Shown here: piece by piece, positions 1-64,000 of the stretch
Numbering within the stretch: the stretch's first letter is position 1
Layout: the number at the start of each line of letters is the position of its first letter
Source of the DNA: an uncultured Candidatus Berkelbacteria bacterium
Lineage (GTDB): Bacteria > Patescibacteriota > UBA1384 > XYA2-FULL-43-10 > CAINNR01
Reading direction: 5' to 3'
DNA length: 64,000 nucleotides
Assembly (NCBI GenBank): GCA_903851235.1
Contig: CAINNR010000032.1
Coordinates: 25-64,024, forward strand
The notes under the pieces: model-generated
What the model was told of the DNA's origin: nothing
What the model saw: the letters and a program-made list of their open reading frames with translations, nothing else
Database searches by the model: none
Made by a program: the position numbers and the translations under genes

Positions 1-2121
1 AGCGGTTCCGCTTGCTCCCTCAGTTGTTCCACCGGAGCAGAATCCACCTATACAAAGCGGATTGTGAAAACAAAATGACCCAATGCAAATAGTTGGAGGA
101 ATCGGTTTACAACTGTCACCAGTGCAAGCTTTGCAATTATCACCGACACAAATTTTACAGATGTTTGGGTCAGTGCATTTGCAAGCTTCACCAATGCAAA
201 CACATTTATCGCCGGTGCATTGGCAAGCGTCTCCGACGCAAGGCTTGCAGGCATCACCAGAGCAAGGTTTGCAACTTTCACCGGTGCAAATTTGGCAACT
301 ATCCGGATTACTGCAAGCGCACTCCGGTCCGCTGCATTGGCATTTATCACCAGTGCAGGCGCAATCACTACCAATACAAACCGGTGAACAACTTGAGCCG
401 GTGCAAACCGGTGGTGTTGGCGGCGTTATCGGTGGGACAACCGGTGGTGTTGGCGGACAGGCTGAACAGCCCAAAGTACCACAATGATTCAAACAATATG
501 CTGGTGGAAAAACCCAGGCAACGGTCACCGTGGCTGAAACGCTTTTACCACAGGAACTGGCAGTTACGGTGTATATTCCGGGCAACGCCGGAGCAACAAA
601 CCTGGCAGTGTCATTACCATTATCAACAATCGTTCCACCAGAAGCCGACCAAGCAATTGTCGCATTTGTAATTCTTGTTCCGTCATTGGCGTACAATTTA
701 GCGGAAAAAGTTGTGCCGGAGTTTGGCGTTAGATAAATACTGGAGGGTGAAATTGTTAAATGATTGGCGCTGGCACAAACATCCGGTGGGGTTGGTGGAA
801 CAACCGGTGGGGTTGGTGGTGTGACCGGACATGCGGAACAACTGCCGCCACAGTCTACACCGGTCTCGCTACCATTTTGAATCCTATCAGAACAGGTTGG
901 AGGCGTTGGTGGACAAGCCGGACAACTTCCGCCACAATCAACACCGGTCTCAGAACCATTCTGGATCCCATCACTACAAGTTGGCGGCGTTGGTGGACAA
1001 GCCGGACAACTTCCGCCACAGTCAACACCGGTCTCAGAACCATTCTGGATCCCATCACTACAAGTTGGCGGCGTTGGTGGACAAGCCGGACAACTTCCGC
1101 CACAATCGACTCCAGTTTCATCTTGGTTTTGAATCCCGTCAGAACAGGTGGCAGGTGGAGAATTGTTTGTGGTGTAGTAAACTGTGTAACTGAGTATTGC
1201 GGGGCTTGCGATACCGTCAGCAGTGCTCAAAGTTGAACGCACTTGTAGATATCGATGGCTAGCATCAGCATTTAAACTACTCAAATCTAGTGCGGTACCG
1301 GAATAATCTTGCGGCCCAGTCCATGAAGACCAATTTGTATTTCCGTCGCCACTTCGAAACTCATAAGTGTTGGTGGTGTTGGCGTTACCACTGTTTTGGT
1401 TATGGTCTATTTCATATGGTGAAAAGTTGTCCCAAGAAGTCAGGTCTACAGTTCCATCAATTTGTGTTGGGGCAGAGACGTGGGTACCGATTGTGCCACC
1501 TGAAGCCTGAATTTCAAAAAGTTGATCCATATAATTATATGAATCACCAAAAACAGTGCCGGTAAATCTTAAATATCGTGCGTTAACTGCTGCAAAATCA
1601 AATGTCCACCAAGGAGGTGAGACAATACCAGATCCACCGGCTTGACCACGCTCTGTATAAACGACACCGTCTTCAGAAGTGTAATCATATAATTGTCCTG
1701 ATGTGACATTTATATAATTTTTTATTTCGCTTATTTGGAAGACCTGACCAAGGTCCATTGTCCATGTTATTGTTCCTGAATGAACTGGGCCAATGCCATA
1801 TGGTGTCGAGACGTCTCCATCAATTGCCAGTTCAGGGTTTGGCCAATCGCCAACAAGTCTTGAGGGGTCTTGTTGATATATCGACCATAGGTCAATGTGT
1901 GTGGCAACGGGATCAATTGTAATAGTTCCATTATTAGTTATCACGTCGCTTTTAGTACCTGCATCCCAATCGGCCTGAGTAGTAAGTGTCGTTGAGTTTG
2001 AGGCTGCTTTTATTTCTTTGTTTGGATTAATCCGATTGTATGAAACAAAATAAAAAAGTGCCAAAAAAACAACAACCACAAAAACTACCAACACGTTTTT
2101 TGAAAGTAAAGCCCTCTTCAT
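1..2121 (-). CDS. Secreted/cell-surface protein, 5'-partial (continues past the left edge). It has an N-terminal signal/TM segment, an F5/8 type C (discoidin)-like domain, four 28-aa CGGSCxxC repeats and a long Cys-rich tail.
   Basis: My own minus-strand translation from ATG at 2121 (MKRALLSKNVLVVFVVVVFLALFYF...) stays open to position 1 with no stops. The track misses it because it runs off the edge. The motif '...DGDVSTPYGIG...ITWTMDLGQVFQISEIK...ARYLRFTGT' resembles discoidin domains. The unit TCSDGIQNGSETGVDCGGSCPACPPTPP repeats four times, followed by a CxxC-rich tail. Confidence 0.75.
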   Translation of the reverse strand, partial: MKRALLSKNVLVVFVVVVFLALFYFVSYNRINPNKEIKAASNSTTLTTQADWDAGTKSDVITNNGTITIDPVATHIDLWSIYQQDPSRLVGDWPNPELAIDGDVSTPYGIGPVHSGTITWTMDLGQVFQISEIKNYINVTSGQLYDYTSEDGVVYTERGQAGGSGIVSPPWWTFDFAAVNARYLRFTGTVFGDSYNYMDQLFEIQASGGTIGTHVSAPTQIDGTVDLTSWDNFSPYEIDHNQNSGNANTTNTYEFRSGDGNTNWSSWTGPQDYSGTALDLSSLNADASHRYLQVRSTLSTADGIASPAILSYTVYYTTNNSPPATCSDGIQNQDETGVDCGGSCPACPPTPPTCSDGIQNGSETGVDCGGSCPACPPTPPTCSDGIQNGSETGVDCGGSCPACPPTPPTCSDRIQNGSETGVDCGGSCSACPVTPPTPPVVPPTPPDVCASANHLTISPSSIYLTPNSGTTFSAKLYANDGTRITNATIAWSASGGTIVDNGNDTARFVAPALPGIYTVTASSCGKSVSATVTVAWVFPPAYCLNHCGTLGCSACPPTPPVVPPITPPTPPVCTGSSCSPVCIGSDCACTGDKCQCSGPECACSNPDSCQICTGESCKPCSGDACKPCVGDACQCTGDKCVCIGEACKCTDPNICKICVGDNCKACTGDSCKPIPPTICIGSFCFHNPLCIGGFCSGGTTEGASGTA
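812..1147. repeat. Four tandem copies of an 84-bp coding repeat; the two central copies are near-identical.
   Basis: ccggacaacttccgccaca...ggatcccatcactacaagttggcggcgttggtggacaag recurs with an 84-nt period at ~896, 980 and 1064, with a diverged copy at ~812. It encodes the 28-aa repeat of the minus-strand protein. Confidence 0.8.
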
Positions 2122-2224
2122 AATCAATTTTTTATTACTAATATAAGTATAACAAAATTCAAGATCAACCGCTACTTTGTAAAAATAGAATTAAAAAAGG
2201 GCTCTCTCGTGAGAGCCCAAATGT

Positions 2225-3223
2225 TCAACCGATCACCCTGATCGGTACTACTCCCTGTGGAGCGAATGGTAGCTCCTTAACAGGGATTATTGTGTAGAGC
2301 CAAGGGCCGGGACCCGCCACAAGTTGGATGGTTGGGGTGGCGGTTACGATTGTTTCGACCTGACCGACTCGCAACTTTACTCCGGGTCGAACGGTCTGCC
2401 TAACATCACCGTCGACCAAGAGTTGTTTTTTCCCAAAACGTGACATTTTGGACGTTTCCTTCAATTCCGCCTGAGTCTTCTCGGCCTTGGCAGAAGAGAT
2501 TGTCCATGTCCCGTTTTCGTTCGTTGCGATGACAGTGCCTTGCCCCGCCGGGATGGCGGTACCGAGCATGGAAAACACAGGAGTCTGTTGGCTTGGAGTC
2601 CAGACCTGTACGGTGCCATTACTGGCAGTCACAGCCCAGCTCTGGTACAAGTACTTGTCTCTAGGCGCGAATTCCAGCTCTAACCGATTCTCGAACCGTC
2701 CGCTGGTGGCAAGTGACCGCCACATGCGTTTTGGCGACCAGATGTCGTTCGCACGGCCGGCGACTTCGGCGTAGGGAATTACCACTTGACGCCATTCGTC
2801 TTTGTTGTCGGCGCCGAAAGTGGAATCCATACTGTGATCGGTGTTATCGCCACGGACGATGAGACCGTCGTGGCGAACCTCGGCAACGCGTTTGACTGCC
2901 CAGCCGAGAGTCTGCCCTCGGAGGGCAACCAGGTCGTTGACCCGAAGTTGCTTCGCCGGATCGGTGAGCCGTTCCATGTGGAAGTTGCCACCGATCAGTG
3001 GCAGTGTTGGCTGCATCGACGGTCCAAAGACGGGGTGGTAACCCCAGATCATCGGGATCGTTGCAAACAACCCGAGGGCAACCATTCCTCCCAGGATCAG
3101 GAATGCCAGCCACATTACGATGCGGCCGACGATGTGGGCCGACAAGTCGGCCTGCCACCATGGAACCGTCGTTCGGACAGGTCGACGCAGAACTTCGGTT
3201 CCGGCGTGTGCAAAGATAGCCAT
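2225..3223 (-). CDS. Signal peptidase I (S26 family)-like membrane protein with a long C-terminal extension. Strongly GC-rich compared with its surroundings.
   Basis: 332-aa ORF. The motifs 'GPSMQPTL' (catalytic Ser box) and 'DGLIVRGDNTDHSMDS' are typical of LepB-like peptidases, and there is a TM helix near the N-terminus. GC is visibly higher than in the flanking DNA. Confidence 0.65.
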   Translation of the reverse strand: MAIFAHAGTEVLRRPVRTTVPWWQADLSAHIVGRIVMWLAFLILGGMVALGLFATIPMIWGYHPVFGPSMQPTLPLIGGNFHMERLTDPAKQLRVNDLVALRGQTLGWAVKRVAEVRHDGLIVRGDNTDHSMDSTFGADNKDEWRQVVIPYAEVAGRANDIWSPKRMWRSLATSGRFENRLELEFAPRDKYLYQSWAVTASNGTVQVWTPSQQTPVFSMLGTAIPAGQGTVIATNENGTWTISSAKAEKTQAELKETSKMSRFGKKQLLVDGDVRQTVRPGVKLRVGQVETIVTATPTIQLVAGPGPWLYTIIPVKELPFAPQGVVPIRVIG

Positions 3224-3308
3224 CAGAAACAGCCTCCGTGCCCGTGTTGGGCGGGTTTTGTGTTTGGAAAAGTGCGGTTTTGATAACGCCTGCGCATTTG
3301 CGCGGGTG

Positions 3309-3356
3309 CTACCTAACCCAAGGATTTTCGGTTTTTAGGCTGAAAACTGCTTGGAT
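3309..3356. repeat. Direct repeat copy 1 (48 bp, identical to 4170-4217).
   Basis: ctacctaacccaaggattttcggtttttaggctgaaaactgcttggat. It is followed by a second, diverged similar block (...tagcatacttttaaaaaaaagtcaatgagt). Confidence 0.85.
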
Positions 3357-3404
3357 TAAGTACAAATCGTTACGCTTGCATTATAGCATACTTTTAAAAA
3401 AAAG

Positions 3405-3947
3405 TCAATGAGTTTTCTCTTGAATTTTCTTCACCATCTTAATACTGTAGTCTCTGAAATCATTTTTTAAATAAAAGTTGATGGCATTTTTATTAAATGC
3501 GTGGACGAGAACAATTAAATTATTAATTCCTTTTTTCTTTGCCCAATTCTGAGTATTTTCTATTAACATTGTCCCAACGCCCTGGCGGGAAAAATCTTTC
3601 GAAACCGACATTTCTTCAACTGAAACACGATTATAGGGGTGAGTCCAATCGTCTCCGTCATCTTTTTCTATAATTGCATAAAGTATGCCGACAACTTTTT
3701 CATCAATTTCGGCAACTAAAAGAAGAGCGTTTTTGTCCTCTGTAATATTTAGAAATGTTCCTTTTGGAAGTGTTGGGATTGGCGGATTTTTGTAATCATT
3801 GGAAATGTTTTTGCTGTAAAGCTTATAATTTTGTTGATATAAAAAATCAACAGATTGAAAATCTGTTTCAACTGCTTTTCTGATTTTGATATTTTCTATT
3901 GTCATTTTATTGTATTGTTCTGCCGGTGGACGCTTTAAGGCGTCCAC
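3405..3947 (-). CDS. GNAT family N-acetyltransferase.
   Basis: 'RQGVGTMLIENTQNWAKKKG' matches the acetyl-CoA binding motif A. The first 14 annotated codons overlap a perfect hairpin, so the true start may be the internal Met at ~3905 (MTIENIK...). Confidence 0.7.
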   Translation of the reverse strand: MDALKRPPAEQYNKMTIENIKIRKAVETDFQSVDFLYQQNYKLYSKNISNDYKNPPIPTLPKGTFLNITEDKNALLLVAEIDEKVVGILYAIIEKDDGDDWTHPYNRVSVEEMSVSKDFSRQGVGTMLIENTQNWAKKKGINNLIVLVHAFNKNAINFYLKNDFRDYSIKMVKKIQEKTH

Positions 3948-4169
3948 CGGCAGACTGATGTTCTCCGCCTCTACTTCTTGAACTTTTCCGGTTTGTAGCT
4001 CTCCTTCGTCGGGCCGGGCTTATTCCCGGGACCCCTCGGCACCTTGGTCTGGTGCTTGTCGCGGGTGCTTTTGGGGTTGCCTGTCGACTGCTTCTTCCGA
4101 TCGTGAGTCATGTTCGACACAACCTTTCTTGACGTCTGCGACAGGTCGGTTGGTGCTCGGAAGCGATCC

Positions 4170-4217
4170 TACCTAACCCAAGGATTTTCGGTTTTTAGGC
4201 TGAAAACTGCTTGGATC
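4170..4217. repeat. Direct repeat copy 2 (48 bp, identical to 3309-3356).
   Basis: Same 48-mer, followed by a diverged similar block (...tagcacacttcttgcaaaaagtcaatgagt). GC-rich DNA abuts the left side of both copies. Confidence 0.85.
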
Positions 4218-4493
4218 AGGCTTAAATCATTAACTCCTCCAGTATAGCACACTTCTTGCAAAAAGTCAATGAGTCTGTATATATTTTTATCGCTCTGACA
4301 TTTTTTCTATTACTATTATATCAAATCCCCTACAGATTATCCCTTTGATCCATTAGTAAATAGTAATAGAGCAAAGGAGTAAATCGTAAAGCGGGCAAAA
4401 ATTATAAAAAAAATGAAAAAAACGGGAATTACCGAGTCAAGTAGTTAGAACAGGTAACTTTAGTCGGGGTGTTGCATGATTCATAAGTTCTCC

Positions 4494-4527
4494 GGGGATT
4501 CGAGACGATCGACTCCCCTTTTTTTAT
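4494..4527 (+). terminator. Putative intrinsic terminator (hairpin plus T-run) in a non-coding stretch upstream of yebC.
   Basis: ggggattcgagacgatcgactcccc followed by ttttttt. No upstream ORF was identified. Confidence 0.3.
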
Positions 4528-4601
4528 TGCCAAAAACAACGGAATGAGATAAATTTAAATTAGGTTCCCGCCTTCGCGGGAATGACAGTTAAGGAGAAAC
4601 C

Positions 4602-5321
4602 ATGTCAGGACATTCAAAGTGGGCGACAACTAAACATAAAAAGGCGATTATTGATGCCAAGAGGTCGGCTTCTTTTACCAAATTGGCGAACATCGTCACT
4701 ATCGCCGCTAGAAACGGTGGTGATCCGATTTTAAATTTTGCGTTGCGGTTGGCGATTGATCGGGCAAAAGCCGCTTCAATGCCGAAGGAAAATATTGACA
4801 GGGCGATCAAACGAGGAACCGGCGAAATTGCTGGTATGGCGATCGAAGAGATTATTTATGAAGGTTACGGTCCAGGTGGTGTGGCAATATTGGTTCAGTG
4901 TTTAAGCGATAATCGCCAACGAACGGTCGGAAATGTTCGAGCGGCATTCAGCAAATTTGGCGGATCTTTAGCCGAGGCCGGTAGTGTTGCCTATCTGTTT
5001 GAGAAAAAAGGCCAAATTCTTATCAATCAATCGGAAAATAGTTTATCGGCTGATCAGTTAGAGGAGTTAACTATCGAATCTGCTGCTGATGATTTTCAAA
5101 TAGAAGACGAAAACATCATCATTTATACTTCCGTTTCCGATTTACAATCCGTTTCAAAATTTCTGACCGATGCCGGCGCAAAAATATCATCATCGGAACT
5201 AACTTATTTGCCAAAAACAACTGTTACGGTTCCGGAGGACAAATTAGTGTCATTGGGAAAACTTCTTGATCTACTTGAGGCTGACGATGATGTGACTAAT
5301 GTTTATTCGAATATCGAATAA
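4602..5321 (+). CDS. yebC: YebC/PmpR family DNA-binding transcriptional regulator.
   Basis: 'MSGHSKWATTKHKKAIIDAKR...' is the conserved family N-terminus. RBS aaGGAGaaacc precedes the ATG. Length 239 aa. Confidence 0.9.
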   Translation: MSGHSKWATTKHKKAIIDAKRSASFTKLANIVTIAARNGGDPILNFALRLAIDRAKAASMPKENIDRAIKRGTGEIAGMAIEEIIYEGYGPGGVAILVQCLSDNRQRTVGNVRAAFSKFGGSLAEAGSVAYLFEKKGQILINQSENSLSADQLEELTIESAADDFQIEDENIIIYTSVSDLQSVSKFLTDAGAKISSSELTYLPKTTVTVPEDKLVSLGKLLDLLEADDDVTNVYSNIE

Positions 5322-5363
5322 TTTTTTAGCTCAAAAGATAAATTTGAACTTTAATTTACAGTT

Positions 5364-5855
5364 ATGAAAATTCTTGGCATTGACCCTGGTACGGCGATTG
5401 TTGGTTGGGGAATGATTGAAACTAGCGGCCGGAAGATCGGGAATACAGTTGTTCCGAAGGTTTTGAGTTGTGGAGTTATCACAACCAAATCGGGAACTCC
5501 TGACGCCGATCGGCTGGAGATTATTTTTGATTCCATTTCTGATATAATAAAAGGCGGGAAGCCAGATTCTGTCGCCGTCGAGCAATTATTCTTTTTTAAG
5601 AATCAGAAAACCATTATGACGGTTTCTCAAAGTCGAGGCGCGATTATCCTGGCGGTCAGAAAATCCAGGACGCCGATGTTTGAATTTACGCCGCTTCAAG
5701 TCAAACAAGCGGTTTGCGGTTATGGGCGGGCCGACAAAAATCAAGTTCAGGAGATGGTGAAGGCATTATTACATTTAAAAGAAATTCCCAAACCGGATGA
5801 CGCCGCCGATGCATTGGCAATAGCGCTGTGCTGTGCACAAACAGGAAAATTTTAG
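5364..5855 (+). CDS. ruvC: Holliday junction resolvase RuvC.
   Basis: 'MKILGIDPGTAIVGWG' carries the catalytic Asp motif. Length 163 aa. Confidence 0.9.
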   Translation: MKILGIDPGTAIVGWGMIETSGRKIGNTVVPKVLSCGVITTKSGTPDADRLEIIFDSISDIIKGGKPDSVAVEQLFFFKNQKTIMTVSQSRGAIILAVRKSRTPMFEFTPLQVKQAVCGYGRADKNQVQEMVKALLHLKEIPKPDDAADALAIALCCAQTGKF

Positions 5856-5880
5856 ATATTAATTTCTATTTCTAAACTGT

Positions 5881-6936
5881 TTGGAAGAAAAATATATTCT
5901 AATTTTTATAGTCATGTCTCTAATCGATATCAACAAGCGGATGCAAGAAGAGAGCGGTTTTATTCCGCCGATTTTGCGTCAAAATATTATTACTGGAGAC
6001 TGGATTGTTATTGCCCCCGGCCGTTCTCGCCGGCCGGATGATTTTATCCATCCGAAAATGGAAGCGACAAAATCTAGCGGTAAGTGCCCGTTTTGTGTCG
6101 GCTCCAAGGGTTATAAGGAAAATGAAATAGTTGTAAACCATGGAGATATTTACGTTATTGAAAATAAATTTCCGGCTTTTTACGAAAAACGTTCGGCAAC
6201 CAGAAGTTATTATCCCGAAGACGCTTTCTATCGCGAACGTCCATCAGTTGGTCAACATGAGGTTGTAATCATCAAAGATCACGACACCGGTCTAACGAAG
6301 CTCTCAAAGAGCTTGACTTCGGAAATGTTTTGGATTATTCTAGAGCGGTACCGGAAAATGAAAGAGGACGACCAGGTTGTCTCGATTACGGCGATTTACA
6401 ATCACGGTCCGGAGGCTGGAGCTTCGATTGATCATCCACATGCACAGATTTTCGCTTCGGGGATCGTTGCCAATACAGTCAATCGAGAAATGGATGGTGC
6501 TGAAAGATATTTCGGCATCAATGGTGTTTGTGTTTACTGCGACATAATCAAACATGAACGGAGTGAAAAATCGCGAATAGTCTATCAAAATGATTATTTT
6601 CTAGCTTTTGCGCCTTTTGCTTCGCGTTATCCGTTCGAGACGTGGGTCATTCCCAAGCGTCACCAGAGCCAATTTGAAAACTCATCGCGGAATGAAATTG
6701 ATGAATTTGCCGATGCGGCGACCGAAGTCTTGCACCGATTGGAAAAAGTCTTACCTGGGTTGTCGCTTAACATGTATGTTCGAACTTTGCCGGTCATAAT
6801 GAACGACTGTGGCTATTATCACTGGTATTTGGAAATTGCGCCGCGCCTGACAACTTTTGGCGGTTTTGAAATGGGTTCGGGTGTTATTATCAACATTGTT
6901 CCGCCGGAAAAAGCGGCCGAATATTTAAAAAAATAA
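5881..6936 (+). CDS. galT: Galactose-1-phosphate uridylyltransferase-like (GalT/HIT superfamily).
   Basis: Zinc-site 'CPFCVG' and the HIT-like 'HPHAQIFA' motif. The start could be ATG at ~5911. Confidence 0.75.
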   Translation: MEEKYILIFIVMSLIDINKRMQEESGFIPPILRQNIITGDWIVIAPGRSRRPDDFIHPKMEATKSSGKCPFCVGSKGYKENEIVVNHGDIYVIENKFPAFYEKRSATRSYYPEDAFYRERPSVGQHEVVIIKDHDTGLTKLSKSLTSEMFWIILERYRKMKEDDQVVSITAIYNHGPEAGASIDHPHAQIFASGIVANTVNREMDGAERYFGINGVCVYCDIIKHERSEKSRIVYQNDYFLAFAPFASRYPFETWVIPKRHQSQFENSSRNEIDEFADAATEVLHRLEKVLPGLSLNMYVRTLPVIMNDCGYYHWYLEIAPRLTTFGGFEMGSGVIINIVPPEKAAEYLKK

Positions 6937-6939
6937 ATC

Positions 6940-8214
6940 ATGAAAATACTACAACTTCTATGCGTTCCTCTTTACGGGACCGGAAGTGGAACTTACGTTA
7001 GAAAGCTCTCTGAACGTTTGGTAAAAAGCGGCCACCAAGTCGCAATCGTCACTCCGGATAATCGCGAACTTAAAAAAATAAAGATCTATGAAGTAAAATT
7101 GCCTTTTATGGCGACTTTTCTCGGTCAACCGGAACATCCTGAGGCGAAGCTTTACTCCAAGCTTTCCGGCGAAGAGCTTAATGATGTCCAAACGGCTTTC
7201 GAGTCATCAATTATCAAAGCGGTTGAGGATTTCAGGCCCGATGTTATCCATGTTCATCATGCTGCCAATTTGAGTTGGATCGCAAATTATCTAAAATCGG
7301 TTTATCAAATTCATTATATTATTACCTCTCATAACACTGATGTGATTAATGCAATTCTTGACAAAAGATATATACCGATGACCCAAGACGCTCTAAATCG
7401 GGCAGATGTAATTACGGCGGTTTCAAAAAACACTAAAGATCGGTTGTTGAAAATCTTTGGCAAAGGATTGCCAAAGATGAAATCAAAAACCAAGGTAATC
7501 TCTTGCGGTGTCGACACGAAATTTTATCCATCAAGAGGCAGCGTTGATTTGGCGAATGAAAAATTCAATCTGAAAGGAAAAAAAGTTATTCTTTATTCCG
7601 GCCGAGTAAATATCGTGAAAGGCGTCGGCATATTAATAAAAACGGCAAAATTGTTTCCGGAGATAGCCTTTGTTATTATGGGCAACGGTGAAGATTTGGA
7701 TCAACTAAAACAGTTGGTCAAAGAAATTGGCGTCAAGAATATTATTTTTACCGGTTATCTTGGCCCTGACGATCAAAATTTGATGTGCCAATTATACCGT
7801 CGAGCTGATATTGTCGCCGTTCCATCAATTATTGTTGAAGGTGTTCCACTCTCGGCGCTTGAAGCGATGTCCTCCGGCGCTTTGGTAATTGCCAGTAATA
7901 TCGGCGGAATCCCGACAGCTATCTCCAATTTAAAAAACGGAATTCTGGTTAAACCTAAAAGTGTTAGCGCCTTGGCCGAAGCGATAAAATTCGCATATAA
8001 CAATCCGAGAAAAGTTAAAAAAATGGTTTTGAAAGCTAGAAATGATGTCAAAACAAAGTTTGATTGGAAGGTAATTTCTAAAAAATTTGAACACGCATAT
8101 AATGTTGCTTTCCAGAGAGGATTAAAGAATCGCCTGACAAAGAAACCGTCATTTGTCAGCGAAGAGGAGTATATGGAAAGCAAGGAGTACGCAAAACAAA
8201 AAATTAAACTCTAG
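6940..8214 (+). CDS. Glycosyltransferase family 4 (group 1).
   Basis: C-terminal 'EGVPLSALEAMSSGALVIASNIGGIP' is a typical GT4 EX7E region. Confidence 0.8.
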   Translation: MKILQLLCVPLYGTGSGTYVRKLSERLVKSGHQVAIVTPDNRELKKIKIYEVKLPFMATFLGQPEHPEAKLYSKLSGEELNDVQTAFESSIIKAVEDFRPDVIHVHHAANLSWIANYLKSVYQIHYIITSHNTDVINAILDKRYIPMTQDALNRADVITAVSKNTKDRLLKIFGKGLPKMKSKTKVISCGVDTKFYPSRGSVDLANEKFNLKGKKVILYSGRVNIVKGVGILIKTAKLFPEIAFVIMGNGEDLDQLKQLVKEIGVKNIIFTGYLGPDDQNLMCQLYRRADIVAVPSIIVEGVPLSALEAMSSGALVIASNIGGIPTAISNLKNGILVKPKSVSALAEAIKFAYNNPRKVKKMVLKARNDVKTKFDWKVISKKFEHAYNVAFQRGLKNRLTKKPSFVSEEEYMESKEYAKQKIKL

Positions 8215-8223
8215 GAGGATTGA

Positions 8224-9096
8224 ATGCCGGAACAAATATCTCCCGGTGAAATTGGCCTTTGTCCGCACGGCAGATTGCCGGGGATTTGCAAGGAATGTCT
8301 GGCGACTGACGAAGGAAAAAATCAGCAAACGGAGATTAGAGAATTGGCGAAGGCAATCGGCTCTGAAAAAGCAAAGGAACTCTGGAAAAGTTTGGAAGAT
8401 GAAGGTAAGGATCCTAAAGAATATATTTATGATATGGCTATGGTTTTGGGTGCCGGCTTTCGCGAAGCCAATGAACACCTGAATAAGGAATTTCGCATGA
8501 GATTGATTGCCGCCGCTCAAATGTATATTGAGGGCCGAGTCAGAGTCATTTGTTTAACCGGTGGCATGGGGAGTGAAAAATGGCAACATCTCGGTGCCTT
8601 GTCCGAAGTAGCAAAAAAATACTTAGTTACAAAATTCGGAATTCCAGCGGAAGATATTATCCTCGAAAACAGGTCTGATGCGACTCATGGAAATTTAGCT
8701 CTCGGTCTCCGAGAAGTCTACAAAGAAGATATTCCGGTTGGCAAATTTGCCATTATCTCGACCAATTATCACCTAAATCGTGCCAGAGAAATGGCCAAAG
8801 CAATGGGAATTAAAACCGATTTAGTGCCAGCCGAATCGCAACTCTTGCATCGCAGTCCGCATTACCGCAAGTTTGTTGAGAATTGGTTAGTGAAGGCGCA
8901 AAATGCCGGTATGGAAGAAAATGAGGTTGATAAACTTCAAGACGAAGAGTATTGGGCTGAGCGCAGAGCGGTTTTTGAAACTCCGCTTGATCAGGAACCG
9001 CCACATGTCGATGTTTCGGCAACGATTGCCAAAACGGCGACAAAATTGTCGCAAGCCGGCGGTGAAACCAAAGGAATCCAAACTGATGCGTTTTGA
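8224..9096 (+). CDS. DUF218/YdcF-like (SanA/ElyC family) protein with an N-terminal CxxC...CxxC ribbon.
   Basis: 'ICLTGGMGSEKW' and 'STNYHLNRAREMAKAMG' match the DUF218 pattern. N-terminal CPHG...CKEC. Confidence 0.6.
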   Translation: MPEQISPGEIGLCPHGRLPGICKECLATDEGKNQQTEIRELAKAIGSEKAKELWKSLEDEGKDPKEYIYDMAMVLGAGFREANEHLNKEFRMRLIAAAQMYIEGRVRVICLTGGMGSEKWQHLGALSEVAKKYLVTKFGIPAEDIILENRSDATHGNLALGLREVYKEDIPVGKFAIISTNYHLNRAREMAKAMGIKTDLVPAESQLLHRSPHYRKFVENWLVKAQNAGMEENEVDKLQDEEYWAERRAVFETPLDQEPPHVDVSATIAKTATKLSQAGGETKGIQTDAF

Positions 9097-9163
9097 ATTA
9101 TTTGATTTCTATTTTGGAAAAGTATATTTTATAATAAATAAGAATTAATTTTTGGAGGCGAAA

Positions 9164-9493
9164 ATGAGCGAGCTTGAAGGAGATTTTAAATCTGAGGAAG
9201 AGCGACAAGCGGCACGGGATATGGAGATCAAAAAAAGAGAAGCACAAGCAGGAAGGATGAATCGGAGAAATCTTCGCCACATGGAGCATTTTATCGACAG
9301 AGAAGTAATAGAGAACAACATACCCGGGGTGGCAAATGCGACGGAATCTGACGCGGCTCGTCAAATAGGCACAGAGTTAAAGGAGGTCAACGATCTGAAA
9401 ATTGATAATACTGAAGTTGATGTAGCTCGTCAAGATGCAATAGCTGAAGAAAGGCTGAGAAAAGAAAGAGTTGGATTCGATCCAAGCAAATAG
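9164..9493 (+). CDS. Hypothetical highly charged protein.
   Basis: ATG preceded by tttttGGAGGcgaaa. The track start at 9152 is a TTG upstream of this SD. Confidence 0.45.
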   Translation: MSELEGDFKSEEERQAARDMEIKKREAQAGRMNRRNLRHMEHFIDREVIENNIPGVANATESDAARQIGTELKEVNDLKIDNTEVDVARQDAIAEERLRKERVGFDPSK

Positions 9494-9513
9494 TATCTTA
9501 TCGGATCAATCCA

Positions 9514-10326
9514 TTAATTCTTTGGGATTGAATCTTCCGAGAACCAAATTTCGTGATTTTTATCAAAGTAGAACTCTTTTACTGCCGGTTCGGCGTTGTT
9601 TTTGACGTACTCCGGGTCAACGTCAAATATCTTATTTTTCTCTCTCACTACTTTATTCCAGTATATTCGGTTTTTAATTTTTCCCCTGTCAGATGAATTA
9701 GTTGTTTGGGCTTTGTGCATCGTAAATTGCGACAGAGCAATATTTTTGCAACAAAATTTGAAGCCGGCGCTTTGCGCTCGTAACCACAAATCCCAATCCT
9801 CACCGATTTTTATATTTTCATCATAACCACCGAGTTTATCAAAAACGTATTTATAGTAGGCGGATGATCCGGCGTGGGCGATATAGTTAATATATTTTAG
9901 CATTACGGGATCATATGGCTGAAAATGCCGGAGTGTTCTTTCGCCGGTTTCGGGGTAAAATCTCTCTAAATTGGCGTAAAAAATATCGGCTTTGTTTTTT
10001 TCAAGTTCCGCCACACTGACCTCGGCCCGATTTGGGAAATTCGGATCGTCGGCATCAACGGGAAAAATTATTTCGCCACTGGCAACCCGTGTTCCTAAAT
10101 TTCTCGCTGCTGCGACGCCGGATTTATTTTCCGGGCTTTTGAGAGTGATTAAATTCGGATGACTCCCCACCATCGTTTTTAGAATCTCTGGAGTCCTGTC
10201 ACTACTGTGATCATCAACAACAATTACTTCAAGATTCTGATAATTTTGATTTAGAATTGAATTAATGGTATTCTCAAGGAAATACTCACCATCTTTTACT
10301 GCCAGAACGAATGAAACTTTTTTCAT
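9514..10326 (-). CDS. Glycosyltransferase family 2.
   Basis: 'VIVVDDHSSDRTPEIL' and 'DADD' (the DxD motif). Confidence 0.8.
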   Translation of the reverse strand: MKKVSFVLAVKDGEYFLENTINSILNQNYQNLEVIVVDDHSSDRTPEILKTMVGSHPNLITLKSPENKSGVAAARNLGTRVASGEIIFPVDADDPNFPNRAEVSVAELEKNKADIFYANLERFYPETGERTLRHFQPYDPVMLKYINYIAHAGSSAYYKYVFDKLGGYDENIKIGEDWDLWLRAQSAGFKFCCKNIALSQFTMHKAQTTNSSDRGKIKNRIYWNKVVREKNKIFDVDPEYVKNNAEPAVKEFYFDKNHEIWFSEDSIPKN

Positions 10327-10417
10327 TTCACTTCCTTTCTACTCGGCTTTTTGATATTATTTAGTAAGTCAAACCTAATTTTAGCAGGGATTCGTAATTT
10401 ATGAAATGAGGTGTCTG

Positions 10418-11182
10418 ATGTCAGAGCCGAAAATTAGCTATATTATTGCCACTCGCGACAGGGCTGATTTGATTGGGGAAACCATCTTATCTTTAATTCA
10501 ACAGGACGAAGCTGATTGGGAAGCGATCATTGTTGACGATCATGGAACCGACAAGACGGAGGAGATAATCAAGAATTTTCATGATCAAAGGTTAGTCTAT
10601 CTCAAACTCGGTGATTCAAATGGTAGGGGTGCCAGTTGCGCCAGAAATTTGGCGGCGATTTGGGCCAAAGCTCCTATTATTGCGATTACTGATTCTGATG
10701 ATATTTTATATCCGAACCGAACTTCAGAGACGCTAAAAGCCTTTAGGGACAACCCTGAGATTGAGGTTTTTTATTCAGATTTTGATATCTGGGATGTTGC
10801 AAGTGGTGAAGTTCGAAGCCGCAAAACTCCGGTTTCGGATTATTCATTTGAAAAAATGAAAGCTGATCATTTTATTCCGCACATTACGGTTGCAATGAAA
10901 AAACAGCTTTTACTTGATAACCCTTATAACCAATACTTTCGGATGGCCGAAGATTACGACATTTTGTCACGACTAGCTGTTCAAGGAAGAAAATTTTATT
11001 TTTGCAAGAAAAAGTTGATGAAATATCGCCTCGGAATAAACAATATGTCGATTGGTAAGGAAAGAAAAACCATTGTCGATCTATACGGACAAATGGCAAA
11101 AATGGCTCGAGGCTTTATTCCATTTGGTTTGGAAGTGGCAAAACAAATTCAAGAATTTGAAAATCAAAGGAGCAAAAAATGA
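10418..11182 (+). CDS. Glycosyltransferase family 2.
   Basis: 'IIVDDHGTDKTEEI' and 'ITDSDD'. Start moved to the ATG that follows the GAGGTG SD (MSEPKISY...). Confidence 0.8.
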   Translation: MSEPKISYIIATRDRADLIGETILSLIQQDEADWEAIIVDDHGTDKTEEIIKNFHDQRLVYLKLGDSNGRGASCARNLAAIWAKAPIIAITDSDDILYPNRTSETLKAFRDNPEIEVFYSDFDIWDVASGEVRSRKTPVSDYSFEKMKADHFIPHITVAMKKQLLLDNPYNQYFRMAEDYDILSRLAVQGRKFYFCKKKLMKYRLGINNMSIGKERKTIVDLYGQMAKMARGFIPFGLEVAKQIQEFENQRSKK

Positions 11183-12219
11183 AAATTGCAATTGTTGGTG
11201 CCATCGATACTCCAATCACTAAAGATTCTACCGCCGGTACTGAGGTTTGGACCTATAATCTGGCGGAAAAATTAATCGAACTCGGGCATTCTGTCACCTT
11301 ATTTGCAAATGGTGGAAGCGTTTTTTCCGGAAAGTTGGTTAATATTGTTGAGGAGCAAGAATTGGTAAACGGTGATTCAACAAAAAAGATCTCTCCCGCC
11401 AAGTTTTCGATGTACAGTGTTAAAGAGATGGTCGAAGTAGTAAAAAAGCAAGCAGATTTTGACGTTATCCATATAAGCGTCTACAGCTTTCATTATCTAT
11501 TACCACTAGTTGATCTGATTGAAAAACCGATAGTAATGACAATCCATGGCACCTCTTTTCAGGATTCGGAGATCGGCCAGGTGTTTAAGTTATATCCAAA
11601 AGTCAATTATGTTTTTATCGCTAAACAATACGAAAAGAAATGGCCTCATCCGGAAAAGTATCAAGTTATATATAACGGTATCGAAGTTGAAAAATTTGAT
11701 TTTAGCGACAAAAAATCGGACTACTTTTTTTGGATGAGCCGAATTTCTCCGGAGAAAGGTGTCGATGACGCAATTGATTTTGCGAAAAAAACCGGCGAAA
11801 AATTAATCATCGCCGGGCCGATTCGTGATCAGGGTTATTTTGACAAAACCGTCAAATCGTATCTTTCGGAAAAAATTAAATATGTCGGTGAATTGGATTT
11901 TGCCGCCAAAAACAAGTATTACAAAAATGCCCGCGCGTTTCTAATGCCGATAAAATGGGAGGAACCGTTTGGTATGGTGGTTGTTGAGGCTTTGGCTTGC
12001 GGTACGCCGGTTATTGCCTATAATCGCGGGGCGATGCCAGAATTAATTGACAATGGCGTCAATGGTTTTTTAGTCGATGATGTCGTTGGCATGATTGAAG
12101 CCGAAAAACAATTAGCTAAAATAGATAGCCAATCATGTAAAAAAAGCGCGGAAAATTTTAGCCTTAAAAGAATGGTTGGGCAGTATGTTAAATATTATGA
12201 TGAAATTATTATAGCTTAG
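11179..12219 (+). CDS. Glycosyltransferase family 4.
   Basis: 'EPFGMVVVEALACGTPVIAYNRGAMPELI'. Confidence 0.85.
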   Translation: MKIAIVGAIDTPITKDSTAGTEVWTYNLAEKLIELGHSVTLFANGGSVFSGKLVNIVEEQELVNGDSTKKISPAKFSMYSVKEMVEVVKKQADFDVIHISVYSFHYLLPLVDLIEKPIVMTIHGTSFQDSEIGQVFKLYPKVNYVFIAKQYEKKWPHPEKYQVIYNGIEVEKFDFSDKKSDYFFWMSRISPEKGVDDAIDFAKKTGEKLIIAGPIRDQGYFDKTVKSYLSEKIKYVGELDFAAKNKYYKNARAFLMPIKWEEPFGMVVVEALACGTPVIAYNRGAMPELIDNGVNGFLVDDVVGMIEAEKQLAKIDSQSCKKSAENFSLKRMVGQYVKYYDEIIIA

Positions 12220-12257
12220 GGAAGTCAGAACAGCTTATTTTTAATTCGGGAGAAATA

Positions 12258-13364
12258 ATGAATAAAGAAAAATTACGAATTGCCCAACTTGGCAGTATTT
12301 GGGAGACCACACCTCCGCCACTTTATGGTGGAACCGAAAGAGTTGTCTATAATTTGACTGAAGGATTGGTTGATCGCGGTCACGAAGTGACTCTTTTTGC
12401 CACCGGTGACTCAAAAACTCGCGCCCGTTTAATCTCTGTCACACCGGAAGCGTTGTATCGCCGAGGAATTTCTTGGGGCAATGCGCTTTATCCACTAATG
12501 AACATTTTTAACGCTTTCAATATGAGTGATCAATTTGATCTGATTCATATTCATCTGAATATGCCAACGGATTTTATTGCTCTGGCCTTTGCTAAATTAA
12601 TAAAAATTCCGACGGTTGTAACCATTCATTTTCGTCTGCCGGATAAAATCGAAGATATAACTGATCGCTATGTTGCACTGGAAAAATTTTCTAGTTTGAA
12701 TTATGTCTCAATTAGCAATAATCAACGAACGAACAAAAAACTGCATTATGCGAAAACCGTATATAACGGAATTGATTTCTCCATCTACAAATTTGATCCC
12801 AAGGGCGGAGTCGATCTCGGTTGGATTGGTCGATTTTCGCCGGACAAAGGTGCCAAACAAGCTATTGAGGTTGCAAATCGATTGGACCAACAACTGGTTT
12901 TGGCCGGCAAACTGGATGCCAATGACAAGAATAACCAACAATACTTTAAAGACGAAATCGAACCGAATTTAAAGAAAACCTTAAAAAATTATTACATCGG
13001 CGAGATTAACGATAAACAAAAATCAAATTTCTTTGGTAAAATGCGTTGTTTATTAAACCCAACAAATTGGCGAGAACCATTCGGTTTAGTTGTAGTTGAA
13101 GCCAACGCTTGCGGGACTCCGGTTGTTGCTTTTGATAATGGCGCAATGCGAGAGATTATCAAAGACGGAGTCAACGGTTTTGTTGTCAAGGCCGGAGATG
13201 TAAACGCAATGGCTAAACGTGCGAAAGAAATATATGATATGTCTGACGAAAAATATCAAGCGTTTCGAAAAACTTCTTGGGAATTCTCAAAGAAGAATTT
13301 TTCGTCTGAAAAGATGGTGGAAAATTATGAGAAATTATACCAGAGAATATTAAAAAATATTTAA
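12258..13364 (+). CDS. Glycosyltransferase family 4.
   Basis: 'EPFGLVVVEANACGTPVVAFDNGAMREII'. Confidence 0.85.
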   Translation: MNKEKLRIAQLGSIWETTPPPLYGGTERVVYNLTEGLVDRGHEVTLFATGDSKTRARLISVTPEALYRRGISWGNALYPLMNIFNAFNMSDQFDLIHIHLNMPTDFIALAFAKLIKIPTVVTIHFRLPDKIEDITDRYVALEKFSSLNYVSISNNQRTNKKLHYAKTVYNGIDFSIYKFDPKGGVDLGWIGRFSPDKGAKQAIEVANRLDQQLVLAGKLDANDKNNQQYFKDEIEPNLKKTLKNYYIGEINDKQKSNFFGKMRCLLNPTNWREPFGLVVVEANACGTPVVAFDNGAMREIIKDGVNGFVVKAGDVNAMAKRAKEIYDMSDEKYQAFRKTSWEFSKKNFSSEKMVENYEKLYQRILKNI

Positions 13365-14329
13365 TGATAAATTATCAAAAAGAATCAGAATTGCTGGCAA
13401 AAAAATTGAACTTTATTCCAAAAGAGGTATTTAGAAATGTTCCTGAATTCGGTTATTTTATTACCAAAGGTACGATTGGAAAAGCTGATGTAGTATTGCG
13501 TCTTTCGCCAAAAATCGACAAGGAAAAGAAAATTAAAGCTTTGAGAGAAAAATTAGCAAATGATATTGCAGGAGATCAACTGGTTGCTAAAATTATTGAT
13601 TTTGGCGAAACTAATGTTTTTACTTGGTCAATTAGAAAGTTTTATCCGGAAAAAACTTTAGCCGTTGATTCAAGTTCCGGGGAATTATTTCACAACAGCG
13701 ATATTATACGAGATGAATTCTTAAAAAAATCCGAAGAAATTATCTTTGCAATAACTGAAAATATTAAACATTTAGAAGACTCTGATTGGTCGGAACTCAA
13801 CTTTAAGAAGCTAAAGTCAAGGAAATTTCCGTTTGCGCTAAATATGGTTAATCAAGAATTGATTGAAAAATCAACAGCCGTAAATTTTAATCAACTTGGG
13901 AAATTCTTTTCGAGCAATAAAAAAATATATTTTAATAAAAAAGAGCTTGTTCCTTGTGTCGGCGATCTGTCACCGGCAAATATACTAATTGGAAAATCGA
14001 ACAAGGTTCTATTTTATGATCTCGAATATTTTTCTATCGAACAAAAAACGATTGATATCGCCTATCTTTGGAATTATCTTTGGCGATATCCCGAGTGGCA
14101 AAAGAAAATAGTTAAATTATTAATCACCAATGATGACGATCAGCTAAAATTTCGTTTCAGCTTAATTCGAGTGATTTTGGGAATTTATAATGAAGGTTTA
14201 TCAACTTATTCAAAAAGTCCAAACAAAGATGTTTTAGTAAAAAAAATCAATCTGTATAAAAAACATATTTGCGCCAGATATCTTACTGCTGCTGGGCAGT
14301 CGTTTGATGCAATTATGAAGGTTAAATAA
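13364..14329 (+). CDS. Kinase-like fold protein (APH/choline-kinase-like phosphotransferase) inside the glycan cluster.
   Basis: 'VGDLSPANILIGKSNKVLFYDLEYF' resembles the HGDxxxxN...D catalytic/Mg loops of the APH family. Confidence 0.5.
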   Translation: MINYQKESELLAKKLNFIPKEVFRNVPEFGYFITKGTIGKADVVLRLSPKIDKEKKIKALREKLANDIAGDQLVAKIIDFGETNVFTWSIRKFYPEKTLAVDSSSGELFHNSDIIRDEFLKKSEEIIFAITENIKHLEDSDWSELNFKKLKSRKFPFALNMVNQELIEKSTAVNFNQLGKFFSSNKKIYFNKKELVPCVGDLSPANILIGKSNKVLFYDLEYFSIEQKTIDIAYLWNYLWRYPEWQKKIVKLLITNDDDQLKFRFSLIRVILGIYNEGLSTYSKSPNKDVLVKKINLYKKHICARYLTAAGQSFDAIMKVK

Positions 14330-14339
14330 TTGGAGAAAT

Positions 14340-15716
14340 ATGGCCAGAATTTTGCAATCAATTTTTAAAACCTATGATATTAGAGGGATATACCCCGAGG
14401 AAATTAATGTTTCTGCAATCGAAAAGATTGCCGCGTCTCAAGTTGAATTTCTAAAAGCAAAATCAATTGTTTTGGGCTTTGACGCAAGAAAATCCTCGCC
14501 CGAATTTCATCGTGCGGCAAAAGAAATTTTTGTTTCCCTTGGTATAAAAGTTTTTGACGTCGGGATGGTTCCGATTGAGGTTCTGTACTTTGCTTGCGGA
14601 GATTTTAAGGCCGATGGCGGCTTTTACATTTCTGCGTCTCACAATCCAAGGGAGTATAATGGAGTCAAATTAATTCGCGAAGAAGCGAAGCCATTGACCT
14701 CCGGTTCCGGCTTAGAAGAAGTAATGAAGATTGCTTTGGGACTTACTAAAATAATTCCGGCAAAAAATCCTGGCCTGATTATTACTACTGATCCATGGGT
14801 TGATTATCTAAGAAAGATTTTTTCTGTTGTAGGAGCGGAAAAAATAAAACCGATAAAAATTATCTGTGATGCCTCGAATGGCGTCTCCGGTTTGGCGTTG
14901 GAAAAAATTGTTGAAAAATTACCGATTGAAATAATCAAATTGAATTTTGCTCCCGATGGTGATTTTCCGAATCATCAACCTAACCCCTTGGTTGCGGCAT
15001 ACCGGCAGCAAATTGTCGCGGAATGCCAAAAAAATAAAGATGTCTCTTTAGCGGCGATTTTTGATGGTGATGGTGACCGAGTTGCTTTCCTGGACGAAGC
15101 CGGTGAATTTATTGACACTGATTTTTCCAGCGCTCTGATAACAAAAATTCTTCTTGGAAAAAATCCCGGTGATTCAATAGTTTTTGATTTACGGCGAGGT
15201 TGGGCGATAAAAGATCAAGCGGAAATTTTAGGTTCAAGATATTACCCGACAAAATCTGGTTACCCGTTTATCAAAGAGAAAATGAGGCAAGAAAATGCTG
15301 TTTTTGCTGGCGAAGCGTCGGCACATTATTTTTATCGCGATTTTTTCTTTTCCGATTCCGGGATCATCACATTACTTTTAGTCGTTAAATTTTTATCGGA
15401 AAATAATTTGAAAATGTCTGAGGCGATTGAAGAATATCGGCAGGCTTATTTCATGTTTGAGGAAACCAATTTTAAAGTCAAAAATAGCGATGAAATTGTG
15501 GAAAAATTAAAAAAAGAATTTTCTGATGGTAAAATCAATTTGCTTGATGGCTTGTCAATTGATTACGCTGATTGGCATTTTAATCTTCGGACTTCAAATA
15601 CTCAACCATTGATTCGTTTAAATGTTGAAGGAAAAAATCAGGAGTTAATTGAAGAAATGCGCGATAAAATAATTAATATTATTAATAGTTTCGGCGGGAT
15701 TGAAGTTGAGGAATAG
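14340..15716 (+). CDS. Phosphoglucomutase/phosphomannomutase (alpha-D-phosphohexomutase).
   Basis: 'SASHNPREYNGVKL' is the phosphoserine active-site loop. Length 458 aa. Confidence 0.88.
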   Translation: MARILQSIFKTYDIRGIYPEEINVSAIEKIAASQVEFLKAKSIVLGFDARKSSPEFHRAAKEIFVSLGIKVFDVGMVPIEVLYFACGDFKADGGFYISASHNPREYNGVKLIREEAKPLTSGSGLEEVMKIALGLTKIIPAKNPGLIITTDPWVDYLRKIFSVVGAEKIKPIKIICDASNGVSGLALEKIVEKLPIEIIKLNFAPDGDFPNHQPNPLVAAYRQQIVAECQKNKDVSLAAIFDGDGDRVAFLDEAGEFIDTDFSSALITKILLGKNPGDSIVFDLRRGWAIKDQAEILGSRYYPTKSGYPFIKEKMRQENAVFAGEASAHYFYRDFFFSDSGIITLLLVVKFLSENNLKMSEAIEEYRQAYFMFEETNFKVKNSDEIVEKLKKEFSDGKINLLDGLSIDYADWHFNLRTSNTQPLIRLNVEGKNQELIEEMRDKIINIINSFGGIEVEE

Positions 15717-15725
15717 AAAAATATT

Positions 15726-16295
15726 ATGATCTCATATTTAAAGGGAGGAATAATAATTTCACGGCCGGGTTTTATCATTATCGATGTTGCCGGTGTCGGT
15801 TATAAAGTTGCGGTTTCGCCGCAAGTTGATTTTTTGGAAAGTATGAAAAAGTATGAGCTTTTCATACATCATCATATAAAAGAGGACGCCAGTGATCTCT
15901 ACGGGTTTTTAAAGTTTGAGGAATTGGAATTGTTTGAAAAATTATTATCAGTCAATGGTGTCGGACCGAAAGTGGCGATGACAATTGTTTCGATCGCTCC
16001 GGCGGAAAAAATAATCGATGCAATTATCTCCGAGGATTCAAACTTCTTTCAATCGGCGCCGGGAGTTGGGAAAAAAGTCGCAATAAAAATTATTCTTGAT
16101 TTAAAATCCAAGATTTCAAATTTAAAATATAGCGGAAACATCGGCGGCGGTCAGCATCAAGATATTTATGATGGTTTGGAAATGCTTGGCTACAAGAAAC
16201 AGGAGATTGATAAAATTATTGGTAAGTTGCCGGCAGAATTGAAGTCATCGGAAGAAAAAATCAGATGGTGCCTTAGAAATTTATCCAAAGTGTAA
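15726..16295 (+). CDS. ruvA: Holliday junction branch-migration protein RuvA.
   Basis: N-terminal 'GVGYKV' OB-fold and helix-hairpin-helix 'VNGVGPKVAMTIV'. Confidence 0.88.
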   Translation: MISYLKGGIIISRPGFIIIDVAGVGYKVAVSPQVDFLESMKKYELFIHHHIKEDASDLYGFLKFEELELFEKLLSVNGVGPKVAMTIVSIAPAEKIIDAIISEDSNFFQSAPGVGKKVAIKIILDLKSKISNLKYSGNIGGGQHQDIYDGLEMLGYKKQEIDKIIGKLPAELKSSEEKIRWCLRNLSKV

Positions 16296-16324
16296 AATTA
16301 TTTTTTATTTTTTGATTTATTGTT

Positions 16325-17353
16325 ATGTCAGAAGCAGACCAAAATATAATAAATACAACCGTTGTTGAGGAAGATTTTGACCTTGATAATTCTTTGCGGC
16401 CAAAAAAACTTTCTGACTATGTCGGTCAAGTTGCGATTAAAGAAAATCTTGATATTTTTATTTCTGCGGCCAAAAAAAGAGACGAAGCGGTTGAACATAT
16501 ACTGTTATATGGACCGCCGGGTTTAGGCAAGACAACTCTGGCTCATATTATCGCTAATGAAATGGGAGCTAATATTCGTGTCACCTCTGGAACAGCAATT
16601 GAGCGCGCCGGTGATTTGGCATCAATTTTGACCTCTTTGCAAGATGGCGACATTCTATTTGTTGATGAAATTCATCGTCTAAATCGTAACATCGAAGAGG
16701 TTTTGTATCCGGCGATGGAAGATTTTGCCATCGATATGATTTTGGGCAAGGGCCCATCGGCAAAAACCTTGCGTTTAGATGTGCCAAGATTTACGCTCAT
16801 CGGCGCAACGACGAAAATTGGCGCGCTTTCTTCACCGCTCCGCGACCGTTTCGGTAATATTTTTCGTTTGGAATTTTACACTGATGAAGAATTGGAGGAA
16901 ATTGTAAAACGTTCGGCGAAAATATTAAATATCAAGCATCGCGGTAATGGCCTGAAGGAGATCTCAAAGAGATCGCGAAAAACTCCGCGTGTCGCCAACC
17001 GAATTTTGAAACGGGTTCGCGACTTTGCCGAAGTAAAACACCAAGGCGAAATTGATGAGGAGATTGCCGAGTTGGCGCTTTCAATGTTGGATATTGATAA
17101 GCTTGGTCTTGATAAAACCGACCGAATGATTCTAGAGATCATTATCGATAAATTTTCTGGCGGACCGGTTGGGCTTGACGCTTTGGCCGCCGCCGCGTCT
17201 GAGGATCGGGATACTATCGAAGACGTAATTGAGCCGTATTTGATGCGCTTGGGCTTTATTGACCGGACCCCTCGTGGCCGAATTGCGACGCCGGGAGCGT
17301 ATGAGCATCTGGGCAGGATTAAAGAATCAGATGAAAAACAGAAACTCCTATAG
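16325..17353 (+). CDS. ruvB: Holliday junction branch-migration ATPase RuvB.
   Basis: Walker A '[14 protein letters not shown]' and 'LFVDEIHRL'. Confidence 0.92.
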
Positions 17354-17372
17354 AAAAATCAATACCTAATAA

Positions 17373-17963
17373 ATGATAAAAACTTTTATGTCAAAAAAAA
17401 TTTTGCTTCATACTTGTTGTGTTTCTTGCCTGTCAATTGTCCATAAAAAATTGCTGGATAATGATTTTTCGCCAGTGATTTTTTATTATAATCCATCAAT
17501 TCAGGGCAAAATTGAATATCTCAATCGGTTGAAGGACGTGACTGAATATTGTCAAAAAAATAGTTTGGAAATAATTGTCCCGGAGTACAATGAAGAGGAA
17601 TTTTTTAAGCCGCTTCGCCCTTGGCAGGACAAAAATTCACTGAAATATATTAACGACAACAACCGCTTTCGGCGCAAACGTTGCGAATTTTGTTATCAAT
17701 TAAAAATCTATCGCACCGCTTCCGAAGCAAAGAAAACCAGAGTCAATTTCTTCTCAACAACGCTTTTGGCTTCACCGTATCAAGATCACGAATTCATTGA
17801 TTACATCTCCAGCCAAATTGCCAAAGAAAATGACTTAGAATTTATTTATGAGGATTTTCGAAAAGGTTACTGGCAGGGTCGAAATTTTTCCCGCTCTCAC
17901 AAATATATTATCCCGACTTATTGCGGTTGCACTTTTAGCCAAACAGAAAGGATGCTAGAATAA
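17373..17963 (+). CDS. queH: Epoxyqueuosine reductase QueH (DUF208).
   Basis: 'LLHTCCVSCLS' matches the Cys-cluster start of QueH. It sits near queA. Confidence 0.7.
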   Translation: MIKTFMSKKILLHTCCVSCLSIVHKKLLDNDFSPVIFYYNPSIQGKIEYLNRLKDVTEYCQKNSLEIIVPEYNEEEFFKPLRPWQDKNSLKYINDNNRFRRKRCEFCYQLKIYRTASEAKKTRVNFFSTTLLASPYQDHEFIDYISSQIAKENDLEFIYEDFRKGYWQGRNFSRSHKYIIPTYCGCTFSQTERMLE

Positions 17964-17967
17964 AATT

Positions 17968-18174
17968 ATGATATTTTTATTAGTTTGTTATTTTGTTTTC
18001 CTTGTCGGCTTTATAATTTTTAGCGCTTCCGGGCTTTATCACCTTTGGCGTTTTGGTTATGTTGGCGATCTGACAAAACCGGTAATGGTGGTATATATTA
18101 TTGTCGCAATTTTTATTATCGTTTTGACTTTATTCGCCATCAGCCTCAGATCTTGGCCGGCCACGATTTCATAA
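17968..18174 (+). CDS. Small two-TM membrane protein.
   Basis: 68-aa hydrophobic ORF tightly packed between queH and the next gene. Confidence 0.45.
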   Translation: MIFLLVCYFVFLVGFIIFSASGLYHLWRFGYVGDLTKPVMVVYIIVAIFIIVLTLFAISLRSWPATIS

Positions 18175-18207
18175 TGATGATTTTCATTAAATATTAAAAT
18201 TATATTT

Positions 18208-19098
18208 ATGCCAATTTCCGGAAAGTATTTTCCATCACAATTAAGTGGAGAGCGAGTATTTCTTTTGATCCGACGTCATTGGATTGTTTTTGCGGCAATG
18301 AGTTTGTTGTTAGCCGTACTTATTGTGCCGGTAATAATGTTGTTGATATATTGGAGCGCCAACCCCGATACTTTTTCCGGTTCGCTGGGAAACTTTTTAA
18401 TAATTCTTTCCAGTATGTACACGCTTGCGGTTATCGGTCTTATGCTTTACGGTTTTGTTAATTACTATCTTGATATTTATATCGTTACCAACAAAAGAAT
18501 CGTTGATATCAAACAAAACGGCTTTTTCAAGCGAGAAATCGCAGAGTTGCATCTTCATCAAATTCAAGATGTTGAAGCCAGGGTTGATGGATTTTTGCAA
18601 ACGGTGATCCATTTTGGCGATATTTACATTCAGACTGCCGGCGAACGGGAGAACTTTATTTTTGCCGATGTTCCTCATCCGTACACTCTGGCAAAAGAGA
18701 TTATAGAGTTGCATGAAGCGGCAATTGAGGCTGAATACGAGCCGCAAATGCCGGATGATGAAATCAAAGCTGATGATTACCGGCCGGAGGATTATTCATC
18801 GGGTAAGACAACTACCGATCAAGCCGAGGAACAAAGATTCCAACAAATTCAGAGCCAAGATAATCAGATTGAGGACTCCGGTGGTGCAATTAAGGAACTT
18901 GAGGAGAGTTATTCGCCAAAGGATGCGAAAGATTTTGAGCAACAGGTCTCCAAATCTTCAGCAACTTCCGCTTCCGATCAAACCCAACCAGAAGTTGAAC
19001 TTGGTTTCGGCTCGCATGACAGCGGCAATCAACAAAAAAATCCAACCGGTGAGTTATCTGAGGGTCAGGAGGTAAACTTAAACGATGATCACAACTAA
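18208..19098 (+). CDS. Membrane protein with a bacterial PH (YdbT/DUF304-like) domain and an acidic low-complexity C-terminal tail.
   Basis: Two TM helices, then 'YYLDIYIVTNKRIVDIKQNGFFKREI...IYIQTAG'. Confidence 0.6.
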   Translation: MPISGKYFPSQLSGERVFLLIRRHWIVFAAMSLLLAVLIVPVIMLLIYWSANPDTFSGSLGNFLIILSSMYTLAVIGLMLYGFVNYYLDIYIVTNKRIVDIKQNGFFKREIAELHLHQIQDVEARVDGFLQTVIHFGDIYIQTAGERENFIFADVPHPYTLAKEIIELHEAAIEAEYEPQMPDDEIKADDYRPEDYSSGKTTTDQAEEQRFQQIQSQDNQIEDSGGAIKELEESYSPKDAKDFEQQVSKSSATSASDQTQPEVELGFGSHDSGNQQKNPTGELSEGQEVNLNDDHN

Positions 19099-20134
19099 GG
19101 AGTTTGATTATAATATACCGGCAAATCTGATTGCCGCTTGTCCGGTTAGTCCGCGAGATTCTTCGCGGCTTTTGGTTTTTGAAACCCAAAAAAATACAGT
19201 TTCTGACCAAATTTTTTATAACATCGGAAATTATCTAAAATCTGGTGATCTTCTAATTTTGAACAACTCTAAAGTAATGCCGGCGCGAATAATCGGTAGG
19301 AGACAGACCACCGGGGAAGTTGAAATATTATTGCTGAAAAAAATTGGAAAATATTGGGATGTGTTGATTGGCGGGAAAATTAAGATTAAGGAAAAAATAT
19401 TTTTTGCCGCTGGTCTTGAAGCCTGTGTTATCGCGAAAGATGGGAAGAATGGGCTACTAAAATTTAATTTTTCGGGCGCAAAATTTTGGCAAAAAGTAAA
19501 TAAGATTGGTAAAATGCCGATTCCGCCATATATCAAAAATTCCAAATTGTCAGAGACTGATTTTAGAAGAGAATATCAAACGGTATATGCGAAAACCTTT
19601 GGCTCGGCGGCGGCACCGACTGCCGGCTTGCACTTCACTTTGAGGTTAATCAAAGAATTAAAATCAGCCGGAATCGGATTTGCTTCTGTTGATTTGCATG
19701 TCGGCATCGGAACATTTGCGCCGATAAATGACGAAGAGATTAGAAATAAGAAATTGCATATGGAAAGTTTTTCGATTCCCGCAGTGACTATTAAAAAAAT
19801 TGTTGAGACAAAGAAGACTGGTGGTAGAATTATCGCAGTTGGGACAACCACAGTTCGAGCCCTCGAGTCGGTTGCCAAGAAGATTTTGTCAGCTGAAAAA
19901 ATAGTCTCTGGTTCAACCGACATATTTATTCAACCTGGGGATAATTTTAAAATTGTTGATGGCTTAATTACAAATTTTCACTTGCCAAAATCGAGTTTAA
20001 TGATGCTAGTGGCGGCTTTTTTGCAGCATCGTGGAATCGATAATGGTCGAAAAAAACTTTTGGAGCTCTACAATATCGCCATTAATAAAGAGTATCGTTT
20101 CTACTCGTTCGGCGATGCGATGTTAATAATTTAA
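19085..20134 (+). CDS. queA: S-adenosylmethionine:tRNA ribosyltransferase-isomerase QueA.
   Basis: 349 aa. 'TAGLHFT' and 'GTTTVRALES' motifs. Confidence 0.88.
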   Translation: MITTKEFDYNIPANLIAACPVSPRDSSRLLVFETQKNTVSDQIFYNIGNYLKSGDLLILNNSKVMPARIIGRRQTTGEVEILLLKKIGKYWDVLIGGKIKIKEKIFFAAGLEACVIAKDGKNGLLKFNFSGAKFWQKVNKIGKMPIPPYIKNSKLSETDFRREYQTVYAKTFGSAAAPTAGLHFTLRLIKELKSAGIGFASVDLHVGIGTFAPINDEEIRNKKLHMESFSIPAVTIKKIVETKKTGGRIIAVGTTTVRALESVAKKILSAEKIVSGSTDIFIQPGDNFKIVDGLITNFHLPKSSLMMLVAAFLQHRGIDNGRKKLLELYNIAINKEYRFYSFGDAMLII

Positions 20135-20159
20135 CGACTTGACAGAAAAATCCCTGGAA

Positions 20160-20300
20160 TATAAACTAATAAAGTAAAAACTTTTGGGGAAAAGCTCGAA
20201 GGTTTTTTGTTTTTTAAACCGAAGGGGAAATTACACTGTGTATGGAGCTTAAAGTTCCCGAAGGCCTCGGGACCACCTAGCTTCACCACAGTGTTTTTTT
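20160..20300 (+). ncRNA. Candidate small RNA.
   Basis: A TTGACA...TATAAA-like promoter sits at ~20139-20165. The non-coding transcript ends in a long-stem hairpin (cactgtg...cacagtg) followed by ttttttt. Nothing matched SRP, 6S or RNase P by eye. Confidence 0.3.
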
Positions 20301-20415
20301 CTTGTCTCCACATCTTGCCGGTTGTTCAAAGTAATGTTAGAATTATCTCATCCTCCGGGCTAGCAAATAGCAGTCCGAATTTCCTGGTTGCAATTATTAT
20401 CTAACTGACACTTAG

Positions 20416-20826
20416 ATGGATTTTATTAGCAATTCTCCTGCGGAAACGGAGAAGCTGGCCAAAAAGTTTATCAAAAATTTTCCCGACACAGTTTTAGTTG
20501 GGCTTTCTGGTGATCTCGGCTCCGGCAAGACTGCTTTTGTTAAAGGTTTGTCTAAAGCTTTGGGAATCAAAAAAAATGTTACAAGTCCGACTTTTGTTAT
20601 TGAGAAGATTTATCAGGGCAAAAGTCGTCAGCTAATCCATATCGATGCTTATCGCTTATCAACAGAAAGCGATTTGCAAACTATCGGTTTTTATGAGTTT
20701 ATTCATAACCCCAAAAACATCATTGTCATCGAGTGGCCGGAGAAAGTTTTCAGCAAAATCCCAGAAAGAATGAGGATAATTAAATTTAGTTATGTTGACG
20801 AAAACAAACGAAAAATCAACTGGTAA
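20416..20826 (+). CDS. tsaE: tRNA t6A37 biosynthesis ATPase TsaE.
   Basis: P-loop 'GDLGSGKTAFVKGL'. Length 136 aa. Confidence 0.85.
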   Translation: MDFISNSPAETEKLAKKFIKNFPDTVLVGLSGDLGSGKTAFVKGLSKALGIKKNVTSPTFVIEKIYQGKSRQLIHIDAYRLSTESDLQTIGFYEFIHNPKNIIVIEWPEKVFSKIPERMRIIKFSYVDENKRKINW

Positions 20827-21193
20827 TTCGCTATTTATCAATACCGCTGACGAACAAACAAGGGTCGTCATTTTTTCAGATGGAAAAGCAATCGCCGAAA
20901 AATCTTGGAACGGTCGTTTTGAGCTTTCTGACAGACTTTTAATTGAAATCAATCAATTGGTCAAAAAAAATACTATCGAAATTGATTCGATCAGAGTTTT
21001 CCCCGGCCCCGGATCTTACACTGGTTTGCGGATTGGGGTTACTGTGGCGAATTTTCTTGCCTGGTCTTACCGGGTTCCAATTTTCCCGGCCGATGACAGT
21101 GGTAATATCACCAGTAAACAAAAAGATTTTATTTTGCCGATTTATTTAAACGACGCTCAGATCACTAAGTCAAGATCGAAAATTAAAATATAG
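20792..21193 (+). CDS. tsaB: tRNA t6A37 biosynthesis protein TsaB. The start is uncertain and probably lies downstream of 20792.
   Basis: 'VFPGPGSYTGLRIGVTVANFLAWSYRVPIF' is typical of TsaB/YeaZ. Confidence 0.8.
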   Translation: MLTKTNEKSTGNSLFINTADEQTRVVIFSDGKAIAEKSWNGRFELSDRLLIEINQLVKKNTIEIDSIRVFPGPGSYTGLRIGVTVANFLAWSYRVPIFPADDSGNITSKQKDFILPIYLNDAQITKSRSKIKI

Positions 21194-21255
21194 TACTGGA
21201 CATCTTATTTCGATCTTTGATACAATACAACCACGAAGGATAATTTATTTTTTTT

Positions 21256-22611
21256 ATGTCAAAAATACTTCTCGAAAACCCGGGACAAAAACCAAAACAA
21301 AAATTCAAAAAGAAACTTTGGATTTGGTTTTCGATAATTTTGGTTATCATTTTGGCGATTGTCGGCGGATATTACTACTACGGTGATAAAATTTTTACCA
21401 AAAATTCAACTGCCGGTTCGCCAATTTTGAAAAAAGCTGCTGATGGCAACAGCATTTCACTTTCGCAGGAGGATGATTCGCGAATTAACATTTTGTTCTT
21501 GGGCTACCAGGGTGCCGGTTCACAGGGCGCGTTTTTAACCGACACGATTCAGGTCGCTTCGATCGATCCGATCAACAAAACCTACACCATGATTTCAATT
21601 CCCCGCGATTTGTATGTTAAAATCTCCTCGCCTTCGTACGCTGGAAAAATCAATGGTGTTTATGAACAGGGTGCGCCGATCGGTAACTCGAAATATGATG
21701 GAGCGGCGTTAATCAAGCAGGAAGTCGGAACAATTATCGATGTCCCGATTCACTACTACGTCGGTGTCAGTTTAAATGGTTTTGTTCAAGAGGTTAACAA
21801 CATTGGCGGACTTGATCTTAACGTTGCCAAGCGGTTGGTAGATTACAATTATCCGGCAACGATGTATGACACCGGTCCGGTAAAAACCGTTACTTTCAGC
21901 GCCGGTATGCAACACATGGATGGAGCGACGGCTTTGGAATATGCTCGCAGTCGCGAATCAACCTCGGACTTTGACCGTTCCGGCCGCCAGCAAATTGTGA
22001 TTTCCGCCTTTGTCAAAAAATTATTGTCACTTGGGACTCTGAGTAACCCAGCTAAAATCGCCGGATTGGTTAATATTGCCAGTTCGAGCATTAAAACCGA
22101 TCTTAGCTTATCGGAAATTGACGATGTTGCGACAATTATCAAACAAATCGATACAACAAAAACCACCGACGCCGTAATCGACAATTCGGCAACTGGTCCG
22201 CTTTACGGCGCAACGATTGATGGTCAAGATTGTTTGACGGCAAAAGGTGGCAATTGGACCCAAGTTCAGGAGTTTGCCCATCAATATCTACCAGATCCGT
22301 TTATCACCAAAGAAGCGGCACAAATCGAACTTAAAAACGCTGCCGGCAAAACCGTCAGTGGTAACAATGTTTCAAAATTCTTAAAAAGTTATGGCTACAA
22401 CATCATTGACACAGTAGTTGCACCGGAAACACAAACAAAAACTATCATCTATGATTACTCTGGTGGCAAAAAAAAATATACTTTGCAATTCCTGGCAAGT
22501 CGTCTGAACGCCAAGGTTATCGGCAAATCAAAGCCGGCGGGATCAACTCTTGACCTTGAGATAATTATCGGGCAAGATAAAAAAGATGCCTATGCGAACA
22601 CTTCGAACTAA
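21256..22611 (+). CDS. LytR-CpsA-Psr (LCP) family cell-envelope glycopolymer ligase.
   Basis: N-terminal TM segment. 'NILFLGYQGAGSQGAFLTDTIQVASIDPINKTYTMISIPRDLYV' is the LCP core. Confidence 0.8.
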   Translation: MSKILLENPGQKPKQKFKKKLWIWFSIILVIILAIVGGYYYYGDKIFTKNSTAGSPILKKAADGNSISLSQEDDSRINILFLGYQGAGSQGAFLTDTIQVASIDPINKTYTMISIPRDLYVKISSPSYAGKINGVYEQGAPIGNSKYDGAALIKQEVGTIIDVPIHYYVGVSLNGFVQEVNNIGGLDLNVAKRLVDYNYPATMYDTGPVKTVTFSAGMQHMDGATALEYARSRESTSDFDRSGRQQIVISAFVKKLLSLGTLSNPAKIAGLVNIASSSIKTDLSLSEIDDVATIIKQIDTTKTTDAVIDNSATGPLYGATIDGQDCLTAKGGNWTQVQEFAHQYLPDPFITKEAAQIELKNAAGKTVSGNNVSKFLKSYGYNIIDTVVAPETQTKTIIYDYSGGKKKYTLQFLASRLNAKVIGKSKPAGSTLDLEIIIGQDKKDAYANTSN

Positions 22612-23161
22612 CAACTTGTATTCTTCAATTGTTTTGGTTTTTTTAATTTTATGGGGCACGGCCTCATTTTTTGTTTTTTCAACTTTTTTGAATCTCGGCT
22701 GGGTATTGTTGGCGGTCGGGCTAATTGCAGCCTATTGTGCTGTTACAGAACAAGCCGGATATTTTGTCCTTATTTTGATTACTTTTTATAACTCATATTT
22801 TCTTTATGGGCTGCAATCTGCGACCGAGCTCCCTCTTTGGCTCTTGCTTCTAATTTTGGCCTCTGTCTTGGGATTTACTTTTTTTCTGCTTAAGCAACAG
22901 TTTGTTTCTGACAACGAAAACTCTTTTCTAGTATTGATTTTCTTTCTAATTTCGATGATGGAAATTTATCTATCTCTAAGCTATTGGTTAATAAATCCAC
23001 TAACAAAAAGTTTAATAATGGGAGTTTTTTCCTACCTTTTTGCTGGTTACTTGGCCAATACTCACTCCGACGGTGTTGTCGATAAGAAATTCTATCGATA
23101 CATTTATTTAGCAATTATTGTTCTGGCAGCCTTATTTTTTACCGTCTCCTGGGGACAGTAA
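22586..23161 (+). CDS. Polytopic membrane protein, hypothetical.
   Basis: Entirely hydrophobic 190-aa ORF overlapping the LCP stop. Confidence 0.5.
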   Translation: MPMRTLRTNNLYSSIVLVFLILWGTASFFVFSTFLNLGWVLLAVGLIAAYCAVTEQAGYFVLILITFYNSYFLYGLQSATELPLWLLLLILASVLGFTFFLLKQQFVSDNENSFLVLIFFLISMMEIYLSLSYWLINPLTKSLIMGVFSYLFAGYLANTHSDGVVDKKFYRYIYLAIIVLAALFFTVSWGQ

Positions 23162-23240
23162 TCTGATACTTTCTTATCTCCTGTTTGTTTGGGTTGCATT
23201 TCTACATCTTTTTAGATAAGATTTATATGAGGAAAAAAAT

Positions 23241-24278
23241 ATGGAAAAAATCAAAAAAATGTTTCTAATGGTTTGGAAGTTTTTCATTAAAATCGGTTTT
23301 AGTATTTGGAAGTTTTGTCTGAAAGTCGTTGATGTAATTAAAAAAATCAGAAATGGTCAGGCGTTGGAACTCCACCCTTTGGTTGGTATCTGGGCAAACA
23401 GAGTTTTTTATGCAATTTTTGTTTTATCACTTCTTGTTTTCGCTTTTGGAACTGCGATTGGAATTGGAATTTATAAATACAAAACAAACGATCAGGTTAC
23501 TAGGATAGTGGCAAAAGTCATTCCCTATCCGGCAGCGATTGTTCAGGGCAGAATTGTCACCATGGATAGTTACTATAAGAATTATCAGTATATCAGTAAA
23601 TTTTACTCATCAACCCAGCAAACCGGTGTTGATTACGGCACGGTAAAATCGCAAATAATGGATCAATTGGTTGATAATGAAATAATGGAAAGCCAAGCAA
23701 AAAAATTTGGCGTAACTGTGTCTAACGCCGATATCACCAACGCTTATAGTGATGTTGTGGCGCAAAACGGCGGAGAAGATGAGGTGAAGAAGGTTCTAAA
23801 TGATCTATATGGCTTAAATGTTGCCGATTTCAAGCAGTTAATCGCCGATCAGATTTTGCAACAGAAGTTGCAAGATGCAGTGCCGGTCCAAATTGATGCC
23901 AGCCACATTCTAATTCGAGTCGATCAAAATGCCGATGCGCCAACGGTTGCGGCGGCGAAAGCGAAAATCGATAAAGTTGCCGCCGATCTTAAGGCTGGAG
24001 CTAACTTTGCTGCCGAAGCTAAACAGTATAGCGAAGACACCGGTTCGGCGACTTCGGGTGGTGAGCTGGGATACTTTTCTCGCGGCCAAATGGATAGTGA
24101 TTTTGAAAAGGTTGCATTTACAACTCCCGTCGGACAAATTTCCGCGCCATTTCGGACACAATTCGGTTGGCATATACTAAAGGTCAATGCCAAAAAGGGT
24201 CAAGTTGACGCCAGTTTCACTGATTGGTTGGCTGGCCTGCGCAAAGACAGTCTGATCATCCGAATGTTCAAATCATAA
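23241..24278 (+). CDS. Peptidyl-prolyl cis-trans isomerase, PpiC/parvulin type (PrsA/SurA-like), membrane-anchored.
   Basis: 'ASHILIRV...GGELGYFSRGQM...FGWHILKV' is the parvulin domain. Confidence 0.8.
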   Translation: MEKIKKMFLMVWKFFIKIGFSIWKFCLKVVDVIKKIRNGQALELHPLVGIWANRVFYAIFVLSLLVFAFGTAIGIGIYKYKTNDQVTRIVAKVIPYPAAIVQGRIVTMDSYYKNYQYISKFYSSTQQTGVDYGTVKSQIMDQLVDNEIMESQAKKFGVTVSNADITNAYSDVVAQNGGEDEVKKVLNDLYGLNVADFKQLIADQILQQKLQDAVPVQIDASHILIRVDQNADAPTVAAAKAKIDKVAADLKAGANFAAEAKQYSEDTGSATSGGELGYFSRGQMDSDFEKVAFTTPVGQISAPFRTQFGWHILKVNAKKGQVDASFTDWLAGLRKDSLIIRMFKS

Positions 24279-24402
24279 TTTCCATATCAAATAGTTTTTT
24301 AAAAAAAACGGTGGCAATCATCTTCCCGCCGTTTTTTTCTTTATTTGATTGCAGCAAGTAATTATGATATATATTATTTAGCAAACAACTCCTCTGAAAG
24401 AG

Positions 24403-24765
24403 GTGCTGACGATGCAAAAAGGACCACTGATTGTTATTGCTATTATGTTTTTTTGGCTGAGTTGTGCGTTGGCGGTGGACCATTTTGTTAGAGTTCCGGG
24501 GTTTGATCCCGCGACGCGTTATTGGTTGGGGCTGATTACTGTAATAATCCAGCCGGTAATTGGTTTGATCGCTTTGGTAATCGGAGTGTTACAAGAGAAT
24601 GGGGAATATGCAGAAGTTGTTTCATGGACGATTCCAAGTTGCTTTTTAGTTGGATTATTCTTGACACCGTCAGCGCTAGATGTCAGGTTTGTCGAATTAC
24701 TTGTTGTCTACGCATCAGTTATCGCATTAGGATCATATCTGGCAAGACGTAAAACTGGCAGGTAA
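24403..24765 (+). CDS. Small membrane protein, hypothetical.
   Basis: 120-aa hydrophobic ORF with an upstream terminator and promoter-like sequence. Confidence 0.45.
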   Translation: MLTMQKGPLIVIAIMFFWLSCALAVDHFVRVPGFDPATRYWLGLITVIIQPVIGLIALVIGVLQENGEYAEVVSWTIPSCFLVGLFLTPSALDVRFVELLVVYASVIALGSYLARRKTGR

Positions 24766-25019
24766 CTGATTGTTCTCTGCCGTAGCCCTGACCTCCTCGC
24801 CCTTTGCCGGGCGAGATTTTTTTATCTGGCTTGGGCTTGCCAACTCTTTTAAAATACATCCGAGAGAAAAAATTATCTCTGGGAAAAGTTTATTGGAAAA
24901 AATCCAAATGAATAAAACCGGGGATAAAAACAGCGGCAAGAAATGCCGCCGATAAAACAGTTGGGACTTAATAAATTGGTCTTGCTTTTTCCCCCATCAT
25001 CAACTATTATATAACAGAA

Positions 25020-25481
25020 ATGAAAAAATCCGAGAATAAGAAATATCAAGAGTTGGAGACGAAAATCGCCGAATTGACTGCCGGCTGGCAGCGAACTCAG
25101 GCCGATTTTTTGAACTTTAAAAAACAAACTGCCGACGAGAGAATTCGATTAATAAAATCTGCCGGCGCCGATTTGGTTGATCAGCTTTTACCGGTTTTGG
25201 ATCACTTTCAATTAGCGGCGAGACATTTGCCCAAAGAGTTGGAAAATGATAACTGGGCAATCGGTATTAAACAAATTGAAAAACAGTTTGAAAATATTTT
25301 GTTCGAAAACGGTTTGGAACGGATTATCTCGATTGACCGGGAATTTGATCCCGAGTTTCATGAGGCGGTGGAGGAAGTTGAGTCAGAAAAACCGTCAGGG
25401 ACTATCGTTGATGAGATTCTTTCCGGTTATAAATTTTCCGCTGTTGTAATCCGCCCGGCTAAAGTCAAAGTTGCAAAATAA
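25020..25481 (+). CDS. grpE: Nucleotide exchange factor GrpE.
   Basis: Coiled-coil N-terminus plus the C-terminal 'FDPEFHEAV...G...V.RPA.V.V' GrpE beta-domain. Confidence 0.85.
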   Translation: MKKSENKKYQELETKIAELTAGWQRTQADFLNFKKQTADERIRLIKSAGADLVDQLLPVLDHFQLAARHLPKELENDNWAIGIKQIEKQFENILFENGLERIISIDREFDPEFHEAVEEVESEKPSGTIVDEILSGYKFSAVVIRPAKVKVAK

Positions 25482-25597
25482 CAATTTAGTTAATCTCTTC
25501 AAATATTTTCATTGCAAATAAAAAATAGCGGATTACGGTTGCTGCCATGTTTTGGATTGATGGTGGGGCAGTTATTAAATTCTAATTTTGAATAAAG

Positions 25598-25631
25598 AAA
25601 AAAAATCGGCTCTGACGGCCGATTTTTTCTT
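25598..25631. terminator. Bidirectional intrinsic terminator between grpE and ppdK.
   Basis: aaaaaaaa-tcggc-tctgac-gccga-tttttt. Confidence 0.6.
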
Positions 25632-25659
25632 ATTAACATCATTATTTAAACAAATCATT

Positions 25660-28344
25660 TTATTTCGAAGTATATTCTTTACTATCCCGCTCCTCAATCA
25701 CCGCTTGGGCAGCGGCCAGGCAAGCGATCGGTACTCTAAATGGTGAGCAGGAAACATAATCCATTCCGGCTCGGTGGCAGAATTTGACCGAGTCCGGATC
25801 GCCACCATGTTCGCCGCAAATACCGATTTTCAATTTCGCTTTTACCGATCGACCCTTTTTAATACCGATTTTCACCAATTGACCGACGCCGTCTTGATCC
25901 AAAGTTTGGAACGGATCGGAGGCGAAGATTCTTTTCTCCAAGTAGACTTTGATAAATTTGCCGGCGTCGTCACGGGAGAAACCCATAGTCATTTGGGTCA
26001 GATCATTGGTACCAAAGGAGAAGAACTCGGCGGCTTCGGCGATCTTGTCGGCGGTAATTGCTGCTCGTGGCACTTCAATCATCGTACCAACCAGATATTT
26101 AATTTTTAGGCCGTAAGCTTTCATTGTCTCGTTGGCGACTCGGTCAATTATTTCACGCTGATCACGAAATTCGGCAACATCGCCAACCAATGGCACCATA
26201 ATCTCCGGCACGATTTTAATACCCTTCTTCTTCGCCAGTTCACAAGCGGCGGAAATTATTGCCTTTGTTTGCATTTCGGTTATTTCAGGATAAGTGATTC
26301 CCAGACGGCAACCGCGATGGCCGAGCATCGGATTAAATTCGTGCAAATCTTCGGTTTTCTGCCAGATGGTTTTGGCATCAATACCAATTTTCTGTGACAG
26401 CTCCTTGGCTTCTTCTTTGGTTTTTGGCAAAAATTCATGAAGCGGTGGATCAAGCAGACGAACGGTGACGGCGAAACCTTTCATTTCTTCAAATAATCCG
26501 AGAAAATCGGCTTTCTGAAACGGCAAAAGTTTTTCCAGCGCCGCTTGGCGATCAGCAAGGTCCTCAACCAAAATCATCTTTTGCATCAATGGTAATCTGG
26601 CGGCGTCAAAGAACATGTGCTCGGTGCGACAAAGTCCGATTCCTTCAGCGCCGAATTCGGCGGCAGTTTTAGCGTCGCGCGGAATGTCGGCGTTGGAGCG
26701 GACTCTAAGGCGTCGTGTCTTGTTGACCCAGCCCATCAAAGTGCCAAAATCTCCGGAGAGTTTGGCTTCAATCGTTGGAACTTGACCCAAAATGACTTCA
26801 CCGGTCGAGCCGTTGATTGAAATCCAATCACCGGCTTTGACGGTTTTGCCAGCGACAACCATTTTGCCGTTTTTTTCGTCAACCTTAATGTCTTCGCAGC
26901 CGGCGACGCAACACTTGCCCATGCCGCGAGCGACAACGGCGGCGTGCGAGGTCATCCCACCCCTGCCGGTCAGTATTCCTTGGGCAACTTCCATGCCGGA
27001 AATGTCGTCCGGACAGGTTTCGGTCCGGACCAAAATCAGTTTTTCCTTTTCCTTTTTGACCGCGTCTTCGGAGCTAAAAACTACTCGACCGACAGCGGCA
27101 CCGGGAGAAGCCGGCAGTCCGCTGGCAACAACGTCATATTTTACCTTGGCGTCGAAAACCGGATGCAATAGTTGATTCAAACTTTCTGCTTCAACGCGCA
27201 TGATTGCCTGATCAATCGTAATCATCTTTTCGCCTACCATATCAACGGCGATTTTAACCGCCGCCTCGGCCGTTCGCTTGCCGGTTCGGGTTTGTAACAT
27301 ATATAATTTGCCCTGCTCGATGGTAAATTCAAAATCCTGAATATCTTTGTAGTGTTGCTCCAAATTATCAGTGATTGATTTTAATTCGGCGAAAGCTTTC
27401 GGCAGGTCTTTTTTCAACTCCAAAATCGGTTTCGGCGTTCGAATTCCGGCAACGACATCTTCGCCTTGAGCGTTGGTCAAATATTCACCGTAAAATTCCC
27501 TGGCTCCGGTTGATGGATTTCTGGTAAAGCCGACACCGGTGGCGCAATCATTGCCCATATTGCCAAAAACCATCGCTTGAACATTTACCGCCGTTCCCAG
27601 ATCATCGGCAATCTTATTCATCCGTCGATAGGTGAAAGCTCGCGGATTATTCCAGCTTTTAAACACTGCATCCCTTGCCATATCCAATTGGACCCCAGGG
27701 TCTGTTGGGAATTCACGGCCGGTACGCTTTTTAACTAGCTCTTTGTACCTGCGAATTACGATATCCAAGTCATCTTCGCGAAGCTCGGTATCCAATTTAA
27801 TTTTCGCGCTGTCTTTTACATGATCCAAAATTTCCTCAAACAAAGCTTTTTCAACTTCTAAAACAACGTCGGAGAACATTTGAATAAATCGGCGATAAGC
27901 GTCCAGGGCGAAACGACGATTTCCGGATTTTTCCGCCAATGCCCTGACTGTTTCCTCATTTAATCCCAAGTTCAAAATTGTGTCCATCATTCCCGGCATC
28001 GAAAATTTTGCCCCGGAACGAACTGAAACCAAAAGCGGATTTTCCGCATCGCCGAACTTCTTATCGACAGCTTTTTCCATTTTAGCAATCGCCTTTTTGT
28101 ATTCGCTGTCAAAACCTGTTGGCATTTTGCCCTTGTTATCGGAGAAATAATTGCAAACTTTAGTCGTGATTGTAAAACCCGGAGGAACCGGAACGCCTAA
28201 ATTATCCATCTCCGCTAAGTTAGCACCCTTGCCACCCAGAAGATCCTTCATTTTGCCGTTTCCCTCGGCTTTTTTGCCACCGAAAGAGTAAACCATTTTT
28301 TTTCTATCCGTTGCCATTTTTCTCCTATAAAATAAAAATCCCAA
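25660..28344 (-). CDS. ppdK: Pyruvate, phosphate dikinase.
   Basis: 894 aa. Phosphohistidine loop 'GGMTSHAAVVARGMG' plus PEP-utilising and ATP-grasp regions. Confidence 0.93.
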   Translation of the reverse strand: MGFLFYRRKMATDRKKMVYSFGGKKAEGNGKMKDLLGGKGANLAEMDNLGVPVPPGFTITTKVCNYFSDNKGKMPTGFDSEYKKAIAKMEKAVDKKFGDAENPLLVSVRSGAKFSMPGMMDTILNLGLNEETVRALAEKSGNRRFALDAYRRFIQMFSDVVLEVEKALFEEILDHVKDSAKIKLDTELREDDLDIVIRRYKELVKKRTGREFPTDPGVQLDMARDAVFKSWNNPRAFTYRRMNKIADDLGTAVNVQAMVFGNMGNDCATGVGFTRNPSTGAREFYGEYLTNAQGEDVVAGIRTPKPILELKKDLPKAFAELKSITDNLEQHYKDIQDFEFTIEQGKLYMLQTRTGKRTAEAAVKIAVDMVGEKMITIDQAIMRVEAESLNQLLHPVFDAKVKYDVVASGLPASPGAAVGRVVFSSEDAVKKEKEKLILVRTETCPDDISGMEVAQGILTGRGGMTSHAAVVARGMGKCCVAGCEDIKVDEKNGKMVVAGKTVKAGDWISINGSTGEVILGQVPTIEAKLSGDFGTLMGWVNKTRRLRVRSNADIPRDAKTAAEFGAEGIGLCRTEHMFFDAARLPLMQKMILVEDLADRQAALEKLLPFQKADFLGLFEEMKGFAVTVRLLDPPLHEFLPKTKEEAKELSQKIGIDAKTIWQKTEDLHEFNPMLGHRGCRLGITYPEITEMQTKAIISAACELAKKKGIKIVPEIMVPLVGDVAEFRDQREIIDRVANETMKAYGLKIKYLVGTMIEVPRAAITADKIAEAAEFFSFGTNDLTQMTMGFSRDDAGKFIKVYLEKRIFASDPFQTLDQDGVGQLVKIGIKKGRSVKAKLKIGICGEHGGDPDSVKFCHRAGMDYVSCSPFRVPIACLAAAQAVIEERDSKEYTSK

Positions 28345-28725
28345 TTTTCAAGGTTCAATTTTCAGGAAGTTCCCAATGATTAAATTGCTAAAGACAAAAA
28401 ATTGAAGATTTTAAATTGAAAATTTGTTGATTAATTATTTCCAATTTAGCAAAAAATTTGATATAAATCAAATAAGACCAATACCTAGGGGGCAATTAGA
28501 TGATAAAGGCAAGCGTTCGCAGGATGATATTAAGGGCGATAAGGGCGACAACGCCAGCTGTTTGTTCATCAGCCGTGACAACTCGAAGTTTCCCAGCTTC
28601 CGATTTGAAAACACTGCCACTAAGTCCGCGGTTGGTTGTTGATGCAAGAGTTGCATTCTCAACGAAATCAGGACAGAACACTGAGGTCGCAACGTAGCGG
28701 CCTCATTTTTTTTCCAAAAAAACCC

Positions 28726-28754
28726 TTGACAAGGATAAAAGTATTTGCTATGAT
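28726..28754 (+). promoter_or_regulatory. Perfect-consensus sigma70 promoter driving a structured leader plus the tRNA cluster.
   Basis: TTGACA, 17 nt, TATGAT. Confidence 0.65.
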
Positions 28755-28759
28755 TTATT

Positions 28760-28974
28760 TTGTCGTTTTTAAACGGGAAGGTTGCCAGCGTTTCCTCGGT
28801 AGTGGCTAGACCTCTGGCTACTTGTGACTCTCTTGATTGGGGCAAAGAGTGTCGCCTGCTGTTCCCACCGAGATGTACCTGGCAACTTTCCCGTCCAGCC
28901 AGCTTTGCGTCGCGACCTGCGATCTCTCCCCCCCCCACAGGGGTCGCAGTGTCGCGACGCTTGATCTGTCAGTT
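28760..28974 (+). ncRNA. GC-rich structured RNA (about 215 nt) between the promoter and tRNA-Lys. Function unknown; possibly a precursor leader or a novel ncRNA.
   Basis: Includes a ~20-bp hairpin gcgtcgcgacctgcgatc-[C-rich loop]-ggtcgcagtgtcgcgacgc ending 15 nt before the tRNA. Confidence 0.35.
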
Positions 28975-29050
28975 GAACTCGTAGCTCAGATGGTAGAGCA
29001 GGGGATTCTTAATCCCAAGGTCGAGGGTTCGACCCCCTCCGAGTTTGCCA
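28975..29050 (+). tRNA. tRNA-Lys (anticodon CTT).
   Basis: Manual cloverleaf: acceptor gaactcg/cgagttt, anticodon loop ttCTTaa, T-arm gaggg-ttcgacc-ccctc, encoded CCA. Confidence 0.8.
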
Positions 29051-29255
29051 TCTTAGGGGCAGCCATACATGGTTTGCCCTTTTTTATAACAAGAAAAACC
29101 CATGTCCGTGGGAATGGGGTAAATGATATAGATGCGGCGTAGGCGTAAGTCCGGTTTATCTTATTGCAATAATTTTCCTCAAAACGGAAAATTTCCATTG
29201 CCATATTGACAAATTAATAGTAATTTGCTATACTGTCTTGACAGTGAATGGTGGT

Positions 29256-29340
29256 GCCGGAGTGGCGGAATGGCAGACGCAGGGGACTTAAAATCCCCCG
29301 TCCTCTGGGCGTGAGGGTTCGAGTCCCTCCTCCGGTACCA
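29256..29340 (+). tRNA. tRNA-Leu (anticodon TAA), with a long variable arm.
   Basis: Anticodon loop ctTAAaa, long variable arm, T-arm gaggg-ttcgagt-ccctc, CCA. Confidence 0.8.
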
Positions 29341-29350
29341 ACTTCGTGGT

Positions 29351-29426
29351 GCGCCTGTAGCTCAGCTGGTAGAGCAGCGGACTTTTAATCCGTTGGTCGC
29401 TGGTTCGAATCCAGCCAGGTGCACCA
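29351..29426 (+). tRNA. tRNA-Lys (anticodon TTT).
   Basis: Anticodon loop ctTTTaa, T-arm gctgg-ttcgaat-ccagc, CCA. Confidence 0.8.
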
Positions 29427-29430
29427 AAGC

Positions 29431-29506
29431 GTGCTTGTAGCTCAGTGGATAGAGCAGCGGCCTTCTAAGCCGTTGGTCGGCGGTTCGAATCCGCCCGAGC
29501 ACGCCA
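29431..29506 (+). tRNA. tRNA-Arg (anticodon TCT).
   Basis: Anticodon loop ctTCTaa, T-arm ggcgg-ttcgaat-ccgcc, CCA. Confidence 0.8.
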
Positions 29507-29591
29507 GCACTTATCCTTTTTTCCCAGCCGGACGACCAGAGAGTTGTCCGGTTTTTATTATTGTGCAATAATTATTTTGGAGGTGAACCAA

Positions 29592-29987
29592 GTGGACGAA
29601 CATCCGTGTTACGCTGTAGCTAACGAATGGAGTAGTGCTTGGTTAAATGTTTTTACCGAACAGTTTGAGGAAATTGCAGCGGATATCAAGGGAAGATTCA
29701 GTGTCCGTTATGATGCCAGAATTTGGATGACAACATACGGCAATATCCACGCAGTTAGTTTTGGAGTTAATGTTGAGCGGATTCCAAAAAGCAATTGGTT
29801 TTCCATGCTATGGTCGAGTATAAGCTGTTATGATGTAGAGTTTGTGCGAATTCTACCGCTTTACTCTTCGGATGATTGTTTGACCTTGGCTGTGGTTTGT
29901 AAAAACCCAATAATCTTCGCTTCTATCAGGTCTCACTTCCAAACTCTGGCCGAATCCAAGGGTGTTCGGCTCAACTATCTGTTTTAA
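29592..29987 (+). CDS. Hypothetical protein, GC-richer than the host DNA.
   Basis: GTG start (VDEHPCYAVANEW...) after GGAGGTGAacca. It lies directly downstream of the tRNA cluster. Confidence 0.45.
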   Translation: MDEHPCYAVANEWSSAWLNVFTEQFEEIAADIKGRFSVRYDARIWMTTYGNIHAVSFGVNVERIPKSNWFSMLWSSISCYDVEFVRILPLYSSDDCLTLAVVCKNPIIFASIRSHFQTLAESKGVRLNYLF

Positions 29988-30082
29988 TCGATCCGTCAAT
30001 CGCCACTGATTTGCCGGTTTTCTTTTTGTCGAAAATTTGGTACTATAATACATAGTATATATCAGCACTTGTCTGGGAGGTG

Positions 30083-30424
30083 ATGGCTGTGAGCAAACTG
30101 CTCGGTCCGGACGATTGTGATTGCCTATGTCAGGGAGATACTCCGATCAAAATGGTTCAGGCTGTAGTCTGTTGTAGACGATGTCAAATTTGTGGAAGAA
30201 ATATCTGCACTGGCGCTTTCACACAGCACAAAGAACAATGCGGCGTATCGTCTGCAGAGAGGGAACAGGTGAATCTTCGTGATCGACGTCATTGCGGTGC
30301 CCATGTTGACGGCTTTGACCCGGATCCGTTGGCATTTTTAGCTGGTGTTAATGTTGATGAGTTGACCGGTAAAAAAGTTCGACTTCTTCGGCGATTAGTC
30401 AGAATTTTATTTGGAGGCAAATGA
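30083..30424 (+). CDS. Small Cys-rich (putative zinc-binding) protein, GC-rich.
   Basis: CDCLC...CCRRCQICGRNIC... SD GGGAGGTG precedes the ATG. Terminator at 30431-30458. Confidence 0.5.
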   Translation: MAVSKLLGPDDCDCLCQGDTPIKMVQAVVCCRRCQICGRNICTGAFTQHKEQCGVSSAEREQVNLRDRRHCGAHVDGFDPDPLAFLAGVNVDELTGKKVRLLRRLVRILFGGK

Positions 30425-30694
30425 ATCCGTCCGCAGCCTGATTGGTTGCGGCTTTTTTATCCCAAAATGGAAATTATCCTTTACCAGAATATACATTTTA
30501 CTTACAGATAAGAATTTTGGCAAAAAACTCTTGACAAAATGTAAAGTTTCCTTTACATTTTATATAGGAGCTGGAAACTATCATCGCTGGGTCACCACAT
30601 TCCGCTTTGATTGTCTGGCTCCAATAAATACTATTTAACAAATAAAAAGTAGCTCCCGAAATAAAATCGGGACGACAAAGAAATAAGGAGAATC

Positions 30695-32641
30695 ATGGGA
30701 AAGATTATCGGGATTGATCTTGGAACGACTAATTCGGCGGTTGCGGTAATGGAAGCCGGTGAAGCAAAAATTATTTCGACCTCAGAGGGTGGCAGAACTT
30801 GTCCGTCAGTTGTCGCCGAAAATAAAAAAGGCGAACGGCTGGTTGGTCAGTTGGCGAAACGTCAAGCGGTAACCAATTCGGAAAACACAATTTTTTCCGT
30901 TAAGCGTTTCATTGGTCGCAAATTTGATGATAAGGAATCACAGGACGATTTGAAAAAAATGCCGTATAAAACGATGAAAGCCGCCGACGGTTCGATTCGA
31001 GTCGTAATGAACGGCAAAGAGTATTCTCCTCAGGAGATTTCCGCCTTTATTTTGCAAAAATTAAAAACCGATGCCGAAACTTATCTTGGCGAAAAGGTTA
31101 CCGAGGCGGTTATTACCGTGCCGGCATATTTTAATGACTCGCAACGTCAGGCGACCACCGATGCCGGTAAAATTGCCGGGCTCGACGTAAAACGAATTAT
31201 TAACGAACCGACTGCCGCTGCGCTAGCTTACGGCCTGGAAAAGAATAAAAGTGAGAAAATCGCCGTTTACGATTTGGGTGGTGGAACTTTTGACATCACA
31301 ATTCTGGAGTTAGGCGACGGAGTTTTTGAGGTTAAATCAACCAATGGTGACACTCATTTGGGTGGTGATGATTTTGATCAGACAATCATGGATTACATCA
31401 TCGACGAATTTAAAAAGGATCAGGGTGTCGATTTGCATAATGATAAAGCGGCGATTCAGCGAGTTAAGGAAGCGGCGGAAAAAGCCAAGATCGAACTTTC
31501 CTCTTCAAACGAAACTGAGATCAACTTACCGTTCGTTACCGCTGACGCAAACGGTCCGAAACATCTGCAACTAAATCTCACACGCTCAAAACTTGAACAG
31601 TTGGTGGGAAATTTAATTGAAAAATCTTTGGTCCCATGCGAAAAGGTACTGTCGGACGCCAAACTTACGATTAAAGACATCGACGAAGTAGTTTTGGTTG
31701 GCGGTCAGACTCGAATGCCGGCGGTTCGTGCCGCTGTCAAAAAGTTTTTTGACAAGGAACCAAATCACTCGGTTAATCCGGACGAAGCGGTGGCTCTTGG
31801 CGCCGCGATTCAGGCCGGCGTGCTTGGTGGTGAAGTCAAGGACCTTCTGTTGTTGGATGTTACGCCGCTGTCGCTTGGAATTGAAACTTTAGGTGGTGTT
31901 AGCACCAAGTTAATCGAGCGAAATACAACAATCCCAACATCGAAATCGCAGGTTTTTTCAACCGCGGCCGATAATCAAACTCAAGTCGATATTCACGTTT
32001 TGCAGGGAGAGCGCGAAATGGCGGCTGATAGTAAAACCCTTGGCCGATTCATCTTAGACGGCATTCCACCGGCAGCGCGCGGTATTCCGCAAATTGAGGT
32101 TACTTTTGATATTGATGCCAACGGAATTGTCAATGTTTCCGCCAAAGACAAGGCGACCGGCAAAGAGCAAAAAATTACCATTACGGCGTCGTCCGGTTTG
32201 TCGAAAGAGGAAATTGAAAAGATGACGAAAGATGCTGAAGCTCACGCCGATGAAGATAAGAAAAAACGCGAGTTGATTGAGGCAAAAAACATGGCTGAAA
32301 GTTTAGTATATACTGCCGAAAAGACGATCAAGGATGCCGGTGACAAAGCCGATTCGAACAAAAAATCGGAAGTTGAAGAAAAAGTTAAAGCTTTGAAAGA
32401 TGTGATGAACGAGGAAAATGCAGAGGTGATCAAAAATGCGACTGAAGCATTATCAGCCTCACTTCAGGAGTTGGGTGCATCGATGTACAAACAGGCCGAA
32501 GCGGAACAACAAACATCCGCAGCCGGCGAAAAATCATCCGAAGAAACTTCAAACCAATCATCGAAGGGAAAGTCGACCGAGGAAACACCAGCAGAAAATA
32601 CAGACGAAAATGAAGCAAATAACTCCAATGGGACCAACTAG
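30695..32641 (+). CDS. dnaK: Molecular chaperone DnaK (Hsp70).
   Basis: 648 aa. '[14 protein letters not shown]' and 'DLGGGTFD' signatures. Confidence 0.95.
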
Positions 32642-32700
32642 ACTGATTGAAATTTGCACCCAATAAAATTAATTGCTAGAATTATCTTATAAGGAGGGAA

Positions 32701-33366
32701 GTGTTGGATTTTTTCCGAAAACCGATTTTTCTGATAATTCTGGCCGCGGCCTTAATCGCCGCCGGTGTTTGGGCGTACATTTCCAACCGTGGAAGTCAAA
32801 CCACTTCCACTACAACCACTACAACCACAACGACTTCAACGACAACCGAGACGATAAGCAATTTAACCAACGCTGATGCCTCAACTTTGGCTGACGGCAT
32901 TGCCGCTCAGTTGGCATTGGCCGACGCCAAAGCGGCAGAAGTTGACAAGAAACTTCAACTAGCGGCGATCGAGGTCGATCTGCCGGCGACGATGGATCAA
33001 AATTCCGGCAGCACATACTATATATACACCTCAACCAGTGATACGCTGAACAATTGGGTAATTGCAATTTCCAATTCCGATAATAAGTTTGTTCGTTCCA
33101 GGACGGTCAAAGCCGATTATATGGGCAGTCTGACATCAATCAATCGAAGCTTTGTAAAAAACAATTTTGTCGCTGCCCTGCAAATTGCGGAAAAAAACGC
33201 TGGCAAAGATTTCCGTCAAGGAAACACAATCACCGGTGTAAAATTAACTCTGAAAAATGCCGATCCGAAAGGCTGGCTTTACTGGTTCGTCGATTATTCG
33301 ACATCAACTAATCAAAAAGAGATCCAAATCGACGCTTCAACCGGTGCAGTTGTTCCAGCCAGTTAA
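32701..33366 (+). CDS. Membrane-anchored or secreted protein with a poly-Thr linker, hypothetical.
   Basis: N-terminal TM segment, then a TTSTTTTTTTTTSTTTE linker and a globular domain. It sits between dnaK and the J-protein. Confidence 0.5.
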   Translation: MLDFFRKPIFLIILAAALIAAGVWAYISNRGSQTTSTTTTTTTTTSTTTETISNLTNADASTLADGIAAQLALADAKAAEVDKKLQLAAIEVDLPATMDQNSGSTYYIYTSTSDTLNNWVIAISNSDNKFVRSRTVKADYMGSLTSINRSFVKNNFVAALQIAEKNAGKDFRQGNTITGVKLTLKNADPKGWLYWFVDYSTSTNQKEIQIDASTGAVVPAS

Positions 33367-33412
33367 TTACTCTAGTTAAATATTTTGAGACAACAGCTCA
33401 AAGGCTGTTTTT

Positions 33413-34039
33413 ATGATGGCAAGCGATTATTACAAAATTCTAGGCGTTTCTAAAACCGCCGGCATAGATGAAATTAAAAAAGCTTACAGAAAGCTGGCTT
33501 TGCAGTACCATCCCGATCGTGGCGGTGACGAAGCGACAGCGGAAAAATTTAAAGAAGTGTCCGAAGCCTATCAAGTGCTCTCGGATCCTGAGAAGCGTTC
33601 ACAGTATGATCAATTCGGCCGAACGGATTTTTCCGCCGCTGGAAATCAGGCTGGTTTTGGCGGATTTCAAGGTGGATTTGAAAATATGGATTTCGATTTT
33701 GGCGGTTTTGGCGGATTGGGTGACATCTTCGAAAACTTTTTTGGTCAAGCGTTTTCACAAGTTCAGGCGGAGATTAAAATTACTCCGGCTCAAGCGGTTA
33801 TTGGCGACAAATTGGAGGCCAATATCGGTGGCGAAAAAATAAAATTTGATATTCCGGCTGGTGTTCAAGACGGTCAAGCATTTCGATTTCCCGGCCGTGG
33901 TAGAGCTCATAACAACGGACGTGGCGATCTTATCCTCACTGTTCGGATCGAAATGCCCCGGCACATTTCAAAGGAACAGCGGGAGCTTTGGCAGAAACTT
34001 CGTGAATCGGAAAGCAAAAAACACAGTTGGTGGAATTAA
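33413..34039 (+). CDS. J-domain co-chaperone (a DnaJ/CbpA-like protein without the zinc-finger domain).
   Basis: '[36 protein letters not shown]' (HPD motif) and a G/F-rich region. No CxxCxGxG repeats. Confidence 0.8.
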
Positions 34040-34094
34040 AATTATTAATTAAATCAATCAAAAAAGGACGGCTGAAATTGCCGCCCTGTGTGTT

Positions 34095-34595
34095 TTAATA
34101 AAAACGTATCAAGCGTTCAGCCCTGTAGTTCGGACCATGAACTTCGACTCCAATGCTGACAAACTCGTGCGCAGTCTGAGCAATGAAATTGCCATCCTGT
34201 TGCATCCAGAGTCCGACTATCTCGTCAATTGCAATTTGCTGCTGTTCAACCCCGGGATAATATTGGCTATTTGGATTGCCGACAATCCGGTCTTGCCAAC
34301 AGCGGATGGTTTCAGGTTTGTCGGGATACAGATGAACTAGAAAGATTCCCGAATCCAAAATTTCGGCGACTGCTTCTTTCATATCAGCGACTCCGGGGCA
34401 TGGATGAAGCTGATCTAAAAATGGAGATCGGAAATATCCTATACCGCCGCCTTCAAACTCTTCGAGAAAGGTTGTTTTGCATTTATGCTCTCGGCCACAA
34501 AGTTGGCAAACAAACTCTCCAATGTGCTCTTGTTTCATCCAAATATGATTTGCTCCCCGCCACCTCCAACCGCAACAGTCGCAGTGATTCCACAT
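34095..34595 (-). CDS. Hypothetical protein with an N-terminal CxxC...CxxC ribbon; GC-richer than its neighbours.
   Basis: 166-aa ORF with no recognisable family. Confidence 0.4.
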   Translation of the reverse strand: MWNHCDCCGWRWRGANHIWMKQEHIGEFVCQLCGREHKCKTTFLEEFEGGGIGYFRSPFLDQLHPCPGVADMKEAVAEILDSGIFLVHLYPDKPETIRCWQDRIVGNPNSQYYPGVEQQQIAIDEIVGLWMQQDGNFIAQTAHEFVSIGVEVHGPNYRAERLIRFY

Positions 34596-34663
34596 TGTTA
34601 CCCCTCCTGTGTTGTTTTGTGTCGGACAGGGGAATCATATCAAAAAAATATTTTTTTTTAAAA

Positions 34664-34693
34664 TCAAAAAAAGACGGCCAGTGGTCGGCCGTC
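34664..34693 (-). terminator. Intrinsic terminator of the 34692-35453 gene.
   Basis: gacggccgaccactggccgtc followed by tttttttt on the minus strand. Confidence 0.6.
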
Positions 34694-35453
34694 ATCGGTT
34701 GATGATTTCTTGGTGAGGAATGCGTGATTCGGCGATCACCGCTCCGGTCATTGTCGTCTGATCGGTATTTTCTGCGATCAGAACTTCTGCACTTTGTTGT
34801 AATTGATCTGCAACCGAAAGGTCTTTGCCGATTCGGTCGTTTGAGCAGTGGAAAGTTTTTGCCCAGTCATCAGCTTGTTGCTGGAGTATGATCAGCTGAT
34901 TTTCCAAATGTTCCATTGTTTTTTGTGACCGTTGAATTTCTGTATCAATTGATGGAATTCTAGACATCAACAGAGAGTTTCTTGACCTGTCACAGACTTT
35001 TCGGTCAAGATTCAAGTTGCCAATTGCTTTTTTCAACTTTCTGATGGATTTTTCTGTCTCTCGGATTTGTTCCATTAGACTTCTGTCCATTGGGTTTTTA
35101 TATCTCTGATTCCACGAATGCAACTTCCACTGGAACAGTCGCCAGCAGATTCGCGGGCTGAAGCGGAGGAGTTGGCGAAACAGCGGAACAAGAACAAAGT
35201 CGTAGAGCACGATCTGAATCATTCCGGGAAGTAATATTAACCACATGAAAGTGATAGGTCCTGGGCCGGGATCAGCCGAAAAGTCTGCAAGTCCATTCTT
35301 GCCCCATGGACTCTCCCCCTCTTTGGTCTCATCATATCGAAAATACCATGCGGCAATTGTTGTAATCAGAGACCAAATACCCAGTACACACATCCACCAA
35401 CTCATCAACATCACCTCTCTTACTGAGATACTTGAACCACTAAATATTATCAC
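34692..35453 (-). CDS. Membrane-anchored coiled-coil protein, hypothetical (paralog A).
   Basis: It shares an 'ILLPGMIQIVLYDFVLVPLFRQLLRFSPRICWR' block and about 100 bp of near-identical DNA with the next gene. Confidence 0.55.
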   Translation of the reverse strand: MIIFSGSSISVREVMLMSWWMCVLGIWSLITTIAAWYFRYDETKEGESPWGKNGLADFSADPGPGPITFMWLILLPGMIQIVLYDFVLVPLFRQLLRFSPRICWRLFQWKLHSWNQRYKNPMDRSLMEQIRETEKSIRKLKKAIGNLNLDRKVCDRSRNSLLMSRIPSIDTEIQRSQKTMEHLENQLIILQQQADDWAKTFHCSNDRIGKDLSVADQLQQSAEVLIAENTDQTTMTGAVIAESRIPHQEIINR

Positions 35454-35542
35454 GATTTTATTTTTTTGTCAAGATTTTCATTCACGATAATTAATTACCA
35501 ATAAAAAAAAGACGGCCAGCTTCGGCCGTCATTTGATAGTTG

Positions 35543-36235
35543 CTAGTGTTGTTCACCGCAAACTTTCGCTCTTGCCGCCTTTGTGGCGGTAAGTTTGTCA
35601 TCGATTTCTCGTGCAACTTCATCTGATATTTCCAAGAGTTCGTCAGCATTCAAAACGTCGTTCATGATTAAATCGCTGGGCCGAAAAAGTTCGAGGTGTT
35701 CAAGTTTTGCCGCTTCAATTTTTTGTAATTGAAGCTGTTGATCGGCAATTCTCTGGCGAAGATGTTTAATATCAGCTTCAACTTTTTCTAGCAATGCCTT
35801 GCGGGGAGTCTTCAAGCCTTCCAGAATCGCTCGATCAACCATAAGTGCTTTGATCCTGCTCTCCATTTTTGTGATTAGAGACTGAATTGATCTGGTGCAC
35901 TCATCGAATGAATCGGTTGAAACCTTGTTTTTTGCTCTAACGCGCCGTCCACCACGCCAAAGCTGAAACTTCCGCCAGCAGATTCGTGGGCTGAAGCGGA
36001 GGAGTTGGCGAAACAGCGGAGCAAGAACAAAGTCGTACAGCGCGATCTGGATAATTCCAGGAAAGATTATTAGCCAAAGGAAGCCTAACAACACGTCATA
36101 ATCAGGTGAAAAATCTATAAGGCCGCCATTGCCCCATATATTGCCTTTCTCTCTGACCGAAATATGCCGAAGCCACCATGCGGCAGCTGTCGCAACCAGC
36201 AACCAAATGGCTAATCCTGGCATCCACCAGACCAT
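35543..36235 (-). CDS. Membrane-anchored coiled-coil protein, hypothetical (paralog B).
   Basis: 'IIFPGIIQIALYDFVLAPLFRQLLRFSPRICWR'. Its own terminator at 35503-35530 resembles the paralog A terminator. Confidence 0.55.
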   Translation of the reverse strand: MVWWMPGLAIWLLVATAAAWWLRHISVREKGNIWGNGGLIDFSPDYDVLLGFLWLIIFPGIIQIALYDFVLAPLFRQLLRFSPRICWRKFQLWRGGRRVRAKNKVSTDSFDECTRSIQSLITKMESRIKALMVDRAILEGLKTPRKALLEKVEADIKHLRQRIADQQLQLQKIEAAKLEHLELFRPSDLIMNDVLNADELLEISDEVAREIDDKLTATKAARAKVCGEQH

Positions 36236-36328
36236 TACTACATCACCTCTCTCACTGAGATACTTAAGCCACTAAATATTAGCACGATTTTATTTTCTCG
36301 TCAAGATTTCTTTATCAAATTCTTGAAT

Positions 36329-37237
36329 TTAAATTTTTTCAATCACCCGCATTTTGGCACTACGGGAACGGGGATTCTCTCTAACATCATCATCAGTCGC
36401 TATGAGAGGTTTTTTTGTGAGTACTTTAAACTCCTCCGGATGCGCGTTTTCCAAATTACGAAAAGTGTGTTTGACAATTCTGTCTTCAAGTGAGTGGAAG
36501 GAGATAATTATCAGTCGGCCATTTTTGTTCAACGATTCAACTGCTGCTGGGATAAACTGTTCCAAAACTTGAAGCTCATTATTAACCTCAATCCGCAAAG
36601 CTTGAAAAACTCGCGTCGCAAAGTGAATGCGCGAGCCGAAGCGGTATTTCGGCGGTGTCGCAGCTTTAATAATTTCAACCAGTTTGGCCGTTGTTTTAAT
36701 TGCTGTTTTTTTTCGCTCCTCTATTATCTTTTTGGCGATCTGTCGCGAGTATTTTTCCTCACCGAATTTATAAAAAATATCGGCCAGCTTTTTTTCATCA
36801 TAATAATTTACAATTTCACCGGCAGTTTCTTCGGCATTTTGGTTCATCCGCATATCAAGCGAAGCGTCGGATTGAAAGGAGAATCCTCGCTCGGGATTAT
36901 CAAGTTGATAGCTGGAAACGCCAAGATCAAGCAAAATACCGTCAATTTTGTCAATTTTTTTGCTCGCCAATATTTCCGCTAAATTTGAATAGTTGTCGTG
37001 AACAAAAATTATTTTATCAGCGATTTTTTTCAGATTTTTTTTGGCGGCAATAATCGCTTCCAAATCTTGGTCAATTCCGATTATTTGACATTTGAAATTA
37101 GAAATTTGACATTTTCGAAGCAACGCTTCGCTGTGTCCGCCGCCACCCAAAGTGCCATCGACAAAAATGCCATTATTTTTTAATGGCATATACTCCAAAA
37201 CCTTGTTTAGTAGTACCGGTTGGTGATTAAATTCCAT
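36329..37237 (-). CDS. rsmH: 16S rRNA (cytosine1402-N4)-methyltransferase RsmH (MraW).
   Basis: 'PVLLNKVLEYMPLKNNGIFVDGTLGGGGHSEALL' is the canonical RsmH N-terminus. Confidence 0.9.
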   Translation of the reverse strand: MEFNHQPVLLNKVLEYMPLKNNGIFVDGTLGGGGHSEALLRKCQISNFKCQIIGIDQDLEAIIAAKKNLKKIADKIIFVHDNYSNLAEILASKKIDKIDGILLDLGVSSYQLDNPERGFSFQSDASLDMRMNQNAEETAGEIVNYYDEKKLADIFYKFGEEKYSRQIAKKIIEERKKTAIKTTAKLVEIIKAATPPKYRFGSRIHFATRVFQALRIEVNNELQVLEQFIPAAVESLNKNGRLIIISFHSLEDRIVKHTFRNLENAHPEEFKVLTKKPLIATDDDVRENPRSRSAKMRVIEKI

Positions 37238-37337
37238 AGTTTTAAATTAGCAGAAAAAGCCGAGATTTGATAGTGGATGGACCGGCAGTGCAGAGACTTG
37301 AATTTATTAACCAAAAATGATAAAGTATTTGTGTTAC

Positions 37338-37413
37338 GGGGTCGTAGTGTAGTGGTTATCACGTCTCCCTGTCACGGAGAAGATCGCCGGTTCGAGTCCG
37401 GTCGACCCCGCCA
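37338..37413 (+). tRNA. tRNA-Asp (anticodon GTC). It marks the left boundary of the cassette array.
   Basis: Acceptor ggggtcg/cgacccc, anticodon stem-loop tctcc-ctGTCac-ggaga, T-arm ccggt-tcgagtc-cggt, discriminator g, CCA. A TTGAAT-17-TAAAGT promoter lies upstream. Confidence 0.85.
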
Positions 37414-37476
37414 TTAAAATTAGTCGCTATCAGAGCGTCTTTTTTTGTATCAGGCAGACCGGATGCAGAACTTTTG
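37411..37476 (+). repeat. Boundary element E0: the tRNA-Asp 3' end, its downstream hairpin, T-tract and the right inverted repeat. This is the template that every later boundary element copies.
   Basis: ccattaaaattagtcgctatcagagcgtctttttttgtatcaggcagaccggatgcagaacttttg. Confidence 0.75.
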
Positions 37477-37525
37477 TATTTCTGAATACTAATCAGGTTT
37501 CATTTTATTGCATTGATCTCTAAGT

Positions 37526-38245
37526 TTGGATATTATTGAGGTTATGATAGATGGAATAAAACAGAAATTACTAGATATAAGCCAACCTTGCCCAGAGCGA
37601 GACCGCGTTTTTGTTCTGAAATATTTGGGTACCAACAAAGAATATCTGAACATACCGGCGCCAGCCAGAGATAAAATTATTTCAAAGGTTATTGTCGAAA
37701 CTTCCGATCTTCCGCCAGAAAAGATTATCGAAATTCTAGATGAATTATTTAGTTCCGGGATTTATGACTACATAAATTTTGCGGGAAAATTTCTTTCAAA
37801 AAATAAAACCATTCGCAATTTTATCTCCCTTGATCAGCTTGAAAGTTGGATTGCGCAAACAAAGGGTTGGGCCGAGTGTGATAGTATATGTCAGTCTATG
37901 TTTGGCGGGGTTGAAGTATTAGACCGTTGGAAAGAATGGGCGAGAGCTATCAAAGAGTTTTCCAGTAGCGACAATATTCAAATTCGCAGAGCAAGTCTAG
38001 TTCTGCAAACTCGACCAGCCAGAGAAGTTACTGACTTAAATTTCAGACGGTTGGCATTTATAACCATTGAAAAATTGATGGATGAAAGGGATATTTTAAT
38101 TACTAAAGCAATATCCTGGCTCTTACGAGACCTTTCTATCAAAAACAAAACTGAAGTTAGAAAATTTTTGAAAACAAATCAATCAGTTCTTCCAGCGATT
38201 GCATACCGAGAAACAATGAAGAAGATTGAAACGGGGAAAAAGTAG
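37526..38245 (+). CDS. Cassette 1: DNA alkylation repair enzyme-like (AlkD/AlkC HEAT-like repeat family). Tentative.
   Basis: 239-aa all-helical ORF. Its length and the C-terminal 'ISWLLRDLS...REAMK'-like pattern fit pfam DNA_alkylation. Confidence 0.45.
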   Translation: MDIIEVMIDGIKQKLLDISQPCPERDRVFVLKYLGTNKEYLNIPAPARDKIISKVIVETSDLPPEKIIEILDELFSSGIYDYINFAGKFLSKNKTIRNFISLDQLESWIAQTKGWAECDSICQSMFGGVEVLDRWKEWARAIKEFSSSDNIQIRRASLVLQTRPAREVTDLNFRRLAFITIEKLMDERDILITKAISWLLRDLSIKNKTEVRKFLKTNQSVLPAIAYRETMKKIETGKK

Positions 38246-38273
38246 CGATAACAAAAAACGGCTAGCAATTGAT

Positions 38274-38370
38274 CAAAAAAGTTCTAACATCGTTCGCTAT
38301 TTCCCGCCAGCAAACCGAATGATGTTAGAACTATTCGGTTTAATCGCTCTAGAAGCGATTTTTTTGTTGT
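38274..38370 (+). repeat. Boundary element E1: perfect 11-bp inverted repeats, a tRNA-3' mimic and a terminator.
   Basis: caaaaaaGTTCTAACATC-gttcgctatttcccgcca-...GATGTTAGAAC, then aatcgctctagaagcgattttttt. Confidence 0.8.
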
Positions 38371-38426
38371 GCGCCAGGGCTGAAATAAACTAACTAAACA
38401 TAGAGTTTCAAACAGTCATCGACATA

Positions 38427-38455
38427 TTGACATTTATTAATTAATATGATATTAT
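38427..38455 (+). promoter_or_regulatory. Consensus promoter of cassette 2; leaderless mRNA.
   Basis: TTGACA, 17 nt, TATTAT, with the ATG at 38463 seven nt after the -10. Confidence 0.6.
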
Positions 38456-38462
38456 GCTCATA

Positions 38463-38723
38463 ATGACCACTCAGAAGGAGACTGACATGACACTGCTTGA
38501 GTTCGTGAAGATGTTGGGGACGATCATGATCCGTGCGATCTTTGACGTTGTCCGGCCTCTCTCGCCGATCATCGGCGCGTTGGCCTTGATTGGGTTCGTC
38601 GTCGAGATCGTCCGGCACCATAGTACATCGTGGGAGCTTGCGCTGTCAGCGTTAGCCCTTGGCGCCATGGCTTACCTGACGCGGCGGCCTGAGCTGCGCG
38701 GGTACACAATGTTCCCGAATTGA
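38463..38723 (+). CDS. Cassette 2: small GC-rich membrane protein, hypothetical.
   Basis: MTTQKETDMTLLEF..., two predicted TM helices. Terminator at 38782-38826. Confidence 0.5.
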   Translation: MTTQKETDMTLLEFVKMLGTIMIRAIFDVVRPLSPIIGALALIGFVVEIVRHHSTSWELALSALALGAMAYLTRRPELRGYTMFPN

Positions 38724-38830
38724 CCGCGCCCCCGCTAGGGCAGGTCACAAACCCATCCCCAATACTCTTCAGTTGCGGGGAAGGACCAGAGCAATCAAAA
38801 CATTGATTTTTCTGGTCCTTTTTTAAATCA

Positions 38831-38931
38831 CAATAGTTCTAACGTCATTCGCTATCTCCCGCCATTTAAATTAGTCGCTCTTATAGCGTCTATTTTTTGT
38901 TACGGCAGACCGAATGTAGAACTTTTTATTG
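38831..38931 (+). repeat. Boundary element E2.
   Basis: caatagttctaac...cgctatctcccgccattt...agtcgctcttatagcgtctattttttgttacggcagaccgaatgtagaacttttt. Confidence 0.8.
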
Positions 38932-38982
38932 AGTGTTAACTTTCGAATTAGAATTTTTAACGGTGATGTATCTGAAATCCAG

Positions 38983-39011
38983 TTGACAAACATATTAAAA
39001 GTTGATTATAT
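38983..39011 (+). promoter_or_regulatory. Consensus promoter of cassette 3; leaderless mRNA.
   Basis: TTGACA, 17 nt, TTATAT, with the ATG six nt downstream. Confidence 0.55.
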
Positions 39012-39017
39012 AAGCGT

Positions 39018-39710
39018 ATGCAAGAAAAAGTCTCCAAAATAAAAAAATATTACGACAATCCTGATCAATATCTGGCGGAACATAAGGATTTTTTTTCTAT
39101 CCATAATCCCGAAAAAGATGTGGATTTTTTAATAAAAGTATTGGAAATTGAAAAAAGCGATAATATTCTTGACATAACTTGCGGTCAGGGACGACACACG
39201 ACTGAACTAGCAAAAAGAGGTTATACAGTAAGTGGTGTTGATTTTTCTTCTTCTCTTATTGACGAAGCAAAACAAATAGCTATCGATGCTAATATTAAAT
39301 CACAGTATTATATCCAGAATATCGAGTCACTTAAGTTACCATCAAAGTTTGATATGGCATATTGGTTTTTCTCTGATTTTGCCAACATTGACCTTGCATC
39401 GGCAATAAAATCTATTTCTAATCAGCTCAATCCCGGCGCTAGAGTCCTATTCGATTCAGATAGTCTTTTCCGAATTGTAAGTCATTTGCAAAATAATCCG
39501 GACTCTCCATACAAATTTGACCCAAAGTTACTTCAGTTAATAGACAATTCTCTCGGTCTTAGCATCCCTTATCCAACTTTCCTTATGTGGCAAGATTGGT
39601 TGAACAAAAATGAACTTGAGATTATTAATGTTTGGGGAAATTACGATCTCTCATCTTATGATATTAAAAGTCCTCGTCTGATCATTTTAGCTAATAAAAA
39701 AGCTGCTTAA
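39018..39710 (+). CDS. Cassette 3: class I SAM-dependent methyltransferase.
   Basis: Motif I 'ILDITCGQGRHTTELAKRGYTVSGVDFS'. Confidence 0.75.
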   Translation: MQEKVSKIKKYYDNPDQYLAEHKDFFSIHNPEKDVDFLIKVLEIEKSDNILDITCGQGRHTTELAKRGYTVSGVDFSSSLIDEAKQIAIDANIKSQYYIQNIESLKLPSKFDMAYWFFSDFANIDLASAIKSISNQLNPGARVLFDSDSLFRIVSHLQNNPDSPYKFDPKLLQLIDNSLGLSIPYPTFLMWQDWLNKNELEIINVWGNYDLSSYDIKSPRLIILANKKAA

Positions 39711-39744
39711 GTCAGAATCGACCTAAACAGCTTGTAGTTCTCCG

Positions 39745-41175
39745 CTATGCCGAGGTGGCATGGGAATTGATCGTGTCATAGAGATTGTCGACCTTGCACT
39801 TGAAGAGGCCGGGGTCCTCTGTTAGTATCCACATCAGCTCAAGTACAGAGTCATGGATCTCCTCGCACTTGAAATGAGGCGAACGCAGGTCTCTCGTGGT
39901 CTGATAGTTCTCTCCTCGACAGTTGCCGGCACAGATATACCTGATATCGCAAGCCGCGCATTTTGGATTCATACTATCGATGTTCAGACTGCGAAGATCC
40001 GTCAGAATGGGGGATCCCTTCCAGATCTCAGCCAAACTATCGGTTTTCAGATTGCCCAGGCAGAAATCGGGGACCGCAGTATCGGCGCATGGGTACAGTG
40101 TGCCGTCCGGTTTAACGTAAACCGCTCGATTCGTACCGATTCCACAGCCGAAGCTTTTGACGCCTCCTGCGATTCCCATCACTTGGTTTGCGAAGGTCGA
40201 GTACATCATCAACTGCTGAAGTCGCTGATCATCTCGTATTGCTTCGAAAACCTTCCGGTAGAAATCCGCCAAAGGGACAGCAACGAGTTGTTGCTTCGTT
40301 TCGGCGCTGTTGCCTCGGCCTACATTCATCATGTTTAAACAGTTAAGGCCTTGGACTCCAAGAGAATCGACCAACTTGAGTGTTGGTCGGACCTCATCGA
40401 TATTGCCTGCGTGAATAAACATGTTGACGGCAACTGAGATCCCTGCGTCGCACAGTGCCTTGATGTTGTTGACTGTTGTAGTGAATGTTCCCTCTCCACG
40501 GATGTATTCGTGGCTCTCAGCCCGACATCCGTCAAGGGAAATCGACATTTTCAGCCGGGGATATTTCGCCAGTTGTTTGATATCTGCTGGCGCCAACAGA
40601 GTCGCATTGGTGTTCACTTGAGCGAAATAGCCATGGTTGTGAACATATTCAATCAGATCCATGGCATCGGGGCGGGTAAACAGCTCACCGCCGGTTAGGG
40701 CAACGCGCGATATGCCGTTTTCCCAGGGCATACTCGAAAGTTGATCGATAACTGCTTTGATTTCGACAGAAGTCATCTCGCCGGGGATCTTCTCTTTGGC
40801 CATGGCATAACACATTGCGCATTCCATGTTGCAGAGTTGAGTTGTGGCGATAACCAAGACATTTTCGACTTCATTGACTTGGAAATCCGGCTTATTCTCT
40901 TCGACATCAACCTTCTCACCATCTACTACCAGCACTCCAGCGGAGTGCAGCAGATCGATAGTTTCAGCGACGATGTCGCCAGCCTCCTCTGCTGAGAGTC
41001 CCAATTGGGTTCTGATCTTAGTGACAGCCACATCAGAGTTTCCACAAGCCAACGACTCAAGGATGAGGGCAATCTCCGCCGTTGCAGAGAACCAGTAGGG
41101 TGCTGAGGGAAAGATCACGACTGCTGATTCTTCCCTGAAATAGACCGATGGTTTTTCGGTGAATGCCAACTGCAT
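39745..41175 (-). CDS. Cassette 4: radical SAM enzyme with a C-terminal SPASM domain and a ~110-aa N-terminal extension (a possible RiPP recognition element). Likely a peptide-modifying maturase. GC-rich.
   Basis: 'CNMECAMC' (CxxxCxxC) and C-terminal 'CAACDIRYICAGNCRGENY'. RBS GGGAGA lies before ATG at 41175. Confidence 0.8.
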   Translation of the reverse strand: MQLAFTEKPSVYFREESAVVIFPSAPYWFSATAEIALILESLACGNSDVAVTKIRTQLGLSAEEAGDIVAETIDLLHSAGVLVVDGEKVDVEENKPDFQVNEVENVLVIATTQLCNMECAMCYAMAKEKIPGEMTSVEIKAVIDQLSSMPWENGISRVALTGGELFTRPDAMDLIEYVHNHGYFAQVNTNATLLAPADIKQLAKYPRLKMSISLDGCRAESHEYIRGEGTFTTTVNNIKALCDAGISVAVNMFIHAGNIDEVRPTLKLVDSLGVQGLNCLNMMNVGRGNSAETKQQLVAVPLADFYRKVFEAIRDDQRLQQLMMYSTFANQVMGIAGGVKSFGCGIGTNRAVYVKPDGTLYPCADTAVPDFCLGNLKTDSLAEIWKGSPILTDLRSLNIDSMNPKCAACDIRYICAGNCRGENYQTTRDLRSPHFKCEEIHDSVLELMWILTEDPGLFKCKVDNLYDTINSHATSA

Positions 41176-41198
41176 TTCGGTCTCCCTTCAAAAAAGAT

Positions 41199-41226
41199 CA
41201 GTGAGGCGCGCTCGCGCGCCTCACTG
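41199..41226 (-). terminator. Attenuator/terminator hairpin between the precursor peptide gene and the maturase.
   Basis: Perfect 12-bp stem cagtgaggcgcg-cgag-cgcgcctcactg followed by a U-tract on the minus strand. Confidence 0.6.
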
Positions 41227-41239
41227 TTGTTACGTGGAG

Positions 41240-41332
41240 CTACTGGCCCCGGTAGTACATCGTCCCTTGTGACTCCTTAGTCAAGACGACGATACGACGA
41301 TTGCCACGGTTCAAAATCCGAAACTTCCGCAT
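41240..41332 (-). CDS. 30-aa candidate RiPP precursor peptide (MRKFRILNRGNRRIVVLTKESQGTMYYRGQ). It is not in the supplied ORF track.
   Basis: A strong SD (AGGAGGagcgtcATG) and a TTGACA promoter on the minus strand at ~41408. It lies directly upstream of the radical-SAM/SPASM gene and is separated from it by an attenuator hairpin. Confidence 0.55.
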   Translation of the reverse strand: MRKFRILNRGNRRIVVLTKESQGTMYYRGQ

Positions 41333-41478
41333 GACGCTCCTCCTGTCAGATGGTGTAAGCTGTCGAAACAGCTTCACTATTATTATTAACATACTTTTTT
41401 TACTTTTGTCAACAGCATCGAGTAAATCTGATAACTTTATGAGGATATTTTTATTAATTTTTATGCTAAAATTTGATT

Positions 41479-42153
41479 ATGAATTGGAAAATTTATAAAA
41501 CACAACATTATACTTTTCACTACTTCTCAGGAACTTTGGCAGAAAAGGAAATTGAGAAAATAGCGGATGAACAGGAAGCGTTTTATCGTCATATTTTGTC
41601 GTAACTAAATTTGAAAAATGAGCGTACCATAAACTATTTTTTATATCCAGCGAATCAACTAAAGGGTGAAATAATGGGCGATGATGGTAATGGCAATACT
41701 AATCGAGAAAAATTTGAAGTCTACGCTGTCTACAATGAAAATATAAAATGTATTGGTGCGCATGAAGATACTCATCTCCTATCTCTTCCATTGGGATTGG
41801 CAACTAAACTATTTCGAGAAGGCCTGGCAGAGTTTATGAGTAAAGAATGACATGGAAAAACTCATGATTTTTGGGCTAAAAAATTTCTGAGTGAAAAAAA
41901 GATTCCTGGACTAGCGAAAATTTTAGATGATAAAGAGGGGGATAAAATCAGCGACTTAATTTCTTATCCTTGCGCCGGCTCTTTTTACATATTTTTAATA
42001 TCTAAAATTGGTAAAGGTATTTTTTTAAAACTTTATGGAGCCCTAGACCGAAATATAAATGTTGAAATAAACTTAGTAACAATTAAAGATATCACAAGTA
42101 AATCTTTAGACCAGTGGCAAAAAGAATGGGCAGAAAAAGTGTTGTACCAGTAA
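41479..42153 (+). pseudogene. Cassette 5: decayed gene. One continuous frame is interrupted by TAA (41602-41604) and TGA (41848-41850).
   Basis: My translation reads MNWKIYKTQHYTFHYFSGTLAEKEIEKIADEQEAFYRHILS*LNLKNERTINYF...AEFMSKE*HGKTHDFWAKKF...KVLYQ* in a single frame. No boundary element separates it from cassette 4. Confidence 0.5.
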
Positions 42154-42200
42154 AATATCTGCCTCTTGTTCATCAACTAGTCCAACCTTAGGGAGCCATA

Positions 42201-42297
42201 CAAAAAGTTCTAACTTCCCCCGCTGTGTTCCGCCATTGAAAAAGTCTCTCTGGAAGAGATTATTTTTGTATACGGCAGACTGGATATAGAACTTTTG
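42201..42297 (+). repeat. Boundary element E5.
   Basis: caaaaagttctaacttcccccgctgtgttccgccattgaaaaagtctctctggaagagattatttttgtatacggcagactggatatagaacttttg. Confidence 0.8.
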
Positions 42298-42414
42298 TTT
42301 TTAAACGTAAAACTTCGGATTGGATTTGAAACGAAATGTATGGGCTATTGTCCAAGAGGTCGTCATCATGTACAGATGTTTGACAAAACTGTTGATTGCC
42401 AATAGACTTAGACT

Positions 42415-42756
42415 ATGAAAACAATCGAAGACAAAATAAGTATCAAAGATTTGCAGGAGATGGCAGAAAAGATGTTCGGCAATTTGGTTAAAGCGGTAAT
42501 TGACATAGAGAAAGAGGCGATGGTCGTTGACGCCGAGCTTTATTCAGACGAGGAAGCGGTTCTAATTGAAAACGGATCAAAACAAAAAGATCTTTGGGGA
42601 ATAAATATCTATCCAAATTTACCCAAAGCCGACCAAATTGAATTTGATTCAATGATTAATTTGCGACCAAAACAGAACAACAGAAGCCGGAGTGTTGATG
42701 ATCCAAAAATCAGAGAAATAATACTAAAAATTTGTGATAAATTAATCAAACAATGA
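42415..42756 (+). CDS. Cassette 6a: hypothetical protein, first gene of a two-gene cassette; leaderless.
   Basis: 113 aa. TTGACA-17-TAGACT promoter with the ATG six nt after the -10. Confidence 0.5.
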   Translation: MKTIEDKISIKDLQEMAEKMFGNLVKAVIDIEKEAMVVDAELYSDEEAVLIENGSKQKDLWGINIYPNLPKADQIEFDSMINLRPKQNNRSRSVDDPKIREIILKICDKLIKQ

Positions 42757-43082
42757 CATATGAACATCAAAATTTGGCCGAAGGCAAGTGGAATAAAATT
42801 CCATTTTTTGAGCAGATGGCTAATATCGGAAGTGAGGTTTTTCGCACAATCAGTTGGAAGAAAAAAAACATTGATTATTCAAATAAAGCTTTTGACAGAA
42901 CTCTCGAACTACTGGATATGACGATTGAAGATTCTAAAAATCGAGGACGACTAAAAGAATTAGTTCGTTTGCGTGAAGTCCTGACCGATTATTTTGTCTT
43001 TGACAATGAGTACAAATCAAATGATGAATTATGGCAGAAGTATTTTTACGCGTTCAATTATGTCGCTAGAATAAATTGTTAG
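42753..43082 (+). CDS. Cassette 6b: hypothetical protein, start overlapping 6a (ATGA).
   Basis: 109 aa, translationally coupled to 6a. Confidence 0.5.
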   Translation: MTYEHQNLAEGKWNKIPFFEQMANIGSEVFRTISWKKKNIDYSNKAFDRTLELLDMTIEDSKNRGRLKELVRLREVLTDYFVFDNEYKSNDELWQKYFYAFNYVARINC

Positions 43083-43083
43083 A

Positions 43084-43150
43084 CAAAAAGTTCTAAATTT
43101 AATCGGCGCTCTAAATCTCCGCCAATGAAAAAGTTAGTCCAGTGCTAGTT
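43084..43150 (+). repeat. Degenerate boundary element E6 (left half only).
   Basis: aaaaagttctaaatt...cgctctaaatctccgccaatgaaaaagttagtccagtgctagttttttt. Confidence 0.5.
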
Positions 43151-43216
43151 TTTTTGCGTACTAAAATAGTATATTCTAATTATCTTTTAGCAAATTGTCC
43201 CTGTCCAAAGTGGTAT

Positions 43217-43888
43217 TGTAGATATATGAAATTATTTTTATCACTAGCTCTGATTGCTTTGCTAACAATAGCTGTCTATTTTTGTTTAACCAAAAAACCT
43301 AGCGATAAAAAATACAATAATATATCCAGAAAAAAAGCTATTATGATATCCGCAACAATATGCATTATTCTGGTTGGAACACTGGCTTATTTAATGTATA
43401 AATCGGCGACAGCTCCAGATATGCAATGTACTACAGTTCACACAACTTCACTGATGCCACCAAAGTCTCTGGCTAGTGCTATGGATTATTACCTTCAGGG
43501 CAATTATGATTATGAAACCGGAAATTGTCAGAAAGCGATTGTTAATTTTAATGCCTCAATTCAACTTGATCCGAATTATCCACAAGCATATAACAACCGG
43601 GCATACACTTTTATGCGAATGCAAAATTATAAAGACGCATTATCAGATCTAGACAAAGCCATTGCCCTCAATCCAAATTATATCAACGCCTTAATGAACA
43701 GGGGCGACATTCACAATTATTACTATGCGATTGATCGCAAAAGCTCGACTGAGGACTACGAAAAAGTAATTTCCCTGGGCGGTGAAAAAGATACAAGCGT
43801 GTGTGGACATCTACTTTTGGCGAAACATGATGGCTGGAATTTGGGCACTCTTTTAGCTCTTCACCAAACTTTGTACAGTTGCAATTAA
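43217..43888 (+). CDS. Cassette 7: membrane-anchored TPR-repeat protein.
   Basis: N-terminal TM (MKLFLSLALIALLTIAVYF), then tandem TPRs (AIVNFNASIQLDPNYPQAYNNRAYTFMRMQNYKDALSDLDKAIALNPNYINALMNRG). Confidence 0.65.
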   Translation, partial: CRYMKLFLSLALIALLTIAVYFCLTKKPSDKKYNNISRKKAIMISATICIILVGTLAYLMYKSATAPDMQCTTVHTTSLMPPKSLASAMDYYLQGNYDYETGNCQKAIVNFNASIQLDPNYPQAYNNRAYTFMRMQNYKDALSDLDKAIALNPNYINALMNRGDIHNYYYAIDRKSSTEDYEKVISLGGEKDTSVCGHLLLAKHDGWNLGTLLALHQTLYSCN

Positions 43889-43911
43889 CTTGTGCACTCA
43901 TCATAAAATAA

Positions 43912-44060
43912 ACTGGTTCTGACATCATCCGCTATACCTCGCCATTTTGCCCGGGTCTAGCGGAGGGCGTTAGAACCGGAGGAATAATCGCTTTCAGAGC
44001 GGTTATTTTTGTTTTTACAAGTACAAAATTATTTCACAAAATAGATGTTAGAACTAAAAA
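43912..44060 (+). repeat. Boundary element E7: an extended form with two right-IR copies.
   Basis: ggttctgacatcatccgctatacctcgccatttt...gcgttagaacc...aatcgctttcagagcggttattttt...atagatgttagaact. Confidence 0.7.
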
Positions 44061-44094
44061 AGTGTTTCCGAGCTCTTGAATCATTGCGCGGCTG

Positions 44095-44123
44095 TTGACA
44101 TGTGAATGTATTTATGATAAACT
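44095..44123 (+). promoter_or_regulatory. Promoter of cassette 8.
   Basis: TTGACA, 17 nt, TAAACT. Confidence 0.45.
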
Positions 44124-44161
44124 AATTGAAGTTTTCACCAACCCAGAAAGAGTGATGCCAC

Positions 44162-44503
44162 ATGATGTTGCTCCAGATTGTCGGCATGCCAAAGGACGCA
44201 CCCGAACTGGATTGCCTGAGGAAGAGGATAGCTGAGACAATGGCCCCTGTTCTTGAACAGGATCTGCTGGTTACCTTCGTGTGCGACATGGAACCAGTTG
44301 AGGTATGCGCTGGACTGTTGTTCAGACTGGAGCCATTTGGTGAAATGACACAAAAGCTCGAGCAAGATGCTGCCGGTCTGTCGGAGCCTCTTGGTGAGCT
44401 TATCCAGGGGTATGCCAAGCAACATGGACATCAGTTCTGTTGTCCGTTCGAGATCACATATGTTCATCCCAAGACTCAGTATGTTTTGGGGGTGAATGGG
44501 TGA
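44162..44503 (+). CDS. Cassette 8: GC-rich hypothetical protein (a weak MIF/tautomerase-like N-terminal pattern).
   Basis: 113 aa. GC content clearly above the host. A terminator gcccc-ttgatc-ggggc-ctttttt follows. Confidence 0.45.
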   Translation: MMLLQIVGMPKDAPELDCLRKRIAETMAPVLEQDLLVTFVCDMEPVEVCAGLLFRLEPFGEMTQKLEQDAAGLSEPLGELIQGYAKQHGHQFCCPFEITYVHPKTQYVLGVNG

Positions 44504-44574
44504 CCAGTCACCAATTCTGCTTCTTTCACACTCGCCCCTTGATCGGGGCCTTTTTTAATTCAAATTTCCATTAC

Positions 44575-44672
44575 CAGAGTTCTATCATTGTTCGCTATTT
44601 CTCGCCATTGAAAATAGTCGCTTCCAGAGCGTCTGTTTTGCATCCGGCAGACCGGACGTAGAGCTTTTTTTA
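44575..44672 (+). repeat. Boundary element E8.
   Basis: cagagttctatcattgttcgctatttctcgccattgaaaatagtcgcttccagagcgtctgttttgcatccggcagaccggacgtagagcttttttt. Confidence 0.8.
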
Positions 44673-44709
44673 AATGTAAAGCTTCGAATTAGAATTTTTC
44701 ACAGCAGTA

Positions 44710-44738
44710 TTGACTTTTGAGTCTGAATATGATATTAT
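44710..44738 (+). promoter_or_regulatory. Promoter of cassette 9, followed by a ~185-nt structured leader.
   Basis: TTGACT, 17 nt, TATTAT. The leader contains several hairpins and a strong SD (aaGGAGGcgtttaggATG). Confidence 0.5.
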
Positions 44739-44929
44739 ATAGTAATCTCAGAATAAGCTGATGGGTATCGAATTTCTGGCGTAAATTAAGACAAATATAG
44801 GCACGAGAGTCTTTAAAACTTGTTTTTTAGAGATTCTCCCGCCTGTATAGGCGGCTATCACATAGCTGGGGTACTTTCATCCTCTACCCCTGAAGCCTAG
44901 AGCTTAAAGCTACAAAGGAGGCGTTTAGG

Positions 44930-45460
44930 ATGAACGCCAGCAAAGTGATTAGAATGCAGTTGACCAAAAGAAGGCTTCCGGCCGTGTGGGAGCGCGGCGG
45001 TTACACTGGCATCAGTATTGACAGTGAGCCAGTGGGTATTGGGATCGTCTGGGCTAACCCGGATGGTATGCCCTATCGCCCATATTTCATTCAGGACACC
45101 GAACCGAACGACCAGCAGGCATTGGTTCCTGTCGAGAACGGGAGCTGGATGGTCGTTGCGAGACAGTGGCATCCTGGTAGATTCAACTATGAGGTCTGCC
45201 AGGTTACCGATGTTCGCACCGATCCAGACTCGTACGGCTTGTCTTTGAGTGAAGTGTTTCAGATGACCGATGGTGAGCCAGACTATCAGTGGCGTCATGA
45301 ATGGCTCAGCTGTTGGTCTCAACAGAAGTCGCACGGCCACCCTCAATCCGTGATCTCAGCCGTACCCATCACACTGAAGGCGGCTATCGACGCCGCCCTG
45401 GCCAAATGCCAGTGCCCGGGTTGCAGGGAAGCACACTATGTGCTGCCTCGCAAGAAGTAG
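44930..45460 (+). CDS. Cassette 9: GC-rich hypothetical protein.
   Basis: 176 aa with a strong SD and no family recognised. Confidence 0.55.
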   Translation: MNASKVIRMQLTKRRLPAVWERGGYTGISIDSEPVGIGIVWANPDGMPYRPYFIQDTEPNDQQALVPVENGSWMVVARQWHPGRFNYEVCQVTDVRTDPDSYGLSLSEVFQMTDGEPDYQWRHEWLSCWSQQKSHGHPQSVISAVPITLKAAIDAALAKCQCPGCREAHYVLPRKK

Positions 45461-45498
45461 CAACAACAAGGAGGACGGACATCAGTTGTTCGTCTTCC

Positions 45499-45549
45499 CC
45501 CTCAACACATTAAGTGTTCTGATGAGTCGTTGAAATTACGACGAAAGGG
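45499..45549 (+). ncRNA. Hammerhead ribozyme (type III, open helix III), copy 1.
   Basis: CCCU-C|AACAC-auuaa-GUGUU-CUGAUGA-G-UCG-uugaaauua-CGA-C-GAAA-GGG. All core nucleotides are present. Helix I is a 5-bp hairpin, helix II is 4 bp closed by the conserved G10.1-C11.1 pair, and helix III is CCCU/AGGG. The predicted cleavage is after C at 45503. Confidence 0.75.
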
Positions 45550-45554
45550 ATAAA

Positions 45555-45653
45555 CAAAATAGTTCTAACTCCCTTCGCTATGCTCCGCCATTAAAAATAG
45601 TCGCTCTAGAAGCGATTATTTTTCTATGTGATAGACAGGATGTAAAACTTTTG
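45555..45653 (+). repeat. Boundary element E9.
   Basis: caaaatagttctaactcccttcgctatgctccgccattaaaaatagtcgctctagaagcgattatttttctatgtgatagacaggatgtaaaacttttg. Confidence 0.8.
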
Positions 45654-45685
45654 TATTCTTAAGCAATTAAAATATAATGTAACTA

Positions 45686-45714
45686 TTGACATTTTATAAC
45701 TTTCTTGCTATAAC
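45686..45714 (+). promoter_or_regulatory. Promoter of cassette 10.
   Basis: aactaTTGACA, 17 nt, TATAAC. An SD (AGGGAGG) then precedes the GTG start. Confidence 0.5.
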
Positions 45715-45750
45715 TATTATACATTCTGAGAATACAAGGGAGGTCATCAC

Positions 45751-46077
45751 GTGACCAGTCAGGAAATACGAGATGCATTGACCGGCGTCGTCGCGGGCAC
45801 CAAGCTACGCCTTACCTTCAACGCTGGGAGTGGCAAGAAGGGCTTTCTCGATGGTGAGACCAAGGCGGCAGTCTGCTACTTCGTAATGATGAAGGACGCG
45901 AACATCATCTTTCCGGACGAGATGGACTGGGCCGTGATGTACGCCGTCGGGTTGTCAGGGTATTGGGATCACGATTCGAACCGCATTGTCGAGGTTCTGA
46001 TCCCAGAGGGTTTCAATCTCGACTGGTTCTCCCAGCGTCTCGAAGGCGGGTTGGAGAAGCTCGAAGTCATCGGATGA
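45751..46077 (+). CDS. Cassette 10: GC-rich hypothetical protein.
   Basis: 108 aa, GTG start. The terminator caccacctagc...ggctggtggtttttgtttt (46104-46140) belongs to the same family as the one after cassette 16. Confidence 0.5.
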   Translation: MTSQEIRDALTGVVAGTKLRLTFNAGSGKKGFLDGETKAAVCYFVMMKDANIIFPDEMDWAVMYAVGLSGYWDHDSNRIVEVLIPEGFNLDWFSQRLEGGLEKLEVIG

Positions 46078-46160
46078 GTTACTCCGACGACAGGTGTAAA
46101 GATCACCACCTAGCTGTAACAGGCTGGTGGTTTTTGTTTTAGACAGCGAAATTCTTGAAA

Positions 46161-46232
46161 CAAAATGTTCCAACTTCCTCTGCTGTCTACTGCCAATAAA
46201 TTAGTCTCTGATAGAGAGTCTTTTTTTGTGTA
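46161..46232 (+). repeat. Degenerate boundary element E10.
   Basis: aaatgttccaacttcctctgctgtctactgccaataaattagtctctgatagagagtctttttttgtgtact. Confidence 0.5.
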
Positions 46233-46283
46233 CTATTGGTTCCACTTGGTCTATAAATCGACTTTGTATGGTAGAATGAAGCC

Positions 46284-46745
46284 ATGAGAATGATAATTAT
46301 ATATCAATCATTTCACCACAAGAACACAGAAAAAGTGGTAAATGCAGTAGCCCCAATTCTTAATTGTGAAGCAATCCCGCTCTCAAAAGCGAAACCTGAA
46401 ATATTAGCCGATTATGACGTTATAGGTTTTGCCAGCGGAGTTTATTATGCAAAGCCGCATGTTGGATTCGAGAAGCTAATTGCCAAAAACAACTTTCAAG
46501 GGAAAATGTGTTTTATCATCGCTACAAGCGGTGGACCTGATACTTTCTATAATAAATTCCATGACAATTTTAGAAAAACTTTTACAGACGCTGGATTTGA
46601 GATAATCGACTTTTTTCAATGCCTCGGTTTTGATACCTATCCTGCGATTTCAAAGCCTTTTGGTGGTTTTGCCAAAGGACACCCCAATAAAGACGACCTT
46701 GAAACGGCGAGATTATGGGCAAAAAAACTAATTGACAAGATATAG
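46284..46745 (+). CDS. Cassette 11: flavodoxin-like fold protein (flavodoxin/NAD(P)H-FMN reductase-like); leaderless.
   Basis: 'MRMIIIYQSFHHKNTEKVVNAVA...DVIGFASGVYYAKP'. A -10 TAGAAT sits six nt before the ATG. Confidence 0.6.
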   Translation: MRMIIIYQSFHHKNTEKVVNAVAPILNCEAIPLSKAKPEILADYDVIGFASGVYYAKPHVGFEKLIAKNNFQGKMCFIIATSGGPDTFYNKFHDNFRKTFTDAGFEIIDFFQCLGFDTYPAISKPFGGFAKGHPNKDDLETARLWAKKLIDKI

Positions 46746-46837
46746 AGCTGCAACTTATATCAGGACTACGGAATTGTTTTGAAATCAAATTAATCAGAAC
46801 GTTCAAAGAAGGTCTTGGCTCCATATTGTTGATAATC

Positions 46838-46905
46838 CAGTTCTAACATTGTTTGCTGTTCCCCGTCAACGAAAACAGTCGCTACCAGAGCGACTGTTTT
46901 TAATT
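46838..46905 (+). repeat. Boundary element E11 (left IR, mimic, perfect 7-bp terminator hairpin).
   Basis: ccagttctaacattgtttgctgttccccgtcaacgaaaacAGTCGCTaccagAGCGACTgtttttaatt. Confidence 0.7.
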
Positions 46906-46956
46906 TAAGCCGGGAAATTTTTACTAAAAAACGCAAAAGATCTTGCCACTTTACTT

Positions 46957-47328
46957 CTACTTCTTCGCCTTTGACTGGTTGTTGCTTATGGCTGCGCGAA
47001 CAAGAGCCGCAATCTTTCCTTCTTGTACCTGATCACTTTCAGAAAAATCAATAGCCCGCCACTTATTACCAGCCAGTCCGGCGTTGAAGAGTTTGTCAGT
47101 ATCACTAATTGCCGCACCGTCCGGAAAAACAAGCTTCACTTTATTTTTAAAAATATTTCCGACACAAATAATCCCGCCCAACGACCAGATTGGTGACCCC
47201 ATCCATTTCCAGTCTTCAATAATTTTAGGGTCAACAGTGAGAATAATCTTGCGAAGTTTAGCCAGTGTGGCGCCGCGCCAGTCGTGATTCTTTGCGATCA
47301 AATTGTCAATTTCTTCACTTGGATTCAT
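46957..47328 (-). CDS. Cassette 12 (reverse orientation): DUF1801 (YdhG-like) domain protein.
   Basis: The start is set at the Met preceded by GGAGGcggcc (MNPSEEIDNLIAKNHDW...). The track's 47370 start is 14 codons further up. Size and 'W..GSPIW' pattern fit DUF1801. Confidence 0.55.
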   Translation of the reverse strand: MNPSEEIDNLIAKNHDWRGATLAKLRKIILTVDPKIIEDWKWMGSPIWSLGGIICVGNIFKNKVKLVFPDGAAISDTDKLFNAGLAGNKWRAIDFSESDQVQEGKIAALVRAAISNNQSKAKK

Positions 47329-47452
47329 GGCCGCCTCCATATGTTTCCATGTTGTTTGGGTTAAATTCATTCATCTTACTCCTCGTATTAATCTATCTTA
47401 AAACTATCACATTTGATATTTAGGCACAAGCTTCTATTAAACTATTATTAAA

Positions 47453-47540
47453 ACAAAAAGTTCTAACATCCTCCACTATCTGACACCGAATGCCCGAGTC
47501 TAGTGGAGTATATAAATGCTACGAGCGGATATCTTTGTTT
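47453..47540 (+). repeat. Boundary element E12 (partly degenerate).
   Basis: caaaaagttctaacatcctccactatctgacaccgaatgcccgagtctagtggag...cggatatctttgttttt. Confidence 0.6.
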
Positions 47541-47609
47541 TTAAGACGCAATATAATTTCAGAAATTTGTAGGTTAAAACTAAAAATGTTGGCACTTTAC
47601 TCGAAACCC

Positions 47610-47638
47610 TTGACATTATGTAAATAATTTAGTATAGT
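47610..47638 (+). promoter_or_regulatory. Consensus promoter of cassette 14.
   Basis: TTGACA, 17 nt, TATAGT. The leader has an SD (cGGAGGcacaagATG). Confidence 0.6.
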
Positions 47639-47679
47639 TTTTCGTACAAGGTTGTTAATACCGTCTTCGGAGGCACAAG

Positions 47680-47913
47680 ATGACACTCGGACTCATACTG
47701 CTGGTCGCTGGAGTTATTGCATTTTTGGTAGGATTTGCCATTGCAGCGAACAACATGGCTTCAGTCGCCAAGAACCCTGACGACATGCTTGACAGCCAGA
47801 ACAACCCGTTCGTGAAGCATCTTGGCGCCATGGTAGTCATGGCCTTCGGTGGTGGTAGCGCGCTCATCGGCCTTGTCCTAATCGTCATTGCGCTGGTCGG
47901 CAAACACGCGTAG
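47680..47913 (+). CDS. Cassette 14: small GC-rich two-TM membrane protein.
   Basis: 77 aa, MTLGLILLVAGVIAFLVGFAIAA... Confidence 0.55.
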   Translation: MTLGLILLVAGVIAFLVGFAIAANNMASVAKNPDDMLDSQNNPFVKHLGAMVVMAFGGGSALIGLVLIVIALVGKHA

Positions 47914-47966
47914 TAAGCACAACAACAGAGGGGATTCACTAAGAGGGTACGAAGTTGTACTCTCCC

Positions 47967-48017
47967 CCCTCAACATTAAATTGTTCTGATGAGTCGTTGA
48001 AAATTACGACGAAAGGG
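47967..48017 (+). ncRNA. Hammerhead ribozyme (type III), copy 2.
   Basis: CCCU-C|AACA-uuaaau-UGUU-CUGAUGA-G-UCG-uugaaaauua-CGA-C-GAAA-GGG. Helix I is 4 bp; in copy 1 a compensatory change makes it 5 bp. Confidence 0.75.
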
Positions 48018-48021
48018 ATAA

Positions 48022-48112
48022 ACAAATAGTTCTATCATCCTCCATTACCTCTTACCATGAAAAAGTAGCCTTGGAAGCTATTTTTTTGTATATGGCAGAC
48101 CGAATGTAGAAC
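48022..48112 (+). repeat. Boundary element E14.
   Basis: caaatagttctatcatcctccattacctcttaccatgaaaaagtagccttggaagctatttttttgtatatggcagaccgaatgtagaacg. Confidence 0.8.
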
Positions 48113-48136
48113 GTCTGTCCTTCTAGGCTCACAACT

Positions 48137-48165
48137 ATTGACACACTTGGCACTTTTTGTTATAG
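48137..48165 (+). promoter_or_regulatory. Perfect-consensus promoter of cassette 15, duplicated at 62890-62918.
   Basis: aactaTTGACA-cacttggcactttttgt-TATAGT-gatttgcgaagac. The 46-bp segment 48133-48178 is almost identical to 62886-62931. Confidence 0.7.
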
Positions 48166-48196
48166 TGATTTGCGAAGACAGAATCCTGAAAGGATG

Positions 48197-48712
48197 TGTT
48201 TGTTTATGTCCTGCGGATGTCCGAGACCGTTGCTACTAGATGTTGATCTGCCGTTTCTGATCGAGACCGTCTTACCCCACGTGCTGGCCGAGGTTGCCAG
48301 AGTCAGCGACATGCGAGATCGAGAGGGTGGCATGTTCGTGTTGATGCGAGCCGTCACCGGCGAGATCATCGTCGGCCCGAAGCAGGTCGGCCAGATTAAC
48401 AACGGTAAGGAAGATAAGTACGCCGAGTTCGCTCAGGAGAAACCGGTTCGGCTCCTCGAACACCCAGATCACTGTCTGAGCTGGGAGAGTCGAGATCCGG
48501 ACAACAACAAGTGGGGTGGCGCCGTCAATGATGGCCTCTTCGTCTGGTCCTTCTCCGGACTCTCGGAGGAACAGGACGAAGCGCTCGTGCTGATGGCATC
48601 CCATCTCTGCGGCCGCATTCGCAACGGCGACCCCAAGGCAATGGCAGAGATTTCCAATAACAGAATCATCATCGACAATCCCTACCTCTTCTGGTGTCCT
48701 CGGGAGAGTTAG
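48197..48712 (+). CDS. Cassette 15: GC-rich hypothetical protein.
   Basis: About 170 aa (MCLFMSCGCPRPLLLDV...). The start is ambiguous between ATGs at 48197 and 48209; the track uses TTG at 48170. Confidence 0.5.
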   Translation, partial: CLFMSCGCPRPLLLDVDLPFLIETVLPHVLAEVARVSDMRDREGGMFVLMRAVTGEIIVGPKQVGQINNGKEDKYAEFAQEKPVRLLEHPDHCLSWESRDPDNNKWGGAVNDGLFVWSFSGLSEEQDEALVLMASHLCGRIRNGDPKAMAEISNNRIIIDNPYLFWCPRES

Positions 48713-48762
48713 AGTGTCGGCGACACGGGGACTTACCCAAATGGGCACGACCTGTGCCCATT

Positions 48763-48813
48763 CCCTCAACATTAAATTGTTCTGATGAGTCGTTGAAAAT
48801 TACGACGAAAGGG
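48763..48813 (+). ncRNA. Hammerhead ribozyme (type III), copy 3.
   Basis: CCCU-C|AACA-uuaaau-UGUU-CUGAUGA-G-UCG-uugaaaauua-CGA-C-GAAA-GGG. It is preceded by the terminator-like hairpin gggcac-gacct-gtgccc. Confidence 0.75.
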
Positions 48814-48818
48814 ATGAG

Positions 48819-48918
48819 CAAATTGTTCTAGCTTACTACGCTATCTTCCGCCAATAAAAATAGTCGTTCTACGAGAGGTTATTTTTTTGTATATTGCGGA
48901 CCGGATGCAGAACTTTTG
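48819..48918 (+). repeat. Boundary element E15.
   Basis: caaattgttctagcttactacgctatcttccgccaataaaaatagtcgttctacgagaggttatttttttgtatattgcggaccggatgcagaacttttg. Confidence 0.8.
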
Positions 48919-48950
48919 TCTTTATTGACCATTGAAACATCACAAATCTA

Positions 48951-48979
48951 TTGACATTATATGATATACGTGATATATT
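48951..48979 (+). promoter_or_regulatory. Consensus promoter of cassette 16.
   Basis: tctaTTGACA, 17 nt, TATATT. The leader has an SD (taGGAGtctgcaATG). Confidence 0.55.
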
Positions 48980-49048
48980 ACCGAAGTAATATCGGGAACG
49001 GTAGACGTCTGGTATAACATCAAGTAAATTCTCTGATAGGAGTCTGCA

Positions 49049-49282
49049 ATGGCCACGCCTAAGAAAATCGCCATGCTTCTCTTCGGAGCAGGGTACCGTT
49101 TGTCCTTGACAGATGGGCACTACCGCTTCAGCGACAGATCAGGCAAGACGCTGCTTCAGCGCGACCAACCACCATCACGCTTTGATTTCGAAGTTCTTCA
49201 ATTTGCTAAGGGATCTGGGATTATCATCTCGAGCAATACCGATGTTGCCGAAGTAGCACGAGAACTAGCACAGATGGAGTAG
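49049..49282 (+). CDS. Cassette 16: GC-rich hypothetical protein.
   Basis: 77 aa. Terminator cccaccacctagccatatcaggctggtggtttttgtttt at 49295-49333. Confidence 0.5.
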   Translation: MATPKKIAMLLFGAGYRLSLTDGHYRFSDRSGKTLLQRDQPPSRFDFEVLQFAKGSGIIISSNTDVAEVARELAQME

Positions 49283-49354
49283 CGCGACTTGCGACCCACC
49301 ACCTAGCCATATCAGGCTGGTGGTTTTTGTTTTATCGGCCAAAATTATCGAGGC

Positions 49355-49400
49355 AAAAAAATTCTAACTTCCTAGTTGATCTCCGACAATGAAAAATCGC
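49355..49400 (+). repeat. Degenerate boundary element E16 (left half).
   Basis: aaaaaaattctaacttcctagttgatctccgacaatgaaaaat. Confidence 0.45.
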
Positions 49401-49823
49401 GTGCCTGTTGAAATACCAGTTTTTTCATTCTTGTGGCATTTATGGAAATCTGGTTATGAAGGACAAACCTTTATTGTTTTATCCAAAAAACTTCTGAAAT
49501 ATAAAAAAATATATTCAATCTTTGTAAAAATTAATCCTAACCCTTCAAAGGCTGGCGGACATCATTTGCTTAATTTAGCCCTTTGTTAATTAAAGCTTTT
49601 TCAAGGCCAGTGATTTTATAATGGAAAAGTATCAATTTGACAACTATTTCAACCGGTTGTAACATATGAAGTATAATAAGGAAAAATAAACAATACACGA
49701 CTCTCTTTCTTAATTTCTATATTACTAAATACGCCAGAGTTAAGCTGTTGTTTGACCAGTTATTTGCTCCAAAAATACAGTGATTGAGAAAGAAAATATT
49801 ATGATAACAAGGGGAGGTTAAAA

Positions 49824-50090
49824 ATGGGCTGGATTGTATTTATTTTGGTTGGTGCTTTAATCGGCTGGTTAGCCAGTCTTGTTATGAGTACTGACAAGCA
49901 GCAAGGTTCCCTGGCGAATATTGCCATTGGTATTGTTGGTTCACTGCTCGGCAGTTGGTTGTTCGGTTCGGTGCTAGGTATCGGTGGTGCCGTGGTCGCC
50001 GGAACGCTTAGTGTCTGGGGCATTATTTGGGGGGTTTTTGGAGCAGTTGTTCTGATTGCACTTTTGAAAGTGCTGAAGATTTTAAAATAA
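49824..50090 (+). CDS. Cassette 17a: GlsB/YeaQ/YmgE family stress-response membrane protein (transglycosylase-associated protein).
   Basis: '[21 protein letters not shown]...[16 protein letters not shown]' is the family signature. SD GGGGAGG. Confidence 0.75.
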
Positions 50091-50105
50091 TAAAAGGAGG
50101 CAATA

Positions 50106-50534
50106 ATGCCTGTTAACGTTCAAAAGGAAACTACTAAAACCAGTAGTGGACCGGTTTCCGATCAGGTTAGCCAAACATCAACTGCTGCTCAAGTACCAAC
50201 CAGTGGCGAAGTAATAGCTGCAAAGCAAGAAGCGGAGTCAGATAGGGGAAACGCCTGGGTCTGGTACATCGTTGGGGTTATTGATCTGTTGCTTTTGCTA
50301 AGAATAGTCTTCTACCTGGCCGGCGCCGAGTCAGTTGGGTTTGCCAATCTGCTCTACGGTATTACCGGTCCTTTAGTTGCACCCTTCCGTGGGATCTTCC
50401 CCAACCCCGACGCCGCGGGATCTTATTTCGATATGGCCGCTCTTGCTGCCATCGTCATTTTTGCCTTGCTTGGTTGGATAGTATCACGGCTGATAGATTT
50501 AGCCACCAGACCAGCGAATAGCAAGAAAATCTAG
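50106..50534 (+). CDS. Cassette 17b: YggT-like membrane protein with a Thr/Ser/Gln-rich N-terminus.
   Basis: 'LLLLLRIVFYLAG...LLYGITGPLVAPFRGIFPNPDAAGSYFDMAALAAIVIFALL' resembles YggT/Ycf19. Confidence 0.5.
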   Translation: MPVNVQKETTKTSSGPVSDQVSQTSTAAQVPTSGEVIAAKQEAESDRGNAWVWYIVGVIDLLLLLRIVFYLAGAESVGFANLLYGITGPLVAPFRGIFPNPDAAGSYFDMAALAAIVIFALLGWIVSRLIDLATRPANSKKI

Positions 50535-50552
50535 TATCTAGTTTTGAGCTAA

Positions 50553-50650
50553 AAATCATCTCTAACATCGTTTTCTGCCCCCAGACATTAAAAATAGTCG
50601 CTCTGAAAGCGTCTATTTTTAATACTCCAGACCGGATGCAAAACTATAGA
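50553..50650 (+). repeat. Boundary element E18.
   Basis: catctctaacatcgttttctgcccccagacattaaaaatagtcgctctgaaagcgtctatttttaatactccagaccggatgcaaaactatag. Confidence 0.75.
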
Positions 50651-50813
50651 ATATTCTAATTGTATTTGCTAGGATGAAATTATATTGCTTATTAAGTCTT
50701 AATTGATGACTTCTTGGGGTAAATTTTACAAATTTATCATTAAAGTATATACTCAAAAGCAAAGAAGTGGGGGGGCAGATCAAGGCTCCGATTTTTAATT
50801 ATGAAGGGAGATT

Positions 50814-52088
50814 ATGAATCGATCGATCTCAGTAATTGGCTTGGGATATGTTGGCTTACCGCTTGCAATCTTGGCGGATCAGAAAAACTATCATGTAATA
50901 GGCATTGATACTGATCCTAAAAAGATTGCATTGCTAAACAAAAAACTATCACCTTTCCATGATAAAAAAATATCCAAGGATTTAAAAACTAGCGGTATCA
51001 TTGCCAGCCAAGATTATAATAATATCCAAAAATCTTCGATTATAATAATATGTGTTCCCACTCCGGTGAATGATGATCATACTCCAAACCTTAGCCCGGT
51101 TATAAATGCCTGCAAATCACTAGCTCCTTTTTTGCAAAAAGGCCAATTAATCATCCTTGAATCAACTGTTAATCCCGGCGTATCAGAAGATATCGTTCTG
51201 CCAATCTTAGAAAAAATATCAGGATTAAAGTGCGGGCCGGATTTTTCACTGGCTCACTGTCCAGAGAGAATCAACCCAGGTGATAAGAAATGGACTGTTG
51301 AGAATATTCCTAGAGTTATCGGCGCAACGGATGAAACCGGGTTGAAAAGAGCAGCTGAATTCTATCGCTCAATCATCAAAGGTGAAATAAAAGAAATGAA
51401 AACTATCAAAGAAGCAGAGGCTGTAAAAGTGGTTGAAAATTCATTTCGTGATATAAATATTGCTTTCGTCAATGAGCTCGCGATGTCTTTTGACAACCTG
51501 GGTATTGATGTCGTTAATGTCATCAACGGTGCCGCTACCAAACCCTTCGCCTTTATGGCCCACTACCCCGGTTGTGGAGTCGGTGGACATTGTATTCCGG
51601 TTGATCCATACTATCTTATTGAGTACGCTAGAAAGCATGGCTTTCAAAACGACTTTTTGTTGATGGCTCGTAATGTAAATAACAAAATGCCAAAATATAC
51701 TGCTGACAAAGTTTCTGATGAATTAAACCAAAAGAAGATAGCAATCAATGGCACCAAAGTCGCCGTATTGGGTTTGTCGTATAAATCAAATGTTGGTGAT
51801 GATCGGGAAAGTCCGTCATACAAAATCATACAAAATCTCGAAAAACTTGGCGCTGAAGTTGCCAGTTTCGACTCATATATTCCAGACAAATCCAGCGCTA
51901 GCACTCTGGAAGACGCTATCAACGGGGCCAAAGCGGTTGTAATTGCGACCTGCCATAAGGAATTTAGGAAGTTGACGCCAGAATATCTACGATCGTCTGG
52001 AATTGAAGTTGTAGTTGATGGGCGGAATTGCTTAAGTAAGGAGATTTTTTCCAGCTCTGGAATTATATATAAAGGTATTGGGCAGTAA
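50814..52088 (+). CDS. Nucleotide-sugar dehydrogenase (UDP-glucose/GDP-mannose dehydrogenase family).
   Basis: 'ISVIGLGYVGLPLAILADQ' Rossmann N-terminus and the catalytic-Cys region 'GGHCIPVDPYYL'. Confidence 0.85.
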   Translation: MNRSISVIGLGYVGLPLAILADQKNYHVIGIDTDPKKIALLNKKLSPFHDKKISKDLKTSGIIASQDYNNIQKSSIIIICVPTPVNDDHTPNLSPVINACKSLAPFLQKGQLIILESTVNPGVSEDIVLPILEKISGLKCGPDFSLAHCPERINPGDKKWTVENIPRVIGATDETGLKRAAEFYRSIIKGEIKEMKTIKEAEAVKVVENSFRDINIAFVNELAMSFDNLGIDVVNVINGAATKPFAFMAHYPGCGVGGHCIPVDPYYLIEYARKHGFQNDFLLMARNVNNKMPKYTADKVSDELNQKKIAINGTKVAVLGLSYKSNVGDDRESPSYKIIQNLEKLGAEVASFDSYIPDKSSASTLEDAINGAKAVVIATCHKEFRKLTPEYLRSSGIEVVVDGRNCLSKEIFSSSGIIYKGIGQ

Positions 52089-52091
52089 ATA

Positions 52092-53486
52092 ATGAATCTT
52101 TTATTCTCCAAAATTTCTCAGATATTAGACAAATTAATACGAAAAGAGGAAAAGCTCCGGCTTATTCCGCATTTTATTGTTATCTGTATTTTTACATTTC
52201 TAATTGCTAAAGTAGTTTTCAGGTCACCTACTTCCAATACAATATTATTTACTTATGGGATCACGGTCACATCAATATTATTTATGACTTTTACCGTCGC
52301 ATTTATCTTCTACAGGGATCCTTATGAAAAAGCTATGAAGGAAGCTAAAAAACTTTCCAAAATGGCGGACCCATTGGTTAGTTGCATGGTTGCAGTATTT
52401 AATGAAGAAAAAATTATTGAACAATGTGTTTTGTCAATTGTAAATCAAACATATCAGAATAAGGAAGTCATCTTCGTAAATGATAAAAGTACTGATAAAA
52501 CCGGCAAAATTCTCGATCGACTTGAAAAAAAATACAACTTCCGAACAATCCATCTGAAACAGAATCTTGGCAAGAAAGGTGCGCTTGCTCGCGCATGTCA
52601 TGAAGCAAAAGGCGATATACTGGCTTTTTCCGATAGTGATTCAATATGGGCCCCTGATGCGATAGAAAAAATTGTACCAATTTTTAAACACGACTCAAAA
52701 GTGGGGGCAGTTAGCGGTCATACACTGGCATTAAATGCCACTAAAAATCTACTCACAAGAGTCCAAGATTCCTGGTACGAAGGTCAATACTCCATCAGGA
52801 AAGCGTTTGAAAGTGTTTTCGGATGTGTAACTTGTGTTTCAGGTCCCCTAGCCGTTTTTCGTAGAGAAAGTATTTATAATTATATACCGGCATGGGAACA
52901 TGATAAGTTTTTGGGTCAACCATTTCGCTTTGCTACCGATCGAACTCTGACCGGCTTTGTCCTGGGTAGTAAATATATTAGTAAACGCATAAAGAAGAAA
53001 TACGCTACATCACCATTTATGAGCATTGATTATCCAGCGCAGGATTGGAAGATAGTATATTGCAAAGCTGCGCATGCCTGGACAGAAGTACCTGATACTT
53101 TTCGTGGGGTGATAAAACAACAAACGCGTTGGAAGAAGAGTTTTATCCGAAACATTTTTTTCACAGGCCGTTTCTATTGGCATAAACCACTTTTGCCTAC
53201 TCTGGTATATTACTTGCATATTGTCTTTGTTGTACTGGGCCCATTCGTTGTTTTTCGTCATCTAATTTACTTACCACTAAATGGAAATCTGTATTCAATG
53301 TTTCTCTACTTGGCTGGTATCTGTTTTATCGGTTTAATGTTCGGATTGGCAATAAAGCTTGAAGATCCAAAATCTCACCGTTGGATTTATCGACCGCTTA
53401 TGAGTCTGTTTTCAACACTGGTTTTGTCATGGCTTATTTTTTATTCAGCCTTAACTATCCGCAAGATGTTTTGGTCAAGGAATTAG
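52092..53486 (+). CDS. Processive family-2 glycosyltransferase (cellulose/chitin/hyaluronan-synthase-like), membrane-embedded.
   Basis: 'VAVFNEEKIIEQCVLSIVNQTY', 'VNDKSTD', 'FSDSDS', 'QQTRWKKSF' (QxxRW motif). Flanking TM helices. Confidence 0.8.
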   Translation: MNLLFSKISQILDKLIRKEEKLRLIPHFIVICIFTFLIAKVVFRSPTSNTILFTYGITVTSILFMTFTVAFIFYRDPYEKAMKEAKKLSKMADPLVSCMVAVFNEEKIIEQCVLSIVNQTYQNKEVIFVNDKSTDKTGKILDRLEKKYNFRTIHLKQNLGKKGALARACHEAKGDILAFSDSDSIWAPDAIEKIVPIFKHDSKVGAVSGHTLALNATKNLLTRVQDSWYEGQYSIRKAFESVFGCVTCVSGPLAVFRRESIYNYIPAWEHDKFLGQPFRFATDRTLTGFVLGSKYISKRIKKKYATSPFMSIDYPAQDWKIVYCKAAHAWTEVPDTFRGVIKQQTRWKKSFIRNIFFTGRFYWHKPLLPTLVYYLHIVFVVLGPFVVFRHLIYLPLNGNLYSMFLYLAGICFIGLMFGLAIKLEDPKSHRWIYRPLMSLFSTLVLSWLIFYSALTIRKMFWSRN

Positions 53487-53487
53487 T

Positions 53488-56400
53488 GTGAAAATCTTAC
53501 ACTTGAGAAAATTGGAAAAAAAAGCGAAGAAAATTAATAAAAGCAGCGCCAAAAAAGTAAGGCGTTTCTTTCGGAGACCTTCAACTCGCTGGATTGAAGT
53601 TGGAGTTTTTATTTTGTTGCTGCTTATATTCATCATAAAAACCACAAACTACATACATTGGGATGTCTTGAGTCCAGCACATGTTGCAGACTCGATTAAG
53701 AAAACTTTTGTACTAACAAAAAGAGATATTGCTGAGTTAAAATACTTCAAAAAATGTCCGGAAGGAGAGATTAAGGTCGATATCGGTATGAGCTATCTAT
53801 GTAGAGGTGAAACTAGCCCCGGCGTAGACCAAAAGATATATGATACATATCCAATCCACGGTAATGGCCGTGAGATAATTTATCCTTCGCTCGATGATGG
53901 CGATATTCAATCAGCTAATGACTTTGTAAACAACAAAATTGATATCAGTCGATATGATACGGTGTCATTGCCAGATGACCCTCAGTGGGATGAAGACCCA
54001 TATAATGATCGTTATTGGCGTATGAACTATTACAGTTTACGTCCAGTACTGGATCTGCTCTATGCCAGTAGAACAACCCACGACCCAAAGTACAACGATA
54101 AACTAATTACGACAGTTAATAGTTTTGTCACCACCGGCATAAACCGGCCTGACAGCTGGGATGATGCCCATGCAGTTGCTTTCCGGACAATGGCTCTTAC
54201 GGATATTTGGTGGAAAATGCGTGAGGAGCGAATACTTTCTATCGACGAAAGTAACAAGCTGCTAACTGCCCTCGAACAGCATGGTGAATATTTAGCGGAT
54301 CGTAATCATTATGACCCGGGGCAAAACCATGGGACAAACGAAGCAGCGGCGTTATACCTTCTGGCAAATAGTTTTCCTGATCTTCCCGGCTCATCAGGCT
54401 GGCTTAGCGTATCACAAGACAGGATCAATACCAGCATGGATAATCTTATCGATCAAGATGGTGCTTTAACTGAGAACTCTCCTTATTATCATTTCTACAC
54501 ATTACAAAAGTACTGGGATATTTACCAATATTCCAATCAACAGCGGCAGTATTTTAATCCAGAGTTTAAAAATAAACTCTACCAGATGATCTCTTATGCT
54601 ACGTATATCTTACAGCCTGATGACAGCCCCCCTCTCTTAGGGGCTTCACTGCAAACAATAATCAATAAGCATGCTGAATATGGTGAAATGGCTGCGATAG
54701 ATCCGCAATTTTTATATGTTCTTACTCAGGGCAAAAAAGGCAAAAAACCGAAGAATCTTAACAAATTCTATTCTGACACCGGTCAAACCATTATGCGTTC
54801 TGGCTGGGGTATGGGTGATGAGTTTATTAACCAGACTCAACTAATTTATGATGTAGGAGCTTATCGCACGGATCACAGCGATTACGACGCATTGAGTTTT
54901 TCTTTGTACTCAAACGGGATAACGCTTCTGCCTGATTCTGGTTTGTGTACATATGCCCCGGGACCTTACCGTGATTATTTTCATGGTACCGCCGCCCATA
55001 ATACCGTAGTAGTGGATGACAAAGACCAGGCAACGGGTTCAGCTTCGGCTGGTGATTTTGTGACGAATAAAGATTATACCCTGCAGACTGCTCAGCATCA
55101 GCTATATGCGGGCGTAACCCATGAACGCAGCATAATCATGCTGGATAAGTCACACAGCTTGATTATTGATAAGCTGATTTCGGAACAGGTTCATAATTAC
55201 AAGCAAATGTTTCATCTATTTCCAGGTGCTGTCTTTAGTAAAGATGGTTTAACCGTTAAGGGAGTGGGGGATAACCCAGAACAATCCATAACCGTCCAAC
55301 AGTTAAAGACAGATGGTATTACAGAGTCAGATTCTATCAATCAGACTTCTCCACCAGCTGGCATATGCTCAGAGGAGTACAATAGATACGTCCCGTGCGA
55401 ATCGGTTGCCTATAGCCAAAATGGAAAAGATGCTTATTTTGTGACTTTGCTAACCATCGGTAGTGGGGACCCGCAATTCCATGCAACATTAAGTGCAGAC
55501 CAATCAGAAATCACTATTGATCAAAACCACAAACATCTCAATTTCAAAGTCGGCCAGACTGAACAAAAAGCTGAAGTAATAAGGGCAACTGACCCTAAAG
55601 CCCCCGACTTCGCAAAAAACTCTGTGGCGGGATTTGACGACCTAAATAACTGGACTAGCGATCTTGGCACTCTCTCAAAAGATTCAACCTCTGGGGCGGT
55701 GTCTCTTCAACTAGCCGGTACAACAAAAGATCAAACAATGGAGAATAATAAGGTAAATATTGATTTATCTCACGCAAACATGGCGGTGCAAATGCGCATC
55801 ACGAATAGAGTAAACGTAAAAGATTTTGAACTGTCTCTATCTAATAATCACTGGTCAACTTTTGCCACAAACAATATTGATTATGCCTACGGTGCTGATT
55901 ATTATGGAGAATGGATCAACATTTCTCTCGGCAAAGGTACAGAAAGAGACAGGAATGGTCATTGGTCAATAAGTGGCCAATTCGATTGGGGCAAAATCGA
56001 TGGAGTGCGTCTAAAAATCACGGGGAAAGAAAATAGCAACAGTACCGTAGAGTTGGGATCTCTCTACACCACTCCAGAGCAGCAGCAGGGTGGAGTGGTT
56101 ATTGTCTTTGACGATGGTTACGATTCTGTTTTACCGGCAGCTGATTATCTCCGCCAACTGAATCTCAAAGCGAACATCGCTGTAATTGCCAAAGATGTTG
56201 TGACGCCCACGAGAGGATATCTTGGGTTAAATGACCTCAAGAATCTTCAGAATCAATTTGGCTGGAACATTGCAAGCCACTCCTATGATCACGTTGATGC
56301 CGTTCAAGCATATTTTCAGACGGGCGAACTGGATCAATACCAAGCAGATATTCTTGCTGGGGCAAAGTTTCTTTCAGATAATAAAATCGATAGTGCTCCC

Positions 56401-56919
56401 AATTGGTTTATATACCCTCACGGAACCACCAACAGTGCATTAAAAGCTGTAGTAAGTAAATACTACAAGTTTGCCAGAGTTACGACTAATGAGCCCGAGG
56501 TTTATCCTTTCGGTGACCCTTATCTTGTCAAAACTATGTCTGTGCAAAATAATTCGGATGGCTCTGAAGATATAGCTGATCAAAAGGTTGCAACAACGCC
56601 TGATGATGTTGCAAAAGCTGTTAGCGATGCTAAAAACTTTAAGACCACTTTATTCCTAACTTTCCACCGTATCCACTCTAAGCCATCAGACAGGCCAGGT
56701 TATGAGCTGACCGATTTTAAAAAAATCGCCGATAACCTTAAGCAGCAAAATATTTCAGTTTTAACACTTAGTGATCTAGACAAGCAAAATGGTGTTCCGC
56801 TTGATAATAAGATTATTTTTGGCGATAATAAACCTGCACAGTTGTCAATAGAGGTACAAGTTACATCAGACAGCATATTTAAAAGAATTAAAAGCTTATT
56901 CTCATGGCTAAAAATATAA
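53488..56919 (+). CDS. Large membrane-anchored fusion protein: a heparinase II/III-like (polysaccharide lyase or epimerase fold) domain plus a C-terminal NodB-type polysaccharide deacetylase.
   Basis: 1143 aa. N-terminal TM; 'DDAHAVAFRTMALTDIWW'; 'NHGTNEAAALYLLANSF'; C-terminal 'VVIVFDDGYDSVLPAADYL...IASHSYDHVD' (NodB motifs 1-3). Confidence 0.65.
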   Translation: MKILHLRKLEKKAKKINKSSAKKVRRFFRRPSTRWIEVGVFILLLLIFIIKTTNYIHWDVLSPAHVADSIKKTFVLTKRDIAELKYFKKCPEGEIKVDIGMSYLCRGETSPGVDQKIYDTYPIHGNGREIIYPSLDDGDIQSANDFVNNKIDISRYDTVSLPDDPQWDEDPYNDRYWRMNYYSLRPVLDLLYASRTTHDPKYNDKLITTVNSFVTTGINRPDSWDDAHAVAFRTMALTDIWWKMREERILSIDESNKLLTALEQHGEYLADRNHYDPGQNHGTNEAAALYLLANSFPDLPGSSGWLSVSQDRINTSMDNLIDQDGALTENSPYYHFYTLQKYWDIYQYSNQQRQYFNPEFKNKLYQMISYATYILQPDDSPPLLGASLQTIINKHAEYGEMAAIDPQFLYVLTQGKKGKKPKNLNKFYSDTGQTIMRSGWGMGDEFINQTQLIYDVGAYRTDHSDYDALSFSLYSNGITLLPDSGLCTYAPGPYRDYFHGTAAHNTVVVDDKDQATGSASAGDFVTNKDYTLQTAQHQLYAGVTHERSIIMLDKSHSLIIDKLISEQVHNYKQMFHLFPGAVFSKDGLTVKGVGDNPEQSITVQQLKTDGITESDSINQTSPPAGICSEEYNRYVPCESVAYSQNGKDAYFVTLLTIGSGDPQFHATLSADQSEITIDQNHKHLNFKVGQTEQKAEVIRATDPKAPDFAKNSVAGFDDLNNWTSDLGTLSKDSTSGAVSLQLAGTTKDQTMENNKVNIDLSHANMAVQMRITNRVNVKDFELSLSNNHWSTFATNNIDYAYGADYYGEWINISLGKGTERDRNGHWSISGQFDWGKIDGVRLKITGKENSNSTVELGSLYTTPEQQQGGVVIVFDDGYDSVLPAADYLRQLNLKANIAVIAKDVVTPTRGYLGLNDLKNLQNQFGWNIASHSYDHVDAVQAYFQTGELDQYQADILAGAKFLSDNKIDSAPNWFIYPHGTTNSALKAVVSKYYKFARVTTNEPEVYPFGDPYLVKTMSVQNNSDGSEDIADQKVATTPDDVAKAVSDAKNFKTTLFLTFHRIHSKPSDRPGYELTDFKKIADNLKQQNISVLTLSDLDKQNGVPLDNKIIFGDNKPAQLSIEVQVTSDSIFKRIKSLFSWLKI

Positions 56920-57731
56920 AAATATCGGCAATAGTTTTATTAATAATTATTGCGACCGTGGCCATAGGCAGCCTCTATTATTATCTGCATCGGACGAAAC
57001 AGGTTGATAAGAATAGTCAGACCCTGTTTCTTGATAAACTTGATGGATCTGACCGCCTAGTCACCAACGAGTATGTGTATTGGAATCCTAACTCAACTTG
57101 TCCGTATAAATCAGATAAGTGGGATATGACAAGCGGCACACTGCTGATCAAAAATGGAGTTGGTTATTCAGGGCTGCCTAACAAAGAGAGCCGATCTGTA
57201 TGTGAATCAAATAATCAAACAAATTCTTATACTTTTAGGCTTAATACCAAAGATGCTAGCTTCACTAACACAGTTACATCTCTAGATTACGAAATGCTCA
57301 AACATGGTGATGCTTCCAGTAATACCGAAAATTCCTATGACGGTTTACATATTTGGGTTCGATACCAAAGCCAATATGCGCTCTATGCAGTATCAATTAG
57401 TCGATGGGATGGTAACTTAGCGATTAAAAAGAAGGTACCCGTAGAGATAGCTCACTGCAGCGATCCATCAAATGAAGGCTGCTATTATGATCTTGTTAGT
57501 CAAGTCAATCGACCCGATCTTACAAAATCTGCTGTATGGCATCATGCAGACATCACCACTGAGGATAGATCGGATGGCAAACTTCAGATTAAATTAGTTA
57601 TAGATGGTCAGACCGCTCTTGAAGCAACCGATGGTGGTGAACATGATTCTGTTTATCACACTGGTGCAGTTGGTGTACGCGGAGACAACACAGAATTTTA
57701 CTTTAAAAATTTTTTGGTTAAAAAAACCTAA
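56904..57731 (+). CDS. Membrane-anchored secreted protein, hypothetical (a possible concanavalin/LamG-like carbohydrate-binding or lyase fold).
   Basis: N-terminal TM; a beta-rich sequence; its start overlaps the upstream gene. Confidence 0.45.
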   Translation: MAKNIKISAIVLLIIIATVAIGSLYYYLHRTKQVDKNSQTLFLDKLDGSDRLVTNEYVYWNPNSTCPYKSDKWDMTSGTLLIKNGVGYSGLPNKESRSVCESNNQTNSYTFRLNTKDASFTNTVTSLDYEMLKHGDASSNTENSYDGLHIWVRYQSQYALYAVSISRWDGNLAIKKKVPVEIAHCSDPSNEGCYYDLVSQVNRPDLTKSAVWHHADITTEDRSDGKLQIKLVIDGQTALEATDGGEHDSVYHTGAVGVRGDNTEFYFKNFLVKKT

Positions 57732-57857
57732 AGAGCCAGATATCGATCTCAACAACGGCAAAAATTGGGCACTTAATTTAAAAGTTACAGATGTTGGCAA
57801 TGGTTTTGCTGGGCTCCAGTAATTAAACTATTAATTCTTCTGACCGGAAGATCAGAA

Positions 57858-57925
57858 AAGGTCTAAACTTCAATCGCTATGCTCCTCCATAATATAAAAT
57901 AGCCGTTTGGGCTTTTTTGTTTAGT
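57858..57925 (+). repeat. Boundary element E22 (degenerate right half).
   Basis: ggtctaaacttcaatcgctatgctcctccataatataaaatagccgtttgggcttttttgtttag. Confidence 0.6.
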
Positions 57926-57981
57926 TTCAGTTTTGTCCTGTGCTACAATGTAATTAAGAATAACTATTATCGGAGGGCGGA

Positions 57982-60516
57982 ATGTCTATGTTTTGGTTTG
58001 TGTTGCCGATTTTTGCTCTACTAGTAGCTATAGTCCGCAAGGATTTGCGCTTCCAAATGTTTTTGGCCGCCGTACTTTCAATTCCGATATTGATAATTAA
58101 ACCCCTAACCGATCCGAATTTTTTGCAAATAATAGCCGGTCTCGATCTAATAATTTTCTTTGCTGCTAGATTAATTATTGTTGCCTCATTTGCAGCCCTG
58201 GCGGCTGCGGTTTATGAACTATTTTTTCATAATAAAATTTCTCCTGTCCCGCACTCACAACGACCACGACTGCTCTGGTTGCTGAGTGGTCTTTTGTTCT
58301 TGGCTATATTGCTACTTTTGGGTCAAAGCTTTATTGTCGCTATTTTGGCGGCACTTTTGGTTGATCTGATAATAGTGATAATACTGCGCCCCGGTTTGAT
58401 TTGGGATGTCATCTTCTCCGGATTTTTCATGGGGTTTTTATATCTTTTTATTTATTTAATTGCATTTCGCGGTTTCCCCGGCGGACTAAATAATATTTGG
58501 TTTACGGATAGACTTTCCGGTCTAACGCTTTGGTCGCTGCCGGTTGAGGAGCTTCTGGCTGTGGTTTTGTTTGGTGCACTCGTTGGTCCGCTCTACACTG
58601 CAATTAAAACTTTAAAACTGCCAACTAAAATTATCCCATCAGAAGTCTCCGAAAAGAAGCTTGCAAATCCTAAAGTTATTTTTGGTTGGTTGATAATAGT
58701 TTTTTCTTTGCTTGCAATTTTGTTTGGGGCTTATTATTTTGTGATTCCACCGAAGGTCTCTACTTCAACGCCAAAAAATAGTACTTCCAGTGTTGGTTTG
58801 GTTGATGACATCGGTCTTAAATTCAACAAACCAATAAATCGTGATGTCATAAATTTTTCAATTCTACCAGACGTTTCCGGAGTCTGGCATTTTTCCAACG
58901 GAACATTGGCTAATCATTTATTTAGCCAAGCAAATTTTACGCCGGACAAACCACTTGCGGCAGAACAAGAATATACGATTAAAGTCACTAATATCCGTAA
59001 TTTAATCAATACTTCTTCCGGTGCCGATTTTCAATTTTCTTTCCGAACTGAGAGTTTGCCGAAAATCGATCATGCATCAATTGCCGATGGACAAACTGGT
59101 GTGATGCTAAATGATCCGATTAATATTTATTTGAGTCAGAAAAATAATAAAGTCGTAGATTTTAATTTCAAATTTGATCCAGCCGTTGATTTTACACCGT
59201 CAATTTCGGCTGATGGAATGCAGTATACTCTAAAATTAAACCAGCCGCTGACTCAAGGCGCAGTTTACAAATTAACGACGCTTGGTTGGATTTTGCCTGG
59301 TGCTGGAAATCCGGCCCCAGACGCTAATTGGCAAATGGCTTTTACCACAAAAGAGCCGCCAGCGCTTGCCAGTTACACCCCTCAAGGCAGTGGAATTTTG
59401 ACTGACAGTGGAAATATCACTTTGAATTTTGTTCAACCAATGGTTCAAGATGATGTATTGGGTCATATTTCAATTACTCCGGAGATAAAAGGCAGTTGGA
59501 AATGGCAGACTTCGACGAAACTGGTTTACAGCATCAACCAAAAATTATCGTTTGCTACCGGATACACAATTTTAATTGCTAAAGGTGTCCACGATCAATC
59601 GGGCGGTTTTATTGATAATGATATCAAAGCCACTTTTACTACTATCGGGAGTGTTCAAGTCAGTATTTTTTCGCCGAAAAACGCTGGTAGTAATGTCGCT
59701 ACCGATGCAAAAATATCAATTACTTTTGATCAGGCAGTTGACCACGGTTCAGCCGAGCGTGCTTTTTCAGTTTCACCGACTCTAAGTGGCAATTTTTCTT
59801 GGAGCGGTAATAAGATGATTTTTTCTCCCGATGGATTAAAGAAAGATTCGACTTACAATATCAATCTCGCGGCCGGCATCAAAAGTATCTCCGGTCTTGA
59901 TTCGAACAAAATCTTTTCCGCCAGTTTTTCCACTATTACCAGTTCTATTATTCTAAATATTGGAATTGATTATCAGGACCAGGCGCTTTCCTGCGAAGCG
60001 GCGTCGCTGAAAATGGCACTGAACTACCGTGGTGTCGGCGTGACTGAAAACGATATCATGGCTCGAATCGGTTACGACCCAACAATCCGAAATGGCAACA
60101 TTTGGGGTAATCCGAATAATGCTTTTGTCGGCAGTATTAACGGTCGGCAAGATACTACCGGCTATGGTGTTTACTGGCAGCCGATTGCCAGGGCTGCAAA
60201 TGTTTGGCGATCGGCAATTGCTTTTTCCGGCTGGTCGCCAAGCCAAATTGCCGGAGCGATCGCCGACAATAATCCGGTTATTTTGTGGGGAACTTACGGC
60301 AACGCTTCGCGTGATGATTGGCAAACGCCGGACGGCCAGCATATTCTCGCTTGGAAGGGAGAACATGCCAGAACAATTATCGGTTTTTTGGGCACAGCTG
60401 ACAACCCTACTAGCTTTGTTATCAATGATCCTGTCGCCGGACGAATAACCTGGACCGCTGCCCAACTTGCCGGTAACATGTCAGCTTTCGCTGGTAGCGG
60501 AGTCGTAGTTTATTGA
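57982..60516 (+). CDS. Large membrane protein: an N-terminal polytopic domain, bacterial Ig-like repeats and a C-terminal C39-like (Peptidase_C39_2) domain.
   Basis: 844 aa. Repeated Big-like '...S.S..I.I.F...V' segments. The C-terminal 'YQDQALSCEAASLKMALNYRGVGVTENDIMARIGYD' carries a catalytic Cys context. An extended -10 (TGcTACAAT) lies upstream. Confidence 0.6.
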   Translation: MSMFWFVLPIFALLVAIVRKDLRFQMFLAAVLSIPILIIKPLTDPNFLQIIAGLDLIIFFAARLIIVASFAALAAAVYELFFHNKISPVPHSQRPRLLWLLSGLLFLAILLLLGQSFIVAILAALLVDLIIVIILRPGLIWDVIFSGFFMGFLYLFIYLIAFRGFPGGLNNIWFTDRLSGLTLWSLPVEELLAVVLFGALVGPLYTAIKTLKLPTKIIPSEVSEKKLANPKVIFGWLIIVFSLLAILFGAYYFVIPPKVSTSTPKNSTSSVGLVDDIGLKFNKPINRDVINFSILPDVSGVWHFSNGTLANHLFSQANFTPDKPLAAEQEYTIKVTNIRNLINTSSGADFQFSFRTESLPKIDHASIADGQTGVMLNDPINIYLSQKNNKVVDFNFKFDPAVDFTPSISADGMQYTLKLNQPLTQGAVYKLTTLGWILPGAGNPAPDANWQMAFTTKEPPALASYTPQGSGILTDSGNITLNFVQPMVQDDVLGHISITPEIKGSWKWQTSTKLVYSINQKLSFATGYTILIAKGVHDQSGGFIDNDIKATFTTIGSVQVSIFSPKNAGSNVATDAKISITFDQAVDHGSAERAFSVSPTLSGNFSWSGNKMIFSPDGLKKDSTYNINLAAGIKSISGLDSNKIFSASFSTITSSIILNIGIDYQDQALSCEAASLKMALNYRGVGVTENDIMARIGYDPTIRNGNIWGNPNNAFVGSINGRQDTTGYGVYWQPIARAANVWRSAIAFSGWSPSQIAGAIADNNPVILWGTYGNASRDDWQTPDGQHILAWKGEHARTIIGFLGTADNPTSFVINDPVAGRITWTAAQLAGNMSAFAGSGVVVY

Positions 60517-61400
60517 CACCAATATTAATTTATAGTACAGTAAGGATTAAGCAAATCAATCAAAAAAAACAAATGGATAATAACGATAATTCTATTGGGA
60601 GAGAAGAAATCAAAACTTTTGGCGATTATTATTACCGGCCAAAAGCTAAACGCAATTCCTGGTTGAAAATTACCGGGCTGATTTTGCTTGTCGCAATTTT
60701 TCTTGGCGCTGGTTACTATGGGTATCGTCGTTGGCGTTCAAATAGATTAACAGAGAATAACTCCATTGTCGATGTTCCGGTGATAGAAAAGCCAGCCATT
60801 GTCTCGCCGTCAAATCCGGTTATCACACCAGCGGCAATTCCGGCTTCCGGTATGCTTATCGTACCATTTACGACTCAAGCGCCGTTTGCCAATTGGGATG
60901 CCACACACGAGGAGGCTTGTGAAGAAGCCAGTTTAATTATGCTTCATCATTATCAAAACGGAACTGCGATTGACTCCCCAACTTCGGCCGACAAAGAGAT
61001 TTTGGATTTAATCAGTTGGGAAACCGATAATGGTTATGGTGTTGATGTTACACTTGAACAACTTTCTGATATTGCCAGACGGTATTATGGTATGAGCAGT
61101 GGCCGAATTATTACCGATGTTACTACCGACACGATCAAAAAGGAGATCTCGGCCGGTCATCCGATAATTATACCGGCTGCGGGAAAAATCCTGCCGAATC
61201 CGAATTTCCGCGATGGCGGTCCAAACTATCACATGCTGGTTATAATCGGATATAATCAAACAGACTTTATCACCAACGATCCCGGTACCAGAAATGGCCA
61301 AAATTTTCACTATACTTACGATGGTCTCTTAAATGCTGTCCATGATTGGAACCCTGACAATATTCTTAACGGTCCAAAAGAACTCCTAGTTTTTGACTGA
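60513..61400 (+). CDS. Membrane-anchored C39-like peptidase domain protein.
   Basis: 'FTTQAPFANWDATHEEACEEASLIMLHHY' (Cys) ... 'HMLVIIGYN...DP' (His). The start may be ATG at 60573. Confidence 0.6.
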   Translation: MTPILIYSTVRIKQINQKKQMDNNDNSIGREEIKTFGDYYYRPKAKRNSWLKITGLILLVAIFLGAGYYGYRRWRSNRLTENNSIVDVPVIEKPAIVSPSNPVITPAAIPASGMLIVPFTTQAPFANWDATHEEACEEASLIMLHHYQNGTAIDSPTSADKEILDLISWETDNGYGVDVTLEQLSDIARRYYGMSSGRIITDVTTDTIKKEISAGHPIIIPAAGKILPNPNFRDGGPNYHMLVIIGYNQTDFITNDPGTRNGQNFHYTYDGLLNAVHDWNPDNILNGPKELLVFD

Positions 61401-61576
61401 AAATAGTATAATTGGTTATTTTTCGCAATAGTTTTAACTAAAGATTGTGATCAGTGCCCATTTAGAATTATATTAAGGCAAAGTTAGTTTGGAGATTGTT
61501 CGCCACTCCTCATCCCTAGAACATTAATATATTCTCTGCTCGGCGAGAATTGAAAAATATCTGCTACAATTAAACA

Positions 61577-62098
61577 ATGAAGAAAAAACTGCCACATAAA
61601 TTGGATGTCGGTTGCGCTTTCAGAAAACCTAAAGGTTATTGGGGAATCGATAAAGTCAAAGTTAAAGACGTTGATCAGTTTATTGACTTGTCCAAATTTC
61701 CTTGGCCGCTACCGGATAACCATTTTGAGGAAATCAGGGTTTGGCATATTTTACAATTTCTTCCGGATACGGTAAAAACAATGGAGGAAATTTGGCGGAT
61801 CGCTAAATCGGGGGCAAAAATAACGATTGGCGTTCCATATTATATGTCTGCATTGGCTTTTGGTGATCCAGCACACATTCGATATTTTACCGAAGAAACT
61901 TTCAAATTTTTTACCGATGATTCCTGGTATATTTCAAATCACAGCGCATATACTGTTGCAAAATTCAAAATTATCAAACAGAAATTGCGTACCACCGGCC
62001 GTTTACGCCGATTTTTACCTTTTAAGAGGTTCTTACGTTTTTTTGTTTGGAATTTGGTTGATGAACTGGTTATTGAGATGGAAGTAGAGAAACATTGA
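61577..62098 (+). CDS. Class I SAM-dependent methyltransferase-like protein.
   Basis: 'LDVGCAFRKPKGYWGIDK' (motif I) and 'GAKITIGVP'. Confidence 0.55.
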   Translation: MKKKLPHKLDVGCAFRKPKGYWGIDKVKVKDVDQFIDLSKFPWPLPDNHFEEIRVWHILQFLPDTVKTMEEIWRIAKSGAKITIGVPYYMSALAFGDPAHIRYFTEETFKFFTDDSWYISNHSAYTVAKFKIIKQKLRTTGRLRRFLPFKRFLRFFVWNLVDELVIEMEVEKH

Positions 62099-62117
62099 CG
62101 ATATAATAAGTTTTAAT

Positions 62118-62200
62118 TTTGTTCCGCTCTGCCCCATCAATAAAAAAGTAGCTCTGGTAGCTATTTTTTCTTTACAGCAGACAGGGTATAGAACTTTTGT
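62118..62200 (+). repeat. Boundary element E25.
   Basis: tttgttccgctctgccccatcaataaaaaagtagctctggtagctattttttctttacagcagacagggtatagaacttttg. Confidence 0.75.
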
Positions 62201-62231
62201 CTTCCTAGGTTGTTGAAGCGTAGCGAAACTA

Positions 62232-62260
62232 TTGACAAAAAATATATATTATGTTAGCAT
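62232..62260 (+). promoter_or_regulatory. Promoter of cassette 26.
   Basis: aactaTTGACA, 17 nt, TAGCAT. The leader has an SD (gAGAAGGAGcgatcgacgATG). Confidence 0.5.
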
Positions 62261-62294
62261 TTGGATATCCCGCCGTGAGAAGGAGCGATCGACG

Positions 62295-62708
62295 ATGCTG
62301 ACCAAGAAAGCAGTTGTATCAGCAGTAGTTTTACCGTTTCTTTCGATTGTACTGTCTCTGATTGTGGAATTTCTCGCCTGGTTCGTTTGGAGAGTTCTTC
62401 TTTCTAGGCCATTTGAATTTCTTTCTGTTTGGAAATGGTTCTACATCGACACACTAATCGTTTGTTTAAGTTTTGAAATTCTTCTTGTCGCAGCCTGTTA
62501 TATTACCTTCACCATCTACGCTAAGAAGTGGGATGTCAGTTACAAAGAAGCTGAAAAAGCTTTCTTGAAATATAATATCATTCAGAATTGTCCAGCAGAA
62601 GAAGGAATAAAATCATGGAAGGAATGGACAGCTGAAGACTACCATCTCCAAATGACCATCAGAGGAGTTGCGGAGGCGATGGTTGATCGAATTTTTGGGA
62701 ACCTTTGA
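62295..62708 (+). CDS. Cassette 26: membrane protein, hypothetical.
   Basis: The ATG after the SD gives MLTKKAVVSAVVLPFLSIVLSL... The track's 62232 start would overlap the promoter. Terminator at 62727-62757. Confidence 0.5.
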   Translation: MLTKKAVVSAVVLPFLSIVLSLIVEFLAWFVWRVLLSRPFEFLSVWKWFYIDTLIVCLSFEILLVAACYITFTIYAKKWDVSYKEAEKAFLKYNIIQNCPAEEGIKSWKEWTAEDYHLQMTIRGVAEAMVDRIFGNL

Positions 62709-62794
62709 TTTGACTCACAGAAACGTATACTGCCTTGCTTAAGGCAGTATTTTTTTGTCGGGGAACCTACCAATTAACCCGGTTATAAGCTTCC

Positions 62795-62873
62795 CCTACT
62801 GCGCTTTGCTATTGAATTTTATTTTCTTCTAGAGCGTCTTTTTTTGTGTCTGGCAGACTGGATGCAAAACTTT
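62795..62873 (+). repeat. Boundary element E26.
   Basis: ctactgcgctttgctattgaattttattttcttctagagcgtctttttttgtgtctggcagactggatgcaaaacttttt. Confidence 0.7.
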
Positions 62874-62889
62874 TTCTTTTCCTAAACTA

Positions 62890-62918
62890 TTGACATGCTA
62901 GGCACTTTTTGTTATAGT
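62890..62918 (+). promoter_or_regulatory. Second copy of the perfect-consensus promoter (see 48137-48165).
   Basis: aactaTTGACA-tgctaggcactttttgt-TATAGT-gatttgcgaagac. Confidence 0.7.
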
Positions 62919-63016
62919 GATTTGCGAAGACGAACACCAACACGGGAGGCTTGAAAATGCCATTGGCAAAAGGACTTATAACTAAGCGTGGTGGCTCGCC
63001 GGTATCAGTATAAGAA

Positions 63017-63229
63017 GTGATCGATGCCTTAAGAGAGGCATACGACATTGAATCCGTTGAACTTCTCCCTTCGGGAGCGACACTTGTCACGACATCTGTC
63101 GGTAGCATTGTTGCCCATACAGCCGTCGTTATGGTGCCTCAAGAGCCAGGATGGCTGGCACACGCTGAACCCTGCGTCTTGGAAAGGGATATGAGATTCT
63201 TGGCCTTCATAGATGAGGTTGGGCGATAA
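63017..63229 (+). CDS. Cassette 27: GC-rich hypothetical protein, preceded by an 18-codon uORF (62957-63013).
   Basis: 70 aa. An SD (GGGAGG) serves the uORF MPLAKGLITKRGGSPVSV*, whose stop sits 3 nt before the GTG/ATG of the main ORF. Terminator gggccgtcag-taat-ctgacggcc-tttttt at 63241-63269. Confidence 0.45.
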   Translation: MIDALREAYDIESVELLPSGATLVTTSVGSIVAHTAVVMVPQEPGWLAHAEPCVLERDMRFLAFIDEVGR

Positions 63230-63445
63230 CAGTACCCGATATGTGCATCAGGGCCGTCAGTAATCTGACGGCCTTTTTTAATTACCAGTAAACCCCGCAC
63301 GAAAGCGTGCGTCGCGGCCGTAAGTTTAGTCGCTGAAGTGCGGGGATGAATGGCGTATTGAACGCAAGCTTGTCTTGCGCGTGGCGGAGCCAAGAAAACC
63401 CGGAATTAACGAAGTGGTTTCCGGGGAGGACGTCATTTAATTTTA

Positions 63446-63548
63446 AAAAGTCGGATATAAAAGTTCTCATTTCTTTCCTTTGACCTGTTAACCAAATAAT
63501 CTTATAGAAGAGACTATTTTTCTGGCAAAGCGGATATAAAACTTTTTG
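63446..63548 (+). repeat. Boundary element E27.
   Basis: aaaagttctcatttctttcctttgacctgttaaccaaataatcttatagaagagactatttttctggcaaagcggatataaaactttttg. Confidence 0.65.
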
Positions 63549-63671
63549 CCTTCCCAAACTATCGAAATATAATCTTGAGGTGATATTGACATTTATATAA
63601 ATTTGTGATACGGTGGCATCAGCATGCAGTCGTTGATATCAGAAGGCAGGATAAAGGGAGGCGACTAGCGG

Positions 63672-63992
63672 ATGGAGGATCTCTTGGGCAAACACATCTT
63701 TACCATAAGGGAGCGTACCAAGCCCGGGACCGGCCATTTCGGCCAATTCAGTCCGACCAGGCAGTATGAATATGCTGTTGTCAGGTGCCTGGTCACCAGT
63801 CAAAATGGCGATCAGGTGGGACTCTTGGCAGATGGGAACAATAACCCCGAGTTGGACAACAAAACTGGTTGGAGATTAACATCTGGCCTCATCCTCATGC
63901 CCGGAACAAACACTATCCGGGTTGAGGAAGTTCACGGCTCTGACGGCCTGGGTCTGATTGGTATTTGGAAGGAGCGCGGCGCTACCGACTGA
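63672..63992 (+). CDS. Cassette 28: GC-rich hypothetical protein.
   Basis: 106 aa. SD GGGAGGcgactagcggATG. It ends with TGA at the window edge. Confidence 0.5.
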   Translation: MEDLLGKHIFTIRERTKPGTGHFGQFSPTRQYEYAVVRCLVTSQNGDQVGLLADGNNNPELDNKTGWRLTSGLILMPGTNTIRVEEVHGSDGLGLIGIWKERGATD

Positions 63993-64000
63993 ACCAGTGC

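Follow-up and report, generated by a model that had tools for sequence, protein, structure and literature searches.

A stretch of 64,000 nucleotides from an uncultured Candidatus Berkelbacteria bacterium (hereafter, the window) contains two GC-rich blocks, each adjoining a copy of the same 48-mer, with an AT-rich gene of a GNAT acetyltransferase lying between the repeats. This arrangement raises the question of whether the repeats are the scar of an insertion that brought in the acetyltransferase gene or whether they have a function and an origin of their own. The compositional contrast described in the initial annotation was borne out when quantified: the GC content was 56.9% at 2225–3308 and 57.0% at 3955–4168 versus a window mean of 41.7%, and the AT-rich character of the GNAT segment (3405–3920, 31.6%) was likewise confirmed. 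The GC3 value of the large ORF in the first block, which encodes a protein similar to S26 signal peptidases, was 0.63, versus about 0.38–0.45 in the neighboring genes. In both blocks, the first base past the 48-mer was the onset of GC-rich DNA; at their other ends, the first block (unit A) stopped at a canonical terminator and the second (unit B) at a GC hairpin. The direct repeat itself proved to be exact (0 mismatches, n = 2), although its second copy is located at 4169–4216, one base off the position given earlier. No third copy was found in the 64-kb window with up to three mismatches or as half-sites (shuffled expectation 0), and the core of the 48-mer was absent from 185,579 species-representative genomes, from JGI metagenomes (two patterns) and from IMG/VR. 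Within the window and these genome, metagenome and viral collections, nothing suggests that the 48-mer is a widespread generic repeat.

The 48-mer is part of a longer repeat of ~105 bp (3309–3413 and 4169–4274), the copies of which were aligned with one indel at ~85% identity over 106 nt. Outside the 48-mer, the copies matched at 42 of 58 positions (72%), versus 48 of 48 inside it; at an identity of 72%, the chance of 48 consecutive identical bases is about 2 × 10−7, so this pattern is non-random. Each copy contains a predicted near-consensus sigma-70 promoter, and the two promoters were the best two matches in 2.8 kb. Each is followed by a leader predicted to fold into the same interrupted hairpin of roughly 22 bp (Table 1). 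The 5′ arms of the hairpins differed by three substitutions between modules A and B (A>G, U>C and A>G), and pairing was kept in all three. Since these transitions yield G-U or G-C pairs, a structure at the RNA level is favored, with the limit that three pairing-compatible changes would occur by chance with a probability of about 0.04–0.12 and that two copies give weak covariation support. The predicted hairpin begins about 11 nt past the predicted start site and is thus unlike a classical 5′-terminal stabilizer. At the Rfam gathering thresholds, nothing was found on the 48-mer or the hairpins, and at E-values up to 10, the overlaps with the 48-mer were at chance level (snoR12 on the minus strand, 25.5 bits, E-value = 0.075; Na+ riboswitch on the opposite strand, 18.8 bits versus a cut-off of 40.5, E-value = 0.73). 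Known cis-regulatory RNAs (riboswitch, ribosomal leader, ribozyme) were rejected as candidates for the 48-mer, as no curated covariance model was reached.

That the 48-mer has stayed identical, with the promoter part now at 72%, agrees with a transcribed leader under constraint or homogenization. On balance, the 48-mer is better regarded as the invariant core of a reused module consisting of a promoter and a leader hairpin than as an insertion scar. The earlier suggestion of an insertion or duplication was retained in part: the duplication is real and the GNAT gene resembles an insert, but the repeats do not read as its scar. The idea that the acetyltransferase gene is flanked by a target-site or att duplication was not upheld, because each repeat is a predicted sigma-70 promoter with a leader hairpin that heads a GC-rich unit. 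In length and in structure, the repeats also exceed what a target-site duplication would show, and no recombinase (integrase or transposase) and no reverse transcriptase was found among the about 50 window ORFs scanned.

Table 1. Predicted features of the two GC-rich units and their surroundings (window coordinates).
Feature	Position	Strand	Characteristics	Basis
Discoidin-domain partner gene	1..2121	−	N-terminal 706 codons in the window	Pfam
Intrinsic terminator of unit A	2199..2218	−	GGGCUCUC-ACGA-GAGAGCCC, then UUUUUU	Terminator scan, called by definition
GC-rich unit A	2225..3308	−	85-nt leader with GGAGG ribosome-binding site, then CDS	
S26 signal-peptidase-like membrane protein	CDS 3223..2225	−	332 aa	Motifs, weak profile matches, AF2 model
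Regulatory module A	3309..3413	−		Promoter scan, RNA fold, alignment to module B
Module A promoter	−35 at 3408–3403, −10 at 3385–3380	−	TTGACT, 17-nt spacer with TGn, TATAAT	Scan 11/12, extended −10
Module A leader stem-loop	about 3362–3310	−	Holds 48-mer 3356–3309	RNA fold −18.6 kcal/mol, z = −3.6
GNAT acetyltransferase gene	3405..3905	−	166 aa from ATG 3905, 32% GC	Pfam Acetyltransf_1
GC-rich hairpin	3921..3954	−	Perfect 14-bp stem, 6-nt loop	Sequence inspection
GC-rich body of unit B	3955..4168	−	57% GC, only 10% T on coding strand	
Lysine/proline-rich basic ORF	ATG 4111 to stop 3971	−	46 aa	Codon periodicity GC1/2/3 = 0.45/0.45/0.83
Regulatory module B	4169..4274	−		Promoter scan, alignment to module A, RNA fold
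Module B promoter	−35 at 4269–4264, −10 at 4246–4241	−	TTGACT, 17-nt spacer with TGn, TATACT	Scan 10/12, extended −10
Module B leader stem-loop	about 4221–4171	−	Holds 48-mer 4216–4169	RNA fold −20.6 kcal/mol, z = −4.0

The explanation that we favor, with modest confidence in it as a whole, is that of two tandem minus-strand transcription units, each headed by a paralogous ~105-bp promoter–leader module. Promoter A would serve the gene of the S26-like protease, a conserved upstream neighbor of a large discoidin-domain surface protein in Berkelbacteria-like bacteria of the candidate phyla radiation (CPR), and promoter B would serve the small GC3-rich basic ORF, probably reading through the U-less GC hairpin into the GNAT gene. 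With respect to origin, the head of the S26-like unit (promoter and leader) would have been duplicated in tandem, after which the upstream duplicate would have lost or swapped its cargo and the GNAT gene would have taken up the gap before promoter A. The identity of the 48-mer might then reflect a leader constrained by a shared trans-acting factor or by RNA structure, or else homogenized by gene conversion. An intact counterpart of such a duplication is present in the Berkelbacteria contig PEZW01000014 (locus L014), where two tandem S26-like paralogues of 57% GC lie behind duplicated promoter–leader modules. The promoter-plus-leader segments of this contig were 77% identical overall, with about 97–100% identity across the leader hairpin and codons 1–23, and at the end of the upstream paralogue lay a perfect GC hairpin that lacks a T run, resembling that at 3921–3954.

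The 46-aa basic ORF of unit B noted earlier does exist and has a strong codon periodicity; it had no homologue and no match in Pfam, NCBIfam, PHROG or PADLOC. Beyond the module, blastx, blastn and tblastx detected no resemblance of unit B to either unit A or the S26-like family, and a visible S26-like remnant was accordingly rejected; unit B may be a degraded S26-like paralogue by analogy with PEZW01000014, the one locus that suggests it. The perfect 14-bp hairpin was found where it had been described. It was not called in the terminator scan, as the next bases are AACAAUACAAUAAAA and contain no T run, and it is not an intrinsic terminator by the definition that requires a U-tract; it probably serves the small-ORF unit as a leaky terminator or as an RNA end or stability element. 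The GNAT protein passed the family threshold of Acetyltransf_1 (57.6 bits, cut-off 20.7, E-value = 1.9 × 10−15) and reached no specific NCBIfam equivalog; exact-protein look-ups gave no record for this protein or for the product of the small ORF. The annotated GNAT start that overlaps the hairpin (GTG 3947) is probably not real, whereas ATG 3905 suits the family model, residue 5 of the protein being aligned to position 6. The TGA stop of the gene sits within the −35 hexamer of promoter A, and the gene fills exactly the gap from the GC hairpin to this promoter. In view of this exact fit and of a junction in another sample (locus L004, see below), the GNAT gene has the appearance of a variable insert. 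The promoter scan detected no promoter of its own, so the gene is probably transcribed from promoter B by read-through of the hairpin.

The product of unit A is predicted from its sequence and model to be a divergent membrane protease of the type I signal peptidase kind with a Ser/Lys dyad. The S26 motifs GPSMQPTL (S69), VKRV (K111) and GDNTDHSMDS are present. In the family alignment, G67, P72, K111, R112, D126 and N127 were invariant across 24 relatives, S69 and M70 were conserved in at least 90%, and the PDB profile alignment to SpsB spanned all three S26 boxes. The scores were below the curated cut-offs (PF10502, 16.3 versus 22.9 bits; TIGR02227, 14.9 versus 47; TIGR02754, 16.9 versus 63), which indicates a remote S26 member or a sister family; the weak matches in Pfam, NCBIfam and PDB were all to signal peptidase I. 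The AF2 model had a pLDDT > 85 at residues 31–240, except 61–80 (about 80) and 121–130 (84), with a helix at 31–59, and a pLDDT < 40 at 251–332. The top Foldseek match of the model was SEC11A (7p2p_A, E-value = 9 × 10−4, probability 1.0), and SpsB was matched with a probability of 0.99 (rmsd 2.6–2.7 Å, 155 columns). Membership in S26 is supported at the level of motifs and predicted fold, the latter agreeing with the S26/S24 beta-fold and its N-terminal membrane anchor. Among 1.84 billion representatives, 47 relatives of the protein were found.

The partner gene downstream of unit A has a host-like GC content and 84-bp tandem repeats. Its product, which is complete on another contig (1062 aa, locus L001), is a surface protein with a membrane anchor, in which Pfam recognizes discoidin (F5/8 type C) and CarboxypepD_reg domains. 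A homologous partner was located 3′ of the S26-like gene in nine other loci (L009, L012, L013, L014, L018, L021, L022, L024 and L026). SipW of the Bacillus subtilis tapA–sipW–tasA operon and the nickel-SOD maturation protease SodX are dedicated S26 peptidases encoded beside their substrate. The pair studied here is similar in that the gene of a small membrane-anchored S26 Ser/Lys protease adjoins, in conserved order, that of a secreted or surface protein, and in its weak match to TIGR02754. It differs in that the S26-like family is very divergent, below the Pfam cut-off, apparently restricted to CPR, linked to its partner by synteny and provided with an extra hypervariable C-terminal part of about 130–170 aa. 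From this synteny, the S26-like protein may be the dedicated processing enzyme of the discoidin-domain partner, and the gene pair is a candidate for a dedicated module by which CPR bacteria secrete or process proteins of their cell surface.

A competing explanation, less probable than the reuse of a promoter–leader module and yet of some weight, is that a circular element of ~860 bp (48-mer, small ORF, GC hairpin, GNAT gene and promoter) was integrated into the promoter-hairpin of the S26-like unit. Integration would have proceeded by site-specific or Campbell-type homologous recombination in the hairpin, as proposed for the PeSL mini-circles of T4-type phages or for integron attC sites, and the 48-mers would be hybrid junctions. 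Direct repeats do bracket a unit of 860 bp, and their perfect identity is confined to 48 bp with diverged flanks and sharp edges, beyond which GC-rich DNA follows from the next base. In locus L004, a metagenome contig from another sample, the sequence changes to different DNA precisely where module A has its outer edge; the L001 contig stops precisely at the inner edge of the 48-mer (3356), which would be expected of variants that diverge from 3357 onward; and breaks between 3356 and 4079 occur in several independent assemblies. A recombination site would likewise give rise to such edges, such a junction and such a stop, and the 48-mer may have a Campbell-type or PeSL-like role in recombination. 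The window also holds a tRNA-Asp-linked array of repeat-bounded cassettes. Against integration, the about 50 window ORFs scanned include none for a recombining enzyme, no copy beyond the two was found in the window or in the collections searched, the S26-like gene keeps its synteny with the partner and is not a free cassette, and an empty site was seen in none of eight related contigs, of which none spans the whole unit. In PEZW01000014, the duplicated modules have a much shorter hairpin and an identity that extends into the coding sequence, which looks like tandem gene duplication.

The repeats share several traits with integron attC sites and CALINs, namely, an imperfect inverted repeat at the cassette border, a GTTRRRY end, cargo of deviant GC content and, as in CALINs, the absence of an adjacent integrase. 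The cargo-proximal end GTTAGGT fits the integron core GTTRRRY, but such a match has a chance of roughly 0.1 in 50 nt on two strands, and the partner box (ACTTAAT/GCCTGAT) does not fit RYYYAAC, agreeing at 5–6 of 7 positions. Moreover, there are two sites only, each inside a promoter–leader module, and the downstream "cassette" is a syntenic gene whose far end has no attC-like site. The differences between the hairpin arms lead to G-U pairs, which suit RNA rather than single-stranded DNA hairpins. In T4-type phages, PeSLs consist of a promoter and a stem-loop repeated between small genes, and gene shuffling and the release of mini-circles result from recombination between them (Arbiol et al. 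2010, PMC2839356; Comeau et al. 2014, PMC4122927); their stem-loops act as terminators, and phage hyperplastic regions contain many copies of them (PMC2839356; PMC4122927). The module is similar in joining a strong sigma-70-like promoter to a stem-loop, in its small and often orphan genes and in the structural variant at its edge, whereas it has two copies, lies on a bacterial chromosome and has its stem-loop downstream of the promoter, in the leader and without a U-tract.

A recent horizontal transfer, in which both GC-rich blocks came fresh from a GC-rich donor (bacterium, plasmid or phage) and were each captured behind a resident copy of the strong promoter, is improbable. The composition is what such a transfer would give (57% versus 42% GC, GC3 of 0.63–0.83, GARP/FYMINK ratio of 1.5 versus about 0.6–0.9 in host genes), the products of both units are orphan-like, and in locus L015 the S26-like gene directly follows tRNA-Asp, a classical integration site, with tandem partial duplicates. 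However, the S26-like gene occupies the same position before a homologous partner in GC-normal and GC-rich genomes alike. In eight independent AT-rich loci, the window included, it forms a sharp GC island of 57–65% (gene/surroundings: window 57/42, L014 57/40, L015 ~60/35, L018 63/44, L021 65/40, L022 60/42, L024 63/44 and L026 61/34–41), and the eight proteins are only about 45–55% identical. This divergence argues against one recent transfer, and many independent and precise replacements would be required. The domain identity to the S26-like protein of the window was 50–57% for the closest relatives and 42–54% for the genome loci, and the GC-rich members mostly formed one cluster in the neighbor-joining tree. 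Wherever the context of a family member was examined, the surrounding DNA was AT-rich, even for P0005, the member with the strongest GC bias, and close relatives in GTDB species representatives, searched for with a trimmed family alignment, were confined to CPR genomes. A phage or defense origin of the S26-like gene and the GC-rich ORFs was rejected, as PHROG and PADLOC gave no match and IMG/VR yielded a single weak relative (39% identity over 68 residues) and no close one. The likeness to a genomic island, in the sharp local GC excess and deviant codon usage, is limited in that the gene concerned keeps its synteny and its deviant composition in many diverged relatives and that a single gene or unit of about 1 kb without a mobility gene is concerned. 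The S26-like gene, initially described as foreign-looking, is thus not a recent import at this site, given its synteny and its GC richness in divergent relatives, and we infer that GC richness is an old, gene-specific trait of its lineage.

An assembly artefact, with chimeric GC-rich pieces of a GC-richer organism stitched through the shared 48-mer, is highly improbable: the join of the hairpin and unit B (3949–4007) is covered by the window's own contig alone and the assemblies of other samples fragment in the region, but four independent contigs from other samples contain module A, the S26-like gene and the partner at 99.3–100% identity (mismatches solely in the 84-bp repeats), three more link unit B, module B and YebC, independent assemblies of other samples confirm the link from the GNAT gene through module A to the partner, the assembly k-mers are longer than the 48-mer, and the GC-island layout recurs in eight unrelated loci.

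By the reasoning of amelioration, a GC island should fade with time, and its persistence points to a local bias that is still active, through recombination or gene conversion, to replacement that recurs from a hidden gene pool or to selection at the RNA level. A tentative and rather unlikely proposal is that a gene-specific process has held the S26-like gene at 57–65% GC over the long term in CPR genomes of 35–44% GC, with the 48-mer module as its upstream boundary, which would constitute a new compositionally insulated and exchangeable gene slot of ultra-small bacteria. The process might sometimes extend to the small gene just upstream and perhaps to other GC-rich orphan ORFs. The duplicated modules might mark a recombination hot spot with GC-biased gene conversion; alternatively, the module might be a landing pad for continual replacement out of an unseen pool of GC-rich mobile genes, or selection might favor A/U-poor mRNA. 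Two other causes were rejected: a conserved antisense or overlapping gene, since the long antisense open frames were inconsistent across homologues, and transcription-coupled strand-biased mutation, since the S26 coding strand had no A/T or G/C asymmetry; in L024, the GC content drops at the gene boundary within an overlapping (ATGA) gene pair, which also counts against the latter. It should be noted that this apparently CPR-restricted gene stands out as a sharp GC island in at least eight AT-rich genomes that have diverged from one another, whereas its conserved neighbor does not. If true, any of local bias, hidden-pool replacement or RNA-level selection would bear on the exchange and protection of surface-related genes in reduced symbiont genomes, and the persistence of the island by such processes would also matter for the common practice of taking GC deviation as a sign of recent transfer.

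Even if the duplicated promoter–leader module were all that holds, the locus would be a clean CPR example of the reuse of a regulatory module before unrelated genes, and it corrects a tempting misreading of direct repeats and deviant GC content as an insertion scar. Putative mobile promoters (PMPs) are upstream sequences of 50–100 nt with at least 80% identity that are reused before non-homologous genes of one genome (Matus-Garcia, Nijveen & van Passel 2012, PMC3488235). With at least 50 nt and 80% identity as the bounds, the module falls within this definition (106 aligned nt, about 85% identity, unrelated downstream sequences), preceding the S26-like gene in one copy and an unrelated small ORF in the other. 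PMPs are defined by sequence reuse only, whereas the module has in addition a predicted leader hairpin that is more conserved than the promoter; its two copies follow each other in tandem at a distance of 860 bp, and the cargo of each is a compositional outlier. Kinship of the module to the repeats of the tRNA-Asp array was also considered and rejected, the only likenesses being two unconvincing ones, namely, the octamer GTTCTAAC at 4444–4451 on the minus strand and a weak stretch resembling the 3′ part of tRNA-Asp at 4484–4521 on the plus strand.

On balance, the locus probably represents a duplicated promoter–leader module at the head of two units, including a conserved and persistently GC-rich signal-peptidase-like gene. 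The 48-mer CTACCTAACCCAAGGATTTTCGGTTTTTAGGCTGAAAACTGCTTGGAT was confirmed as a perfect repeat present twice in the window, the second coordinate of the initial annotation being off by one, and no further copy was found in the window at up to three mismatches, none being expected from shuffles. The similarity runs 57–58 bp past the 48-mer, giving repeats of approximately 105 bp (modules A and B, see the table); the extension is 72% identical (42/58), and the probability of 48 consecutive matches arising by chance at such identity is approximately 2 × 10−7. The GC anomaly described for the segment was borne out against a window mean of 41.7%, with 31.6% in the GNAT segment, as was the perfect 14-bp hairpin, and GC-rich DNA starts at the base directly 3' of each module.

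Features of the locus, the tRNA-Asp array and related loci (window coordinates unless a locus is named)
Feature	Position	Strand	Characteristics
Module A	3309-3413	minus	−10 TATAAT; promoter scan 11/12
Module B	4169-4274	minus	−10 TATACT; promoter scan 10/12
48-mer, copy A	3309-3356	minus	
48-mer, copy B	4169-4216	minus	
GC-rich block behind module A	2225-3308		56.9% GC
GC-rich block behind module B	3955-4168		57.0% GC
Hairpin	3921-3954		14 bp, perfect
S26-like ORF (unit A)	3223..2225	minus	332 aa; 85-nt leader with GGAGG ribosome-binding site
Canonical terminator (unit A)	2218-2199	minus	
Small ORF (unit B)	inside the 214-nt body	minus	46 aa, Lys/Pro-rich; GC1/2/3 = 0.45/0.45/0.83
Tandem repeats in partner gene	812-1147	minus	84-bp units
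Octamer	4444-4451	minus	GTTCTAAC
tRNA-Asp-like segment	4484-4521	plus	AAGTTCTCCGGGGATTCGAGACGATCGACTCCCCTTT
tRNA-Asp(GTC)	37338-37413	plus	
Cassette-like array	37338-50680	plus	~13 kb
Radical SAM/SPASM gene	39745-41175	minus	476 aa; 50% GC; GC3 0.57
Hammerhead-like motifs	45496-45552; 47964-48020; 48760-48816	plus	type III
Cassette terminators	46104-46140; 49297-49333	plus	CACCACCTAGC..(loop)..GGCTGGTGGTTTTTGTTTTA
Tandem duplication, L013	3485-3703		120 bp
Tandem units and tRNA-Asp, L015	3310-3635		two perfect 123-bp units
Prepilin-type gene, L024	234-464		76 aa
Prepilin-type gene, L025	951-1181		76 aa

Along the minus strand (5' to 3'), each module opens with ACTCA-TTGACT followed by a 17-nt spacer ending in TGn, and the two promoters were the top sigma-70 matches of the region in the promoter scan. 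Approximately 11–13 nt past the predicted start site lies a predicted stem-loop of about 50 nt that encloses the entire 48-mer (−18.6 and −20.6 kcal/mol, z = −3.6 and −4.0 for A and B, respectively), and no shuffled sequence folded equally well. Its 5' arm extends outside the perfect 48-mer, where three positions differ between the copies (A>G, U>C, A>G), all compatible with pairing to the invariant 3' arm via G-U or G-C; these three events would be a weak hint of structure at the RNA level. No match to the stem-loop or the 48-mer was found in Rfam, and a role as an attenuator was rejected because no U-tract follows the stem. By its operational definition (PMC3488235), the module is a putative mobile promoter, and it resembles the promoter-early stem-loop (PeSL) cassettes of T4-type phages (PMC2839356), but has a different copy number, a differently placed stem-loop and no terminator features. 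The duplication and GC anomaly proposed in the initial annotation stand, whereas a target-site or att duplication was rejected, since the repeats are full promoter–leader modules.

The GC-rich body of unit B, behind module B, comprises 214 nt with 57% GC and 10% T on the coding strand. The small ORF inside it looks like a real coding sequence from its GC1/2/3 values, and the homologue search found no relative; it is followed by the perfect GC hairpin, which has no T run, and then by the GNAT gene. The start of this gene, previously placed in the hairpin, is most plausibly ATG 3905, from which residue 5 aligns with position 6 of the family model, a GTG within the hairpin being less likely. The gene is probably transcribed from promoter B, because the promoter scan revealed none ahead of it on its own strand and its TGA stop falls within the −35 hexamer of promoter A.

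The S26-like protein of unit A carries the S26 boxes GPSMQPTL, VKRV and GDNxxxSxDS, and its profile matches in Pfam, NCBIfam and PDB were weak, every one being signal peptidase I. Among 1.84 billion representative proteins, 47 relatives were found; in their alignment, the catalytic Lys is present in all sequences and the catalytic Ser in at least 90%, with poor conservation past approximately residue 200. The AF2 model, confident over residues ~31–250 with an N-terminal membrane helix and the final ~80 residues unmodelled, resembles SEC11A and SpsB. Close relatives among species-representative genomes were confined to two Candidatus Berkelbacteria MAGs and one Saccharibacteria MAG, and a weaker match (35%) in an Alkalispirochaeta MAG has the appearance of a generic S26 peptidase. 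Judging from homologue matches, the other window genes (YebC, RuvABC, DnaK, MraW and many glycosyltransferases) point to the chromosome of a CPR-type bacterium.

A homologous partner gene lies 3' of the S26-like gene in the window and in related loci L009, L012, L013, L014, L018, L021, L022, L024 and L026. It encodes a membrane-anchored, discoidin-type protein with a conserved ..Q(A/P)DW(D/Q)xG.. motif shortly past the anchor (window versus L012 partner, blastp E = 6 × 10−20). By analogy with SipW/TasA, the two proteins may form a dedicated protease–substrate pair. The window partner contains 84-bp tandem repeats; contigs L001–L003 from other samples have one extra unit, and all 17 mismatches to the window lie within the repeat block, so the repeat copy number varies in the population. 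In another groundwater CPR locus, L024/L025, a prepilin-type (N_methyl) gene abuts the S26-like gene immediately upstream, within the same 65%-GC block, which hints that the peptidase–partner module is tied to a pilin-like system.

As regards the origin of the duplication, GC-rich S26-like paralogues occur as a tandem pair in locus L014 (PEZW01000014), and each is preceded by a promoter and a short hairpin leader ending in ...GGTGGGTTAGTAC, compared with ...CTTGGGTTAGGTAG in the window. The promoter-plus-leader copies of L014 are 77% identical overall and ~97–100% identical in the leader hairpin and first 23 codons, a pattern of identity shared with the window, and a perfect GC hairpin that lacks a T run closes the first paralogue; L014 likely shows the ancestral layout. 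In Berkelbacteria locus L013 (VMGK01000001), the tandem duplication lies upstream of the S26-like gene, and each unit has a hairpin (ATCTTTAACA...TGTTAAAGAT, then Ts); with it, upstream-module duplication is seen for the third time at a locus of this type. Since L014 shares the identity pattern and L013 has a tandem upstream duplication, the head of the S26-like unit would have been duplicated in tandem, with the upstream copy now carrying different cargo. Unit B may be a degraded S26-like paralogue; no residual similarity to the S26-like family was detected in it.

Alternatively, the 48-mer could act in cassette recombination, in a PeSL-like or Campbell-type role, which we consider possible but rather doubtful. 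Contig L004, which comes from another sample, matches the window with 100% identity between 3414 and 1131, but 57 unrelated nt adjoin its module A precisely at the outer edge, ACTCATTGAC. L001 stops precisely at 3356, where the 48-mer has its inner edge, and other assemblies break at 3436, 3948, 4008 and 4079. Moreover, position 4229 is G in three samples and A in the window, which turns TTAATGATT of copy B into TTAACGATT, the form of copy A. However, no recombinase was found among ~50 ORFs scanned, the 48-mer has only two copies, and no empty site was seen among eight related contigs, none of which spans the whole unit. An integron attC site would be a poor fit and is an unlikely assignment, the match of GTTAGGT to GTTRRRY being near chance level.

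Recent horizontal transfer is improbable. The GC content of the S26-like gene or unit, relative to its flanks or partner, was 57/42% in the window, 57/40% in L014, ~60/35% in L015, 63/44% in L018, 65/40% in L021, 60/42% in L022/L023, 63/44% in L024/L025, 61/34–41% in L026, 42/40% in L009, 42/41% in L012 and ~45/39% in L013. P0005, the S26-like member with the strongest GC bias, likewise sits in AT-rich DNA. The GC-rich proteins, most of which belong to one clade, share only ~45–55% identity, and a single recent import at the window site is unlikely because such diverged homologues are GC-rich within AT-rich loci. The GC island of the S26-like gene would be old and gene-specific. In L024, GC drops at the boundary between two genes overlapping by ATGA; therefore, the edge is a gene boundary and not merely the end of a transcription unit. 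The S26-like gene has no strand asymmetry, and no consistent antisense ORF was found across its homologues. That the GC-rich pieces are an assembly artefact is hardly credible.

Elsewhere in the window, tRNA-Asp(GTC) heads the cassette-like array, in which degenerate copies of the tRNA 3' end and ~70 nt of its downstream flank make up at least 13 intergenic modules (consensus ..AGTTCTAAC..CGCTAT..CCCGCCATTAAAAATAGTCGCT..GAGCG..TTTTT..GCAGACCGGATGTAGAACTTTT). The array genes, each served by a CTATTGACA-type promoter of its own, are heterogeneous in GC and include those for DNA-alkylation repair, methyltransferase, radical SAM/SPASM, DUF5674, TPR, flavodoxin and DUF1801 proteins and several GC-rich orphans. 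This arrangement resembles serial integration at the tRNA or an integron-like array; no integrase was found in it. The radical SAM/SPASM protein matches PADLOC prokaryotic viperin models (E = 2 × 10−17), which may reflect only the common radical-SAM core. Between module B and yebC, the tRNA-Asp-like segment is similar to the T-arm and acceptor end of tRNA-Asp, and a T run comes after it; the likeness is weak (local score 30), no tRNA was called there, and the nearby octamer is like an array-module start. The same tRNA species occurs in Saccharibacteria locus L015 (CAZLCL010000036; genome 35% GC), where the tandem units precede tRNA-Asp, each with its first 53 nt, and a promoter lies directly past it, followed by a 17-bp AT-rich leader hairpin and then the S26-like gene.

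Each hammerhead-ribozyme-like motif sits immediately 3' of a GC-rich orphan ORF, with an array module coming shortly after it, and has the full conserved core CUGAUGAG...CGAAA with predicted cleavage after CCCUC. Matches to RF00008 in Rfam span the full model (E = 5 × 10−6 to 1 × 10−3), with 32–41 bits being below the gathering score of 48.5. Hammerheads are known to flank single genes in prophages (PMC3088659), and a full-text literature search found no paper naming hammerhead ribozymes together with CPR. The terminators of two array cassettes are near-identical; therefore, 3' regulatory pieces, besides promoters, are reused in this genome.

Follow-up and report, generated by a model that had tools for sequence, protein, structure and literature searches.

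A long, hairpin-rich candidate pre-tRNA leader upstream of tRNA-Lys(CUU) in the PPDK-dnaK tRNA island of a Berkelbacteria-like bacterium

Locus and host

The region under study lies between a PPDK gene (25660-28317, minus strand) and dnaK (30695-32641) in a 64-kb stretch of DNA, called here the window. The PPDK translation carries the Pfam domains PPDK_N and PEP-utilizers, and DnaK was recognised from its translation, the syntenic gene of relatives matching PF00012 (HSP70). Two small ORFs between PPDK and dnaK gave no significant Pfam match. The host is a CPR/Berkelbacteria-like bacterium, since the best non-self PPDK matches, at 83-86% identity, include proteins that their source assigns to Candidatus Berkelbacteria or to the Patescibacteria group. 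In a PPDK-anchored scan of GTDB genomes, the best among the matches listed were 57-71% identical and showed no synteny with the window.

We compared the PPDK loci of eleven relatives with that of the window. The gap upstream of the PPDK gene contained tRNA genes in all eleven, the sets differing from one relative to the next, and it reached dnaK in five. Serine recombinase or Fic/AbiEii genes occurred in the loci of three relatives, two of which belong to one population. Because tRNA sets differ among relatives, sometimes in the company of recombinase or other mobile-element genes, the PPDK-dnaK gap is a hypervariable tRNA island. In blastn comparisons with the relatives' loci, sequence shared with the window was confined to the tRNAs, the promoters of the two genes and the region upstream of dnaK. 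Three contigs from other samples (L095-L097) were identical to the window locus apart from scaffold N-gaps, and the ENA assemblies ERZ27313102, ERZ18625396 and ERZ18626762 contain this same locus unchanged. The ORFs at 29592-30424 were missing from relatives and scored as non-coding or foreign in codon scoring.

Transcription units of the island

Two separate tRNA units follow one another on the plus strand (Table 1). The first-pass annotation had placed a TTGACA-17-TATGAT promoter at the head of the first, and this promoter is borne out by the consensus matches and by an extended -10 element (TG at 28746-28747, read as TGc). The stretch holds seven promoter-like sites where 2.7 were expected. 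Promoter 1 also fits TTGACA-N14-TGCTATAnT, the general promoter consensus of this genome. With up to three mismatches allowed, this pattern occurs 22 times in the window, where 6.8 occurrences would be expected, and one of the 22 is the PPDK promoter (28443-28471, minus strand). Promoters of this type also head the tRNA islands of relatives. The T8-CC-A7-CCC tract next to the -35 box may act as an UP-like A/T element for promoter 1, and one relative (L094) has the same TTTTTTAAAAAACCC-TTGACAA arrangement.

Table 1. Coordinates of features in and around the tRNA-Lys(CUU) unit (positions in the window)
Feature	Position	Strand	Description and basis
Upstream block	28473-28715		Ends in a strong terminator (28682-28705) followed by T8
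T8-CC-A7-CCC tract	28706-28725	+	Directly 5' of the -35 box; U-tail of the preceding terminator
Promoter 1	28726-28731, 28749-28754	+	TTGACA, 17-nt spacer, TATGAT; 11/12 consensus matches
Predicted 5' leader	28762-28974	+	~213 nt, non-coding; start placed from the -10 position, end is the tRNA 5' end
Domain 1	28773-28894	+	Three-way junction inside the 18-bp closing helix P1
P1	28773-28791 with 28877-28894	+	18 bp, one G-U pair, one unpaired base
P2	28795-28800 with 28867-28872	+	Predicted fold
P3 hairpin	28801-28822	+	Predicted fold
P4 hairpin	28824-28855	+	Loop GAUUGGGGCA; predicted fold
Domain 2	28907-28960	+	21-bp hairpin (10 + 11 bp); predicted fold
tRNA-Lys(CUU)	28975-29050	+	ARAGORN; Rfam tRNA, 63.5 bits
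Unit 1 intrinsic terminator	29056-29085	+	GGGGCAGCC...GGUUUGCCC then U6; whole-unit fold and sequence
Unit 2	29206-29553	+	Promoter 2, tRNA-Leu(TAA), tRNA-Lys(TTT), tRNA-Arg(TCT), terminator 29526-29553

The gene that follows promoter 1, tRNA-Lys(CUU), has a normal anticodon loop of 7 nt, a G1-U72 pair, G73 and an encoded CCA, and its context for RNase P consists of a U at -1, a canonical acceptor stem and that same CCA. The unit 1 terminator begins five bases past the tRNA, and the fold of the whole unit leaves the cloverleaf intact beside it. A simple terminator scan listed no terminator between 28706 and 29525 and so did not pick up the one at 29056-29085, which is probably explained by its bulged stem. 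Promoter 2 (29206-29234; TTGACA-17-TATACT, also with TGc) is even better than promoter 1. The sequence ahead of tRNA-Lys had been described as fused upstream of a Lys/Leu/Lys/Arg cluster; it does abut tRNA-Lys, but promoter 2 drives the Leu, Lys and Arg genes. Consequently, given this second promoter and the terminator that closes unit 1, the long leader serves tRNA-Lys(CUU) alone and not a four-tRNA cluster. In unit 2 the leader is only ~15-20 nt long and the spacers measure 4-10 nt. Hairpin padding is therefore no general requirement for tRNA maturation in this organism, which counts against the reading of the long leader preferred below.

Predicted fold of the leader

For the segment 28760-28974 (215 nt), the predicted folding energy is -102.6 kcal/mol, whereas dinucleotide shuffles give -68.1 +/- 4.1 kcal/mol (z -8.35); none of 200 shuffles folded as well, the minimum free energy structure coincided with the centroid, and an independent shuffle gave z -8.1. 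The GC content of the leader is 57%, compared with ~25-35% for intergenic DNA of the genome.

Two domains make up the fold. The hairpin with a poly-C loop that the first-pass annotation located at 28893-28965 is present as domain 2, with the correction that it starts at 28907, the earlier start having been set ~14 nt too far upstream. It does end just before tRNA-Lys, at a distance of 14 nt where 15 nt had been given. Its 5' arm (28907-28927) and 3' arm (28939-28960, with one bulged U) enclose a loop (28928-28938) that consists of nine C residues (28928-28936) followed by AC, two G-U pairs adjoin the loop, and an outer extension spans 28900-28968. The larger 5' domain with its 18-bp closing helix had been overlooked. 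In this domain 1, the 3' arm of P1 is directly followed by U-CCA-G. Over 28751-28900 the plus strand folds at -62.5 kcal/mol and the minus strand at -54.3 kcal/mol, a difference due to G-U pairs, and these strand-specific pairs point, at the level of predicted structure, to pairing in RNA rather than in DNA.

No U-run follows domain 2 at 28960. Since the next bases are UUGAUCUGUCAGUU, this hairpin is not an intrinsic terminator or attenuator. No terminator separates promoter 1 from tRNA-Lys(CUU), and the leader would thus be contiguous with the tRNA in the transcript, as a pre-tRNA leader must be.

Coding potential and known RNA families

The view that the transcript carries no credible ORF agrees with codon scoring. 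The three ORFs that overlap the leader scored -0.16, -0.16 and +0.05 bits per codon, on a scale on which in-frame genes of the window score 0.20 +/- 0.09 and off-frame sequence -0.10 +/- 0.11 (95th percentile 0.068). By this measure the leader is non-coding, and the comparison with homologues revealed no conserved small ORF.

Rfam 15, whose families include riboswitches, T-box, 6S, SRP, RNase P, tmRNA, Y RNA, ribozymes and known sRNAs, identified at gathering thresholds nothing but tRNAs in the window. At E<=10, the segment 28755-28974 gave one match of 40 nt, to Pseudomon-1 inside domain 2, at chance level (17.8 bits, E 1.3; the gathering score of that family is 50). ARAGORN and the Rfam tRNA model found no tRNA in 28755-28974, and the leaders and trailers of relatives likewise matched no Rfam family. 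No reverse transcriptase gene lies beside the leader, the neighbours being PPDK, DnaK and the two small ORFs without Pfam matches, so that the setting is not that of a retron. Judged by these searches, the leader belongs to no described RNA family.

Blastn of the leader against the window and all fetched loci (94 loci, ~220 kb) gave nothing beyond chance, and no copy was detected in relatives whose PPDK is ~86% identical. In a metagenome collection, exact matching returned no hit for a 22-mer from the 5' arm of the leader or for a 34-mer from tRNA-Lys(CUU). A viral scan with a 39-mer from the tRNA found nothing, and blastn against a phage collection recovered generic tRNA similarity only.

Leaders, spacers and trailers of relatives

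One syntenic relative (L092) has the same two-unit layout as the window. In its first unit, a promoter and a leader of 123 nt precede a single tRNA-like gene whose anticodon loop has 9 nt, and a structured trailer and then a terminator follow. In its second, a further promoter precedes the Leu(TAA)/Lys(TTT)/Arg(TCT) operon known from the window, with 80% identity over 258 nt. The L092 leader folds with z -3.8 to -4.5 and has no domain 2. What the two leaders share is the base of P1. The 5' arm sequence AACGGGAAG is common to both, with ACGGG starting 19 nt past the -10 box in the window and 16 nt past it in L092, and the complete base reads AACGGGAAG ... CUUUCCCG-U-CCAG in the window and AACGGGAAGC ... 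GCUUCCCG-A-CCAG in L092, the second half of each being the 3' arm with its flank. By simple counting, a 9-mer at the same offset in both has a chance probability of roughly 0.005, to which the matching 3' flank adds. The ~75-100 nt inside the closing helix are unrelated. Because the P1 base is kept while the interiors are unrelated, the base looks, on present sequence comparisons, ancestral or selected, and the interiors replaceable.

Other relatives differ more. The leaders of L088 and L094 start with GACGGGCC. That of L088 contains a 113-nt element bounded by GACGGG...UCCGUC, and the leader is only ~23 nt long in L081 and L093. With MAFFT and RNAalifold, the window and L088 leaders aligned poorly, and an alignment of the window with L081 showed similarity at the promoter and tRNA only.

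Strong structure was nevertheless general. All 12 leaders, spacers and trailers folded from six relatives had a GC content of 0.46-0.62 and z values of -2.4 to -11.6. The window leader ranks among the extreme cases but is surpassed by the L094 trailer (z -11.6). C-runs of at least six residues were also concentrated in the tRNA units: five occur in the 5.9 kb of tRNA-unit sense strand, where 0.11 would be expected from the rest of the same loci (~45-fold; Poisson P ~1e-7). They come from four lineages (the window, L092, L093 and, twice, L094), and all five lie in hairpin loops on unrelated stems in the sense strand of the tRNAs, the stem in L092 having been found by eye in the sequence. Similar loops are CUCCUCCCCUGA in L081 and CCCCCCACAG in an ordinary terminator (L085:157-190). 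The position of the C-loop varies, from the leader in the window to trailers elsewhere, and the loop composition recurs. These patterns suggest a clade-wide habit, whereby the transcribed spacers of the tRNA island would be filled with GC-rich, near-perfect hairpins that change fast in sequence and keep strong structure.

The relatives also carry tRNA-like RNAs in which a long hairpin replaces the anticodon loop, and these may be a more interesting lead from the locus than the leader itself. Model R1, derived from these long-arm RNAs, gave scores of 125-161 bits for its own members and of 27-65 bits for ordinary tRNAs. In the leader it matched nothing at E<=10, which lends no support to a view of domain 1 as a degenerate copy of such an RNA. 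That the long-arm RNAs are intron-bearing orthologues of the L085 tRNA-Ile(UAU) was rejected, the sequences being unrelated. Group I introns are described for Patescibacteria tRNAs in PMC13011429, in whose term-searched text leaders or spacers are not mentioned.

The block upstream of promoter 1, which the first-pass annotation had left ambiguous between a small ORF and RNA (as 28468-28700), could still be either. By inspection, TGaTATAAA at 28459-28467 is a plausible extended -10 promoter 5' of it. In the block, AGGGGG provides a ribosome-binding site for a 65-aa ORF, whose frame scores -0.05 (non-coding) and which has no Pfam match, and there is an antisense frame of 61 aa that scores 0.16; homology searches with both ORFs returned only the ORFs themselves and none from outside the window population. 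The fold of the block is unremarkable (z -1.2), and blastn against all loci and the window gave nothing beyond chance. In L092 the block is missing and the PPDK promoter abuts the tRNA promoter. The block looks like another lineage-specific insertion.

Interpretation

We lean towards seeing the element as the structured 5' spacer of a transcript that carries tRNA-Lys(CUU) as its only gene. The spacer would be specific to the lineage, would be cut off by RNase P and would contain hairpins that act in cis. A transcript of ~325 nt would start from the consensus sigma-70 promoter with its extended -10 element. Domain 1 would come after the first 11 nt of this transcript and domain 2 after a further 12 nt; another 14 nt would lead to tRNA-Lys-CCA, and the terminator would close the unit. 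RNase P would cut at 28974/28975, after the U at -1, and free the leader of ~213 nt, and the 3' end of the tRNA would be trimmed to the encoded CCA. The architecture of the unit is in favour of this account, with promoter, tRNA, own terminator and a cloverleaf that forms independently in the full-length fold. The suggestion of an unusually long, structured pre-tRNA leader, made earlier from the same DNA, is therefore one that we find reasonably probable for a GC-rich, non-coding segment with z about -8 that ends right at tRNA-Lys.

The leader may then be one case of the clade-wide hairpin filling of leaders, spacers and trailers in the PPDK-dnaK island, and a role in cis is the most likely one for these hairpins. 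Through them the spacer could stay paired within itself and out of the way of the folding tRNA, and they could also provide double-stranded or endonuclease entry sites and exonuclease blocks during maturation. If the main reading is right, the object is of an ordinary kind, a pre-tRNA leader, in an unusual form that is exceptionally long and rich in hairpins. It would then make a small descriptive point on CPR bacteria, namely that tRNA islands adjacent to PPDK turn over fast and their spacers yet stay rich in GC and hairpins.

Typical bacterial tRNA leaders measure a few to tens of nucleotides, and the unusual length of this one therefore leaves room for an independent function. The leader might be a co-transcribed sRNA, a reading that we consider unlikely but worth setting out. 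RNase P would release a stable RNA of ~213 nt in which domain 1 guards the 5' end, domain 2 serves as a 3' stabiliser, and the C-rich loop CUCUCCCCCCCCCAC either base-pairs, as a seed, to G-rich or Shine-Dalgarno-like stretches or is bound by a poly(C)-binding protein. Such an architecture resembles that of stable bacterial sRNAs, and functional by-products of tRNA processing are known, 3'ETS-leuZ being an example. The sense-strand restriction and the enrichment of poly-C or CUCC-type loops on unrelated stems in four lineages would fit this proposal, as would the P1 base that persists in L092 despite its replaced interior. However, ribosome-binding sites in the window show no concentration of G5+ runs, which leaves the targeting of such sites by the C-loop unsupported, and the interior of domain 1 is unconserved even in the closest syntenic relative. 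The absence of domain 2 from that relative and the placement of the relatives' C-loops in trailers, with one in an ordinary terminator, also speak against an sRNA, and the C-loop may be a mere compositional habit of the clade's hairpins.

The near-perfect helices of 18-21 bp could equally be young, functionless palindromic insertions. On this view the 122 bp of domain 1, bounded by inverted repeats of ~18 bp, and the 54-bp palindrome of domain 2 would be selfish or neutral DNA, inserted or locally generated in a recombination-prone tRNA island in the manner of a MITE or an rRNA intervening sequence, and transcribed only through having landed behind a promoter. The hypervariability of the island agrees with this idea, as do the recombinase and other mobile-element genes in relatives, the nearly perfect pairing of the helices and the 113-nt insertion of L088 with its inverted repeats (GACGGGCCAGAUA...UAUCUG..GGUCCGUC) where L081 and L093 have short leaders. 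The block at 28473-28715 and the ORFs at 29592-30424, also missing from relatives and with non-coding or foreign scores, belong to the same picture. We hold an origin of this kind to be doubtful all the same. A genuine palindromic repeat family is readily visible at at least five sites of the window, so that a multi-copy element would show, but neither the 64-kb window nor the ~220 kb of relatives' loci contains a second copy of the leader, and the 5' arm 22-mer is equally absent as an exact match from the metagenome collection. The flanks (uuuuuaa|ACGGG and CCCGU|ccagcc) contain no duplicated bases, and across the window and the 94 loci domain 1 thus shows the terminal inverted repeats of a MITE (18 bp) and neither its dispersed copies nor its target-site duplication. 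Furthermore, the G-U pairs favour the fold of the plus strand, and the P1 base is kept between lineages with unrelated interiors.

A further proposal, to which we attach a distinctly small probability, is that spacers of Berkelbacteria tRNA islands carry undescribed RNA modules, namely a hairpin with a CUCC or poly-C loop and a P1-closed domain that ends in N-CCA. The P1 helix does run into N-CCA in both lineages (CCCG-U-CCA in the window, CCCG-A-CCA in L092). Domain 1 would accordingly be a substrate for RNase P that resembles an acceptor minihelix, released as an RNA of ~120 nt ending in CCA, and tRNA maturation would yield, as a by-product, the C-loop hairpin as an element that acts in trans or binds protein. 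The locus would matter more if the poly-C-loop hairpins or the CCA-ended P1 domain are functional modules of this sort. To our knowledge, CPR small RNAs have been little studied, and for a reduced genome, regulators derived from the by-products of tRNA processing would come cheaply.

That the leader is instead a small protein gene is very improbable, since the available open frames (a 74-aa ORF with a TTG start at 28760-28984, which has no Pfam match, and a 46-aa ORF with a GTG start at 28824-28964) score -0.16 bits per codon, as is typical of off-frame sequence, have no Shine-Dalgarno sequence before either start and extend into the tRNA, and since the homologous L092 leader keeps no frame.

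Comparison with known systems

The preferred reading, a pre-tRNA 5' leader, can be set beside several known systems. Like other bacterial pre-tRNA 5' leaders, the element lies between a sigma-70 promoter and the 5' end of a tRNA, is non-coding, and is accompanied by a U at -1, an encoded CCA and an intrinsic terminator after the tRNA. It is unlike them in its length of ~213 nt, its GC content of 57% and its z of about -8.

The E. coli 3'ETS-leuZ and the internal spacer of metZ-metW-metV act as sRNA sponges. What they have in common with the leader is their origin as spacers of tRNA transcripts, with the potential to outlast processing and work in trans. Those spacers, however, are short, weakly structured, Hfq-dependent and located at 3' or internal positions, whereas the window leader is a long and rigidly structured 5' spacer for which a role in trans would be drawn by analogy.

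With rRNA processing stems and intervening sequences, which are RNase III substrates, the leader shares long, near-perfect helices in the spacers of a stable-RNA operon. It also shares the sporadic occurrence of intervening sequences among relatives, as illustrated by L088 when compared to L081 and L093. Unlike processing stems, it flanks a tRNA and encloses no mature RNA.

Domain 1 resembles MITE-like palindromic repeats (Correia/CREE, ERIC/IRU, Rickettsia palindromic elements and REP/BIME) in its size of ~120 bp, its terminal inverted repeats of ~18 bp and its co-transcription with a neighbouring gene. It differs from them in being single copy in everything searched, in having no target duplication and in its strand-specific G-U pairs.

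Finally, the C-rich-loop sRNAs of Firmicutes (RsaE/RoxS type) likewise present a run of C residues in a hairpin loop. These sRNAs have UCCC or CCCC loop motifs and are independent, conserved genes with known targets, whereas in the island studied here only the composition of the loop recurs, with no Rfam match and with a position in either leader or trailer.

Long-arm tRNA-like RNAs and unusual anticodon loops

The first gene downstream of the promoter of the tRNA island, the hypervariable gap between PPDK and dnaK, encodes a tRNA-like RNA in six of the loci of relatives (see table). The acceptor, D and T arms of these molecules are initiator-like, their 3' ends read ACCA, their anticodon stem covaries, and a variable hairpin of 50-85 nt takes the place of the anticodon loop. 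Because just ~5 unpaired bases occur at the hairpin junction in L083 and L093, a simple intron does not seem to account for the hairpin. R1, the model built from these RNAs, scored them at 125-161 bits. ARAGORN detected none of them, and permissive Rfam searches returned no tRNA match for the RNAs of L081 (E<=1) and L093 (E<=0.05); that of L088 received 47 bits for tRNA under a permissive E-value limit.

Anticodon loops of lengths other than 7 nt were found in tRNA genes of four relatives, to which ARAGORN gave 'anticodons' of 2 or 4 bases. The gene in L092, with the loop GCCACAAAA, occupies the position of the tRNA-Lys(CUU) of the window.

Coordinates of promoters, reading frames, RNAs and repeats in the window and in loci of relatives
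Feature	Location	Strand	Remarks
PPDK promoter	window 28443-28471	-	TTGATT-17-TAAATT with TGc
Possible extended -10 promoter, orphan unit	window 28459-28467		TGaTATAAA
65-aa ORF, orphan unit	window 28500-28697	+	AGGGGG ribosome-binding site
Strong terminator, orphan unit	window 28682-28705		followed by T8
132-aa ORF	window 29592-29987	+	between tRNA operon and dnaK
Cys-rich 114-aa ORF	window 30080-30424	+	between tRNA operon and dnaK
Further segment pair	window 38272-38309 and 38827-38864		listed with 69-nt direct repeat
Promoter-like site	window 44710-44738	+
tRNA-like RNA	L081:5615-5768	-
tRNA-like RNA	L082:1-148	-
tRNA-like RNA	L083:5565-5689	-
tRNA-like RNA	L084:5565-5689	-
tRNA-like RNA	L088:4552-4703	-
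tRNA-like RNA	L093:702-853	-
tRNA, non-7-nt anticodon loop	L092:4495-4574	-
tRNA, non-7-nt anticodon loop	L093:546-622	-
tRNA, non-7-nt anticodon loop	L085:5340-5414	-
tRNA, non-7-nt anticodon loop	L088:4146-4220	-

Promoters and reading frames around the tRNA genes

The PPDK promoter of the window is situated upstream of that gene's start codon, at a distance of ~120 nt, and blastn gave weak matches between a segment overlapping it (28439-28473) and the corresponding region of L083, L084 and L091. Between this promoter and promoter 1, which precedes the structured leader and tRNA-Lys(CUU), sits an orphan unit (28473-28715, + strand), a block with no counterpart in relative L092. Its 65-aa frame is non-coding by codon score, and a 61-aa frame antisense to it (28499-28681) has a coding-like score; neither has homologues beyond the window's own population. 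In L094, the stretch that separates the tRNA promoter from the start of PPDK contains four copies of a ~25-nt repeat (GTTCTCGCTTCGCTCGAACAAT / TTGCTTCGCTCGCAATAAC; L094:2830-3130, - strand).

The two ORFs that follow the tRNA operon have codon scores near zero, no Pfam match and no counterparts in relatives, and are either foreign or not genes.

Structured and repeated sequences elsewhere in the window

The promoter-like site is followed by ~190 nt that fold strongly, with a z of about -4 in a sliding scan; the stretch, within 44710-44930 (+), runs up to a Shine-Dalgarno sequence and ATG, and the region had no match in Rfam. A palindromic repeat family is suggested by GGCAGACCGRATGYAGAAC, a motif that turns up again, as does its inverse, around 43900-43970, 48100 and 62852. 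Two near-identical ~80-nt blocks (48138-48220 and 62890-62972) each contain a promoter-like TTGACA-N17-TTATAGT followed by GATTTGCGAAGAC. Finally, a 69-nt direct repeat (37407-37475 and 38858-38926; 83% identity, spacing 1451 nt) starts within the 3' end of tRNA-Asp (CCCGCCA), and the pair looks like the attL/attR of a small integrated element.

Follow-up and report, generated by a model that had tools for sequence, protein, structure and literature searches.

A tRNA-Asp-anchored, integron-like array of small gene units in an uncultivated Candidatus Berkelbacteria bacterium

Downstream of a tRNA-Asp gene, the genome of an uncultivated Candidatus Berkelbacteria (CPR) bacterium holds a series of at least 19 small gene units, each self-contained, with a conserved element of about 100 bases, derived from a tRNA, between one unit and the next. 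The array runs beyond the window, the stretch of 64,000 nucleotides analysed here, with the next element ~60–130 nt past base 64000. We consider it probable, with moderate confidence, that this is an integron-like gene-capture array that uses a different, tRNA-derived site and a putative unlinked recombinase. The array is not a canonical integron, and in the literature searched we found no account of such an array. A sequence-only reading of the window had proposed a tandem array of ~25 cassettes after tRNA-Asp. The array itself was borne out, as was its character as a co-oriented series of unrelated, compositionally heterogeneous accessory units, and the count is corrected to ~19–20 units in the window (Table 1).

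Table 1. Features of the array in window coordinates.
Feature	Coordinates	Strand	Description
tRNA-Asp (GTC)	37338..37413	+	array head; ARAGORN; Rfam tRNA, 68.9 bits
Site 0	37383..37477	+	tRNA T-arm + acceptor 3′ end, CCA, terminator hairpin, right arm
Unit 1	37478..38275	+	DNA alkylation repair protein (PF08713)
Element 2	38276..38366	+	type B; left core 38281-38309; right arm GATGTTAGAAC, ends at 38331; terminator after right arm
Unit 2	38367..38830	+	promoter 38427-38455; small GC-rich membrane ORF (GC3 0.76)
Element 3	38831..38927	+	type A, full length
Unit 3	38928..42201	mixed	candidate RiPP module: methyltransferase (+), rSAM-SPASM (−, 39745-41175), small ORFs
Element 4	42202..42299	+	type A
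Unit 4	42300..43084	+	promoter 42380-42408; DUF5674 protein; 109-aa ORF
Element 5	43085..43160	+	degenerate: left arm, CCGCCA, hairpin
Unit 5	43161..43913	+	TPR protein
Element 6	43914..44014	+	type B
Unit 6	44015..44573	+	promoter 44095-44123; 113-aa ORF (GC3 0.55)
Element 7	44574..44672	+	type A
Unit 7	44673..45495	+	promoter 44710-44738; 190-nt leader; 176-aa GC-rich orfan
Hammerhead	45496..45552	+	type III-like, directly 5′ of element 8; Rfam RF00008, 40.6 bits, E 1e-5; covariation
Element 8	45557..45654	+	type A
Unit 8	45655..46161	+	108-aa GC-rich ORF (GC3 0.73)
Element 9	46162..46232	+	degenerate left arm + terminator hairpin
Unit 9	46233..46837	+	flavodoxin-like protein
Element 10	46838..46903	+	left core + bidirectional terminator hairpin; without right arm
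Unit 10	46904..47454	−	DUF1801 gene (46957-47370, −) between two + elements
Element 11	47455..47543	+	type B-like; inner stem CTCCACTA/TAGTGGAG
Unit 11	47544..47963	+	promoter 47610-47638; 77-aa membrane ORF (GC3 0.64)
Hammerhead	47964..48020	+	type III-like, 5′ of element 12; Rfam RF00008; covariation
Element 12	48024..48116	+	type A; degenerate left core
Unit 12	48117..48759	+	promoter 48138-48166; GC-rich ORF, ~168 aa (GC3 0.71)
Hammerhead	48760..48816	+	type III-like, 5′ of element 13; Rfam RF00008; covariation
Element 13	48820..48920	+	type A
Unit 13	48921..49355	+	promoter 48951-48979; 77-aa ORF
Element 14	49356..49400	+	degenerate left arm
Unit 14	49401..50560	+	small membrane proteins (Transgly_assoc, YGGT)
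Element 15	50561..50645	+	type A; degenerate left arm
Unit 15	50646..57855	+	polysaccharide module: UDP-glucose dehydrogenase, GT2, heparinase II/III plus deacetylase, 275-aa ORF
Element 16	57856..57915	+	degenerate
Unit 16	57916..62109	+	Big_5/C39-like 844-aa protein; C39-like 295-aa protein; left-arm remnant at 61426; 173-aa methyltransferase-like gene 61577-62098
Element 17	62110..62203	+	type A; degenerate left core
Unit 17	62204..62787	+	137-aa membrane protein (62295-62708)
Element 18	62788..62876	+	right half mainly
Unit 18	62877..63459	+	promoter + leader, then 70-aa ORF
Element 19	63460..63550	+	degenerate
Unit 19	63551..64000	+	106-aa GC-rich ORF (63672-63992)

Six copies of the element served to build an nhmmer profile, with which a search of the window returned 19 in-register copies; every one is on the + strand and lies after position 37400, and the minus-strand matches were palindromic shadows of these same copies. 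The profile found no copy in the preceding 37 kb (1–37337) and none in ~35 other intergenic regions of the window. The first copy is the tRNA-Asp 3′ end itself with its downstream flank, in agreement with the earlier proposal that the element derives from a tRNA 3′ end, and the tRNA terminus ...GTCCGGTCGACCCCGCCA is the prototype of the CCGCCA core of the elements. What stays invariant is a left core of 29 nt, GTTCTAAC-N6-CGCTRT-N3-YCCGCCA, which terminates in the tRNA’s own 3′ end (CCGCCA). Across 19 loci, 31 in-register copies of this core contain no indels, and the information content falls to about zero directly after the CCA. Alignment end-points among elements cluster at −29, 0 (the CCA) and +60 to +68. 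The hallmark of the copies is this core and not the paired terminal inverted repeats that had been put forward: the motifs quoted in that reading are enriched in the window (CAAAAGTTCTAAC, 15 matches with up to two mismatches versus 2.8 expected; GGCAGACCGGATG, 10 versus 0.8), but only about half of the copies have both repeats.

Beyond the CCA, many copies carry a terminator hairpin, a right arm that reads as the antisense of the tRNA T-arm (CAGACCGGATGCAGAAC in site 0) and a strong promoter. From its 5′ end, a unit would run from terminator hairpin, right arm and promoter through the payload ORF(s) to an optional type III hammerhead ribozyme and the 29-nt left core. When folded, the elements form long hairpins with imperfect stems (z = −2.3 to −6.5). 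Pairing of the left and right arms across the CCA, with compensatory changes, is seen in type B copies; element 2 forms a perfect 17-bp hairpin with the CCA in its loop and no extrahelical bases. This pairing is awkward for a capture array if the crossover separates the arms. The right arm of type A copies sits 3′ of the terminator, and their arm pairing therefore cannot be an RNA feature.

Strong σ70-like promoters (10–11 of 12 consensus matches) follow most elements on the + strand, as the sequence-only reading had claimed, and units of 0.4–1 kb are complete expression units with their own, intact promoter and terminator. Its two inverted cassettes, rSAM-SPASM and DUF1801, were recovered, and element orientation is independent of gene orientation. 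The reported alternation in GC content was also confirmed: GC3 of the cassette ORFs is bimodal, with values of 0.28–0.38 in some and 0.54–0.76 in others, compared to 0.32–0.49 in core genes (n = 6). For the one cassette ORF searched, the 176-aa ORF of unit 7, a set of 5.8 billion proteins yielded no homologue. Units 12 and 18 share a promoter and leader at 94% identity, and the downstream ORFs are unrelated. This common block stops abruptly ~13 nt after the −10 box, which indicates junctions other than the CCA and speaks against a capture array.

Rfam yielded only tRNA and Hammerhead_3 as family matches here. Type III hammerheads precede seven element copies, three in the window and four in relatives, with scores of 30–41 bits that lie below the RF00008 gathering score of 48.5. 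Their CUGAUGA...GAAA core and C-U-C cleavage triplet are invariant, stem III has 3–4 bp, and stem II shows compensatory changes among the seven copies. Core, cleavage triplet and covarying stem II are shared with the small short-stem-III variants of RF00008; what differs is the fixed position at the 3′ ends of bacterial gene units, directly 5′ of a putative recombination site, for which no description was found in the literature searched. One could ask whether the element is simply a static transcriptional punctuation module of hammerhead, 3′-end structure, terminator and promoter, spread by local duplication in a variable region with no DNA mobility. Each full copy does contain an intrinsic terminator with a consensus promoter after it, hammerhead and left core lie in the transcribed 3′ UTR, and the population is clonal. 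However, element orientation stays fixed even beside inverted genes, ~35 other intergenic regions of the window lack the element, the arm pairing of type A copies cannot belong to an RNA, and cross-species indels are located at the element. We regard this explanation as very unlikely.

The element is also present in ~17 other metagenomic loci. A tRNA is in view next to the elements in eight independent loci (the window, L048, L058, L063, L066, L072, L074 and L075), and in every one it is a co-oriented tRNA-Asp that lies upstream of them. Confinement to one strand, one locus and the same tRNA linkage disposes of a dispersed REP/MITE. Clean 16–18-nt direct repeats of the locus’s own tRNA-Asp 3′ end occur in L048, L051, L063, L072 and L074. 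Flanks are syntenic among related Berkelbacteria, and almost no cassette genes are common to different loci; element 6 is 85% identical over 104 nt to positions 2204–2307 of L050, with unrelated flanking genes. Differences at the level of single cassettes were seen between relatives: L058 and L048, whose core DNA is 87% identical, differ by one unit, which in L058 lies between the tRNA CCCGCCA and an element ending in CCCGCCA. L048 and L051 have the unit adjoining rsmH in common and differ between that unit and the tRNA. Within the population, all contigs from several samples are collinear and 99–100% identical and show no sign of ongoing excision or insertion, so that recent mobility gains no support, and this collinearity also weighs against a capture array. 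No circular junction was seen.

Could homologous recombination alone have shaped the array, with RecA acting on inter-ORF modules of 100–250 nt as anchors after DNA uptake by competent CPR cells, and no dedicated recombinase? The left core-to-promoter module is 75–87% identical across species, the window encodes RuvABC and L051 a ComEC-like competence protein, and the block of units 12 and 18 does not end at the CCA. The junction of the unit common to L048 and L051 is not pinned: strong identity begins near the RBS, and a weaker resemblance reaches back as far as the T-tract and promoter. Such recombination does not account for the stop of conservation exactly at the CCA in 31 copies, for the strict anchoring to tRNA-Asp in eight loci, for direct repeats that reproduce the tRNA 3′ end exactly, or for how foreign GC-rich ORFs first acquired flanking modules, and we consider it unlikely. 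The 173-aa cassette gene is homologous in the window and L050 as far as the ORF ends and no further, and more distant Patescibacteria carry it among housekeeping genes, with no elements close by; both observations count against a capture array.

The absence of an integrase from the window, noted earlier, was confirmed, as window ORFs of at least 150 aa had no match to tyrosine or serine recombinase or transposase families. No recombinase is annotated within ±10 kb in L048, L050 and L051, and none was found among ten ORFs of 203–483 aa from related loci, a result that goes against a capture array and would suit homologous recombination. Transfer RNA 3′ ends are classical integration sites. The array might be a graveyard of tRNA-Asp-targeting elements, each once with its own integrase and deleted down to one or a few genes and an attachment-site remnant. 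The direct repeats in relatives would fit, as would the generally more degenerate distal copies in the window. Yet no integrase gene or fragment was matched in the at least 19 units here or in six related arrays examined, promoters and terminators are intact, and the left core, accompanied by a conserved hammerhead, is strongly constrained across species and is not decaying; such an origin is quite improbable. As in tandem accretion of tRNA-targeting elements and islands, the array is anchored at the 3′ end of an intact tRNA, that end is directly repeated, and the newest insertion is expected beside the tRNA. In contrast, its units, of 0.4–7 kb, lack integrase, excisionase and other mobility genes, at least 19 stand in series, and the repeated site has only ~7–8 nt in common with the tRNA, with conserved arms of its own.

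In layout the array resembles sedentary chromosomal integrons with homogeneous attC sites (e.g. Vibrio VCRs) and CALINs. All have long co-oriented arrays of small, mostly single-gene, unrelated units, many orfan or compositionally foreign, whose content differs between relatives, and a lineage-specific, imperfectly palindromic site of 60–105 nt with AAC/GTT-type terminal boxes at unit ends. Here, however, the array starts at a tRNA gene and not at attI/intI, a tRNA-3′-end-like core of 29 nt is the invariant part, conservation has its boundary at the CCA of that core and not at an R′ box, sites carry an intrinsic terminator and some a hammerhead, every unit has its own promoter, no IntI was found, and the host belongs to the CPR. 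The sites had been described as homogeneous, hairpin-forming and non-canonical as attC, which our analysis supports. A true CALIN with unusual attC sites and an IntI encoded elsewhere would be in keeping with the co-oriented sites at unit 3′ ends, the significant hairpins and the mutually complementary boxes TTCTAAC ... GTTAGAA, each matching RYYYAAC / GTTRRRY at six of seven positions. Most copies (type A), though, have G-TAGAAC in place of GTTRRRY, the stem of element 2 lacks extrahelical bases, and the 29-nt segment is unlike attC. We judge this reading highly improbable. Of the integron signature originally proposed, the functional likeness stands, and membership of the integron family fails, since neither intI nor attI was found and the cassettes have their own promoters.

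Two other systems are comparable. Xer-dependent pdif modules of Acinetobacter plasmids are likewise small, with conserved sites and a recombinase (here putative) encoded outside the module, but pdif sites are 28-bp, dif-like and of alternating orientation, unlike the ~100-nt, singly oriented, tRNA-derived element. The DUF1874 RNA/ssDNA motif (Weinberg et al. 2017, PMC5737381), which its authors put forward as a possible unusual attC, is likewise conserved and structured and recurs in consecutive intergenic regions, and its arrays have no integrase at their head; its sequence and structure differ, and tRNA anchoring was not reported for it.

In a gene-capture array, a site-specific recombinase with its gene elsewhere in the genome would act on a free cassette, presumably a circular intermediate, whose left-core/CCGCCA site would recombine with the tRNA-Asp 3′ end, probably with crossover at CCGCCA or just after. 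The tRNA would stay intact, the newest unit would adjoin it, and each older junction would become a full left-core/CCA/right-half element. The hammerhead may, as one possible role, release the mRNA from the structured site by cleavage. The array is confined to its tRNA locus in a single orientation with a sharp boundary of conservation at the CCA; its site is conserved across species, its gene content differs among relatives, and many of its payloads are of foreign composition. ‘Integron-like’ would fit such an array as an analogy of function.

An intact tRNA-Asp(GTC) gene, identified with ARAGORN and Rfam, stands at the head of the array. Run over the window, a profile derived from six repeat copies returned 19 in-register element copies, all on the + strand and all after position 37400, and none in the first 37.3 kb with its approximately 35 intergenic regions. 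The first of these copies consists of the tRNA gene's own 3′ end and the downstream flank, and overlapping metagenome contigs place a further element just past base 64000. Nineteen elements imply about 19 units in the window, so that the sequence-only reading, with about 25 cassettes, had over-counted; the two motifs it had singled out are enriched (15 matches versus 2.8 expected, and 10 versus 0.8). Comparison of the array with itself showed direct repeats only, restricted to the spaces between ORFs, and no paralogous ORFs within the array. In relatives, element copies are likewise confined to one strand and one locus. A dispersed REP or MITE repeat was ruled out, since all 19 copies lie on one strand and at one locus in the single contig examined; the genome-wide repeat that the earlier reading had named as its refuting case was thus not encountered, the elements being bound to the tRNA locus in the window and in relatives alike.

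When the copies were aligned on the CCA, the invariant part proved to be a left core of 29 nt, GTTCTAAC-N6-CGCTRT-N3-YCCGCCA, usually preceded by a run of A residues. Its 31 copies from 19 loci are all in register with zero indels, and the information content is close to zero from the first base after the CCA. The last 7-8 nt of the core correspond to the acceptor end, discriminator and CCA of tRNA-Asp. A tRNA-like minihelix was considered for this core and rejected, as the complement to the acceptor-like TTTCCCG was not found upstream. On the right side, type A copies carry an intrinsic-terminator hairpin followed by the right arm GGCAGACCGRATGYAGAAC and often by AACTATTGACA-N17-TATAAT; the arm, antisense to the tRNA T-arm GTTCGAGTCCGGTC, pairs with the left box as well. 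Type B copies have a right arm GTTAGAAC that lies ahead of the terminator and completes a long hairpin whose loop contains the CCA. Many copies from relatives have unrelated sequence on the right side. Strong promoters on the + strand (10-11 of 12 matches) follow most elements. Alignment end-points between elements fall into clusters at -29, 0 (the CCA), +60 to +68 and the hammerhead start, and a test of independence between left and right halves gave a Mantel r of 0.24 (p = 0.07).

Three relatives (L048, L050 and L051) were found through RsmH, whose closest named homologues have identities of 59-66% and are annotated as Candidatus Berkelbacteria or Patescibacteria; the identical RsmH is encoded on a contig of 64,299 bp, of which the window makes up essentially all. 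In the three relatives, elements or exact repeats of the tRNA 3′ end lie between tRNA-Asp, or the contig edge, and rsmH. Metagenomes searched with a degenerate form of the left core gave 24 loci, of which about 17 are real, being low-GC contigs with profile matches. At every locus where a tRNA is visible (the window, L048, L058, L063, L066, L072, which is identical to L065, L074 and L075), it is tRNA-Asp, located upstream of the elements on the same strand, and exact direct repeats of 16-18 nt of the locus's own tRNA 3′ end occur in L048, L051, L063, L072 and L074. Between species, the elements are 75-87% identical over about 100 nt and RsmH 51-68%, which argues that the site is either constrained or exchanged. 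The genes downstream of tRNA-Asp are almost never common to loci; the flanks are syntenic and include genes for a Ser-hydrolase, a bestrophin-like and a Band_7 protein as well as rsmH, dnaJ and dnaK. The core DNA of L058 and L048 is 87% identical, and L058 has one additional unit with a transglutaminase-like gene, inserted between the CCCGCCA of the tRNA and an element ending in CCCGCCA; an inverted, GC-rich unit common to both loci follows. L048 and L051 have the rsmH-adjacent unit in common and differ between that unit and the tRNA. The one-unit difference between L058 and L048 is of the kind proposed at the outset as a sign of mobility, namely gain or loss of cassettes exactly at element junctions; no such difference was found within the window's population.

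Other differences concern the surroundings of the array. The tRNA-Asp gene and array are inverted relative to the flanking core genes between lineages, and L072 and L074 show the same difference in orientation relative to tRNA-Gly and tRNA-Thr. A conserved, GC-rich insert of about 130 nt separates tRNA-Asp from the exact 3′-end repeat in L051 and L063; the region is 81% identical over 280 nt between the two species, contains several hairpins and has no Rfam match. Possible identities are a small structured RNA and a mini-cassette. Two paralogous membrane/coiled-coil proteins (38% identical; no Pfam or PDB match) are encoded together with a 166-aa ORF between dnaJ and rsmH in the window; in L048 and L051 these paralogous genes are absent and dnaJ abuts rsmH. 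The first 4 kb of the window have a higher GC content of 0.45-0.50, contain ORFs without family match and carry no elements.

Coordinates of the features discussed in the text
Feature	Locus	Position (strand)	Remark
tRNA-Asp(GTC)	window	37338-37413 (+)	
Element copy	window	38275-38337	perfect 17-bp stem
Type B elements	window	38276, 43914, 47455	
Type B element	L050	2204	
Type III hammerhead-like motifs (Rfam)	window	45496-45552, 47964-48020, 48760-48816	each directly before an element
Hammerhead-like motif	L055	71-128 (-)	
Hammerhead-like motif	L073	1031-1089 (-)	
Hammerhead-like motif	L076	4551-4609 (-)	
Hammerhead-like motif	L076	3197-3255 (-)	no element detected beside motif
Promoter-plus-leader block	window	48133-48179, 62885-62931	94% identical
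Block from right arm through promoter to ~13 nt into leader	window	48081-48179, 62839-62931	common to two units
173-aa methyltransferase-like gene	window	61577-62098	
173-aa methyltransferase-like gene	L050	3302-3823	
rSAM-SPASM region	window	39745-42190	
Short ORF upstream of rSAM-SPASM (example)	window	41240-41392 (-)	
Array orientation	window	36329-37413	tRNA points away from adjacent rsmH
Array orientation	L048	7805-10912	array runs toward rsmH
Array orientation	L050		array runs toward rsmH
Array orientation	L051	6625-10909	array runs toward rsmH
GC-rich insert	L051	6745-6862	
GC-rich insert	L063	5406-5560 (-)	
Paralogous membrane/coiled-coil genes	window	34692-35453 (-), 35543-36235 (-)	
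Segment of higher GC	window	1-4000	
ORFs without family match	window	93-671, 760-1236, 2225-3223 (-)	
Divergence from window	L041	9241-9389	versus window 52883 onward

According to Pfam, the payload genes have unrelated, accessory functions. They encode a DNA-alkylation repair protein, methyltransferases, an rSAM-SPASM protein (minus strand), DUF5674, a TPR protein, a flavodoxin-like protein, DUF1801 (minus strand), small membrane proteins, a four-gene polysaccharide module and Big_5/C39-like proteins. The GC3 values of the cassette ORFs are bimodal, with 0.28-0.38 for some and 0.54-0.76 for others; six core genes range from 0.32 to 0.49. Three traits seen from the sequence alone, namely unrelated accessory functions, alternating GC content and two inverted cassettes (rSAM-SPASM and DUF1801), are all confirmed here. 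Both inverted genes are flanked by elements in + orientation, and the orientation of the element therefore tracks the array and not the gene. A GC-rich ORF of 176 aa has no homologue among 5.8 billion proteins, and PDB and Pfam likewise offered nothing meaningful for three uncharacterised proteins that lie nearest the array head or lack a family. Upstream of the rSAM-SPASM gene are short ORFs over about 1 kb, and the region, with a GC content of 0.51 versus 0.34 in the neighbouring methyltransferase, may encode a RiPP maturase with its precursor peptides.

Two units share a block that runs from the right arm through the promoter into the leader. The block stops abruptly about 13 nt past the -10 box, at GCGAAGAC, with unrelated ORFs beyond, and its end resembles a discrete boundary at which backbone meets payload. 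The gene for a 173-aa methyltransferase-like protein is present both in the window and in L050, and the homology between the two ends at the ORF ends. Payloads thus appear to be attached abruptly, at either side, to a conserved backbone. Homologues of the 173-aa gene (56-89% identity) occur in many Patescibacteria metagenomes (such as loci L081-L083). In more distant Patescibacteria the gene is surrounded by genes of glycolysis and translation, or neighbours a pyruvate:ferredoxin oxidoreductase cluster, and has no elements close by; in L082 and L083 the homologue lies between the genes for GAPDH and triose-phosphate isomerase, again away from any element. The gene is therefore embedded in the core in some lineages and array-borne in others.

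Type III hammerhead-like motifs, absent from the sequence-only reading, occur three times in the window (Rfam E values of 1e-5 to 2e-3, under the gathering score) and four times in related loci. All seven have bit scores of 30-41, below the gathering score of 48.5 for RF00008; the CUGAUGA...GAAA core and the CUC cleavage triplet of this family are invariant in each. Stem II exists in two fully compensatory versions, with two pairs covarying among the seven copies, and stem III has only 3-4 bp. Six of the seven motifs are located directly 5′ of an element's left arm. A separate terminator between stop codon and ribozyme was not found in unit 7, which carries the 176-aa orfan, so that its mRNA must run on across hammerhead and left core as far as the hairpin that follows the CCA.

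A recombinase was sought in the window and in related loci. No recombinase family matched any window ORF of at least 150 aa, in agreement with the initial impression that the window holds no integrase. None is annotated within 10 kb on either side of rsmH in L048, L050 and L051, none was found among ten ORFs of 203-483 aa from related loci, and none appeared among the best 25 families listed in a pooled Pfam scan of 79 related-locus ORFs. Scans of viral contigs with the right arm and with the left core gave zero matches and thus no evidence for a phage carrier. In species-representative genomes, a set that does not include the source genome, the right-arm pattern gave 29 single matches in unrelated taxa; by our own estimate about 17 are expected by chance, and we take these matches to be at chance level. 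Elements that target tRNA genes insert at the 3′ end and leave a distal direct repeat, and the array is similar in that CCGCCA ends every left core and exact repeats are present in relatives. Such elements, however, carry an integrase, usually next to the tRNA, and other mobility genes, whereas neither was matched among the window ORFs and the ten related-locus ORFs.

Integrons, including CALINs (cassette clusters without linked integrase), are the other system that invites comparison. The terminal R″ and R′ boxes of attC are complementary to each other. The left box TTCTAAC agrees with the attC R″ consensus RYYYAAC at six of seven positions in nearly all copies. The right box GTTAGAA agrees equally well with R′ (GTTRRRY) in type B copies only; in type A copies the terminator is followed by G-TAGAAC, and a right box is missing from many relatives' copies. 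Folded as single-stranded DNA, the elements form long imperfect hairpins (z of -2.3 to -6.5). An attC hairpin has an unpaired central spacer and conserved extrahelical bases. The hairpins of the array are significant, but one copy is a perfect 17-bp stem and no conserved bulged base was seen across copies. In an informal hand tally for the folding strand, arm-pairing mismatches comprised about five G-T versus three A-C. Integron cassettes are mostly promoterless and rely on Pc at attI, whereas the units of the array have their own promoters and a tRNA gene at their head; intI, which lies next to an integron array or, for a CALIN, elsewhere in the genome, was not found in the ORFs and intervals searched. 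Membership of the integron family therefore fails on the lack of intI and attI, the units' own promoters, the approximate or right-missing boxes and the tRNA-derived invariant core. By analogy, the array is nevertheless functionally integron-like. The closest published concept is the DUF1874 motif, which its authors suggested might be an unusual kind of attC (Weinberg et al. 2017, PMC5737381). Full-text searches of the literature brought up neither tRNA-anchored cassette arrays nor hammerheads in CPR bacteria.

Seventeen short contigs and one 9.4-kb contig of the window's population, from several samples, are collinear with the window and 99-100% identical. They effectively represent one strain, so that mobility is neither shown nor excluded by them. 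The 9.4-kb contig (L041), which comes from another sample, matches the window exactly over 9.2 kb and then diverges completely inside the GT2 glycosyltransferase gene, not at an element; either the polysaccharide module varies between strains or the assembly is chimeric. Eight independent assemblies of the population, including the source contig and the tails of L001-L007, break off 170-300 nt beyond the window, shortly into the next unit, whose start reads ...AAGGAGTCTACCTATGCAAAATTGTTTC. Their common end point suggests a repeat or a strain-level branch there. Neither the end of the array nor an integrase was found in these 170-300 nt.

The reading with the best support is that the array captures genes and arose through site-specific recombination at the tRNA-Asp 3′ end. 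In this reading, the crossover takes place at or just after CCGCCA, catalysed by a recombinase presumably encoded elsewhere in the genome, and with every further insertion at the tRNA the preceding junction would become a complete site of left core, CCA and right half. The full-length type A elements match the expected look of such older junctions. Type B copies would fit a crossover between the arms poorly, because their arms pair across the CCA with compensatory changes. Four rival readings, namely a static module of terminator and promoter, homologous exchange between conserved modules that follows DNA uptake, decayed islands that once bore integrases, and a true CALIN, each account for part of the data, but none of the four covers the tRNA-Asp anchoring, the single orientation, the CCA boundary and the cross-species conservation of the site together. 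With a confidence that falls a little short of even, we propose that this CPR clade (Berkelbacteria) possesses a gene-capture system that has not been described before and does not derive from integrons, in which self-contained expression units dock at the tRNA-Asp 3′ end through a new or re-purposed, unlinked recombinase. The conserved cassette backbone of such a system would comprise about 200-250 nt with the hammerhead, the tRNA-like left core ending in CCA, the terminator, the antisense T-arm and the promoter. In a more radical form of the proposal, cassettes would be made or moved by way of an RNA step, of which the hammerhead and the tRNA-like, CCA-ending core are the marks. With considerable probability, the array is set further apart from cassette arrays at a recombination hot spot by its recombinase, its ribozyme or both.

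The genomes of CPR bacteria (Patescibacteria) are tiny and streamlined, and the routes by which accessory genes reach them are little understood. A dedicated, conserved hot spot behind tRNA-Asp, at which insulated expression units are stacked, would, if true, represent a second, independently evolved solution to the problem that integrons solve, and the first described in this large bacterial branch. With payloads of foreign composition joined abruptly at either side to a host-like backbone, and a ribozyme at the junction, the genesis of cassettes, a long-standing question, would become directly testable in a new system. The 29-nt core offers a simple probe with which such arrays, and their largely orfan payloads, may be mined from metagenomes.
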